Source: Octopus sinensis (Eukaryota). Taken from it: a stretch of DNA of 64,000 nt. Within the stretch, counting starts at the first letter, position 1, and every line of letters starts with the position of its first letter. The notes under the pieces were generated by a model that did not search any database, was not told the origin of the DNA, and worked only from the letters and a program-made list of their open reading frames with translations. Where the stretch lies: assembly GCF_006345805.1 (NCBI RefSeq), contig NC_043008.1, positions 76,260,001 through 76,324,000 on the forward strand, written 5' to 3'. Shown here one piece after another: positions 1 through 64,000 of this stretch. The position numbers and the translations under genes were made by a program.

Positions 1-259
1 TTGTGTGGGGGGTGCGTGCATGCGTGTATAAGCAAATAGCTAGTTCTAAAATCTCGATATAGGATGTAAGTTGTAACAATCCTGAAAAGTAACGTTTGTT
101 GCCACTTCAACATGGCCGTTCTGGACGGATATTCATTACTACCATTTTTTTTTACCCCAGGAGGACGTCTCTTCCAGTTGGTTAACGACACAAGCTTTGT
201 CCGGATATTCTATAATCATCTGTTGCGTTCTTGTTCCATTTTGGGAATTTATATATACA

Positions 260-1050
260 TAGAGCGGCGTACGTACATTTTTGTTCACCTTGTAAGTATG
301 TATCTCAATTCTGTGCGAACTTTTTACTCTTTATTTTATTGCCCTCATACTTCTTTCCTCTTTTCTTTTTCTCGCCCCTCCTCTCACATTTCTTGGCTTT
401 CTCTTTCTTTAGTCTAACCACTTTTCCTCGTTTATCTCCCTTATACTTTCTCTATGTCTCTGTGATTCTCCCTCTTAATCGTTCTCCCCTTAATGTTTCT
501 CTCCTTCTGCCCCAACCTCACTCCTTTCTTCCCACGTGACCGGTGTTCGACCAAGCTTGATCTTTCTTTCTTGGCGTGACTGTCGGCCGTGAAGCATCTC
601 TTATATTCCTGTCTCATGACGTTCATTTCTTATGTCAATGTTTGCTCCTGCCTCAAGGCTTTCACTCCACACACGCCAACTCAATTTGACTCGTCTCTAT
701 TAGTCGAAAACCACCTGCTGTTATTTTTTTGCTGTTTGTATTTGTAATTGTGCAACATTTCCTCCGTTTTTGTTGTTTGGTTTTTAATCATTTTTTTCAT
801 TATTATTTTGTCTTTGTTGTCGTGCACATTCGTTTGCTTTCTCCCCAAATATTTCATGTTCTTAGCCAGATTTGAACTGTCTCGAGTGTTACCGACCGAA
901 ACTTAGAGATAATCTGGAAACTTGACTGAGGAGAGAAGGCCACACATTACCCGTCCTTTTCTCCCTGCCCATTTCTCGCTGTTTTCCTGTCCGTCTTTGT
1001 ATCATCTATCTGTCCGGATGTTTATTGTGAACTATTGCGTTCTTGTTCCA
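260..1050 (+). mobile_element. 3' non-coding region of a repeat family ('family A', probably PLE-derived), ending in (TA)n
   Basis: Homologous by eye to 1941-2265(-), 3045-3285(-), 29290-29570(+) and 29630-30170(-). Shared blocks are cacgtgaccggtg, ccagatt...aatctgg, acttgactgagga and terminal ttgcgttcttgttcca followed by (TA)n. A further terminal remnant lies at about 200-255. Confidence 0.6.
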
Positions 1051-1062
1051 TATATATATATA

Positions 1063-1340
1063 TTGAAACCTATAGTAAAAAATGCGGAAGACCTAATTGT
1101 GGTATATGCATCAAGCTTATTGAGGGATCGGAATACTCCTTCAAACGGAGTCAATGCTTAAAATACGGTAATACAGAAAAATAGGATTAAGCGAGCACAT
1201 CGATATTTGCACCTGTAACGAACAACCCAACTTTAGAATTGTTCCCCTCTATAAAGTCAAGGACAATGCAAACTATAATCAGCGCATTAGCAAAAAAACA
1301 TATTTTATCACAAAATATAAACCTCTTTTGAATGCTTCCA
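1063..1340 (+). pseudogene. Penelope-like element GIY-YIG endonuclease fragment (internally deleted)
   Basis: Hand translation gives PIVKKCGRPNCGICIKLIEGSEYSF (Cys linker) and then LSEHIDICTCNEQPNFRIVPLYKVKDN...YFITKYKPLLN. This matches the linker and C-terminus of the PLE at 4748-6280. The putative 3' UTR continues to about 1925. Confidence 0.75.
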
Positions 1341-1940
1341 CCACAGATGAAACTACTACGAGAATTTAGAGCAATTATAATCACTACTGCTACGACCATT
1401 TGGCCATTAAAAAAGATTCCACGAACAATCTACTGTGTCACACTATTCCTGTCTTTTTCTTTTGTTTGTCTTTCTTCCTCATCTTTTCATAATCCTCTTC
1501 TATCTTTCATACTCCTCTTCTTTCTTTCATACTCCTCTTCTTTTCATACTCCTACTTCTCTTCCTTCTTCATCTTCTTCTCCTTCCCCTTCTCCTCCTCT
1601 TTTTCTTCATCTCCTTGATCTTGCTCTCCTACATCTTCTCCTTCGGCTGCTCCTGCTTGAACTATCAATTCTCTGTACTCATGAAATTATTTCCTCAGAT
1701 TTGCTACTACTTACCAAGTACCCACAACAGAAGAGATACACAGACGAAGTATTTGAAGGGTATGGAAATATTTACAAAATATTTCAATTAATTTTTTTCT
1801 CCAATTTTTTTTATTATTCTTATTTTACTCCTAGTTGAAAAAGTTTAAAAGAAGGAAACTGGTACTAAAATGTACTTCAAGATAAAATTACTCTAGCATT
1901 TTCTACCTTTTTTATTTTTCATATAAATATATATATATAT

Positions 1941-2265
1941 AAATCCAAAAAATGGAACAAGAACGCCACAGACGACAATAAGACATCTGGACAGATACAC
2001 AATAAAAAGACAGACGTGAAAAACAGGAAAAAACGGACAGGATAAAACAAGGCGAGGACAGTAGTGGCCTTCTCTCCGCAGTTAAGTTTCCAGATTATCT
2101 TTACAGTTTCGGCCGATTACACTTGAGACTGTTCAAATCTGGCTGCCCCAAAAACCTAAGCTAAGAGCATTAAATATTTTGGGAGAAACCATGCGAATGT
2201 GTACACCAAAAACTAAAAAAAATATATTATTTGAAAAGAAAGCGAAAAAAACGGAGAAAATGTTA
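1941..2265 (-). mobile_element. family A repeat 3' end, reverse orientation
   Basis: Reverse complement of about 760-1050 (aatggaacaagaacgc; ccagattatct...gttcaaatctgg); abuts (TA)n at 1928-1940. Confidence 0.65.
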
Positions 2266-2270
2266 CACTG

Positions 2271-2728
2271 TAGTTGTGTGGTAAGTAGCTTGTTTACCAA
2301 GCACATGGTCTCGGGTTCAGTCTCACTGTGTGTTACCTTGGCCAGGTATCTTCAGCTATTTCCCCGGCCGACCAAAGCCTTGTGAGAGGATTTGGTAGAT
2401 GGAAGATGAAAGCCCGTCGTATATATATATATATATATAGCAATTAAGGACAACTACTTAATAAGGAAAACTTAACAAGAAATTGTCAGGTAGATAGCGT
2501 AAAAACCTCATAAGAGAAAAAATTTCGAAAAAAATTATTTCTTATTGAACATATTAATTTATATATAGAGGGCATTATACATACATGCCAGGAGGCATTG
2601 TATATACATGCCAAACGCTAAGAGGGACAATCAGTCATTTCTACCAAATTGGTAGAAATGACTGATTGTCCCTCTTAGCGTTTGGCATGTATATACAATG
2701 CCTCCTGGCATGTATGTATAATGCCCTC

Positions 2729-2803
<75 letters not shown>

Positions 2804-3040
2804 TGTATGTATGTATGTATATGTTTGTGTTTCTGTGCTTGTCCCCACTACTTTTGCTTGACAACCGATGCTGGTGTGTTTACATCTCCGTAACATAGCG
2901 GTTCGGCAAAAGAGACCGATAGAATAAGAATTAAGCTTACAAAAATAAGTCCTGAAGTCGATTTGTTCGACTAAAGGCGATGCTCCAGCATGGCCGGAGT
3001 CAAATGACTTAAACAAATAAAAGAAAAGAATAAAAGAATA
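2271..3040 (+). mobile_element. tRNA-derived SINE (family 2, internal microsatellite) interrupted by an insertion at 2440-2739
   Basis: Head tgtgtggtaagtagcttg...gggttcagtc (A/B-box-like), internal (TA)/(TATG)n, and 3' part ending ggcgatgctccagcatggcc...aaataaaaga. Homologous pieces at 7575-7755(+), 23000-23058(-) and 42335-42498(-). Confidence 0.75.
2557..2739. repeat. perfect 183-bp palindrome (91-bp arms, 1-nt spacer at 2648)
   Basis: 2557-2647 is the exact reverse complement of 2649-2739 (checked base by base); centre tttctaccaa-a-ttggtagaaa. Confidence 0.95.
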
Positions 3041-3044
3041 ATTA

Positions 3045-3285
3045 CAAAAACAAGCAATAAGAAAATAACGACAGGTGTCTTTCGACTAACAGAAACTAAT
3101 CAAATTGAACTGGCTCGTGTAAAGAGAAAGCTTTGAGACAGGAACATAGGTGATGGACATAAGAGATGAAAGACATGAGACAGAAGTATAAGAGGTGCTT
3201 CGTGGCCGGAAGTCAAGCCAAGAAAGACAGATCATGCTCGGCGAACACCGGTCACGTTGAAAGAAAGGAGAGAGGTTGGGGGCAT
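3045..3285 (-). mobile_element. family A repeat internal fragment
   Basis: Reverse complement of about 505-720 (cgaacaccggtcacgt; tcaaattgaactggc). Confidence 0.6.
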
Positions 3286-3328
3286 ATATATGTGATAAAC
3301 ACAAGTTTATATTATTTGTTCTTCACAA

Positions 3329-3545
3329 GGCGGTGATTTGGCAGAAATATTAGCACTCCGGGTGAAATACTTTGCAGCATTTCGTCTGTCTTCATGTTCT
3401 GAGTTCAATTTCCGTGGAGGTCGACGTTGTCTTTCATCCTTTCGGGGTCAATAAATTAAGTACCAGTTGCGTACTGAGATCTATCTAATCGACTGGCCCT
3501 CCCCAAAAATTTCAGGCTTCGTACCTAGAGTAGAAAAGATTATTT
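3329..3545 (+). mobile_element. tRNA-derived SINE (family 1) with target-site duplication
   Basis: ggcggtgatttggcagaaatattagc head, B-box-like gagttcaatttcc, core tttcatcctttcggggtc...aagtaccagttg. Flanked by attatttgttc(t/c)tcac at 3311-3326 and 3539-3554. Confidence 0.85.
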
Positions 3546-4747
3546 GTTCCTCACGTACGTTTGAGTGTCCTGGTTTGTAAAACCACATTATTGGATGTGC
3601 CAAGAGCAGCTGGAGGCCTAACCACGACGGATTATCAACAAAACACTTTATTGTCATTCGACATAGAAAGTGAAAAATAAATAAAATAATATAGAATAAA
3701 TAAAGTAATATAAAATAAATAAAGTAATAAAGAAAAATAAATAAAGTAATTAAAATATTCTAGAGATTGAGAGAGATATAAAGAAAGGCAGCCTGATGGG
3801 AAGACAGAGAGACAGTGAGAAAGAAAACAAAATATGGAAAAAGAAAACGAAAGAGAGGGAGAGAGTGGACAGGGATAATGACGATAGGCAATATGTTGTA
3901 GTGTATTGGAAACAAGCGCATCTATTTTTAATTATTAGAAAATAAATTGGAAAACAAATTTTAACTGAGATATGAAAAAAAAGTATGTGATTGGGTCATA
4001 AACATTTATGTAAGTAGACACTATAGGTAAGAATAGTTTAATTTGTATTTTCAATGCGAATAAATACAAAGTTACAAGGAGGTATAAAAGCATAGATTTA
4101 CACACACATGCTCATACATATATACATGCACACACACACTCACACAAACGCATACACACATATATGCATACAGACATACATATGCACACATGCACGCATA
4201 TGCATATATATGTAAATGGACATACATATATGTTGTATATACACGTGTGTGCGTATCAAGAGAGGGAAAGAAGGCAGATACTTTAGTATGTACTTTGCCT
4301 CTCTTTAAATGTTAAAGGCTTATCTAAGCCATTATTAAAACCAATTTCCGTCAACAGCATAAGGAATGAAGACAGAAAATGGATAGAAGAAGAAAAGATG
4401 GAGAGAAAAATAACGTGTCTGGATTAATGGTTGCACATTTTGAAAATATATGTGTGTGTTTGTGCGCGAGCGAGTGTGTATATACTTACATATGTATATA
4501 TAGATATAGATACTGATATATATATATACACGCATATATATATACACACACATATATATATATATATATGTATATGAAAAAAAGAATGAAAATGCTTTTT
4601 TTTAAATTAGGTACATTTAAATTTCTTTATATAAATACATTAAAAATGTTTTTGTCTTATATGCTTCGGCTGTTTTTCAACCTTATCAAAAATATGTACT
4701 TATATGAAATATTTAGAGAAAAAAATTATAAATAAAATTATCAAGTG

Positions 4748-6280
4748 TATTCTACGGTATTCTCAAAATCCACAAAAGCAGAAAAATAAGCTAGGCATCC
4801 AAAGAATGTACAGACATAATCATCAAATTCCCCTCTCCTAATGAACCCTTCCTCAAACATATCAAGAGCTACATTAGTGATGATCTGGACATGCTCAAAC
4901 ACCTCCTAAAAACTGTCAACGAGAAAATCCAGCTAGTATCCTTCGCCGTGGCCAACCTATATTCAAACATCCCCCACACCGTAGGAATAGAAGCAATCAC
5001 ATTCTGGTTAGACAACTACACCTATGGACTCCCCTCTCGCATCAAAAGAGAACTCATAATAGAAGGTTTGCGATTCATCCAAGAGAATAATTATCTTAAT
5101 AATGACTACTTCCGACAAAAATCGGGAACAGCAATGGGAACACGGATTGCGCCTTCTTTTGCGAACCTGGTAATGGGCTATCTCGAAATTAAACTATACC
5201 AGAAAACACTCGAGAAATATAGAAACTCCTTTTCAACCTACATGCAAATAAACTTAAAAAGATATTTTGATGACTGCTTCATCCTCTGGAATGGAAGTGT
5301 AGAAAAACTTAATGAATTCAAAACACTTCTATCCAGGAACAGCTACCGTTTTTAGATATCCTTATTAAGAAAATCGGGAACAAAATAGAGACAGATGTCT
5401 ATTACAAACCTACGGACTCGAAACAGTACCTGCCACTCGAGACATACCTGAATAATATCTCCTATTGTTTAGCTAAAAGAATATGCACAATAGTATCACC
5501 CGTTACAAATACCCGTTGCACACGACTCCAGGAATTAAAAGCCACTCTCATCAACAGGAATTACTCACAACCTTTAATCGACAATACGATCCAACGAGTC
5601 CTTAAATTAAATACACAAGAACTTAGACAACTAAGACCAAAGAAGGAAGAAAAATTGAAAACCTTGCCTTTCATCCCCACAAACAACCCACATAACAAGG
5701 CTTTCAACACTATGCTTCATACCACAGCTCTACTCAAGAGGGACCAAAGATGAATCAAATCCTCCAAACACAAACAATCATCAAAAGTAAGAGACAGTCA
5801 AAATCAATGAAAAGGATTTTAACCCAGGCCATATTACACTCAACAGTAACCACAAAACCGACAGTAAAAAGTGCGGGAGGCCCAAATGTGTTAACTGTAT
5901 AGAAGGATCGGAATACCGATTAGAAGGATCGGAATACCGATTAGAAGGATCGGAATACCGATTAGAACAAGGACAATATTTTACCATAAAAACTAACTTT
6001 ACATGTGCATCGGAGAATTTGATTACTTAATTACATGCAAACGGCAATATATTGGACACATAAAAAAAACAGCCTACTTCAGAAGATGTCGGTGTACAAA
6101 TCCCAAATGAGAATTCCGGAATACAAGACAAGATCTGTCAGTGAACACATAGACAGATGTGCATCCAATAAATATCTCGAATTCACAACTTTTCCATTGT
6201 ACAAATTCAAAGACAATGCTTGCCAAAATGAACGTATTTGCAAGGAAATGCATTTTATAAGTATCGACCGAGTCTAACTT
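4748..6280 (+). pseudogene. Penelope-like retroelement RT + GIY-YIG endonuclease, 5'-truncated and frameshifted
   Basis: Motifs FYGILKIHKS, LVSFAVANLYSNIPH, RQKSGTAMGTRIAPSFANLVMGYLE, KRYFDDCFILW, LPFLDILI..IETDVYYKPTDSKQYL, Cys linker KKCGRPKCVNC, and GIY-YIG C-terminus SVSEHIDRCA..FTTFPLYKF (ORFs 4891-5355 and 6035-6277). Confidence 0.9.
5900..5967 (+). repeat. 21-bp tandem repeat, 3.2 perfect copies (tagaaggatcggaataccgat)
   Basis: Units at 5900, 5921 and 5942, partial at 5963; in-frame (I/L)EGSEYR repeat in the PLE linker. Confidence 0.95.
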
Positions 6281-6305
6281 CTTTACGCTCGGAAACTATA
6301 TGTAT

Positions 6306-6822
6306 ATTACATCGAAAAATGCGAGCATGTAAAGTAATATTCTTAAGATTATAAACTTGTAAAAGTACAGGACAAGTTATTACACCTGTAAAAGTATAGG
6401 ACAATCTATTACTTCAAGTAAAGCAAAGAATAAGAAACTTTTTACTTAAAATATTGCTGCAAAGAATGCCAGTTCTAATTTATCACTCTTTGCAGTTCCA
6501 TCTATTAAATTTATTGTACAAAATTGTTCAGCTAATTTGTAAGTTTGTCTAATTAGTCACTTATTTCTGTATTTAAGGTAGTAAAGTAGCTAAATTCTAC
6601 TTAAATAAATATAGTGTTATTTCTAAACTATAATAAAATAAGTTTTAATATTCAAATTTTAACTTTAGCTGCAATATTTTAAGTAAAAAGTTTCTTAATC
6701 TTTACTTTACTAGAAGTAATAGATTGTCCTATACTTTTACAGGTGTAATAACTTGTCCTGTACGTTTTCAGGTTTATAATCTTAAGAATGTTACTTTTCA
6801 TGCTCGCATTTTTCTATGTAAT
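6306..6822. mobile_element. MITE/fold-back element with ~155-bp terminal inverted repeats
   Basis: 6306-6460 (attacatcgaaaaatgcgagcatg...acttaaaatattgc) matches the reverse complement of 6671-6822. Each arm holds two direct repeats tgtaaaagta(c/t)aggacaa...tattac. No ORF. Confidence 0.8.
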
Positions 6823-7382
6823 CCATGATTTTTCTAGGTATTGCTGTTATAGGATAGTTAATAATGCGTCAATAATTTAAGGTTTACCTTCTAAAATACT
6901 GAAAGATAATATTTCAATTTTTCCATGTTTCATTTAAATATATGTTGTAATTGAATTATTTATTAATGGCAGGGATTCTTACCATGTTGTTGGTTTCACC
7001 ATGGCTCACCAAAGTTACAAGCAAAAAGATTCCAAAACCATCCGTTACTAGGCTCACCTTAAGTAACCTAATTTTGCAATATTAAGAGGCCACATGAAGT
7101 CATTCAACTAAAAAAATTCCAATGATTCAGGGATTGGGAGGAACCCTTACCTCATCTTTTTCGAAACAAAATAAGGGATTTGCAGCATATTATGAGGTCA
7201 GGGTACTTGATTCCACACAAAAAAATCCTTTTTTTTTTCTTAGTGAAAATCGGGCGGATGTTAATATAGAATTTTATCATAATGTTGTTATTTAGCCTCA
7301 AATAAGCCCTGATACTGCAAATCTATCATCAAAGACATTCCAGCCTTCAGCAAACCATCTTTTCAGGGATAATGTAGGACAC

Positions 7383-7755
7383 TAGCACGCCGGGCGTAAT
7401 GCTTAGTGGTTTTTCGTCTGCTGCTACGTTCTGAGATCATATTCCGCCGATGTCGACTTTGCCTTTCATCTTTTCGGGACGCGCTGGGGTCGATATATTC
7501 AACTTAATCCGTTTGTCTGTCCTTGTTTGTCCCTTCTGTGTGTAGCCCTTTGTGCGCAGTAAACAAATAAGAAACTGAAAGAAGCCTGTCTTGTATATAT
7601 ATATATATATATATATATATACAAGCGGTTCAGCTTGTATAGAGGATAAGTACTAGGCTTGCAGAGAATGAGAGCTAGGGCCGATTTGTTTGGCTAAAGG
7701 CGGTGCTCCTGCATGACTGCAGGCTAATGACTGAAGCAAATGAAGGAATAAAAAA
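7383..7755 (+). mobile_element. SINE family 1 (partial, to ~7575) followed by a SINE family 2 3' fragment
   Basis: tagcacgccgggcgtaatgcttag...gtcgactttgcctttcatc, then aaactgaaagaagcc-(TA)n-...ggcggtgctcctgcatgactgc. Confidence 0.7.
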
Positions 7756-7789
7756 ATATTAAATGCATACACATTGTTAGAAGTATCAT

Positions 7790-8330
7790 TCTGTGGAATT
7801 CTCTGAGATAAAAGCTCATTTCCACTGTACTATACATTCTTCCTCTGGTGTAGTAGGTGGTTACGCTTTTCACATTTTCTAGACATTTCTCTATAGCCTC
7901 CTCAGTCTCAATTTTCTTTCTGGATAAGGACAGCTTTCTGTATACCACTGTCCTTCTCCTGATACTTTTCGTTACTTCCTCTGGAGGGGTCAGTCACAGA
8001 CTTCCCCCTCCTTCTGGAGCAACTCCCCGTGTCTTCCAGTCTCCCAGGCTTCTCGATGTTTCTTACTATCTATCGCACTTCCAATGTGCTTGTAGCGTTC
8101 GTCTCCCGCCACCGCAGCATAACTCCCAACATGTTCTGGCTAATATTCCATTTCAAAATTCTTTTCCTCAAACTGGGGAAAAAAACGTCAATAAAAAAAA
8201 GAATCCCGTAGGCGAATCCGCAGTAACAACAGAACACTGGGCTTTACACTGAACAATCAACAACTTCCTCTCGCAATCAAACTTATAAGAAGTGGTCCAG
8301 TCCATTCTCATCTGGGGGCGTCCTACTCTC
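7790..8330 (-). mobile_element. possible non-LTR retrotransposon 5' end / ORF1 fragment
   Basis: GC-richer, protein-like frame RRTVVYRKLSLSRKKIETEEAIEKCLENVKSVTTYYTRGRMYSTVEMSF. The resemblance to LINE ORF1 is from recall only; no diagnostic motif. Confidence 0.3.
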
Positions 8331-8763
8331 GCAAAACATTATCTATGGCAATCTAGGGGAAATATTTTCTAATTAAGCTCTGTCAAGCTAATGCATTTTC
8401 CAAAATTACCAGTTCTGTATTCAAATACTCACGAAATACGCGATTTTTGGGTGACTTTTTACGAAATTACTACAGATATATTATCATTAATGAATTTCAA
8501 ATTAAAATCAACTGAACTGTGGAAAACTAGCTGCTTTCCAGTACAGACTGGCAGTCGAGCATTTGCAGGCCATTCCTTTCACGGACGCTTTGGAACTTGA
8601 GAAACGTAAGCGAAGCAGAAAACGATTAGCAGAATAACACTTGGCATAGGTTTAGTGCATTCAAAATTGGCCAGATTGCTTGGTTAAGGGTCTCTGTGTG
8701 AGATTAAAGACTTTCAACTACGTCCTCTAACATACACACACGTGCAAGCGCGCTTATGTGTTT

Positions 8764-8800
<37 letters not shown>

Positions 8801-8805
<5 letters not shown>

Positions 8806-9057
8806 TAATAATAATAGGGAATAAATCCAAACTTACAGGGAAAAATTAGACTTAGGATTAAATCCAATTTTATAGTATAAATATATTATATTATATTATA
8901 TTATATTATATTAGAGATAAAACCACTATTAGGCAAATCAAACAGTGAAAAACATAAGCCAATACATAAAATTAATTTTAAAATATAAAAGTTAAAAATT
9001 AAAAAAATATTTAAATAATTTAAACTTATATATAATTTTAAATATATATATACAAAT

Positions 9058-9088
<31 letters not shown>

Positions 9089-10125
9089 GTATATTTTTAT
9101 ATTTATATATTATTATATTTATTATTTATATTTATTTATTTATTTATTTTTTATATAAATATCAAAAGTATTAAAAGTTTAATAAAAGATAAAGAGTAAA
9201 ATACTACGATCGTTTCATGGCTGTACCAATTCGAATAACAATAATCTAAATTCAATTAATAGTTCGTGTTATGGTTACAGTCAATATTCAGATTAATTGA
9301 AATATTTTTAAAATAAACAGAAATATTTAAACAATATTTTCAAGATATAAATAATATAATAATTTTACTTATAATAAACCATATTATCAAATTAGTAACT
9401 TAAAACTTTACAATTATGATTATATCAAAATCGGTTATAATGTTAAATATTAATTTTAATTTATAAGGTAAGAAACCCACCAATAATCTGATATATGTGT
9501 TAGTCTATATCTAATTACATAAATATTTAAAAATTTAAAAAAAGAAAAAAAATGACTATTATATATCAATTAATATTTAACATTATAATCGATTTTGATA
9601 TAATCATAATTGTTAAGTTTAAAGTTTCTAGTTTGATAATAGAGTTTATTATAAGTAAAATTATTATATTATTTATATCTTAAAAATATTGTTTAAATAT
9701 TTCTGATTATTTTTAACATATTTCAATTAACCTGAAGATTGACTGTAACCATAACACGAATTATTAATTGAATTTAAATTATTGTTATTCGAATTGGTAC
9801 AGCCATGAAACGATTGTAGTGTTTTACTCTTTATCTTTTATTAAACTTTTAATACTTTTGATATTAATATAAAAAAAATTATTAAAAAAAAATAAATAAA
9901 TAAATAAATATAAATTAATAAATATAATAATATATAAATATAAAAATATACATACATATATATATATATATTTGTATATATATATTAAAAATTTATGAGT
10001 TTAAATTATTTAAATAATTTTTTACTTTTTAACTTTTATATTTTTTAATTAATTTTATGTATTGGCTTATGTTTTTCACTGTTTCATTTGCCTAATAGTG
10101 GTTTTATCTCTAATTTAATAGAATA
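8801..10125. mobile_element. AT-rich fold-back element (probable PLE 3' repeat plus inverted copy) in (TA)n
   Basis: About 8905-9455 is the reverse complement of about 9569-10125 (e.g. ttagagataaaaccactattaggcaaat / atttgcctaatagtggttttatctctaa). Spacer about 110 bp; hammerhead-like motif in each arm. Confidence 0.8.
9725..9825 (+). ncRNA. type-I hammerhead ribozyme-like motif
   Basis: CUGAAGA 9732-9738; long helix II (tgactgtaacc/ggtacagcca); GAAA 9807-9810; cgattg-UA. The mirror arm (9205-9291, minus) has the perfect palindrome ACGATCGT. Helix I is weak. Confidence 0.55.
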
Positions 10126-10137
10126 TATATATATATC

Positions 10138-10172
<35 letters not shown>

Positions 10173-11765
10173 ATGCACGTGTGTATATATATATATACAT
10201 ACATACATATATGCATACACACATACACACATACACACACACAGACAAACACACACACACACATATATATATATATAAATTCTTATGCTTTTGCGGTTAC
10301 CAGATGATGACGAAAGTTAATAAATATGTGACTCAGAGCTGATATAATGTCGTACTTCTGGACGTTACGTGTTACTGTATTAATGTAGATTTTGATAATT
10401 AGGGTTGTCGCGTTCAAAGATATGAAGAGAAAAGTGAGCTAAACAGGATTTATCTTAATGAATAAAGGGGTGTATATTGACGAATTTGACAGTAAAGTGT
10501 TCACTCTGAGTATAACTGGTAACTTCTTCATGGATGTTCTTTCACGTTATTTAACTAAGGAAATTACAATTTCAAAAGACTAGTAGAAAATACGCAGATA
10601 TCGATGTATGTGTATTTATATATATATATGTATGTGTGTGTGTGTGTGTGTGTGTTCGTGTGTGTGTATGTGTGTGTGTATGTGTGTATGTGTGTGTATA
10701 CATTACGGATGTATATATATATATTTGTTATAATTATGTGTTAATTACTATTTCTATTATAAAACAAACGGTAATTTCCAGAACATTGATTAACTTGGCA
10801 ATTAACTGTGTTTTTATTGATGTAGTTTTCTTTTCTCTTAATATTTTTAAATATATGTTTCCGATTTATTTTTTATTGCAATCTTTATCCGTCAACGATT
10901 TCATATTATTTATTTATTGTTTCATTAGTGCTAACATTATTTGTATTATTGTCAATGCAGTTACCATCATAATCATCATCTTGAACATCATATGTAATGG
11001 CATACACTGTAAATTTAAAGTAGGAAGGAGAATGTGGGTGAAAAATTCTATTAGAAATGGTTCCTGAAATCATTGTTCTGAACGAAATAAAGCATTATAA
11101 GATTTATTTTGATATTGCACTCAGCGGAAACACAAAACAATTTGAGGAGTTTTATCATCGGTATTATAAGAAACAACTGACAAATACATAATGTTGTCTT
11201 TGTTCCACTTGTGATGTCAAGCAAGAGAGTCTGCAGAATGCTACAGATGAATGAACTTAGTGATTAAAGTGTTTAATTCTTCACGCTTGACTTGTTCTAT
11301 TGCTATTCAAAGGATTTAGATTAAAATGATATATCTACGAACTAAAACTGGTGTTCTTTGTCTGAAATCTGATATCGACCTATATCAGAAATGATTAATT
11401 AAGAAAGTAAATTAACATTGCTACATTGCTTTATTAAGTAAAGAGATGGGTGGAGCACTGCAGGAATATAATGAATCCTTTCCAAGTCCCAGTTACGTCA
11501 TTTTATGTTATAAGTTCATATCACACAAGGAGTGGCTTTCAGTTTTAGGTCGATACGCTGAAAGTTTATGACGTTCCTGCTAGTGGATCAGTTGCCAGTA
11601 TCCTGGTGTTAGATTTTTTGCATTTAAACTATAAAAATAGATCCACTGTCAGCTGTTAAACACACATATAAACAAACGCACACATACACACACTTACGCG
11701 CACGCACGCACAAGCACACACACACACATACGCACGCACACATATGTATATATATATATATATAT

Positions 11766-12655
11766 CTTCGTTTTAAGATCGTAAGTCAGAAAAAGAACAT
11801 ACTCTAAAATAAATAGAGCAGTTGTTTAATTTTAGATGTGCAACGTAATAATTTAGAGAAATACCATTGTTTTCATATCAAGCGTGAACTAGACATCTCA
11901 TCAGTTTCTCTAAACAATAACTGTTCTCTGCAAAAGATGTTTTTAAAAACACACGAACGCCGGTGATAGTTGAAGGAAAATTCCTGTTCAAAATTTTGAC
12001 TGAGCAAGTTATCTCTCTTTTCCAATTGTGAAGGAAAACTTTCCGAAAATGTGGACAATTCCCAACGGCTTCCGTCTAGGAGTTCGAGTGGCCTCCTGGC
12101 TCATGTGTGTTCATTAGGATGATACAGCTTTCTGCCATACACAATTTACATAGCTTGTTCCATTGCGATAGGGTCCACAAGTTTCTAATAATTTCCACCT
12201 GATGTTAAAGAGCGTCCTTTAGGTGCAAGTGTTTTGTATTGCGTCTCTCCGGCACACTGAAAGAAGATCTGTGGTTCTTCAGGCGAATTTTAAATTTAGA
12301 TTCCCATGATCCGATATAAATTTTAGCGTGTCCCTACGTTGGCATTGTTGTTGCTGTTAGTTGTGCTGCTTCTGTTTAAGAATACCTTTGCTTGGTACGC
12401 TGTAGCTTCGGTGTTGTATCGGCCATCTACTGGGTATTCATTTGCAATCCTGCATGAAAAACCTGCCTCTGTCTGTGGTTTAGGAGTGCTAAGTAATTTT
12501 TTCTTAACATTTGGTGCACAACTGAAAGATATCCTTAAATTATGCCTGTTAAAGCTCCTTCTATATTTGCGTGGTCGCGTGAAATGCTTATTCACCAACC
12601 TAAGGAAAGGTGATATTTTAACAGGACTTTTCCTTCAAATGGCAAACACTTGATA
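11766..12655 (-). mobile_element. Penelope-like element 3' fragment (thumb/linker + decayed GIY-YIG + 3' repeat)
   Basis: ORF 12323-12598 VNKHF..RKYRRSFNRHNLRISFSCAPNVK..SCRIANEYPVDGRYNTEATAYQAKV, followed by a frameshifted YIG region and WKLLETCGPYRNG. Ends at (TA)n 11748-11765. Confidence 0.8.
11852..11914 (-). ncRNA. type-I hammerhead ribozyme (canonical core)
   Basis: Minus strand reads UUUAGAGAAA CUGAUGA g AUGUCUAGU ucac GCUUGAUAU GAAA ACAAUGG UA UUUCUCUAAA, with a 10-bp perfect helix I and predicted cleavage after GUA (between 11862 and 11861). Confidence 0.8.
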
Positions 12656-13547
12656 TTAAGGATTTATCTGCTTCCATATTCGTTGAACAAATTTAGATAC
12701 TAAGAATGAAGCTTTATATGACAAGGCTCATTAAGAAGACGGAGTGATGAAGCAGATGCGCTATAAAATTACATCGCGAATGCGACCACACATGAAGCAT
12801 CATCCTCTTTTAAGGATCACAATAAAGTTGAAGAAGACATGATTATCCCAATTAAAAAGTAAGATTCCAACACCTTTCCATATACTTTCTTAGGTGCAGA
12901 GTGAAAATATTCCCCACCCAGTTCCATTTCATCTGGTTATTGGTCTAGAAACATAACTTGTCTTCTATAACCAAGCGTATACTGTACAAGGCCTTCCGTA
13001 TTCACTCGATATGTGTAACTGTCATTCATATCTCTCTGTGAGTCTACGCATAATACAACAATCCACTGTTTGTCTATTTCAATAATTACAGTTGTTGGCC
13101 AAATAAAGTCTAAACTCCGACTAAAAATCATTTCCCTAATTACTGTTAACATACTAAGATGTGAATTTGTTACTCTTTTTCAGTCATTTTCACTGATAAC
13201 AATAACACGTCTCATTTTATTAAAATCAGTTAAAGGATGATTAAATCATAATTACTTCGGAGAAAATTTAAACTATCAATTGCAAATGGCGCTTCAAAGA
13301 ATTTGTTCTACATATTATTTTATTTGGTGAATAAGAAGCTTATTTTATCATTCTTCTTGTTGGATTGGTAGAATCGGTAGAATGGCGTGTAATTCGAGTA
13401 AAATATCTTGTTATGCATAATTAAATGTCTCAGTAGTTATATGAACCCCATCAGTGCCAAACTTGCCTCTCGACCATTCGAATGAAAATAACAGTCAAGT
13501 ACGGCGCGGATATGTTTGACTATAGCTCTCAGCTAAATATGCTTGTA

Positions 13548-13965
13548 TGTTGGTTTCAAATTTTGGCACAAGACCAGTAATTTCAAAGTAGAGTTTAAGT
13601 GGGTTACATCGAGCCCAGTCCTCAATTGGTACTAGTTTTATCGACCCCCAACGTGATGAAAGGCAAATTCAACCTCGGTGTAACTTGAACTCAGATCACA
13701 AAGACAAACGAAATGCTGCGAAACATTTCACCCAGAGTGCTAAATGTTCTTATATTCTTTTCTACTCCAGGCACAAGGTCCGAAATCATGGGGGAAGGGC
13801 CCGTCGTTTAGATCGACCCCAGTGCGCAACTTGAACTTAATGTATCGACCCCGAAATGATGAAAGGCAAAATCTACCCTGATAGGATGAAAGGCAAAGTC
13901 GACCTCGCCAGAATTTGAACTCAGAACGTAAAGACAGACTAAATACCACTAAACATTTAGCCCGT
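13548..13965 (-). mobile_element. two adjacent SINE family 1 copies (about 13548-13742 and 13745-13965)
   Basis: Reverse-complement cores gatgaaaggcaaagtcgacctcg...gaatttgaactcagaacgtaaagacagac. Confidence 0.8.
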
Positions 13966-16088
13966 CTTAAAATGTGTTCCTAAATTTAAAAATAAAACAT
14001 AGATATCACTGTTCACAGAGCTATGACAGACATGTTTAATTGTGCCGGAGAAAATCTATTAATTATTTCATTGCGGATTTTTCCACTGAGTTCAAATCCC
14101 AGCAGAGTCGTCTTTGTTCTTTTTCCTTCTGGGGTCAAAATATTAATGAGAGTAATGTACAGGAATACACCTAATGGAATATCCCTAACTGTGTATCTAT
14201 ACTAAAAACTCAGAAACATCTTCTCCCCAAATTACAGGCAACAATTTTTCTCTCCGGCATATTTTCTTTTAACAACAGTCATATCTATATAATTTTTTCT
14301 AGTGGAATATGAAGAGAAAAAGTGCAATACGAGGAGGCATCTGAAACATCATATTAATCAACTATCTCCATTGTATTCAATGTGTGTTAGTGGCAGCTTA
14401 AATTGATATTTTTTTTGAAGAAATAAATACTTAGTACATTTATCCTGCAGCTCAAAAGTTTTGAAAGGTATAGATGTTTTCCTTTTCTCCTAATTTATAA
14501 AGTGAATTACCATGCAAAATAACAGGAGAAATGCTAACCGGAGGTGTTATAATAATTAATTGTGAAATACGGTTTGTTCCAACGGCTATTTTGGCATCTT
14601 AATTGCTTTTGCAGTCTATTGTTGTTTTCGAAGTTAGATGTTTATTAATTTCTTACTTATATTCTAAATACGACGGAAAGGTTTTGTCTATTGTATATAT
14701 AAAAAATAAACAGTTCATTTGAAAATGCTTTTGCAAGATTTGTGAAATTGCGCTAAAGTTGCTTGTTTCTTTTGATATTTGATATTTCGTATAGACATCC
14801 TTTTTCTCGTTCTTGATAAAATCAATTAAGTCTGGAAAATTGTTTAATCAATCATCAAGGCTGGATCTCAGGAATCTTTTGTGTCACATTCCTAGAAGTC
14901 TCTCTATTCACTATTGATGTGATGGAATAAAAAAACTCATAGATTTGCCACAATTTGCAGTAATGCAATGAGGCAGAACAGTTGCCAAAATAGAATCCAT
15001 GAGCTGTAATTTTGATAACAAAATAGGAGAAATGATTGGGAGAAAAAAATACGCTAATAGTTGCTGTTTAGTCTCTGATCATTCCGAATCAAGCAGATGT
15101 GGGGCAAAACGATGCCCTTAGGAACATCTAGTCAAACTTTCACATATAGTGTATTCAAAACTGCAATATTCAGGGTACTCTTTTAATGACGGAAATTTAT
15201 AATATGAAGACTTGGCTGTCGTTATTGTTAGTATAGGAAACGAAACCTCTATCCTGCCATATATTCTAATGCAACACCAACTCAAATATCAGTAAGTTCT
15301 GTTACTAATCTACTTATTTAAATTAACCTTTTATGTTTTATTCTATGTCGCTTCATATATCCTTTGTGCTTCTCTCACCCCTCTCGTTCTTTCACAAATA
15401 CAAACGCCTACACACAACGCGCACGCATACACGTTTTCTGTTATATGAACTCATTTCATAGTTTCTAAATCCAAAACAGATTCATGTCATTAATATTCAC
15501 GCCATTATTGGCGAACAGAGTGGATTGGAGCAACATAACAAAAATATAAGTATTTCTGTTGTCTTAGTGGATAACCCTGTCTAGCTGGTGCCTCTGTAGA
15601 GCCAAGAGTATAAATTTCCGGAAAACGAACAAATCAAACTATTGTCATATCTCTACTGAAACTATACGGAGCTTCGTCAAAAGAATCAAATAACAGGAAA
15701 AGCAGGAAATATATTTTATATTCTTTTGATTCAGACCTGAGTTTGAAAAATGGTGCTAGTGACTGCTGAAATGAATTATTTCCAAGCTTCAGAATCAATC
15801 ACGAAATTGAATTTGTTAACTTTTATTCTTCAACTTAGCAAACATAATTTTAGTTATACAAATATATTATATTGTAATAACATTTCTCTTTCATAAATGA
15901 TATACTGCACAGCAATATATTTCTGACAAAAACATATATGGTAATATATGTCTGCAGAAAATGATCTTGCATAAATAATACAGAAATTTCCTTTATTCCT
16001 CTCACATTCTCTCTCTCTCCCACGCTCACTGTTTTTGGTGTAATAATGTGTATAGAAGTGTGATATATAAGTTACGTATATATACATG

Positions 16089-16119
<31 letters not shown>

Positions 16120-16140
16120 ATTTATAGAGAGAGAGAGAGT

Positions 16141-16172
<32 letters not shown>

Positions 16173-16724
16173 TATATCTGTGTGTGTGTATATGTATGTG
16201 TGTATGCATGTATGTATGTATATTTATATATATATTTAACGAACACATAATTAAAACTGGAAATGAGAAATTATCAAGCAAGCTGGTGCTCATAATTTAT
16301 ACTGTTCTCCGACGAAATTTTATCTCTTGCGTTTTTGGTAGATTATCTGAAATGCAATATCGTGCTAGTTATGTAGGTATGCATATTGACTTTGTGGAAT
16401 ACTAAAAGTCTCTTTGCCACCCTGGCCTTACAAGGGTTATATAGTCAACTCAATTTTCAAATTTCTCCTATTTGATGGATAACATTAAATAAGTAGTTTG
16501 TGATCATCAGAGTCGTGGAAAGTTAAAGCCAGAAGAGTTTCGCTCAGGACGAAAATTATATCAAAAGTTCGACTCGTCATTTCATGCTCATAAACATTCC
16601 TTTTATGAGCATAAATGATATGAGTGTTTTACCTTCTTCGCCGTATAATAAACGTTGTGGATACATATATTCCAGTTCTCCCCTTACTTTCCCATGTCGC
16701 AATATTTCTTTGTGGTCGTCGGTA

Positions 16725-16915
16725 AGCAGAATCGTTAGCACAACGGACAAATGCTTCGCACCATTTCGTCCGTCTTTACATTAGGGGGTTCAAATTCCGC
16801 AGAGGTCAGTTTACCACTCATCCTTTCGAGGTACGTTAATAAGTACCAGTTGAGCACTAGGGTGGATGTAACTGATTCATTCCCTTCTCCGAACTTGTGC
16901 CAAAATTTGAAATCG
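16725..16915 (+). mobile_element. SINE family 1
   Basis: gcagaatcgttagcac...gggttcaaattccgc...taagtaccagttgagcactagggt...tgtgccaaaatttgaaa. Confidence 0.8.
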
Positions 16916-17993
16916 ATCATTTTCCGTCGTTTGTCAAGTACAAACAAAACATGATAGCACACAATGATTTTCCAAAAGAGAAACAAAAGCTTATCAAAAT
17001 TCTTAAAACTTGCTTGTAAAAAAAATTACACCTGCTTACTGGCACACGTACATTTTTAACTAAATATATCTGTATTGTCACTTATCTAGTTAAGCATAAC
17101 GAGTTGCATCCCTTTCCTTCATGTTTGTCTCCTCTTAGGAAAACGTCCGTATCTACTAATGAACGATCCTTATCAAGTACTCAGGATTTGTCTGTTTTCT
17201 TACTTTTTCTGAAATAGTCCCCAATGATCATTTTTTTACTTTCAGAGAAAGTTCTTACCACAGTCAATTACTTATAAACAGTTTTTACGGTACGTGCCAA
17301 AATCTTTACATGGGAATGAGAGATTTACATTTGAAATGGAGACCCTATGAATTCGCGATCGAAGTTATAATCAATCAAAATGGTAGTACTGTAGCATTAA
17401 TTTCTCTGTTACTAACATCTACCTGGAAAATCTGTATGTGATAGAGAAATATGCTTATAAGGTGTGGGGGTGGGGTAAAAAGCGGAGTTGATTTCTCTTG
17501 AGGAAGGTATTTACTCTAATAACTTATTAGAAATCCGTAGCTTTACACTGCAATATCTACTGTTTCACTGAATGTTATAATTTGATTTCAGTCGTAAATC
17601 TAACTCGTGTTTTGGTAATACTTACTATTGTAAGTATTACGTGAGGAGAAACTATAGAAAATTATGCAAAAGTTTCAAAGAATGGGGACAGATATTTCAT
17701 AACAAAGAAACGTATATGTTGTAGAGCAGCGTCTTGTCAAAGACTTTATTCTTGTGAAAATACCCCGCGATATGATCGCAACTACTTTGTGTACTGCCTA
17801 ATACATACAATATAGACAAATGTCTATAATGTCTAGTAGATACAATAGATACATATATATACATACACGCGCAGACACATACACACACCGACACACACAC
17901 ACATATATATATACTGGCCAAAATAAGTTTAAGACCGATGATGATAGTTTTAATCTTTCATTAATTGATTTTTAACAAAAATTTATAAAATTA

Positions 17994-18216
17994 CAATTGC
18001 GGCGTGGAAGGTGTTTACAAACCATTTAAAAACACACAAAAACCGTTAGATTCACTCAGCATTTAAATTTAATTTGTCGAAATATTTTCGTCGCTTTGAG
18101 ACCGCGACCTGTTCATTGACAAAATGGCTTATAAATACCTTCCACGATGCAATAGTTTTGCTTAAGCATACGATCTCAGATCAGGTCGCTTGCTATGCAA
18201 GTACATATCTGTAATG
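17994..18216. mobile_element. 223-bp non-autonomous insertion with internal inverted repeat and 10-bp TSD
   Basis: TATAAAATTA at 17984-17993 and 18217-18226; the insertion is absent from the right Tc1 TIR; 17996-18027 is the reverse complement of 18122-18153 (32 bp, 5 mismatches). Confidence 0.8.
18073..18123 (-). ncRNA. hammerhead-like motif with non-canonical 3-8 pair
   Basis: Minus strand UUUGUC a AUGAACA g GUCGC ggucucaaa GCGAC GAAA AUAU UU c GACAAA; helices I and II pair perfectly; helix III is the palindrome AAAUAUUU. Confidence 0.5.
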
Positions 18217-18430
18217 TATAAAATTATTTTACTTTTCACAGTTTAGGTAGAATTTTCTTCTCTTTCGAATGATACAGGCGTTATATATCTTTCTACAATC
18301 TGAATAAGTTTAATGCTCAATTAATTCAAATGATTAAAAATTGTCAGCCAAATAAGTTTAGGACCGTACCAACATTTATTTTGTTTAAATTGAAAATTTA
18401 CAGCACAAATGATCAACGAACAAAAAATTA

Positions 18431-19453
18431 CTAGTTGTATCTTGCTCCATAGCCATTATTTTGAAATATGGCCTTACAAAGGTGGGACATGAAGTTCGAC
18501 GAATGAGCACAAAAATCACTGGGAATGTTCTGCCATATTTCTTCAATAAAATTATATAATTGGGACAAATTTGTTTTTGTTTTGTTTTTTGTTTTTTTTT
18601 TGTTTTTTTAGCATGAACACTTCTAGAAACATAATTCTATAAATTTTCTATCGGATTCAAATCCGAGCTTTGCAGAGGCTACTCAATAACCACCATATTA
18701 TTACGCTCATGAACGGGGCATTAGTCTTACTGGAAAATAGATCCTGACGGCATCTGATTATTTAAATATGGCAGCACGTTTTCAGTTACTAATTGCAGAT
18801 AGCCTACACTGTTCAGTCTGCCATCAACCTTAACAATTGCACCAACACCTAAGCTGCTGAAGGCGACACACACCATTACCCCTACACACACATACACACA
18901 CCTCCTGCTTGCATGTTTTCTTGACACACTTAGGATGGAATTCTCGGACGGTGTCTAACATAAGTCTTTCCATCTGATCCAAAGATGCAGAAGTGGGATT
19001 CGTCGTTCCAAAACACTTTTGACCAGTCTTCGGCCGTTCATTCAATATGGTTTTTAGCGAACTTGACCCGCTTCTGCTGGTTCGTCTCAGAAATCATCCG
19101 CTTCTATGGAGCGATTCGGCTGAAAAGTTCAAATTCTTTTGGGCGTTTTTTGACAGTGTGTGGTGTAAAGCTGATGTCAGTTTTATCAGATAATTGCTTG
19201 AAAATTTCTACTGCTGTTAGCATCCGATTACCTTTAGAGAGCCTATGAATTCGCCGATCCATCTATACTGTTGTTTTTCTCGAAGCGCCCGTTCTTTGCC
19301 GATCTTTGTATTGGCCAGTGGCTTCCATGTTTGAACACAAGCCGTTTTGCTGCATTCTAATTGCTTACTAATGTTCATGAAGGACACATTTTGCTGATGA
19401 AGAAACACGAGCTTTGATCTAGTAACTAGGTTGATACTAGGACGCTATCCCAT
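18431..19453 (-). pseudogene. Tc1 (DD34E-type) transposase, decayed
   Basis: Hand translation: MG*RPSINLVTRSKLVFLHQQNVSFMNISKQLECSK..., KRVKFAKNHIE*TAEDWSKVFWNDESHFCIFGSDG, VMVCVAFSSLGVGAIVKVDGRLNSVGYLQLV..IFQ*D, QSSDLNPIENL; multiple stops and frameshifts. Confidence 0.88.
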
Positions 19454-19700
19454 AGCGAATTAATGTGTAACAATGCTCTGTCTTAAACTTATTTTGCCGA
19501 TAACTTCTAATCATTTGAAGTAATCGCACATTAAAATTATTCGAATTGTAGAAAGATATATAACATGTATCATATTCGAAAGGGAAAAAATATCTACATA
19601 AACTGTAAAAAGTAAAATAGTTTTATGCAGTTTTGCTTAAAATATATTAATGAAGGGATGGAATGTCATCATCGGTCTTAAACTGATTTTGACCGGTGTT

Positions 19701-19790
<90 letters not shown>

Positions 19791-19794
19791 AACA

Positions 19795-20656
19795 TCTATG
19801 CAGAAAACATCATAAGAGCTGTGAAGTAGAACTACGACGGTGGTGTGCAGATTGGCGGAGAAAGGCTGTGCAATCTGAGATGGGCCGATGACACAACCCT
19901 CATAAGTAACAGCAACGAGGAATTGCTGCCCATGATACGCAAAGTGAAAGACATGAGGGCACAAAGTGACCTATTCCTGAATGTAAAGAAGACAAGAATC
20001 TTGGTGGTGGATAAGTACAGGACAGACCAAGGTCACTTCACCTTAGACGAAGAGATGATTCAGGAAGTGGATGATTTTGTTTACTTAGGATCCACAATCA
20101 GCACCAGTGGATCAAGTACACCAGAAATACGGAGAAGGCTCGCGATAGCGAGGCAAGCGGTACAAGATATGGAGATCATCTGGAAGAGTCGTGGCGTGTC
20201 AATGCTGCCGAAAATAAGGCTACTTCGGGTTAACGCTTTCTCTATTGCGATGTACGGCTGTGAGTCATGGACAATGTTAAAGGCAGATGAGAAAAGAGTG
20301 AGCGCTTTTGAAATGTGGTGTTACCGCAGACTCATTAGAGTGTCGTGGACGGAGAGAAGGACGAATAACTGGGTACTAGAAAAGCTCTGTTACGAGATGA
20401 TGCTTCGGTGAAACATGAAGCGGAAGCTACGGTTCTTTGTCCACGTCATGCGCCGGGAGCGAACGATCATAACTGGCAAGGTGAACGGCAGACGTAAAAG
20501 AAGCAGACCACCCACTTCTTTGCTGAAAGGCATCACAGCCACAGGATTGTCTTTATTCTCAGCTGTCAATGGGGTAGATGACAGGGGAAGGTGGCAAGAC
20601 ATCGTGATGACCGAAGCATCACATAGTTCGATACCTGACTTGGATGATGATGATGA

Positions 20657-20660
<4 letters not shown>
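19795..20660 (+). pseudogene. RTE-clade LINE reverse transcriptase 3' fragment with (GAT)n tail
   Basis: ORF 19845-20411: NLRWADDTTL, LNVKKTRIL, VDDFVYLGS, EIRRRLAIAR, MYGCESWT..AFEMWCYRRLIRVSWTERRTN; continuation 20415-20640; gatgatgat tail at 20644-20660. Confidence 0.92.
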
Positions 20661-20701
<41 letters not shown>

Positions 20702-21873
20702 TATATACATATGTACATGAGTTCATATATATATGTGCATGTATGCATTTGTCTAAATCTACCACACACAGAACTATTGTGAATATGTGTATTATATTTT
20801 AATAGCCTATTCCCATACTACCACAACCACCACCATCACCACTTTTAACATTAGGCTCTTGATCACATGTTACCAACTCCTGATACTTTGGTCAAACCAA
20901 TAATAACCCACGTCACCTCTTCACCACTTCACCACTTCCCAGTTATACTTTTCCTACCTGTGTAAGCACAGGGCATTTCTTTCTACATATTCCATTTAGT
21001 TGCAGACTTAAATTAATCTACCTCTCTTCATCTTTGTTTATTTGTTTATACCTTTCTATAATCTTTGATTAAATTTTCCTGCATCACATCTATATTCACT
21101 TCTCATATATATTTATTTCCCATAAAGTTTCACTGCACTCTCCCGCAGATAGAACAGACTGCCACTAAAATATTGGTTGCAGACAGCTTGACGAGAATTG
21201 TATCTATTACGAAAATATTCTTGAAACAGCTGTTAGGATAATATGCACAACGCTTTTTTAGTTTAAATATTTTCCATGTGATGACTCGCTTCTACCTATA
21301 AAACTATGATACATCAGTGCTACGGACTTATTTTCAGCTTCATCCGGGTGTCTATAAGTGTACATCGCAACTATTATGAACACCCCTTCGTGCAACTTTC
21401 ACTGATCTGTGATTTATACTTCCTTAAGCATTTCTTTCTCTATATATACTCAACAAATATATCTTATGATATGACCCGATATATTTTGTTGCCTCTCTAT
21501 CATTTTATCCTATAGGTATCAGCTTGATTGATCGATACATTGTCTATATCCAACCCTCATTTAGGCAGCTACTAAATTCCTGCATGCATTCGTGATTAAG
21601 CACGAATTCGGCCTGAGTACGAATTGTATGCACCTATAATCTTATGATACAGATATGTGTGTTTATGTATACATACATACATACACATACATAATGCGTG
21701 TGTATTGGGTATGACTTGTAATTAAGAAGTTTTCCTGGCAGTCAGCTAATTCCGGTTTTCGGTGGGCTATTTAGTACTCATGAGAGTACATTGATGGTCA
21801 TTATATTAAGAAAAGTGAATATAATGTGTGGATGGACAATGCATATTACTGGTTAATACTCTACTAGGAAGCA

Positions 21874-22078
21874 AGGCGGTGAGCTAGCAGAATAGTTAGC
21901 ACGCTGGGCAAAATGTTTAATCAGTTTTCACGTTATGGATTCAAATGTCGTCAAAATTATGTTTGCCCTTCCTCCTTTCAGGGTCGTTAAAATAAGTACC
22001 AATTGAGGACTGGGGTCGATGTAACTCACTCAATCCCACTCCCGATATTGCTGGCCTTAGGCCAAAGTTTGAAATCGG
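21874..22078 (+). mobile_element. SINE family 1
   Basis: aggcggtgagctagcagaatagttagcacgctgggc...ggattcaaatg...aagtaccaattgaggactggggtcgat...ggccaaagtttgaaa. Confidence 0.8.
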
Positions 22079-25000
22079 TATCAGTCGTTTTGGTAATTCT
22101 ATGGTCATGAAAATTGTACATCGTGAAATAAACGTTTACCTCCTGTTGGTATTGAAGATATTAGAGTTAAATTTAACTATGTATTACGACCTGAAACTAA
22201 TTCTATGGTTAATGGAATTATATCTCAATAGGTAGGAAGAGGATTAGTCTGTTAATATTTCTGACTTTATCTGACATAAATCAGTTGACAAAAGCTGAAT
22301 GAATTAACTGTCATTTGGCATTCGGTCATATATAATAATACTACATATATAATAAAAGGCGTATTTGTAGAAGATAGATATGTGAATGGGAATATTGAAT
22401 TTATTTCAAAAACATGCTAAAATTCTGACAATAAATATGAAAATATGATACCTTTTTGTATGCCCTATCCTCTCCACATAGTTTCCTCTTTTCTGAAATG
22501 TGATTCTCATTAACCATCATGATTGACTCAATAAAGATTCAGGCCAGCTACTAGACAATCAAGTCTGATAGGTTTTCAATTCCAATTGACGTCACTGCAA
22601 AACATTTACGTAGTTGAAGCATTTTGCTAAATAATGACGAACTTTCCATAGAAAGGCTATAACTGGCAGATGTGCAACTGATATACTATAGATATTAACT
22701 GTCATATTCCTAACGTCCAAGTTCAAATTCCACCTACGTCAATTTAAATGTACCAGTTCTGGTTTCGATTTTATCAGATGACTCTTATTTATTGAAAACA
22801 CGCTGTAACATGACACGATTTGGAGCTAAGCCAAACTCCTTTAATTGTATTCATGCATGCATTTATATATATATGCATATTTATACTTATATGTAAATAT
22901 TTGTATGTACGTATATATGCATGTATGTATTTATGTATGCACGCATGTATGCGTGTGTGTATATGTATATATATATGTGTGTGTGTTAATTTATATATAT
23001 TCTTTTATTCTTATATTTCTTTCAGTCATCTGACTGCGGCCATGCTGGAGCACCGCCGTACACCACCAAGCGTTAGATCAAGTTTCACTCATACCACTCG
23101 ACACAAAGATGGCATAGTTACTAATTAGTCAATTTACATGTTTCAGTGGAAATATCCGTTGTGGTTAAGCAGCCAACTTCACTTGGAAAATATTAAATGT
23201 TGGGCTTCCAGAAAACAACAGCGATAACGCACGGAGGAAAGAAATACTATAAACTTGAACTTATGATAATTTCTTCTATATTTTACTCAGTGTATTGTAA
23301 GCAGTAATTATACGATTGCAAAGTAGTAAACAAACCGCTGTACTGAAACCAGACTGGATGATGATAATCTAGGTCAAGCTCTAAACTCAACAATAGCAAA
23401 TCGGATTCTACATACATGATATACTATATAACCTTTAGATACGTTCAAATGTGTTTGGGCCATATTTGAACATGTAAAGGCGTTTTTACTCCAGTTGGCC
23501 TTTGAGAAAAATTCTCACTTTAGGAAAAAAAAAAGTGGTACGAACTCCGTAGTCAAAGGCACAGTAACCTCTATGGTATGCTAAATGTACTTTCACCTTC
23601 TTCGTCGTCTTCAGTGTCACTTACAAAGATTAGAAAGCTTAGAATTTTTTTAAAAATCGCTTAATATTTGATAAAAAGTTTTGCACGCAGGACTTCAGAC
23701 CTGAAAGCTTTGAACTAAAGGTTGGTTACTTTCCATCACTGTTTTGCAAAGCAACTTACGTAACTGTTCCGGGCTGGTAGCCCGCATGTATACATTAGTA
23801 AATACTACTTATTGATTTTGCTTTATAAAGCTAAACGTTTCCAATTTCCCAAGGTTCCTGAAAGAGGCATCGCTAAATTTGTGGTGTCTTAAAATTTATA
23901 TCAAACCCTGGAAAGTTTGAATTTCTTTTGAAATATGAATAAAAATCTGAATTGAAGAATCCAAGTTTAAAATGGGGAAATTGGGTAAATGGTAAAATGG
24001 CTGAAATGATTAATATAGTGGAAAACCCAGACGAATATGATGTTAACGGTTAGAGGAAATAAGAATTGACCAACGGTGGTGAACTAGAAAGATTCACAAA
24101 GCGTATCGAACGACAAGTATTTTTGTTGGGTTCTGTGCAACTATTAAAACTTGCTATCCTTTTTAATCCTACTTTCATCCTTTCCTCTCTCCAGTTTCAG
24201 CATGCATGAAGAAAAGTTGGTCCAGTGTATTGGTCTTCTCTAGCTGACAAAAAAAATGCAAAGTAGGTAAGATATCAACAACCTACCTACTTATATCACA
24301 TAACACCATATTTGCATGTACCACCCAACGATACTCACGTATTACGCATGATAACACTATACCCACCTTATAGAACATAACAGCGCAATAACTATTTCAC
24401 CACATACCACCTAAGACGTGTAACAGCATGACACATTTCTCTGTTTCAAAGCTACTGTGATGTATCGCTTAAATCCCGCTTCGTTCCACACTAATATATA
24501 TATGAAAGCCTCATAATCGTCATTATTTGGAAACGGACATTATTCACTATAAATAACATTTGTTGTTGTTTTTTATTTTCATTTTTTTAAATATTTTTTA
24601 GTACTAAACTATCTGCTAGATATCCCAGCACTATGGTCAACAAGAGATATAACGTCAAAGGAAATCGATACCTAAAACATTCGTGTGACATATTTTATGC
24701 AAGAGGAGTATAATATTATATACGTCATTCTCCGCAAAATATAAACAAGACAATAAAATATCATTGTATTTAAGGAAATATTCTGCATTCGTATTTGTTA
24801 TGGATGCAGCTATGAAAACTGGAAAGACTCACAGATTCGACATTTGATGTTTACATGTAGCATATGTGAATGTGTGTATGTATTTATGTACATATGCATG
24901 TATGTGAGCCACTATGGAAAAACCGTAACATCTCAATGAAAGTAAAATGTAAACTTTACTCTTTGACACAGAAGTATGGGCAATAGGCAATGTACAAGTC

Positions 25001-25419
25001 AAAAGATTCAGTAACTTAGTCACGCGGTATCTAAAAGCTATCATGAATATTTGGCGTCTATTTCATAGAGCATCTATTGACATCTAGTAACTCAGACAGG
25101 TCTCCGTAAAACAAGCCGCGTTGACATACTAGGCGATGACAGAATCTTAAATGAAGTCCCGTTCCCACAGTTGGGAGGTGGCTATCTAATAATTGGTACA
25201 CTCAAACTAAGAGGTCTATCCCTCCCCGATGACAAATAGTACCAGCTCACAAGGGATTGATATATCTGGAGAAATTTGATTCATAAAGTCAATTGTCGTC
25301 GTTGACGATACTCCGAAAAGAAAAAAATTACATATCATATATCATCTATGCCTCTGTGTGTGTGTGTGTGGGGGGGGTATTAGAAAAAGTACGAAATCCT
25401 TGGTACAGCTAGATATATT

Positions 25420-26070
25420 TGGAAAAGAAAAGAATGACTTCACTGGTAGATCTAATAAATTAAATTTTTTAATGATATAATTTTACAGTTTGGCTTGTAC
25501 ATCTAGTAAGTTCTTTGTTAACTTTGGTGGAGAGGTATTTTAAAGATACCTTGTTAACCTTTCTGCAGAACATTCTCGCATTCGTCGGTGGGGATTATTA
25601 AACTGTTCTCATGTTGTATTGTGCTGCGTGATTCTATATATAAAAGATTTGAATGCTAGGGTAGGGTTAAGTTTCGTTAATATGTGCGAGAGTGAAAGTG
25701 TGTTGATGAACAAGAGCTGAAAGAAAATAGTGAATGGTAAAAGCAAGATAATTGATTGAGAGTGGAGTTGGAAGGTGATGGCGTGGTTAAGGAGTGTTCT
25801 ATGAAGGCTTTGTGAAAGTGCACTCCTGTTGGTTCCATTTGAATAGTTGACCTTTGGTGAAAAATATAATGGTCAGATGTTTTTCAAATCCTTTGTTTGT
25901 GTGGGCGGTGTTAATGAGGTTTAAGAATTATGTCATTTGATAAAAAGGAGATGATAGCAGAGAGAAAAAATAAGATTACTTTTGGAATGTATTTTTTATA
26001 TTGGTTTGGGAGGGGCTTGGGGGAGATCATGCTAGCTTACTTCCCAACATATAATCATACAAAAAATATA
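25420..26070 (-). mobile_element. unclassified interspersed repeat (homologue of 33420-34155)
   Basis: Reverse complement aligns by eye with 33420-34155 (tctctctgctatcatctcc; ccaaaggtcaactattcaaatggaacca; ccagtgaagtcattct). Confidence 0.7.
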
Positions 26071-26092
26071 CATACATACATATATATATGCA

Positions 26093-27775
<1,683 letters not shown>

Positions 27776-29289
27776 TCAAAGAATCAGAAAAATTTCGGTA
27801 TTTTACAAAATATAGGGATGGAGAATATAGAAATAATTTCATATTTATATAAGTTTCTATACTAATTTTATATATATTTATATTTAATTGATGAATAGTA
27901 ATTTTTTGGTATTAATGAGTTAAATTAAAGGAATGTGCTAAAAATTTCATATATTTTCTATATGCTAATAATCTTAGAATATATCTCTTGTATTATAAAA
28001 TAGATAGTGAAATATATCAGTATGGTTCTGTATAGGTTGAGTGTGAACCCAATAGAAATGTATTATCAATAAAAGGATACAGTGAGCAAATAAATAAGGT
28101 AAAATGTTGTAAAATAAAAGTAAGGGAATTTAAATGAGTATATTGAAAAATAAATATGAATTATTGTAGAATATTATAGATAAAGGGTAGAATAGATGTG
28201 TGTTCTAAAAACTTATTATAGAATATACCTAGCTTATTTATATTAATAAGTGAGGTAAGCTGTTATAAGAAAATCTCTTATAATTTTATAATTTCTAGAT
28301 TATAATTAATATTTACTTATCATGGGATTTGTCATAAATGACTAGTGTCTAATATCGGGTAAAGAAATGGTCAATCTATTGCATAAAAGTTATATTATTA
28401 ATAAGACTTATATAAAATTTTGGGTTCTATTATAGATTTAAGAAAAAGTTATTATTATTCCATATATGATAATTTATATTTATTAATTGGAACTTAGAAA
28501 ATATTATCTTCTTCTTTATTTATAATTTATTTATAAAGCTTTCTAATACATACAAAGATCATGAGGGTGGGGTTGTTTTAGAGAGATAGAAACCAAATAA
28601 CCTAGATAGTATTATCTATTCTTTATCAGGTTTTGAATATTCATTAAGGAGAATTAGAAGAAGCTTTATGATAATATTCCTAGTAAATAAGGTATTAATT
28701 GGCACACATATCAAAATCTTAAACATATAATGGAAGGGAGGCAACCAAGATGTAAGTTTCTAAAATTAGAAACATTTAAATTTAGTATTAAGAATGAAGT
28801 GTAGTTTTATGGAGTATAATAATTTAGGCTACTTAAAGGTAATATTCATAATATTGAAAAAAAAGAATTAGGTGGAGTAGAATTCCTGCAGAAATAGATA
28901 TGGAAATTACCAATCCTTTAAGACTTATTGTGGATTAGGTATACAACTTAATAATTTTATTAGATATATAGAATTTATGTAATAATTATAGAAATTTAAA
29001 AACAATTTTATTCAACTTTATTCAATTTGTTTATGTTAAAACATTTTTTAATAACTATTGTTGATTAAATAAAAATAGTAGGTTATATTATTTCCTTATT
29101 AGATTTTAAAAAACATTAAGATCTAAATTTCGGAACAAGACGCAACAAAAATTTGAGGAAAATAAAAATAAGTGGAAATTTTGACGATGATTGGGTTAAA
29201 TTATAAGGCACAAAAAGAAAATGGCTCTCCCCAGACACAACACAACCTATTGTTAGGTTCTGTTATTATTTTATTGTATTTGTATCATA

Positions 29290-29570
29290 CTATCCGTTTT
29301 TTTCCGGCCTCGTTTTTGTATACATTCGCTGCTTTCTTCCAAGGAATCTAATGCTCTTAGCTTAGTCTTTCATTGGAGCTGGCCAGATTAGAGCAATCTT
29401 GAGTATAATCAGCCGAAATTGCGAAGATAATCTGGTACTTGACTGACGAAAGAAAATTTCGAATGACCGTCTTTGGTTTCTTTTTATCGTCTATATCGAT
29501 GTTTTGTCGTCTCATTTTTGTATCACCCAACTGTCCAGATGTTTTGCCTTTTTGTCCCATTTTGAATTTA
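29290..29570 (+). mobile_element. family A repeat 3' end
   Basis: tacattcgct...ccagatt...aatctggtacttgactgacga...ttttgtcccattttgaatttata; tail-to-tail with the next copy across (CA)n(TA)n. Confidence 0.65.
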
Positions 29571-29595
29571 TACACACACACACACACACACATAC

Positions 29596-29629
<34 letters not shown>

Positions 29630-29631
<2 letters not shown>

Positions 29632-30170
29632 ATGGAACAAAAATGCAATAGAGTACAATAAAACATTCCGACAGATAGACGATACAAAGGCAGACAAGAG
29701 AAACAACGATTAGAAGGACAAGAAAAAAAGACGGGTCATTCATGGCCTTCCATCCTCAGTCAAGTTCCAGAGTCCCAGAAGTAACAACCGTTTCGGGGTG
29801 TTTCACTTCAGACGGTTTGATCTGGTTGCCCCCAAAAGGTCTAACCTAAGATCATTAGACTCCTTTGTAAGAAAGCTAGCGAATGTGTACGGCAACAAAG
29901 ACAAAAAGCGGAGAACATTGTACACAAAAGGACATGGAGAACATGGTACACAATTACGAAAACAAACAAGAAAATAACCACAGACGTGTTTCGATCGAGA
30001 AGAAATCAAATTGAGCTGGCATGTATGAAGGGAAAGCCTAAAGGCAGTAACATAGGAGATGGGCATAAGAGGTGTTGAAGATCGGCTGTAAGGGCAAGAA
30101 AGAAAGATGGATGGCTGGACACCGGTCACGTGGAAGGAGAGATTAGGTAGGGTACAGCGGGGCCCGTGTT
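29630..30170 (-). mobile_element. family A repeat 3' region, reverse orientation
   Basis: aatggaacaa...catcctcagtcaagttccag...tcaaattgagctggc...acaccggtcacgtgg, homologous to 500-1050. Confidence 0.65.
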
Positions 30171-30433
30171 TTGACACCTGTATATTTATATATACCTACA
30201 TACACATGCATACGTACACACACATGTATACGTACCTACAATACTCAATTATTTAAGTTCACATATACATTGTGGAGGAAGGTGATTAGTGAAATAGTAG
30301 TGTATCTCCGACGGTTGTTCGTCTCTTCAACGATCGAAAGATTGAAAGTGTGGGTATCATCCACTTCTGTTTCGACATATGCATCTTTTATTAAAGCAAA
30401 GGGATAATCCCGTTATTGGGTGGTGGGATACTA

Positions 30434-30496
<63 letters not shown>

Positions 30497-30514
30497 TTAG
30501 TTGTGGCTTGCACA

Positions 30515-33270
30515 TTCTAATGAATGAAATGTTCCTTGTCCGACCATAACTTAAAGAAGGGGAAGATTGTGAATTTCCTCTTTCTGCAATGATGCAAAGT
30601 TTTCACCACAAGTCGTGTTACAGGCAAGGATGTCTCCAATTTGTTGTTTATGTACACGAAATCTGTCATATAGAGCCGTTCCGGTTTCAGCAATGTAATA
30701 TTCTTTACATTGTGGGCAAGTTGCACAGTAAATTTTTTTTTTTTGTTCTGCAATTAATGTTTGCTTTAACTTTGAAAATTACAATATTTTTAACAATTTG
30801 TCTACGCTCTTCAATGCATTCACAAGTTCTACATCGAGAGTCCTCGATTTCTTAACTTGCATTGTTTCAATGTTAGAGGTAAATTTCACCTTGGTGAGCA
30901 GTTTTTTTTATGTTGGGTTCTTGGTACTTGCTATATATTATTTGAGTCTTTTATGAGTGAATTCATTCTGGAGGGTTGTTGGAGAATTGGGAGATATTGT
31001 ATGGCGGCTTTCAATTTCACAGTGTTGCAGTTACTTGGGTTGTGAGTGACGACAAAAGAAATGACTGTTTTTCCTTTTTATTTTGTTGGTTTGTTTTTCT
31101 CAGTGTTGCCACTGGAATATTCTGGATCTTAGAGATGGCCGTATTAATGAAGTTCACCGGATATTCTTGTCTTTTAAGGAGCCATTTTAGTTCATATTAT
31201 CTTTTTCCTGTAGTGTGTTTTTATACCATTGTGCAGATGTATCTTTTTATGATAAAGGGAATGTTCCTTTTTGTAGATGAGAGCAGTGCAGATCGGAAAT
31301 TTAAGTACTAGTGTGTGTCTGTTGGTTTGTAAAATAAGTCTGTTTCGATAATTTCCCTCCTTTAGAAATAAGGATATCCAGAAAAGGTAGTTCCTTACTA
31401 CTATAATCCAGTGTAAATTGTATTGCTGCTTATGATGGAGTAAAACCTTTGCAGGTTTTCTTGGTCTTCAAGATGAAGTAATCGTCTAGGTAACGTTTCC
31501 AGTGTTATTAATGTAGGCGGCGAAGTCGTGACTGAACGCTTCCTGCAGCTAGTAACAGAGTTTTGCCTCTAGGTAACCCATAACAAGTGCTGCATATGCT
31601 GGGGCTACTTCCGTGGCCATGGCCATTCCTTTTAAATGTAAATACAGTTCGTTGTCAAAGAAGATGTGGTTTTTCTCCAATATTAATTAGAGCGCTTCCA
31701 AAATAAACTCTTTAGGAAATCTCTCTGAAATGGAAACTGGGCATCCTGTAATCCAGACTTCAACAGCTTCAATCCCTAAGTCGAGTGGAATGTTAGTATA
31801 TAAGCTTGTTACGTCAAAGCTGACTAAGATTGTGTTTTGGTGTACTTATGAGGTGATATAGTTCAGGAATCCATATCATATCTGATGTAGCTTGGCACTT
31901 TTTTACATGGTAGGTTCAGAATGATGTCTAATAAGTTGCTTAGACTTTGTGTTCTTCAGGTTGGACCAGCAACAATTAGGCGTAATTATAAATCTATCGC
32001 TTTTTGTACATCGGAATACTATTTATTTTTGCCTTCTATGTTGTTTTGGATTTCTTTGGATTTGTAAACTTTCGGTAATCTATAAAAATTGCTGGTTTTC
32101 ACTTCGAAGTTGGTTAAGCAATTGATTTCCTTTAGCGTGAGTTTATTTTTGTACATTGTCATCAGTTTACCTAGTCGAATCATCGAATTTCTTTCTTCAC
32201 ATTTGTTGATTTTCCTGTAAAACCATCGAAATTCAACTGTTCTAGGACCATGTCGTCTTAATGGCTTTTGTCCATGATGACGATTGCACTGTGTTGGTCA
32301 GTATTTTTTTTTTGTTTTATTTTATTATTGAGGAGTTTTTTCTAGATTGTATAGTGCTATCAGTTGGTCTGTAGGGATGTTTGGTTTGTGTTTCGTCTCT
32401 GCAATATTTCACTGTGCCGATATCGTAGGCAGGCTATGTATTCTTCCAGGTGTCTGGCTATATTTAGCGGGGGTTTGAAGGACTTTTGTGTATTTCACCA
32501 GTGATTCGACTTCGTATTCTCCAAAGAATACTCCTGGACGTAATTTTCGATAAAAACCTTCTGTTTCTCTTATGAGATCGGCTTGATCTGCTTTCGGGGT
32601 AGGTGTGAACTTCAGTCTATTTTATAACAATTTGAGTTACTGTTATGCTAATTTCTTCGCCGATAAGTTGATTACTTTTGGTGTCTGTGGGTTTTCCTCG
32701 CCACGTGTCATTTGAAGGGTCGTTTTTTTTTTGTTTTCTTTCATTTGATGGTAGGTACCTTGTCCTAAAGAATAATTCCTATTTTGGATAGGGGTGTTTC
32801 TATTGTACTGAAATATTCTGTTCGCTGGCATTTCGTGTTGATAATTTTCTGAACAGTACAGTTTTGTTTGATGGTTGATATATGGGGATTTGGTTCTTCT
32901 GTTGTTCCGTTCGTTCTTCATATATCTTCGATTTTGTCTATTGTAATTGTTCTTGGGGTTTTAACGGTAGTTATATCTGGCTCTGGTGTTTGGTGTTTGG
33001 TCTATGTATAATTGTAAGCTTGGGATTTTCCGATCTCTGGTTGAAGTTTGTTTATTGCTTGAGAATTCTTCATTTCTTACGTTTTGGAATTGTCCCAAAT
33101 TTGACAGCTTCTTATGTGTTTGTTTTCTGGGTTTTAGTTGGCCTTTCCCATGTTCTTTTTATATTCTTGTAGCCATTGTGTTCTTGACTCCAGGATTTTC
33201 TTAGATTTTAATTCCTCTTCAGTTGTATTAGACTTCCATAATTCAAAGAGTTTTTCACGCACGTCCCGCT
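30515..33270 (-). pseudogene. near full-length, decayed Penelope-like retroelement (RT + GIY-YIG)
   Basis: Minus-strand motifs FYRLPKVYKS, RLIVAGP, TILVSFDVTSLYTNIP, GMAMATEVAPAYAALVMGYLE, WKRYLDDYFI, LPFLDIL..ETDLFYKPTD, and GIY-YIG remnant ..KFTIFPFFKL; many stops and frameshifts. Confidence 0.9.
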
Positions 33271-33372
33271 GCTTTTTCTATGTGTGTATATGCATATATG
33301 TGTATTCATATGTATGTGCGCATGCATATATATGTATGTATATGTAGACGTATGTATGCATGTATATATGCA

Positions 33373-33419
<47 letters not shown>

Positions 33420-34155
33420 AATTTTTCTAAGTTTCTATGTAGGGAAGTAAATATATGAGCTAGCAAGCCAATATAAAAAATACATTTCTATCAGCAAACA
33501 TTCCAAAATTAACCATATTTTTTCTCTCTGCTATCATCTCCTTTTTATCAAAAGATATGACTCTTAAACCTCCTTAACACCACCCCCACACACACAGACA
33601 CGCCTAAACTCATCTTTTACATAGAAAATTATTGAAGTTTATCCTTATGAAATTAAGATACTTGATTCAGGCATATGAAAAGAATTTGTAAAACATCTGA
33701 CGATTATGTTTTCCCCAAAGGTCAACTATTCAAATGGAACCAGCAAGAGGGCACTTTTACAAGCCATTCGTACAAAACTCTTTAAACACCCAACCACCTC
33801 CCAACTCCACTCTCAATCCATTATCTTGTTTTTATCATTTACTGCTTTCTTTCAGCTCTTGTTCCTCTACACACTTTCATTCCCACACTGAACAAGCCCT
33901 GTCCCCATTTCATACAGACCCAAATCTTTTATACGTAGAATCACACGGCACAACACAACCTAAGATCAGTTTGACAATCGCTGCCGACAAATGCGAGAAA
34001 TATCTCCAGAAAAGTTAACAAGGAATCTTTCAAAAAATCACTCCACCGAAGTTAATAAAGAACTTATTAATTCTAGAAACCAAACTGTAAAATTGTATTA
34101 TTAAAAATTAAATTGGCTAGAACTGCCAGTGAAGTCATTCTCTTCCTTTTTCAAC
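33420..34155 (+). mobile_element. unclassified interspersed repeat (homologue of 25420-26070)
   Basis: See 25420-26070; flanked on both sides by microsatellites. Confidence 0.7.
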
Positions 34156-34226
34156 TATGTGTGCGCGTGTATACATGCATATATACATACATACATACAT
34201 ACATACATACATACACACACACAGAC

Positions 34227-34262
<36 letters not shown>

Positions 34263-34880
34263 AATATTTTCAGAATGAAATAAAAAACCAAGGCTGACAA
34301 GATTATAGGACATTTTTAAATGGAAGATCTCACAGCTGTTTCCAGGATACGGTGTGAGAAGATGGTGAAGCAATAGTTAATTTAGATATGATACGAAATA
34401 GAGAGTGAAGTGGATGCATGAAAATAGATGTGAGATATACAGGGATTTTGCATTTGTAGATCCATTATTTAGACAGAATGGTATAAAGTGACCTAAAAGT
34501 AGGGAATGTATTTGTAAGATCAAATCGAAAATAAAGAAAAGAGTAAAAATAGAAGAAAAAAGAGAAAAAAGGAAGAAAAGAATAAAGAAAAGAAAGAAAA
34601 AAGAAAAACCAAGGACGGAGATAATAAGGGAAAGTTTACCAGTTAGTAGACAGTCAAGATAATTTGAAAGTAGGAATGAGGAGATGAGAGTGATTGAAAG
34701 AGAACGGTATTAGAGTGTAAAAAGATCGGAGGGATGGGGTGATAGAGTCAGAGGTATAAAAAGTTAAGGAGTGTCAGTTATGTAATGATAGAGTCTACGT
34801 GATGGGGCAGAGAGAGGGGTAGAAGTATGGAAAGAAGAATTTAGGAATATAGATTAGGGGGTTGGACAGATCAGTACTTA

Positions 34881-34925
<45 letters not shown>

Positions 34926-35501
34926 TGTTTATACATATAAATATCTATATATACAACTCGTAGTCATATGTATATGTGCATATGCACACCCATATATACG
35001 TGTATCTCTATGTATTATCGCCCCTATTTACGCAGGTGTACATATCTTGCATACATACATACATTCACACATACACATATACATACATACATGCACTTAC
35101 ATACATATACACGCACATATACATGCACGCATATACACACGAATATAATTAGATGGCTGTGATATTCGAGTATGAGTGAGGAATTAGATAAGTATTAAGA
35201 GTTAAAATATAGATTTATAAAATTATTGGGATTATCTAACGGGTATTGTTGAAATATACTGTATGGTCGTTTAGGCGTTTGGATTTGTGGTAGAGTTTGA
35301 ATGTGTGAAAAAAGTGGTGGTTGCATATGCTTAGTGCCTCATCATGTTTATTTAGCAGTGCTTTAGAGTTGTGTAATAGATTCAGGACAGTGCATTCGTA
35401 AATTACATTATATCTTCTGCAATGGGTTTGTAACGGGCAGATGATCCCAGGACGGCAATTACAATTAGGTGAATTTTGGGGACTGTGTTCAGAAATAGAA
35501 G

Positions 35502-35953
35502 AATTGCAGAAGATATAATGTACTTTACAAATGCACTGTCCTTAATCTATTACACAACTCTTACAGCCATGTACATAGGATCAAACAAATATTTTAAGCA
35601 ATGATATGACGCTCACCTCCATTATTTTAGATACGATAAACATAGTAAATCTACATTCGGCAACCACATACATCATCTCAAAAATACAAATATACCCTAT
35701 ACTCTATCATGGTCCATACTGGACTCGGGTCTTCCCTACCTTGGTCAACGTTCAACCTGCAAACCTTGCCTGAAGGAGGCACTTCACATATTAAAGCACA
35801 GCACTCCAGCACTGCTAAATAAACATAATGAGGCACTGAGCATATGCAACCATCGATTTTCTCACACATTCAAATTCTACCACAAATCCAAATGCCTAAA
35901 CGACCATACAGTATCTTTCCACAATACCTCTTTGGTAATCCCAGTAACCTTAT
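35502..35953 (+). pseudogene. PLE GIY-YIG endonuclease remnant
   Basis: NCRRYNVLYKCTV (frameshift) AMYIGSNKYFKQ*YDAHLHYFRY..STFGNHIHHLKNTNIPYTLSWSILDSGLPY..TCKPCLKEALHIL..LLNKHNEALSICNHRF. Confidence 0.85.
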
Positions 35954-37002
35954 AAATCTACATTTTAACTCTTAATCTCTTTCTAATTCCTCACTCATAC
36001 TCGAATATCATAACCATCTAATTATATTCCTGTGTATATGCTTGCATGCATATGTGTGTGTATATGTATGTGTGTGTGTGCATGTATGTATGTGTGTATG
36101 TGTGAATGTATGTATGCAATGTATGTATACTTGCGTATACAGGGGCGATAATACATACAGATACAAGTATATATGAGTGTGCATGTGTACATACACACAT
36201 GACTACGAGTTAAATATGTAGATATTGATATACATAAACATCTGTATAAATATATATATACATGCCTAATATATAGATATGTATACGTATTCACATATCT
36301 ACTTTCTTCTCTTAGTAAGCACTGACCTGTCCAACCACCTAATCTATATTCCAAAATCTTCATTCCATACTACTGCCCCTCTCTCTGCCCTATCACTTAG
36401 ACTCTATCACTACATAAATGACACTCCTTTACTCACTCCCTCTCTCTCTATCACCCCCATTCCTTTTATCTTTCTCTCTATATCACCCTCATTTCCCCAC
36501 TCTAATACCTTTCTCTCGCTATCACCTTCATCTCCCCATTCTAATACCTTTCTCTATGCATTACTCTCATCTCCCCATTCCATCTTTCAATTTATCTTGT
36601 CTGACCACTAACTGGTAAATGTCTCCTTATTATCTCTCTCCTTGTTTTCTTTCATTTCTTTATTTCTCTCTTCCATTTTTTTCCTTTTTTTTCTCTCTTT
36701 TCTTTATTCGTCTCTTCCTGTTTTCGATTTGACCTTACAAATACATTCCCTACTTTAAGTCTCTTTAAATAAAATCTTTGATTCAATAGCACTGTGTACA
36801 AACTCTATACTTGGAATGACCAATTTTTAAATACCATTGGATTTTACTCACAAGGTATTGGAATCTTATGTGTATACCATTCTGCCTAAATAATGAGTCT
36901 ACAAATGCGATGTCCCTGCATATCTCACATTTATTTTCATTGCTTCACTCTCTATTTCCTATCTTATCTGAATTAAGTATTGCTTAACCTTTCTCTAACA
37001 CC

Positions 37003-37052
37003 GTCTCCGATGATGGGATATACTATAAATATCCTGGAAACAGATGTCAGAC
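37003..37052 (+). ncRNA. type-I hammerhead ribozyme, U4C core variant
   Basis: GUCU CCGAUGA UGGGAUAU acuauaa AUAUCCUG GAAA CAGAUG UC AGAC. The mirror arm at about 34326-34349 has palindromic ACAGCTGT but lost the 5' half by deletion. Confidence 0.72.
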
Positions 37053-37268
37053 CTTCTATTTATAAATGTTCTAAAATCTTCACGGCCTTGGTTTTGTTAT
37101 CTCATTCTGAAAAAAATTTTTCTATATATACACACGCTGATATATGACCTACGTTGGACTCCTTATTCGGAAAATTACCGAACCTGGAGCTTAACTATGG
37201 TCTATCCATAGCACTTACTCAGCATTACCTGACACCTTTGGGTCATACTTACACCATTACCTGTCATA

Positions 37269-37320
<52 letters not shown>

Positions 37321-38798
37321 TATATATATACTTATACATATGTCTAAATATATATACACACATATATACGCACACACATATATATGTATATATGTATATA
37401 CATGTATACACACATATATGAATATAGATGCACACATTTATATGGCCAAACAGGTACTTGAAGTGGTTGCTGTTGACCTGTGGAATGATTTATATTATGT
37501 AGGAAAATCGATAGAGTACAAAGAACTTGCAGAAGGAGTGGAAAATCACAATTTTGGACAATGCAGTGTCCTTCCTCTGGGAAAGTCGAAAGCTGGGGCT
37601 TTAAACTCTGCTACACACACACACACACACTCATACGCACACGCACACAGACACACACACATACACACACATGCACACACACATACGCACACATATCGTA
37701 TATGTGTGCATAGACAACACATGAAGTTCGTTTCGGCTAACATATAAGTTTTGTTGAAAGTGTCAGTGAAGTTCCAGTGACAACATATTTGATTATGAGA
37801 ACAACTTTACAAGGTACAAGTACAAAATGCCGTTTGCTTTATAAAACTGCAGCCTGACTCTAACATTATTTGTAAGTATTCCAATGTATTTTTCTAATTG
37901 CATGAAAGACCCTTTTTCTATCAGAAATTTGATAAAATAGTATTCGACGCCATTTCACAGAAATTATACGACTTTTCAAAGATCAGATTACGACTTGTGG
38001 TCTATATGTAGCGTATGAAATATTATACACGAATGTAATTTCAAAAATGTTAAATTAAATTATAAAGAAAATACTTCCTTTCGACAAAACAATTATTTCC
38101 TTTCACTATTATGATATGTGAAATTTTTCATATGCCACTTACTTCAAAATTTAATTCGTGGTATCACACACACAGACATACACACGTACACACGCACATA
38201 CACTCGCATACACACATACACATGCACATATACATGCTCGCATACAGATCCATACCCAAAAACAACATACATACTGACATATGCGTGCACATACATATCA
38301 AGTAAAACAAAAGGGAGAATTAAAGTTCATGTTTCTCTATTGTATAGTTTGGCAGTCATCTATAAACCACATAAATTAAATTCTACGTTGATTACTTTTC
38401 TATTAAAGATATGAAAATGAATTCAAGAACAATATTTTCACATTGTCATCTTCAGTTGTATACCAGTTATAATATTGTTTCTGATATTGATTTTGATATT
38501 AACTTAAGTTTAGAAATTATTCCTTCTTTATGAACTAATTAAAATTCATGTAGAATCTTTCAATTCATCAGCGTACCAATGTGTATATAAAGGATTCTAA
38601 TTTGCCAAAATTAATCATTGAAAATTTAAACATATTAAATATTTCGGGATAAATAAGAATACATATTTTTATCAATCTAATAAATTAACGGATCATTTTA
38701 TCGAAATACACACACATTTACACACGCATGCACGCACAGATGTATGTCTATGTGTGTGTGTGTGTGTGTGTGTGTATGGAGGGATATAGTGTAGTGTA

Positions 38799-39280
38799 TT
38801 AGGTTGTCAAGAAAGTTCTTGCAGAATTTAAAATTTTGGTTTTAAATTAAGTGTTTTCAAATTAATTTCCGCTAAATTACTTTGACTTTATATATCAGTT
38901 TAAATCCCGTTTTTGGCTCTATCTAATCGTGTTACTCTTTTTCTTTTTGAATAATTACGCCACTTTTACGGAACGTTGAATACAGCATGGACAAAAAGCA
39001 AATTCGAACAATATTCCAGTTCAAGCTAGGCCGAAAAGCTGCTGAAACAGCTTGCGATATCAACGATGCGTTTCGTCCAGGAACCACTACTGAATGTACA
39101 GCACAACGGTGGTTCAAGAAATTTCGTAGCGGTGACGAGAGTCTTGAAGAGGATAAGCGTAGTGGTCGGCCATCGGATGTTGAAAACGATCAACTAAGAG
39201 CCTTAGTCGAAGCCAATCTACGCACAACTGTTCGAAAGCTTGCTTCTGGATTAGACGTAACGTATACGACAATTTCAAGC
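38799..39280 (+). mobile_element. mariner transposon 5' fragment (Hsmar1/SETMAR-like HTH transposase N-terminus)
   Basis: TA-ttaggttg TIR start at 38799; ORF 38987 MDKKQIRTIF.FKLGRKAAETACDINDAF..TAQRWFKKFRSGDESLEEDKRSGRPS..TTVRKLA; truncated before the catalytic domain. Confidence 0.88.
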
Positions 39281-39422
39281 AAATTTCAAGCAAATTCACG
39301 TCAGAAAACACGGTTGAAGCTACATGCCAAGGGCAGAAATCACGTGCTTACGTGTGGAAATTTGTGTGTTTTTTTTACTATAAATAAATGAAAGAATGGA
39401 GTCGAATGACGATTTATCAAAA

Positions 39423-39521
39423 TTCCTTTATTCTCGACATATGTTTCGAAGACTGCATATTCTTAATTCCGAAGGAATAAAGGGTGCATTATGCCGCCTT
39501 CACATCAGGAAAGACAAGGAA
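39423..39521 (-). ncRNA. type-I hammerhead motif, A9U variant (left arm, sense to the GIY-YIG frame)
   Basis: Mirror of 41725-41823; core CUGAUGU, helix II GAAGGC/GUCUUC, GAAA CAUAUG UC. Confidence 0.68.
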
Positions 39522-40050
39522 CTTATGTCAGCACCATGACGAACAAAAACGTTTAGATGACTGCCCACACGGAGTCCATAGTGATAATGAGTGTTTCTTT
39601 AAAATATTCCGTTATAAGCAGTGACGTCAAAATTGGTTGGATGGAGAAGATTCTAAAAAGTTCAAGAGTTCAAAAATGGTTGGAAGGGGAAAGTTCTAAG
39701 AATAGGAAGGTGACAGAGTGCAAGTCGTATGTATGGGGATGTGCCTATATGTGTGTATGTATATAACTGTATTCGTGTCTAAGTGTGTGTGTGTGTGAGC
39801 GTGATTGTGTATGTGGGGAGATAAATGCCAAATACATCTAGTGGTGAAGTGACAGGTTTGTGTTTGTGTGTTTGATTGTGCTTATGATAGAGAGAGGGAG
39901 AGAGAGAGAGGTAGAGAGACAAAGGTAAAACATACCCCAACGAATTTGGTAGTAGCCTACATGTAACGGAGTATAAAAAAATTTGTCTATGGTGGTGTTG
40001 TAGAAGTGGAACCAAATTATTAAATTCAAGGAGGTTATCTATATTAATCA

Positions 40051-41034
40051 TCATTCATATGAGTGGAAGGTGTGTTTCTGCCAGTGCACGCACCTATAGG
40101 ATTTTTCTACCATTGTGTTTACCAAAGGGAATTTGGCGAAAAGTATATAGAAAAGCTCGGAATTACAGACGCCACAAGATTTTCTGCCCTTATCAAAAGG
40201 AAAGGATACAGACAATATGGACCATTCCAGCTTGAAAGTTATATTGCTGTCCTTAAGACGCCAAACTAATTTACTTAGTCCTGTACTTTGTTGTTTTCTC
40301 TTATCTCGGAAAGTTGAATAATGATTGGAAATCCTCTGGGATAATTTAGAAGTAGTCGCCCCAATATAGAAGAAGACACCGGTACCGGAAGAAATTTTAC
40401 ACTGGTAAATGGAATTTCTAATTTTGGAATTACTGGACAAGAACTTTAATCTGTTAGGGTTTACCTCCGAGACTAAGACGGAGTTTTTATTGTTATGATT
40501 GGTGTTAATATCATTGCTAGCACTGACCACTATACTATTCATATTATTGTTATTATTATTAATTGTACTATCGCCGGCAATATCCCTGACTATAGAAATG
40601 CTGCCGTTGTTATCATCAATACTACCACTGTTATTAGAAATGCTGTCGTTGTTACCACTAACACTACCACTGTTAATAATCCGACTAATATTATTATTAA
40701 TATTACCATTGTTAATGCCAACGTTGTTATTAATGTTGCTATTATCAATACTATTTCTATTATTATTATTGTATGTTTGGTTGGAATTGGTAAGAATAGT
40801 GTCGTAACTCCCGGGTGAAGAATCCTTATTTAGCAGCTTGTTATGGGAGGCAATAATTTGCGATAGATTTCTAGTGTTAGAGAATGCAATCCTTACCTTA
40901 TGCGAATTGATAGTAGAGTAATACCTAGAATTCCTGGGAAAGTTCCTAGCTACGGCTTCACGGAACTGCAAAGGAAGGTTTGACTTGATTTGTTTTCCGA
41001 AAGGTATGACAAACCAGATATAGTTCTTTGTGGA
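40051..41034 (-). CDS. PLE-type GIY-YIG endonuclease with RT-thumb linker remnant and long Asn-rich insert (stop-to-stop open frame; listed ORF 40051-40971)
   Basis: KNYIWFVIPFGKQIKSNLPLQFREAVARNFP..INSHKVRIAFSNTRNLSQIIASHNKLL (PLE linker); NSIYQCKI..FFYIGATTSKLSQRISNHYSTFR..STGLSKLVWRLKD..WSIL..CGVCNSELFYIL..LVN..CVHW. No RT domain and no natural start codon; expression unproven. Confidence 0.7.
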   Translation of the reverse strand, partial: STKNYIWFVIPFGKQIKSNLPLQFREAVARNFPRNSRYYSTINSHKVRIAFSNTRNLSQIIASHNKLLNKDSSPGSYDTILTNSNQTYNNNNRNSIDNSNINNNVGINNGNINNNISRIINSGSVSGNNDSISNNSGSIDDNNGSISIVRDIAGDSTINNNNNNMNSIVVSASNDINTNHNNKNSVLVSEVNPNRLKFLSSNSKIRNSIYQCKISSGTGVFFYIGATTSKLSQRISNHYSTFRDKRKQQSTGLSKLVWRLKDSNITFKLEWSILSVSFPFDKGRKSCGVCNSELFYILFAKFPLVNTMVEKSYRCVHWQKHTFHSYE

Positions 41035-41724
41035 CTAAGAATTGTTCAGTTACATTAAAGGGAATATTTATTTCTGTGCTGGAAAATTGGGGTTGGTTGT
41101 CGATTGCCTCCCCTGGTCCGTAAATTATTTTTCTTAAGTATAGTGGTGCCGACGTTGTTAGAGCTGAAATCATTATTCTCACTATTTCTATTGTTATTAG
41201 TTTTCTTATCCTGAGAAGCATATATTTTTTATACTCCGTTACATGTAGGGCTACTACCAAATTCGTTGGGGTATGTTTTACCTTTGTCTCTCTACCTCTC
41301 CCCCTCTCTCTCTCCCTCTCTGTATCATAAGCACAATCAAACACACAGACACAAACCTGTCACTTCACCACTAGATGCATTTGGCATTTATCTCCCCACA
41401 AACACAATGACGCACACACACACACACACACATAGACACGAATACAGTTATATACATACACACACATAGGCACTCAATCTCATTAGCAAAAGCAAACAAC
41501 AACGCATCCCCATACATACGACTTGCACTCTGTCACCTTCCTATTCTTAGAACTTTCCCCTTCCAACCATTTTTGAACTCTTGAACTTTTTAGAATCTTC
41601 TCCATCCAACCGATTTTGACGTCACTGCTTATAACGGAATATTTTAAAGAAACACTCATTATCACTATGGACACCGTGTGGGTAGTCATCTAAACGTTTT
41701 TGTTCGTCATGGTGCTGACATAAG

Positions 41725-41823
41725 TTCCTTGTCTTTCCTGATGTGAAGGCAGCATAATGCACCCTTTATTCCTTCGGAATTAAGAATATGCAGTCTTCGA
41801 AACATATGTCGAGAATAAAGGAA
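41725..41823 (+). ncRNA. type-I hammerhead motif, A9U variant (right arm)
   Basis: UUCCUUgucUUUC CUGAUGU GAAGGC-agcaua...uaugca-GUCUUC GAAA CAUAUG UC GAGAauaAAGGAA; helix III palindrome ACAUAUGU. Confidence 0.68.
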
Positions 41824-41877
41824 TTTTGTTAAATCGTCGTTCGACTCCATTCTTTCATTTATTATATATATATATAA

Positions 41878-41971
<94 letters not shown>

Positions 41972-42334
41972 GTGGCTATTATGTTAAATGGTCGTATGTC
42001 CAATTTTGGCCAAATGCGTCTTTTTTCTTTCAGTATTTAATTTTGCTTGCATTAGCCGGTTCTTTTGGGAAAACTATCGTATCTCCAGCTGCTTCAGATA
42101 AAAATTGTCAAAGTGTAGTACAACGAGTTAGCATTTTTCAAAAGTGTAATAAGTTCCACACACAACAGTTTTGCAAAGATATTTCTGACTGAAAATATCA
42201 TACATGCATGAAGTTACGATTTTATGCACCCAACAAAGTATTATTGTTGAGCAGAAACTATATTTTCGTTTTCTGAAAAAGCAACGTTATGAACTTACGA
42301 CACTTTTGCATAATAACAACGATGTATATAAACG

Positions 42335-42498
42335 ACGAGCTTCTTTCAGTTTCCGTCTACCAAATCCAGTCACCAGCTTTGGTCGGCCCTAGGCTACTGT
42401 AAAAAAACATACTCGTCTAAGATGCCACAGAGCGGGACTAAATCCGGAAGGATATGGTTGGGAAGCAAGCTTCTTACCACAAAAGCACTCCTGCACCT
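42335..42498 (-). mobile_element. SINE family 2, 5' part
   Basis: cgacgagcttctttcagtttccgtctaccaaatcc...gcttcttaccaca is the reverse complement of the 2271-2420 head. Confidence 0.7.
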
Positions 42499-44917
42499 AT
42501 AGATGTTTACAGTTTCTCCATTTTAAGACATATTGTGCTTAGTCCGTGACTAAGATTTTGTTGTTTGAAACAGATTATCACAATCTTCACAATCAATAAC
42601 TCTTAACATGAATAGTATCTTTGCAACCAATACAAGAAGTCTCATTTGCACTTGAAAGTATTATTGCATTTGGTATGATGATACTAAATGTATGTAGTTT
42701 TATTTATATATGCATCTACTAATGTCTATCACATTTTATAGCATTAGAGTTGAAACGGCCTTCGGTAAAAAATAACTGTTATGCATTTTCTTGCTTGAAT
42801 ATCGATTCCATTCGAGTCATCAATTCAATATCAGCTGAAACACTATACAATAACCAAAAATACTCACTATTCCTAACACTTCAGCTTTATATCTATTTGA
42901 AATCTCAACTCCTACTTTATCACGTATAGCCTAATTATTGAGATATTTCAATAGTGTAAAGAAAATAATATAGTAGAACAGAAACAATTGCGTCCTTTTA
43001 TTTTCTAAGCGTATATTTGTTGCAGATAACGAAGAAACTGCTATTCATCTGAAAAATACAGTGAAATTACATCAACTATGAAGTTCAGTCTCAAATACAA
43101 AACCTATAATACAGAACATAAATGAAATACCTTTTCTTACGCTAAAGAAAACACAATACTTAATTATACAATACTTCTCACATTACTTCAGTCATTAATT
43201 TCGTATGTTTTTATATAGACTTTTACAGGCTGTAATTTTGTGAAAATAACGACGTAGGTTTTATCATCTAATGGTATATTGAAGTTCCATATAATAGATA
43301 ATACAGATTAGACAAATATAAGCGAAACCAAAATCTAGATGACCTCCTGAAAAAATTATTTAATCAGACGCATGACCATATCTTAAATACTGTTTTTGTC
43401 TGTTCTTCGACTAGGAGTTTGCTATTTCTATCATTTACCTTTCTCCCGACGGATACAATCACGATATTACTAAAAAAAGAATATACTTTATCATAAATTA
43501 TGTTACATAGATACTGATTATAGTTATGCATACAATAGTTAAGCTTCGTTTGAAGTTCAATATTTCTGAAGTCTTCTGTTTATGGCTTCAATTTTATGTG
43601 TAGGGAGCGTGATAGATATACTTAGTAGTATAGGTGGGTATGGTTTCGTCAATCGCTTCACCAATCTGAGATTAGAAGAAACGACATATTAAATAAGCAT
43701 TGAATAGCTTTTCATCGACGACTGCAGAAACTTTGAGTAGGAAATTCCGGTGGACTGATGTTGTAGGGTGGAAGGATTGTATGTAGATTTCTGTGTTTCA
43801 GAATGAGTACATAACCAACTTTCAGTTTACAAAACTTCGGTCCTAAAGTAAATTATACCAACTCTAGTGACAATAACTAGTTTGTTTAACAAGATCGCAG
43901 TTTAGAATTCGCAAGCAGAATTCTAAATTGATAAAACAATCGAGATAGTATTAACATCACTTTGGCATGCCTAAGAGAGTAGATATGTTACACAAACAGT
44001 AGTGACCGTTTTATCAAATTTCAACTGTATGTAGAGGTATTTATTTGTCACATCAAGATAATGGTGATTTCTTTATGCTACACTTTCAGTTCATAATAAA
44101 CGTTTTAGTTCTGCGATTAATTTATCTGATTTTTTTGCCAAAGGAAGCATTTGTTAGGTGAGCCTGGGTTTCATATACTTCGTATAAACACTAGAAAAGG
44201 AACTCTGACAAACATTATATATATACATACATATATTGGTAATGGAATAGACACATTTTGAACAAAATCCTATAGAAGTTTCATTATATGAGAAATCAAA
44301 TTTCTCTAAAGCTGGTTGGCCAAACAATAATACACAGTCATATAATATTTACCAATCTACAGTGTTATTTAATATCTTTCAAAACTACAGAGTTATGTGA
44401 CTTCATAATACTGGATGCAAAGCTTTAGAAACGAGAAGTATTCTGGTAAATTGAAATTGAGTAATGCAAAAGATAATTTTGTAGTTATGACAAAGAAATG
44501 GCGGGAGCGTTGTATCAGTGTTGCTTGATTTTCTAGGTAAGAAGATGTAATGAGATATAATGAGATATCTCCTTTTCATTTACTTTCGATATAGTCAGAT
44601 TAGTGAGTAAAATATATATTTACCGTTCAGTCTTCATTTCCTAGAAAAGAATTCTAATTCTGTTGAGTTTAATATCGCTGTAAAAAAATGTAGTTTTGAT
44701 CTCTAACTGTGAACGCTTCGACACAATGACGTTTCGGAAAAAGCAGAGTATAATACAAAATAGCTATGGACTTGCTCGTTTATGGTATCTAAAGAATCCT
44801 TCATATATTTGCTGCCATGTGTGTAGACAGTCATCCCAATGTACAGATATCCATACCAAAGAATGGTTAATTTTCAGTTGCGAGAATAAATGAAGTTCTG
44901 ATTTAAACATACTTAAT

Positions 44918-45358
44918 ATTGGTTTCAAATTTTGTCACAATGCCAGACAAATAGAGGAAGGGAGCTAGTCGGCTGCATCAACCCCAGTGATTAACTGGTA
45001 CTTATTTTATCGTCCCTGAAGAGGTATAAGAACAAAGTCAATCTCAGCGGAATTTGATCTTAGGATTAAAGATGGATGAAATGCCGCTAAGCATTTTGCC
45101 CAGCCTGCTAATGATTCTGTCAGCATTGAAAACATATATTTAATATTAGCTTCATATGTTGGCTCAAAGGCAGCAATTTCGGGAGAGATGTAAGACGATT
45201 AGATCGACCCAGTTTTCAACTGGTATTTATCTTATCGACCGTGAAAGGATGAAAGGTAAAGTCGACCCCGGTAGCATTTGAACCCACAATGTAGAGACCG
45301 ACGAAATGTCGCTATGTGTTTTGCCCCGTATGCTAACGATTCCACCAGCTCGTCGCCT
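44918..45358 (-). mobile_element. two adjacent SINE family 1 copies (about 44918-45125 and 45146-45358)
   Basis: aactggtacttattttatcg...gcggaatttga...tgctaa(t/c)gattc..ccagctcgtcgcc. Confidence 0.78.
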
Positions 45359-46441
45359 AAATGTAAATTTGATATTACTTTCTCTTATAGGCACAAGGCG
45401 TGAAACATATACTTAATATTGAAAGAAATTTATTGCCTCTTAATAAATGAGCAGCTTCCATTTATATTTCTTTGGCAATTTTGTGAGGAACCTGGAACGA
45501 GAAAGCGCATCTTTACATAACATCAGTGATAATTCAGATTTCTTTTACTATTGTATAGGTAAAACATGTCAAACGTAAGCTTCGCAAACAAATAATTCAT
45601 TCCTTTATCTGATATCAGAAGTTGAAACAGCTTTTGAGACAAATAGGGATTTCGTTACCTGAGATATATACTGAGGAGATTAAAATTCGAATAGGAATGA
45701 AACACAAATTAGAGGAAAATATATTTACGTCTCTCGTGAACGCATAATATTGAATATGCTGAGAGTAATACGATGATCTTGTTTAATGGATTAAGATTTC
45801 CAATAAAACTAATTGCATTTAAATATATTTATTGAAGAAGTGCGGACTCATGCAAGTTGCTTGTGATTAGAAAGAGAAATCAAAATTTTATATCTGTATC
45901 AAAATTTCTAATGCCAATTTACCTTGATTTAGAAAGAATAAACATTTTTATATGTTGAAGGTGTATTCAAATCACAGATAGTTAGTATACGAAGTATATA
46001 AAGTCTGTAGAAGTCTGAATAAGTTTCGCCATTTTAAGAATAACGGAGACCATGTTATTAGTATTGATTTGAGTGTTTATGTGATGTTCATTCATGTCTC
46101 CATATTGAACTGAGGTGGTAAAAAAACCCTAAGGTTTTTAAAGATATGTTCCTAAATTGATAGTCTCAAGTTTAATGTTAATAGCCTACTTGGTCTCTGA
46201 ACGTAAAAACTTATTTTATTCAACTTACCATCAATAATTAGTAGATGGTTATAATCGTTACAGCGTCTGACAAAAAAAAATATGGTATTAACTAACATGT
46301 TTTTAGCTCTGAGTCAGGTCCCGCAGTGGGCGATCCTGTCGTTCATATTCCTGGGTCGTTAAAATAAGATACCACTTAAATACTAGTGTCGATATAATTT
46401 CCTGATCTAAATGCCTGACTTCGTGCCCATGTGAAATTATT

Positions 46442-46645
46442 TGTTTTCTTATTACCCACAAGGGGCTAAACATAGAGGGGACAAACGAATTAAGTCGATT
46501 ACAACGACCCCAGTGCGTAACTGGTACTTAATTTATCGACCCCGAAAGGATGAAAGGCAAAGTCGACCTCGGCGGAATTTGAACTCAGAACGCAGCGGCG
46601 GACGAAATACCGCAAAGCATTTCGCCCGGCGTGCTAACGATTCTG
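46442..46645 (-). mobile_element. young SINE family 1 with 15-bp TSD
   Basis: Near-consensus core cgaccccgaaaggatgaaaggcaaagtcgacctcggcggaatttgaactcag; TSD ccatgtgaaattatt at 46427-46441 and 46646-46660; sits at the 3' end of an older degenerate + strand SINE (~46270-46430). Confidence 0.88.
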
Positions 46646-47820
46646 CCATGTGAAATTATTAAAGAATATTCATCATCGGGCCAGATCATTTCTCCTACTC
46701 ATCTATATGTGACTCTTCTCAATTCCACATGATGTTTACAGTGTTAGATGGTGCTTCAAGACAAAATCATCAACAGTAACTTGCAACTTGCCCTATATCT
46801 TCTTAGACCTTATTTCAAATCTATGTTTCCAATCAGATCTAATAGAGAGCTAATTTTCTGTGAGATTAGATTAACAATGAATTATTAATTTACCTCATAC
46901 AAGGGTCACATTCTCAAAATTTCTTTGTTTCTTCTCACATATGATTTTACCAAATATTCGGGCCATATGTATTCGTAGTGTTATAACCACGTAAATAATG
47001 TTACTTCTGCAGAGATAGGAACTCGTGTCTATAACGCTGACGTTGAAACACTGCCCAGTCGATTGCTTCGCGCTTTCGCCAACGAATTATATTATTAACA
47101 AACGCTATTTCCCATTTTCTACTGTATTATTTATTCCCTATCATAGCCTTTGATACTTGGAGAGGTAAATCAAAGAACACAAGTGATGGCTCTTCCATTT
47201 TCACAGATTATTTACTGTTTATTACATGTTTGTAACTTATCTCTCACTGGTCGTTATTGCTATTTTTCTGGAACGTAAGATATTATCTCTTTAATAACTG
47301 TTAGTTCTGTCATTTGCAGATGAATACCTGTGCATACACTCTGAAATTATGAAGAGACTACATAATCGATATTTTTTACCCTGCGGTCATTAGCTTTCTA
47401 AAAATCCGGATAGCATTAGCTGGTTGATGCAATCTCGAAATACATCTTTTTGAAGCACACTTTGTTGTGTCAGTACAAGAGATGACTAACAATGCCTGAA
47501 GTGGAAAATAATTACTTTCCGTGCTTTGCTTAAACAAACGACGGCACCATAATGGTATATTCATCAAAGAACATACAATCAGCGCTGACTTATATTCCTC
47601 TTCTCGCTTGTCTAGGATTGTTATTCCTTTTTGGTTTTCTGCTGGTGCCTGTATCAGATTCATCGCGAAAGACGAATACGGAAAGAAAACAATTCTGAGT
47701 TTATTCAACAAATATCCTTTGCAATGTAATAGAAAACATACAAATAGATATACATTTACTAAACATGTAGATCGATAGGCAGATTAGACTGTGTGCTGAT
47801 ATATACACTGATAGGTGAAT

Positions 47821-47839
47821 GGATAGATAGATGGATAGA

Positions 47840-47899
<60 letters not shown>

Positions 47900-47911
47900 T
47901 AGATAGATAGC

Positions 47912-47979
<68 letters not shown>

Positions 47980-48040
47980 CAGATATATAGATGGACAGAC
48001 AAACATACAGACATATAGATAGACAGATAGATAAAGATAA
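47821..48040. repeat. (GATA)n/(GACA)n microsatellite
   Basis: Direct reading. Confidence 0.95.
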
Positions 48041-48440
48041 AGAAAGACAGAGCTATAGAGCCGAAATTTAAGCAAGGACAGGTAGAAGCAAAGTATCAAC
48101 TGGGAAAAGCAGACAGGGAAGGAGAGGAAAGAAGAGAGAGACAGACAGACAGACAGAAAAATAGAAAGATAGGGGGAGAAAGAAAATAGTAGTATTAGAC
48201 TAACGAAACACATCAGTTAGGCCTATTTGTAAATGTGTAATATTTTCTTATCAAAATAGTAGATTCGTGTCGCATTTGTGACAGGTATAGGTTCCCATTC
48301 TTTCTAGTATCGTATGCAGTAGACATCTCTCTACATTTGAAGTAGTAAGAAAGATAACTAGCTTTGTTCGGCCATATTATTAATGGGGGCAAAACTTTGA
48401 AGTGTTTACGTCTTGTATCATTTAATATTTAATGCATGGT

Positions 48441-48655
48441 ACGGTGGGGAGCTGGCAGAATCGTTAGCACACCGGGCAAAATGCTTAGCAGCATCGTCCG
48501 TCTTCAAGTTCTGAGTGTAAATTCACCGAGGTCGAACTTTCCTATCATTCTTTCGAGGTCGATGAAATAGGTACCAGTTCAGCACTAGGGTCGATGTAAT
48601 AAGCTAGCGTTTCCTCACAAAATTGCTGGCCTTGTCCCAAATATTTGAAACAATT
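48441..48655 (+). mobile_element. SINE family 1
   Basis: acggtggggagctggcagaatcgttagcacaccgggcaaaatgcttagc...gtaccagttcagcactagggtcgat. Confidence 0.8.
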
Positions 48656-49489
48656 GTTATTATTTTATTTCTCTTATTTTTATTGCGAACATCTATTCCG
48701 TAAAACGCAGTGTTTACTTTATCTTTTCCTACTGTATTGACTGTATTGACCGCATAATATGTAGTGTTGCTTGTAGTGTATGTATATGTATCTCCATCAT
48801 CCTAATGGCAAGCAAAGTGTAGCTGTATAACAGCGCTTCTCAAACTATGGATTAAAGTCAATAAAAACACTTGAATTTCAGTGTATGTATTATTTAACAA
48901 ATAACATAACTAATTTTTTATATGTATATTGTTCAACAGAAAATCTAATGATTTATGTATTTATTTGTATGTTTTATTTCATATTGAATACCTGGGGTCG
49001 CAAAAATTCTCGGGATGAAAAAATTTTTTTTAAATGATGCTGTATAATATGCAAGTGATACAGAAACATGTCTTTCTTATCTGTCTGCCTTTACTGTTTT
49101 ATTACCAGGAATTCAGGAATCATAGTGTTACCCTTTACATAATTTTATTAGGTACAAATATCTTTACTTTTGGGTGATTAGAATTTCCGAGCAATCAAAA
49201 GATTTTTTGTTATAAATATGACATGATCGTAAATATCATGACCATGTTAAATATATGTAGTGAGCAAAGGAGCTAAAACCAAGACGAAACCTTGACCCCA
49301 TAATATCATAGTTGAGACCTCAGAAAGGCGACACAAAATTATGCTATTGCCAACAACCCGTAGCACTGCATTAACAAGAGCTTTGTATGCTAAATAGAGA
49401 GAACACTCCCAAGGAAGTTGATGATTGGTGGTGGTGGTGGTGGTGGTGGTGGTAGTGGTGGTAGGTAATATATCAGGAAGGATCGATTA

Positions 49490-50350
49490 CATGGTCAATT
49501 AATTAAAAACTGTATCGCCTGGGGTTGACAGAACGGGATATGAGATCGTTTTCCGTTCTTTTGGGAGCTGCGCTTGAAGCGAAAGTGGAGTGATGCTTCT
49601 GGACTTCACCAAAGCAACAGATATCGCATTGCTGGTTTCTGGTGAAAACGTCCTGACCTGCATCGCTGTACTTTGTATTCCAGCACTGGTCTTATGGCAA
49701 AGGAGATCGGTCACGTCCTTGTAGATGACCAATGAAACACCCTACAGAATTGCAGGGTCTTTAGAGTGCTGGCATCATGGGTACTAAACATAGGCTTCTT
49801 TTGTGGCTGAGTTGAAATTGTGACGGCTCAGGCCAAGTGTCAAGAGAATCAAAGACAATGGTGTAAGCAAGACTTATTCGTGGCAGCATGGGTCTGTGCT
49901 ACATAGGCCCGTCCCTCGACTGAACCTGTGGGAAAGTGCCCACAGCGATACCTAGCTGTTGATTGCTAGTGGGTGTAATTACTTTTCAAAAAAGGCCATG
50001 AAACGTTTCCTTTCCAAAGAGAAACTCCTATTAGTGGAATGCAGGGTGAGATTGGGTGGATCCTTTGGTGATTTGTTTCCGGATCTGAAATATGGGGTGG
50101 GATAGGCAGAGTACACTGATCTAATAAAGAAAAGCAGGTTCTAGGAATTTGTCGGAAGGTCGTAAGTTGGCTTCACAATTCTGATTCATGTACTGCTTAC
50201 AAAGGAATCACTTTGCTTGAAGGAGGGACACCCACTCGATGTTCTGGTGTCTTAGACCTTGATGGAGCGCTCTCAATGGAGGAACCCAAGGTGGTGGCTT
50301 TCTGAGCATTACATTTTGAGTACTTGCATAAATCAGACCCACCTACTACT
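49490..50350 (+). pseudogene. RTE-type LINE fragment: AP endonuclease C-terminus and linker
   Basis: Degraded ..VMLLDFTK.., PDLHRCTLYSSTGLMAKEIGHVLV..TLQNCRVFR (cf. HRWTWYS..EIDHILV..CRVFRSA), and ..LHFEYLHKSDPPT. Confidence 0.7.
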
Positions 50351-52799
50351 GTTTCGAATAGACGGTATCTAGTTACGTTTGACAGAAATGATCATTTTCT
50401 GTTGTTACTCTAAACTCATAACACTGTAAATTTACTGCTTGATTCTCTATCTTTCTCACTCTCTCTTTCTCTCCACCCCTCTCTCTCCCTGTCCTTCATC
50501 TCAGTTTATTTATCTCTCACATTCTTTTCCACCCTCCTTCCTTATATTTAGTATTCTTTTTCAATATATTTAAAGTATTAGTTGTTATTTCTAGTGTATA
50601 ATTTCGTTCTTATTATCAGGGTCAACATTCTAGCTGGAGATAATCTGATCTAGACAGATATAAAATTAAATAAGCATTAAAATTACTCGCAACTACACGA
50701 TTAATTCATTGAATATAATGCATTTCGTAAGTCATCCAACAAACGTCAGGACGTAAATTTAAAATATAACCCTTTAAATTTCATTCTCTTCAGATCACTT
50801 ATAATTTTTCTTTTTAAATAATGATTCCTTGATACAGAACGCTTTGTCTGATACAAAATGAACTTCCTGTTGAATTAACGATGAGATTTTGACGACAAAC
50901 TCAAGAGCCATCTTGTTTTAAAGTTGATTTCTAAACTGTCAGTCTGAACTCGTAGTCAAAACTTATTTCTAAATAAGAAATACTTTTATGGCTAAAATTA
51001 TATGACATAATGACAAGTTGGTGGCATCAGCTTTTTAAAAGTAGGACTTCTTAATATCATATGATTATTGGAGATCACTTGTGTAGGCTACTAGAATGTT
51101 TGTACTACATTTTATCACATCTAAACGATCGATAATTAATGGTACAAATTTTTATATTAATCATGCTTCGTTATCCTAAAGAAAACCAAATATAATTATA
51201 ATTAATCCCAAAGATATCATCGACGAGTATATCATTTATAGGTTGGCCGTCATCTTAATCAATTTTCATTACAGCATCAACGAAAATGATGTTAACGCTT
51301 TAAACGATGACAGATGTCCTTAAATAAACACAAATATCAAATACATGCCGGGAATGAATGGAAGAAAACTTCCGAATTTATTTCATTTTCATTTGATAAG
51401 TGCTGATATAATTGTCAGATTAAATAATTCAATGATAAATCTTCATTAATACATTTTATATTATTATACAATTTTAGCTTAATTCAGTTTGATGGCTGAT
51501 ATTATAACTAATTAAGAAAACGCTGCAAATGATAGAATTTTGTAATGGCTAACGTTTTATGGCAAATCTTTTACCAATACAATCATGTAATTTTAGCCAC
51601 CTTCTCTTTTAATCATTTAAGAAAATTAGTTATAATGAAATAGATCGGGAATATCACCGATAATTGAGAAGATCAGTAATTCTACTAGTATAAAGTGACA
51701 TTTCTTCTTTTCTGAAAAAATGCCGAATCAATTCCTTTTTAAAAGCCGTTGATTGCAAATTGGTGATTACTAAATGGTAAGGAACGTATTCCAGGCAAAA
51801 TAATAAAGTAAACATTCTATCAGTCTTGACTCAGAAATGTGTGTGGTGATGTGTGTATATGAATATGAATCTTTATTGATGCGAACAAAGGAAAGAGAAG
51901 TATAATAGGTAATTCATGTAGTAGAAGAATCATCAACCATGTAACTATAGCAAGAAAAGAGCAATTTCAGTTCCTAGTAAATGATTACGTAAACGCATAC
52001 TAACAAAAATAGATACATAATACAAGGTCGCAGTGTGCGACGAAACTGTTAACTTATCAAAAGTTATTTTTGAATAGGATATATTTCGGTTTGTTTATCA
52101 TGGGGTATCATCTCCTTATAGCAAATTCTTAGGGATGCAATCGAGATATACGATGGACTTTGGGCACCTAAACCTGGCGGAGGTTGTCCATTTCTAGATC
52201 CTACTTCATCTGATTTTTTCTAGACTAAAAGAAAGAAAAGGAATAGGTAGGGGAAAACTGTCCCAAGAACTGAATTTGTACGTTAACAAACCACTTAATA
52301 TCCAAGTTCCCCGATGTTGATTATATTTTCAAACTTACAAAAATATGGTTGTCCATTCATACATACTTATTGGGAATAATGTGGGACATTTCTCAAGAGA
52401 TCTTCAGATCTTGCAGAATTCCTATTCAACAGTGACAAAAATTGTCCCTGTCAATATTCAAGGATAAGTTGTGGATGTATCAGGGTGTTGGTCCTGTCTG
52501 AGACAAGTATTTATTTAAGTTCTTCAGAATAAAAGCTTTAGCATGGTTCTGAAGCTCTGTTGTTTTCAGCTGTCACTACCTTTTCTGTATTTCTCTGAGT
52601 TTCGTTTGAAATAGGTGTCTGAGTTTTAGACAGAGAATTCCTTTAAAAACTGATCTTGGCTTTTACTCGTATGACATCCGAACCCCTTTGCTGATTCATT
52701 CCTTTATTGTTGTCTTCAAACCAAACGTAGCTTCCCCATTTTGGCGTATGCAATCTTATAAGATGTTCTAGTTTTTAACTTTGAAAGCGTCACAGAATA

Positions 52800-53871
52800 C
52801 AGTCAGGACGTGAAAACAATTTGGAAGTTCGCTCTACAATAAACTTTTGTGTTAAACTGGGCGAAAGAGCTGCAGAAACGACTGAAATGCTTAAGACAGC
52901 TTACACATCAACTTGCATGAGCCTAGCTTCTATTTTCACTGGCACAAGTGGTTCAAAATGGGTAGGGAGGAAATGAGATACGATGAGAGATGCTGGAAGG
53001 AGAAGATCGTGAGAAACTCTGTTGGTAGAGAAAATTCACAATTTTCCGTGTAAAGATTATCGTGTATCTATAAAGATAATTATTATGCAGGTTAGAGTTC
53101 GTGTGGTAACTTTACACAGAATTATTGATGAAGATTTCAACATGTGCAAGATTCATACTAAATTTGTTCCGAGGGTGTTCAATGACGAACACAGGGAAAG
53201 GCGCGTTGGTGTCAGCGGGTAAATGGTTGATCTCATTACCTACAAATATAGAGTCCTTGAGTTTCTAGTAACATCCGACGAAGGTTAAATCTAATGTCAC
53301 GATCCAGAGATTAAGACACAGTGTTCTCAATGAAAACATCCTGGCTTCTCCAGACCAAAGAAAGCCAGGAAAATCAAGCCCAGTAGGGAGCATATGATGA
53401 TCCCGTTTTCCGACAGTAATTGCATCATCTACATCCACAGTTTTCTGTCTGACTAATGGGTCAACAAAGTCTTCTTAACGGAAGCTCTGACAGATTTCAG
53501 GATGAAATTTCACTGCAAAAGCCTGTGTTCTTCCATTCAGGTGGGTGGCACCGGCATCAAGACAATGCACAAGCCCACTATTCTATTCTGGCAACCAACT
53601 ACTTGACAGAGTTGGGCACCAAAACTGTTGCTTACCCTCCTTACAGTCCAGACCTTGGACCCTGGAAAGTTCGGTTACTCTCAAATTACTAGAGAAGCTG
53701 AAAGAGCTGTGGCAAGGGTCATGGACGCCTTCACTTTCATGAACTTCTATGGGACTTTCAAGAAGTCGCTGGAGTGTCAAGGGGTCATACTTTAAAGATT
53801 AGAGCTTTGAATGTTTTTGATATTAATAAGTGTCACTCCTGAAAGCCTCGACACTTATGGAATGCACCCTG
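52800..53871 (+). pseudogene. mariner transposase remnant with 3' TIR
   Basis: INFCVKLGERAAETTEMLKTAY, HWHKWFK..DER, KFVPRVF, LVTSDEG..HDPEIK, HQDNAQAH, YPPYSPDLGP; ends gcaccctg|TA at 53871. Confidence 0.88.
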
Positions 53872-53984
53872 TATACATTTTTATACATGTATATACATGT
53901 GTGCACGTTTTTATGCATTAGTGTATGTGCACGTGTTCATATGTGTATATCTACATATCTGTACATATATGTGTCCTTGTGGGG

Positions 53985-54870
53985 CTTTTTTGTGTATGTG
54001 TTTGCATGCTTTCGATATCTATTATAACAACTTTTAGACATGTGGTCATGAGCTTTGGAGAGATAGTAACTCCTTGTTTGACACCCTTCTCATCTAGGAC
54101 CCTTACTGGTGGTGAGCGCAGTGCTATTGCTGTTGAGCATCCAGAGTTGGCATCTTTCAGCTGTTTGATGTAGAGCACCTTGGCACCTTGCTTTTCTAGA
54201 GATTTCAGCTCTGCGTTCACTTCGACACTATCGAATGTCTTTTCCTAAACAAAAGCGATACACAAAGGAAACTTGTATTCGTTCGCTCGTCCTATGAGTT
54301 GTGTTAAAGTGAATACGTGATCCATTGTACTATAATTCGTACGGTAACAAGCTTGCTCTCTCGCCAAGTTGTTTTGATAGTCCAGTGATTATTACTTTTA
54401 CAAACAACTTATAGATTTGAAACGAAAGGCATATGGAACCTTAGGTTTTTTTAAAACTACCTTATCACCCTTCCCATGAAGCACGATGACATTTCACTCA
54501 TTCAACAGTCAGGATATTTTATCTACTGAAGCGTAGAACTAGAGATTTCCACAGCTCCTCACCTCCGGATCTTGTTGTGATACCATATTTCCTGGAAGTC
54601 TTGTCGGTTTCTATCGATTTCAGGGCATTTTCAGTTTCAATGATCATAAGATGTGGTATTTCGTCCAGCATTCGTGGTGGTTATAGAATCGACATCCAGT
54701 GATGACTTTAAAAGGTTTGTGCTAAAGGTTTGGTATATTTACTCTATATCCACTTTGTTACAATGAACACATCTTTGCTCTTAAGTGCCGTTACCTCTAG
54801 CCTATACTTCTAGCCTTACATCTTTTAAATTTTTCCCTTTACACTGCAACTTCCATCACTTTCTTCGGTC
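53985..54870 (-). pseudogene. RTE-clade LINE reverse transcriptase fragment
   Basis: EQACYRTNYSTMDHVFTLTQLIGRANEYKFPLCIAFV..KTFDSV..ALRSPPVRVLDEKGVKQGVTISPKL. Confidence 0.85.
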
Positions 54871-55255
54871 CTTTCGTCTTTCGCTCTCTCTATATCTCTC
54901 TTTTTCTTTCTCTCTATTTCTATCCGTCTGACTCTCTCTTTCTCTCTCCCCCACTCTTCCACACATTTCACTGTCTATCTATCGCGTTTTCCTCACCTCT
55001 CTCTTTCACTATTCCATTAACAAACAATTCTCATCAATGCTCATGATTTTATGGTGGATTGGTAGATATAAATTGCTGATTATGTTGATCCTAGTTTAGC
55101 TCGAGAACATATCGTATCTGATAAAGTAAAAGAACACAGATTAGAAAATACAGCATGACCGAATATAGGAACATATCAAATTCACAAAAGCAATAGTGGG
55201 TTCAAACCAATCAAGAGAATGACATCTCTACTGTATTTAACGACGACTCCATTAT

Positions 55256-55256
55256 A

Positions 55257-55302
<46 letters not shown>

Positions 55303-55340
55303 TAATAATAATAATAACAATAATAATAATAATAATAATA

Positions 55341-55382
<42 letters not shown>

Positions 55383-55403
55383 TTATTATTATTATTATTA
55401 TTA
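55256..55403. repeat. (AAT)n switching to (ATT)n inverted microsatellite
   Basis: (aat)n to about 55341, then (att)n to about 55403. Confidence 0.92.
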
Positions 55404-55915
55404 TCATTGAGTGAGAGAGCTGTGCATGTCATCAAAGTGACACTGGGGTAAAATATACGAAGCCCAGTATACCCATCATGACTAACTGTCTGATAAGGGT
55501 ACACCAAGCACATGCATCACAACCATATATGCGCGACATGGGGATCTCATATCAAGATAAACAGCGCATGACATTGCAGGTGGGGCCAAATTACAATTTT
55601 CTTCTGGTCGAGTAGCCCATCCTACTCAAAAGCTCCCTAATTAGGGATTGTTTAAGAATGTTGAATGAACCACCCATGTTTCCAAAGGTGAACTTTCCAA
55701 ACCTCCAAGACTTCCTTTCAACACACGGCTGTGATGCTTCTCCACTACTTCTGCTCGTGATCAGAGATGCACATATCGTCAGTCACTAAGAGACATGGTC
55801 AACTGGTTATGATCAAACAACTGTCAAGCAAATCTGTGGTATTGAACAGAATATTTGCTGTAGCCAATCTTTTATACCAAGACAAAACAATGTACATGAT
55901 AACACATCCAATCAA
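55403..55915 (-). mobile_element. interspersed repeat with (AAT)n tail, probably a SINE or LINE 3' end
   Basis: GC-richer non-coding block whose minus strand ends ctctctcactcaatg-(ata)n. Family recognition is from recall only. Confidence 0.5.
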
Positions 55916-56394
55916 TACATTATTGACTTTACTTGCCTCTTGATTCAGATTCCATTGGTTAGCCTTCTTAAAGTTGCACATAAATTCTGTCCATTCTGTA
56001 TTTAATAGATCCACAATTTCTGTTTATTACTAATTGGTCTTCATTGTTTAAGTAGTCACTGATCTCCACTATAACACAATTCACGGTAATATACTCTTGG
56101 GAACAATTGTCTATCCCTTCCACTATACCACTTTCGTTTCTCTTATGCCCAGCATCACCTGATGTTCTTTTAATCGCTTCTTGCTCCAGTTCTGTTAACC
56201 ATCAATTCTTTCGTATTGCTCTTGCTATTATCATGATTGTTGTTGTTGTTGTTTTACTTCTCAGAACGCTCGGTCACGTTTGTTTTGGTAGAATCTGTGA
56301 GAGCGGACAGCAGCCTGTTTTCAGAGATATTACAGGATCTCTTTCCGCACATTATAATTGGTTTTAATTATCATGGGAGACATTCAACATCAAA

Positions 56395-57105
56395 TTACCA
56401 ATATGGAAATTCTAGCTGTCCTTAGCAGAGCACTTTTGGGGGCTTGCTCTGCTCTCATGTCAATTCCGATTTCTCTGACATATTTCTCGAACCTGGTTGT
56501 TAGTGTTCCTAGTGCTCGTGCAACTACTGGAATGACAGATATTCTCCTCTTACTCCACACTCCACATTCTTGCAATTTGGTCTTTCAGGAGTCTGTGTTT
56601 TTCAATCTTTCCTTTGTCACTTAGACGTGCATTCCCAGGTATTGGGAATAATATTGATTGCCTGTTTTCCTTATCTACCACAAGGTATTGTATTTGGTAT
56701 AGACAAGATATACAATATCTTGCCTCCGAGCATCGATTAGGGAGTCACATTTTATGGTAAAATCCCACAGTATCCTATATTCCTTGTTCTCGGTGACTCC
56801 TGATTTATGTTCGTACCCTTTCCGTGCTCTGTTCTGGCCGTACTTTTCATATAGCCTCCACTGGACGAACCTAGCCACGTTATCGTGACTCCTTTTGTAG
56901 TGCATTTGGGCCAGCTTGCAACACTCACTCACAATATGAGAGATTGTTTCGTTTCAGCTGCCACATATCCTACAAAGCAGCGATTCACTGCTCTTATCTA
57001 TTTGGAACCTGGTGTAATTAGTTCTCAGAGATTCTTCTTAAGCGCTGCATATCAATGCCACAGTACATCCTTTCAGATCACTTTTTCTTAGCCATTTCAA
57101 GTGTT
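56395..57105 (-). pseudogene. R4/Dong-like non-LTR retrotransposon C-terminus (CCHC knuckle + restriction-like endonuclease)
   Basis: WLRKSDLKGCTVALICSA..LRTNY..CRICGS*NETISHIVSECCKLAQMHYKRSHDNVA..ILWDFTIKCD..ARRQDIV..IPVVARALG..KSALLRTARI. Confidence 0.85.
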
Positions 57106-57258
57106 GAGCAAGTGATGCTACTTATTATTGATGTTATTTTATTATTAATATTAATTTTCGGGAGGTACATAGCCACTGATTGGTAGGCTTCAGGTCTACA
57201 TCAGCTTGTCTGCTACGGAACGCATATTTTCCATGCAGTAGTATTACTTTTATTACTA

Positions 57259-57634
57259 CAGGGTGGAGCATAAAAATCTCTCACATTTGGAGGAGACAGG
57301 GTCACCAGATTTAAGGCCTTGTGACTTTTCCTTTGGGGATAACTAAGGGAAAAAGTTTTCCAACATCGTCCTCAAACTCTTGAGAATTTGAATGAAGAGG
57401 TTCCTGAGGAAATCAACGCAATACCATCTGAGATGACACGGAGAGTCATGGAGAACTTCTGCGAATGACTGTATAAAAGTATTGCCGACAACGGCCGCCA
57501 TTTGCCTAAAAACCTTTTAAAACCAGTGCAATAAGCTGATTTATTTTTCTTAAATATAATAGATTTTTTCCTGGATGGTTGCGTCCTCTTTTTATTTTCA
57601 TTCACAATGTGGGAGATCTTAATGCTATACACTG
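57259..57634 (+). mobile_element. internally deleted Tc1/mariner-superfamily element, ~29-bp TIRs, TA TSD
   Basis: TA|cagggtggagcataaaaatctctcacatt ... aatgtgggagatcttaatgctatacactg|TA; internal SPDLRPCDF..WG*LREKVF..PQTLENL..EEINAIP..MENF..NGRHL transposase C-terminus. Confidence 0.88.
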
Positions 57635-58546
57635 TATTATTATTACTTGCGCCCCACTACGTAATTACTCTTAATATTATTATTCTCTTCACTAGTATAA
57701 TTTTCCCCTACTCCTCACATTACTTCTAACACGCACACACGTACACACACATATATACATATATATGCATATATATTATATATATGTATGTACATATATA
57801 TATATATATATGTGTGTGTGTGTATACACATGTAGTGGCTCACATCTTAGGTATGACTGAATTCGTATACAACCATAAATACACACGCAAATATATATGT
57901 ATATTATATATACATATATATATATATAGAGAGAGAGAGAGAGGGGGGATTTATACACACACTCCCACACACACACACATACACATATGTTTGTTTGGAT
58001 GTGTGTGTATGTATGTGAGTACCACGTGTGCTACGTTTCGCAATATTTTCCGATACATTACTTTTATGGTTAGAAGTTATATTGCTTTACAATAGCCATA
58101 CCTTTTTAATAAAACTTGTAAAGCATAATTATACAAGTTATAATACTAAACATTTTACACTGGAGTGAAATATTACGTGGTTTATGAGAATATAATATCG
58201 TAAACAGAGAGACACATAAAAACAATATGACAAATTCATTAATTTTAAAGCAACATAGTATAACTTTTCACAGTGATAAAAATGATTAGAGTTTAGTTAT
58301 TCCCTATTGTCTTCTTATGATGTATCTCTCAGACATGCCTTGTAACAGTGCAGCCATATGTTTCTCATTGTTTACCCTTATGTGACTGCTTTGTCGCCTG
58401 TTTTCTTCCATTTACTTACATTAAAAAGCATTGGTTATCGAAAAGGAAGGCATACATTCTCTCACCCTCACCTACACAGACACACAAACATACATATACG
58501 TATGTATACATGTGTTTGCGTGTATTTATATAGATATGTTTGTATG

Positions 58547-58599
<53 letters not shown>

Positions 58600-59312
58600 C
58601 TACACACACACACACAGAGAGAATTAGGAAATAAGGGAAGATGAATTTATCATTCTTATTGAAAGATACAATAATAATTAGATGATCAGCAAATATTTTT
58701 TGCAAGGAATAAGCGAAAAATTACCAATGACTTAACTTATTTCTAAATAAAGTAACCATCATTCTAGTGAGTATGTAGAAATACAAGCATATGTGAAAAT
58801 TCAAGTGTACAATATTAGAGGCGGCCATATCTAACATGTACCAATAATAATATCTAGGAGCAGTTATCTGCCAAAGCGTTTATAACACACCCTTTTGCAC
58901 CAACCTCATATATTATGGCATTATATCACAATATACTTCATTTACCGCATGACGTTGCCTCTAAATATATATATTATGGTATCACAAAATACTTCATTTT
59001 TCTTCATGATTCAATTATCAATCTATTATAAATATAGAAAAAGAAAAGACATGTTATCTTTCTGAATACATTATTTTAATAATTCTTTAATAGACGATTT
59101 CAAAGACTATCAATATTTCTTTGACACTCATTTACAACATCGTACGTTATGTATTTCATGTTTTCGAGATTTGGATTTTGCCTTCAGAGTTTTCCCATTT
59201 TCCTACACACACACACACACACACATTCATATACACACATCTATGTATATATGCATGTATGTACAAATTTATGGTTATATATTTATATATAAGGTATGTA
59301 TGTACATCTACC

Positions 59313-59474
<162 letters not shown>

Positions 59475-61581
59475 TGAGTGAGCTATGCACATTTTTGATT
59501 TAGTATTTATAAAAACTTATTTCTTGAATTATATATGTATATTGGTTTTAGATTTCTCTATCAACTGATTCTCTTACGTATTTCCATTGGGAACCTTATA
59601 ACTTTCCTCATTCATTTTCATTCGTTTTAAAATGTAATTTAATTATTTTTCATGTTTTCTATGTTTATTTAATAGTATTTCTTTCACTTTCTTCCGCTTT
59701 TAATGGTAAAGTTTCCAAATACCGCCTGTATTTGCCTCAAAACCTAAGTAGATAATTTGAACTGAAAATATTTTAACCTAAAAGCATAATAAGAAGGTTG
59801 TCTCACTTTAGGATATTCTTTTTACACATTCCAGGTAGTGTTGAGAGGAAATACATCCAGAAACGTCAAACATTTATACCCTGGAAACATTTTAAAGCCT
59901 TTCTACAGTGTCGTTTATATTACTGACGGTACTGAACCCGTCATATATTCTGTATACATACGTTTATGTCTTTGTCTTGCAAGATTCTTGAGGTGAAAAT
60001 GTGCAATGAAACAGATTGATGTACTTGAGAATTGTTATTTTTTTGCCAATTGAATATACGCGTTATTTATTTGATCACGTTTGATTGGATTCGTATTTTT
60101 TGTTTATGTGTCTATCAAATTCTTTCTTCACACATTCTGTGATCTTATCATCGATTCTCTCTCCCATGTGTTTCCTCCTGTCTTGCTTATTCCAGTTTTT
60201 CCTTCTGTGATATGTATCTCTATTTGTTATCTTTCTTATAGTAAGACTTAAGACTTAAATCTGACTTCACGTAATGTTTACCCAAAAACGTTATGAAATT
60301 GACAAATATTTTTATGTCATCTAATTACAAAACAAATTTCTACTCTTCTTACAATCTCCTTTACCAATTTTTAATTCGTATATTGGTAATTAGTAAGTTT
60401 TCAATTAGAATATCTGAAAAACAAACAAAAATATTCGTATCACGTTTTGATTGCAAAACTCTCACCCCTCCAAAAGAAACAAATTCTTGAATTAAGAAAA
60501 AACAAATGACCAGCTTATTTACACGTCTCTATAATTCAAATCGCCTAATTGTTTTATTGATCCGTGTGCTTTCTACATATTCGTGATTAAATTTAAAACG
60601 TGAACGTTTTTATCGTATGTAAATATAAAAATTTCAAAATATCTTTATGTGTAAACTTAGCCAGAGATGTCAGGCAATTTAAATCAATAATCTTTTAATT
60701 GATATAACTAATTATCAAAACTTCCAAATATTTATGGATTCTAAAATGTTTTATTGATTATATATTGATTTTCCGTCTTAATTACACAATTATACAAAGA
60801 TATGACTATTAAATCCTGGAAGAAATTTAATGTTTTAAAAATTTACATTTATATTTAAATATAAACAATTTTAGAATAAAAGAGCAACATTACTACGAAA
60901 CACCGAAGAGCTTATTTCTATAAGTGATAATTCTGTTTCTCTTTTTGATAATGTTCGAAGTTTCTAGAAGTTTTTAACAAAATTATTTTGGATGTTTCTA
61001 TTTAAAAGTGTTACAAATCATTTTGATTTGATCTTAATTTTTAGCTAAATAGTTAGACACTGCAAAGTTAATATTTTGTCTTATTTGCATCATACTTCAG
61101 AGAAGAAAATGGAAATTGTTAATTACTACTTTAAAAGCTTTCTGGGCAGAATGAGATTGAACTAGTCATAATGTTATTTGATTTCTAATATGTAATTTGA
61201 TACTGAGTGTTTTGGAATGGATGTAACTAAAATATTATGGTAATATATTTATCTGTTAGATCTCCCTGAGCCTTTTCTAGTGTGGCTACTTTAATTTATA
61301 TTGTGATATTGTAGACAAATGCAGACGCTGAACGACATGACGCTACTGTTACGTCCAGAGAAATGCGTAAGGTAGAAGACCTAATCTACTAGCATAGAGA
61401 CACATGTATGTGCATGTGGACGTGTGTGTGAGAATATACAAATATAGAATTTTCTATTTGCATACTTTTACACACACATTAATATCCTCACTTAGATATG
61501 CATATAAGTTAGTATATATGCAAACGTACATACTGACCAACAAACATGTACGTATATGCACCAATAAAAATATATCCATGA

Positions 61582-61634
<53 letters not shown>

Positions 61635-61914
61635 TCTGTGTATTTGTGTGCGCGCACATTTTCCATTTCAAAAATTCCATTCGGAAAGATCTGGTCATTT
61701 GTCTATCAATCCGATTCTGAAATGAGTATTTTTTAGTCGATGATAATGCCATCGTTCATATATTGAGAGAAATATATGTTCTTTTTAACATATTTTTATA
61801 AGCATCCAACAAGATCAATGAATTTCCACATATTTGATAAACTAAGAAAATTACTTTCAAAAGTTATTCGTCGTTTTGCTTTACTACACACACATGTATA
61901 TATATATATATAAA

Positions 61915-61954
<40 letters not shown>

Positions 61955-63309
61955 CGCGTGCAGGTTCATATAGTAGAAGAACAGAACGCAGATAGAAAAA
62001 CACAGGAGAGATAACGGATATTACAACAAATATACATATCAAATTACGTAAACTGGTTTCGAATGGTTTAAGATGTATCCAGTGATCTATCTTTAGTTTC
62101 CGACAAGATCTATTTTTTAGAATGTGGATATAGATGTCTCGTTCCTGGAACTTAACCAGATGTTCTTTCAAAGGTACAGATTTACCAGTAAATATATCGA
62201 ACATCTTTGACTCGTTAATGTAGGGTTTGGTCTTGGAAGGGATTTTCCATTTCCTGCTGTAGTTAATGTTTCCAGATTAGCGCCAAGAGGGTGCTGTATG
62301 TCTCTTTTCGCGGTTTACATATGTACTCCAATACATATACAGAATAGTTCATACAACCCAATTCGTTTCTTAACTCCCATTACTTTACTAATATAAAATA
62401 TAATAGGTTTACACTAGAATTTAAATTAGTTAAATACATTATTTCGTAATTGAGCTCAAATGATTCTTGATTATTTCAAAATTGCTTCCTAAACCGGATA
62501 CAATGCTTTGATCCTAAAGCTTTAATATATCGTTAATTGTCAATCAAGCCAAAGACTATTACGGGCAAACGAATATATTCATCAGCTTTGCTACGCTGTT
62601 AGTTATTTGTAGTTGTATAGGCCATGGTCACAGTGTAGTGCCAATGACAAGAACGGAAACCCCGGTTCTTCAGTTTCTTGAAACAAATCAGCTGTCTATG
62701 ATATAAATCTAATTTAAATAAATTTCCGTAATAATAAACCTAAATAATATTTTCCTATTATTTATGAGTTTTGCATTTAATATACGGTTTAATATATTGT
62801 TATTAGCAATGTTATAAATTGATATTTTCAATAACCGTCCTGAAAACTCCTAAAATGAAAGTCTATTTAAGTATGTAGTGTAAATAATTGGTTTAAAATT
62901 TAAAGCAAACATCCTTTTAATATAATTAATTAGCAATATTACATTTGATATTTAGATTGTAATTCTCAGTTAATATTTTGTATTTCTTGATGAAATAAGT
63001 CATCTCTATTATTTATAAGTTGAAATTAATATATTGGATTACGTAATAGGTGATATTAAACTTTCAACGAGTGTTGTTTAAATTGATGTAATTTTCGGCC
63101 ATTTGATTCTCTTAGAAATTTTGGATCCAATCTGTTATTTCACTTCAACATAATACTTTTGTAAACTATATTAATATGAAAAGTATAATTGCCTTCTATA
63201 CTGGGGCGAAGTAAAACACTCGTTAAAAGGAATAACACTGAATTAAACATCATCAGAGAATTTTATTTACTAGAATCAAAATACCGTAATGGTCATTGTG
63301 TGACATATT

Positions 63310-63430
63310 GCTAAGGTGCTGAAGTAGCTGGTTATTCTTAATGCATTGAACCACCTGTTCAGAGTTACGGCACAGAACCAGCTGTTTAGAGTAAAGGTAC
63401 TGAACTAGATGCTCATTGTTAAGATGCACA
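63310..63430. repeat. degenerate 27-bp minisatellite, ~4.5 copies
   Basis: gctaaggtgctgaagtagctggttatt / cttaatgcattgaaccacctgttcaga / gttacggcacagaaccagctgtttaga / gtaaaggtactgaactagatgctcatt / gttaagatgcaca. Confidence 0.7.
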
Positions 63431-64000
63431 ATAGTTAAGGTGTGGAATTTACTTTCTATTTATAGGTAACTATACATTGTAAATTATTTAGTGTTAATTT
63501 ATCTATGTTAATAATGTATTAAGTTTCTTATTGATGCATGAGACCAGCTGTAGTGATCAGATGTTAAACAAAATATATTGTGAGCTTTCTTTACTTGTCC
63601 GCACTTCTACTGTGCATTATCAGGCGTTAGACGAGTTGTATATTGCTAAGATGTCAGATGAGCTCTAGGTTCGCAATGTGTTACACAATGGCTGTATAAA
63701 TCATCAAAATCCATGTTCAGATCTTTCGTAGAAGCTTCTTCGTGTTTCATTTATTCGTTCTCATTATTTTATCAGATTGGATATTTAGCGTGTTATCTTT
63801 ATTCTCTACATCCTTGTCTCTTTTCCGGGAAGTGCTTTGTAACTTATCTTCGTCACTGTACTACAATGAAACAAAGCAGCCAGCTGCAACACATAAATGG
63901 CTTCTTTGGCTTAGGAAGCAAAATATCACATTGTAGAATTAACAATATCCATATAAGTTGTCTATATTGATTTGGTTTTGTACAAATTTGGGTACTTTCA

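Follow-up and report, generated by a model that had tools for sequence, protein, structure and literature searches.

The window analysed here, a 64,000-nt stretch of the Octopus sinensis contig NC_043008.1, displays several hammerhead-like motifs whose cores deviate from the standard CUGANGA, which raises the question of whether the deviations belong to whole repeat families or reflect decay of single copies. A preliminary description had listed seven core strings, all of which are present where it placed them (the quoted numbers being the low end of each motif), and had claimed a type-I hammerhead layout in at least six families; at the family level the layout is found in all seven families distinguished here (F1 to F7). 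Judged by sequence, the eight window motifs are real type-I hammerheads within the terminal repeats of these seven families. F1, at 4653..4695 on the minus strand, is an inverted arm upstream of a reverse transcriptase (RT) remnant and has the core UUGAUAA (U3-A8, family-level) in a copy decayed to GAAG. F2 has a canonical CUGAAGA core and a short helix I at 9727..9823 (plus strand, without ORF link), with an inverted twin whose core, CUGAAUA, is damaged (9200..9296, minus strand). The F3 core at 11852..11914 (minus) is canonical, N7 and 9a being variable within the family, while at 18073..18123 (minus) F4 reads AUGAACA against a family core GUGAACA. F5 (26361..26407, minus) and F6 (37003..37052, plus, H17=A) show the family-level U4C cores CCGACGA and CCGAUGA; the F5 layout exists at the family level, the window copy itself being broken by the loss of 6 nt that include the UH site. 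Finally, F7 at 39431..39513 (minus) and its inverted arm at 41733..41815 (plus) form one insertion with 98% complementary arms and an identical private A9U, the family core being canonical CUGAUGA. A relaxed structural scan of the window recovered five of the eight motifs, four scoring at least 13 compared to a mean of 0.08 across 12 shuffles, and missed those at 9732 (weak helix I), 26361 and 4648 (both damaged). An Rfam search of the window gave no hammerhead family among the 150 matches listed of 248 (E<=10).

Five families are directly linked to proteins of Penelope-like elements (PLEs), F6 is linked by adjacency and F2 has no such link. A broken F1-type PLE ORF with RT, Zn-finger-like linker and endonuclease (EN) remnants lies at 4795..6274 (plus; RVT_1, E 6.7e-7), and in 7 of 24 F1 loci PLE proteins are encoded on the sense strand upstream of the hammerhead. 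Likewise, an F3 ORF remnant (12326..12634, minus) lies upstream of the 11852 hammerhead, with a PLE protein so placed in 10/20 loci, and a GIY-YIG-type endonuclease remnant (27382..27783, minus) about 1 kb upstream of the F5 hammerhead, with an endonuclease so placed in 6/30. The F7 ORF (40051..41034, minus) ends in a C-terminal GIY-YIG domain (PF01541, E 0.0033, under the Pfam cut-off) and recurs upstream in 15/30 loci; long F4 copies have an ORF with GIY-YIG and RT-thumb domains upstream, and no ORF was found upstream in 18 F2 loci. For F6, we infer the link from adjacency to the endonuclease remnant at 35605..35955 (plus), which sits in an inverted-repeat element with the hammerhead, the family-shared sequence beginning at 36050, ~95 nt past the remnant. 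ORF content is thus RT and EN in F1, RT thumb and EN in F4, and EN in F3, F5 and F7, with a CxxC-type linker in F1 and F4. An endonuclease upstream on the sense strand, as previously proposed, holds for 11852, 26361, 37003 and 39431 but not for 41733 and 4653, inverted arms that are antisense to the neighbouring ORF. An inverted second copy occurs in 12/30 loci of F6, 9/30 of F7, 9/24 of F1, 5/25 of F4, 5/20 of F3, 2/30 of F5 and 1/18 of F2; along with these inverted arms, the families display the 5'-truncated copies and the 3' tail at one end that mark EN+ PLEs. A non-LTR retrozyme, made of tandem non-coding monomers, was rejected since the copies lie scattered through the genome, either singly or in inverted arrangement, and are tied to PLE ORFs.

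Across genome-wide copies, the family consensuses are not all canonical: F2, F3 and F7 conform to C3U4G5A6NG8A9, but F1 (U3-A8), F4 (G3-C8) and F5 and F6 (C4) depart from it family-wide and were filed as hammerhead variants rather than consensus members. Of the variants proposed to be family states, U4C and U3-A8 are so, UUGAUAA carrying a pair that is seen in several further families, while A9U and the A3 of AUGAACA are private. A9U was rejected as the F7 state by A9 in 35/35 other copies; the sole other U9 among 36 F7 rows is the second arm of the window locus, and its presence in both arms is explained by a single insertion. In every family the 3-8 pair is Watson-Crick (C-G, U-A or G-C) in the majority of copies, with minor G3·G8 and U3·G8 copies. 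The alignments show G5, G12, A13, A14 and A15.1-U16.1 fixed at the family level in all seven families, and H17 is not G. The 9a bulge and G10.1-C11.1 occur together in F4, the G-C pair without the bulge in F1 and F7, and G10.1-C11.1 is missing from F2, F3, F5 and F6.

The F4 core GUGAACA is, by its sequence, a compensatory G3-C8 swap that had been overlooked, AUGAACA having been taken for the family core; A3 is a private G-to-A change on GUGAACA (1/100 copies). By hand count, the first 100 listed of 3,136 exact matches comprise 89 G3-C8, no C3-G8 and two G3·G8 copies, and G3·G8 is found in 9 of 24 long copies; the G3·G8 copies have distinct 3' flanks, which indicates that this lineage transposed. 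Three distant F4 relatives (33-36% EN identity) have a C3-G8 core. This outgroup consists of three loci, of which one is damaged in its 3' half, and shows compensatory helix II changes, two pairs counted by alignment and a third by hand alignment; MAFFT placed a gap in the outgroup cores, and the across-group pair count covers helix II, not 3-8. The F4 tree, in which 44 of 68 branches are open, does not order G3·G8 against G3-C8. F4 further has a bulged G9a, a 5-bp helix II, helix III AAUAUU, H17=U and two kinds of 3' end, one of them extended by a ~50-nt tail, and four runs listed no difference at or above 5% in G12A13A14, A15.1-U16.1 or H17. An unpaired extra A before G3 was also considered and rejected: C at 1.1 is enriched only among matches to the window-copy query (6/22 rows) and unlisted at 5% elsewhere, therefore A2.1 pairs with U1.1. 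Nor is F4 a stand-alone SINE or MITE, since long copies carry a UTR plus EN/RT.

The recurrence of U4C in two families was borne out, F5 and F6 being unrelated. Among 100 copies each, F5 reads CG in 82, TG in 6, CA in 8 and other in 4 (C4 = 82/100), and F6 reads CG in 67, TG in 17, CA in 8, TA in 2 and other in 6 (C4 = 67/100); copies without the CG core largely represent CpG decay. Reversion to U4 under selection was unsupported, TG and CA decay being similar (p=0.79 for F5, p=0.11 for F6). Their endonucleases are 28% identical to each other and 37% (F5) and 33% (F6) identical to that of canonical F3, so that F5 and F6 are no closer to one another, and U4C is retained across diverged subfamilies of both. 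Both also combine C4 with A at 9a opposite a variable letter at 11.1. A further family, F8, was dismissed as a third fixed U4C family because it is mixed (U4 in 8, C4 in 6), its C4 occurring with a normal G10.1-C11.1.

In a random 1.2 Mb of the genome, we obtained 39 clear matches, 17 with canonical and 22 with variant cores; the variants fall into four classes, one of which is an abundant A6U family. It had been claimed that CUGANGA searches would miss such variants, and the 22/39 proportion bears this out: standard descriptors therefore undercount. All enriched 3-8 classes were Watson-Crick (C-G, G-C, U-A), and non-pairing 3-8 classes were not enriched above shuffles. Among 27 copies of the A6U family, G8 and A9 are present in 27/27, N7 is any of the four letters and G17 occurs in 0/27.

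The helix III palindromes previously listed hold in part: AAAUAUUU takes in A14 of F4, and ACAGCUGU is absent at 37003, where ACAGAUGU stands, and is found in the other F6 arm (34332) and as the F6 family helix III. ACGAUCGU occurs only in the 9200 arm of F2. Helix III is palindromic and unstable, with no monomer hairpin and a self-duplex of -0.2 (F4) to -11.1 kcal/mol (F6). Fold z-scores were weak (0.04 to -2.9), two of the 12 folding inputs having badly chosen ends, and energies did not discriminate. Diminished-stem III PLE hammerheads with a short palindromic stem III, the subject of Lünse, Weinberg & Breaker 2017, reportedly cleave as dimers. Here helix III, too short to fold by itself, would pair between two copies through the palindrome, probably with help from the protein that the element encodes. 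Inverted arms, being on opposite strands, cannot give a dimer partner within one transcript.

Copy starts fall within 3 nt of the predicted cut site in 3/113, 0/59, 1/45, 1/46 and 0/34 cases, so inserted copies derive from uncut RNA. Since reverse transcription must traverse an uncut hammerhead, weak cutting would be cheap and may be favoured. The U-A and G-C swaps would preserve the 3-8 tertiary pair, U4C would weaken the uridine turn, and selection on master elements would keep the rest of the core. Altogether, we consider it on balance probable that these are PLE terminal-repeat hammerheads and that the family-wide cores of four families (U4C twice, U3-A8 and G3-C8) are slow yet functional; the core changes, present in nearly all copies, suggest that slow cutting is tolerated, or even favoured, in these predicted self-cleaving RNAs.

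Alternatively, the fold could be a structural signal, for protein binding or reverse-transcription positioning, with catalysis lost or dispensable in the variant families. We judge this rather unlikely, while giving it serious weight: insertion in vitro needs no cleavage and no RNA ends were observed at the site in a lizard PLE (PMC11167929), copies do not begin at the cut site, the G3·G8 lineage spread, and U4C and A6U fall at positions of low-activity mutants (PMC9901934). However, compensatory swaps at 3-8 and an A6U family that avoids G17 are as expected under selection for an active conformation, and the family-level invariance of G5, G12, A13, A14 and A15.1-U16.1 likewise argues against a mere fold. 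That each variant is damage in one master copy, amplified by chance and uninformative on function, appears improbable. Families grow out of few masters, which means that a variant shared among copies is not by itself a sign of selection; the G3·G8 lineage is a mismatch able to hitch-hike, and F8 is mixed. Yet two pairing-restoring changes are required for G3-C8, U4C turns up in both F5 and F6, U3-A8 is recurrent in several other families and non-pairing classes do not exceed shuffles. Full activity in the native context, through a second change, a dimer partner, a metal ion or a protein, is very improbable. A6C moves preference to Mn2+ without killing activity (PMC7151607) and F5 and F6 both have the A at 9a alongside C4, but double-mutant analysis in a type III hammerhead reported no partner that rescues position 4 (PMC9901934), and F8 has C4 together with a normal G10.1-C11.1. 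Observations that sit poorly with slow yet functional hammerheads are the loss of G10.1-C11.1 in four families, the weak z-scores, the weak F4 self-duplex, and the transposition of the G3·G8 lineage although a single C3G abolishes cleavage in a PLE hammerhead (PMC11167929).

In that hammerhead, PAc (Anolis Poseidon; Frangieh et al. 2024, PMC11167929), C3G/G8C partly rescues, cleavage occurs only with protein and the main insertion substrate is uncut RNA, as for the copies of this genome; PAc likewise lies in a pLTR and resembles F4 in a tail that gives two 3' ends. The swap engineered there occurs naturally in over 3,000 F4 copies, and it is the only rescuing double mutant of the CUGA turn (PMC9901934). 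In the literature consulted, G3-C8 is described only as a laboratory mutant. The minimal and short-helix III metazoan PLE hammerheads of Cervera & de la Pena 2014 (PMC4209133) are likewise type I, located in pLTRs, with palindromic helix III, an extra nucleotide after A9 and inverted pairs 100-700 nt apart; unlike them, four families here lack G10.1-C11.1. Their descriptor had a fixed core, a U3-A8 family was already known (Schistosoma, ~1,300 matches), and the portion seen of the supplementary alignment of 56 representatives has C3-G8, U3-A8 and one U3·G8, with no C4, G3-C8 or U6. In the sections consulted of Perreault et al. 2011 (PMC3088659) and of the Bcep176 study (PMC7151607), U3-A8 covariation, a viroid U4C variant and A6C are reported, and G3-C8 and A6U were not found; those variants are called rare, and come from viroids, phages and bacteria, whereas here U4C and A6U define high-copy families. 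U4C lowers activity and still supports the viroid (PMC3088659).

A broader reading, which we offer tentatively and hold somewhat doubtful, is that PLE hammerheads are selected for slowness since reverse transcription needs uncut RNA, that the most successful families of this genome came to fix attenuating cores on separate occasions (A6U, several cases of U4C, and a G3-C8 swap that would be the first natural one at high copy number, reached via a G3·G8 state that still survives), and that about half of the intact hammerheads in such genomes escape CUGANGA searches. A 2020 review (PMC7761336) calls the in vivo role of PLE hammerheads a mystery, and the family-fixed natural variants provide matched variant/revertant pairs for distinguishing cutting, slow cutting and fold. 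The natural G3-C8 with canonical outgroups is evidence from evolution for the tertiary pairing of positions 3 and 8, and the descriptor undercount may bear on PLE families reported without hammerheads (PMC8557442).

The window (G000:C12:76,260,001-76,324,000), part of a 2.7-Gb animal genome, has a GC content of 34% and many microsatellites and inverted repeats. Every hammerhead core named in the preliminary description is present where it had been placed, in seven repeat families (F1 to F7). A relaxed type-I scan recovered five of the eight motifs, four of them scoring at least 13 as compared with 0.08 in 12 shuffles, and the three it missed are damaged or form only a weak helix I; an Rfam search of the window gave no hammerhead among the 150 listed of its 248 matches. 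An additional hammerhead-like remnant with a poor helix I (UUGACGA ... GAAACAGCUGU), absent from the earlier list, lies at 21180-21240 (+). The window seems locally rich in ends of Penelope-like elements (PLEs): its 64 kb contain eight hammerheads, compared with roughly 40 clear hits in 1.2 Mb of other sequence scanned with different settings. It also contains a mariner fragment with a Mos1 HTH (38951-39391, +) and a LINE RT 3' fragment (19830-20722, +).

Core states were counted in columns of the best 20-30 loci of each family and, because best hits are biased towards the query, also with exact patterns left open at the tested positions, the first 100 rows being hand-counted for F4, F5 and F6; reversed-pattern controls gave 0 matches in every case. 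The variants are real and largely family-level; one of the two highlighted previously is wrong and a better one had been missed. A9U, proposed for F7 (39431-39513, -, and inverted arm 41733-41815, +), is not a family state: A9 occupies 35 of 36 rows and the single U comes from the other arm of the window locus. In best-locus alignments the cores of F2 (9727-9823, +, with a twin at 9200-9296, -) and F3 (11852-11914, -) are canonical. F1 (4653-4695, -) has U3 in 28/28 and A8 in 25/28 alignment rows, and its 11 exact matches all have U3, with A8 in nine and G8 in two. Further families with a short CG-rich helix III (loci L071, L227, L050, L064, L151, L095 and L344) show C3-G8, U3·G8 or U3-A8; some of these seem to be related and could supply a route from C-G via U·G to U-A.

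F4 (18073-18123, -) carries a swapped G3-C8 pair, G3 and C8 each being found in 19 of 21 alignment rows. The first 100 of 3,136 exact matches comprise 89 G3-C8, five G3-U8, two C3-C8, two G3·G8, one A3, one U3 and no C3-G8. Relatives of F4 are encoded at five metagenome loci, and the three that extend far enough to show the hammerhead region all have it after the endonuclease, with C3-G8, a bulged G as in F4 and a 5-bp helix II. Between F4 and these relatives, helix II shows double changes at two pairs in the MAFFT alignment and at a third by hand; its 9 cells were reached by 0 of 500 shuffles, a figure inflated by related rows. Four runs carrying four other organism labels have contigs with F4, and no difference of at least 5% was listed there at the core, GAAA or UH; for G3, located only some 7 family bases into the compared stretch, this evidence is less strong. 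The changes listed inside the motif fall in loop II, at CpGs and at one wobble-compatible helix I site. The window copy adjoins a broken Tc1-like transposon (18215-19629; inverted ends of about 150 nt; HTH_SB, E 0.009).

U4C stood as a family variant, with C4 in 26/30 alignment rows of F5 (26361-26407, -) and 31/37 of F6 (37003-37052, +). The first 100 of 1,438 exact F5 matches read CG in 82, CA in 8, TG in 6 and otherwise in 4; for F6 (first 100 of 1,647) the counts were CG 67, TG 17, CA 8, TA 2 and other 6. TG and CA, the two CpG-decay products, do not differ significantly in frequency in either family, and C4 is therefore the ancestral state of each family. The endonucleases of F5 and F6 share 28% identity, and neither is nearer to the other than to that of canonical F3, so U4C probably arose twice. 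A further family, F8 (L093:1262 and 13 other copies), related to the A6U family described below, has a minimal hammerhead with U4 in eight copies and C4 in six, without A5 decay, which suggests that both subfamilies were active. In the left arm of the F6 element (34330-34365, -), the core is gone, together with one half of helix II.

As an independent sample, 120 arbitrary 10-kb stretches (1.2 Mb) were scanned with two core changes tolerated, giving 52 hits versus 9.3 in 10 shuffles, some of them paired as the two arms of a single insertion and a few possibly due to chance. Canonical cores numbered 17 (shuffle 0.0), G3-C8 6 (0.1), A6U 6 (0.3), U4C 5 (0.0) and U3-A8 5 (0.0), and 13 singletons were about at shuffle level. 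The A6U hits belong mostly to one abundant family absent from the window, with core CUGUNGA (L291, L224, L232, L283 and others). Its 27 distinct copies, 15 from this sample, have U6 in 23, C6 in three and A6 in one; N7 takes all four letters, N17 is A in 17, U in seven, C in three and G in none, and G8 and A9 are invariant.

Sense-strand PLE proteins lie upstream of the hammerhead at 7/24 (F1), 10/20 (F3), 6/30 (F5) and 15/30 (F7) loci, a window copy included where applicable. The placement after the endonuclease proposed previously fails for the arms at 4653 and 41733, which are inverted and antisense to the adjoining ORF. For F6 the link is found in the window only, 95 nt short of where the longest sequence shared by copies starts, and for F2 in 0 of 18 loci. 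F4 is not a short element: long copies encode an RT thumb and a GIY-YIG endonuclease bearing a CxxC linker, and they have a UTR rich in repeats; a tail of about 50 nt is present at the end of some copies and absent from others. Many F4 copies (L341-L368) begin about 60 nt upstream of the cut site, near a pyrimidine-rich CAG|AUG junction that resembles a splice acceptor or the start of a transcript; an AUG precedes the hammerhead in all three outgroups too.

PLE hammerheads, dimers and U3-A8 are already described in PMC4209133, where the 56 representatives are without C4, U6 or G3-C8, in contrast to the families reported here. Topic searches found published G3-C8 as lab mutants only, one paper on hammerhead U4C, and no mention of A6U in the matching hammerhead papers. 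Novelty of these cores is provisional, as Lünse 2017, Hammann 2012 and Arkhipova 2017 could already contain them.

Helix III is self-complementary in every family, only weakly in F4, and unable to fold alone; of the palindromes put forward earlier, that of F4 is in fact AAUAUU, and ACAGCUGU holds as the F6 family state and not for the copy at 37003. Copy 5' ends fall within 3 nt of the predicted cut in 3/113, 0/59, 1/45, 1/46 and 0/34 cases, with no pile-up, so inserted copies derive from uncut RNA; many stop 25-65 nt upstream of the cut, setting aside those that reach the query end. These ends agree with the lizard PLE, for which PMC11167929 gives uncut RNA as the main substrate. The lizard hammerhead cuts only with protein, and C3G/G8C gives partial rescue (PMC11167929). 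In PMC9901934, pairwise mutagenesis found that nothing but the swap gave rescue within the CUGA turn, activity being low in the remaining mutants, and PMC3088659 reports that U4 touches the A6-N7 phosphate and that a viroid with U4C is viable despite lower activity. That the hammerhead is a signal read by its fold only is rather unlikely in our judgement, and full compensation of the variants' activity is highly improbable.

The variants might instead have spread by hitch-hiking, which we regard as improbable. A G3·G8 sub-lineage of F4 counts against strict selection: it makes up 9 of the 24 long copies and 11 of the 71 copies overall, and its 3' flanks differ. C3-G8 occurs in 0 of these 71 copies, whose tree did not recover the order of the G3·G8 and G3-C8 states. 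Six G3·G8 copies (L352, L363, L364, L366, L367 and L368), mostly on contig C20, cluster on a single chromosome and are independent insertions; in L363 the endonuclease frame is long and open. On balance we lean towards the variant hammerheads being slow, assisted ribozymes, in which cleavage would be slow and helped and selection on master elements would maintain the ribozyme.
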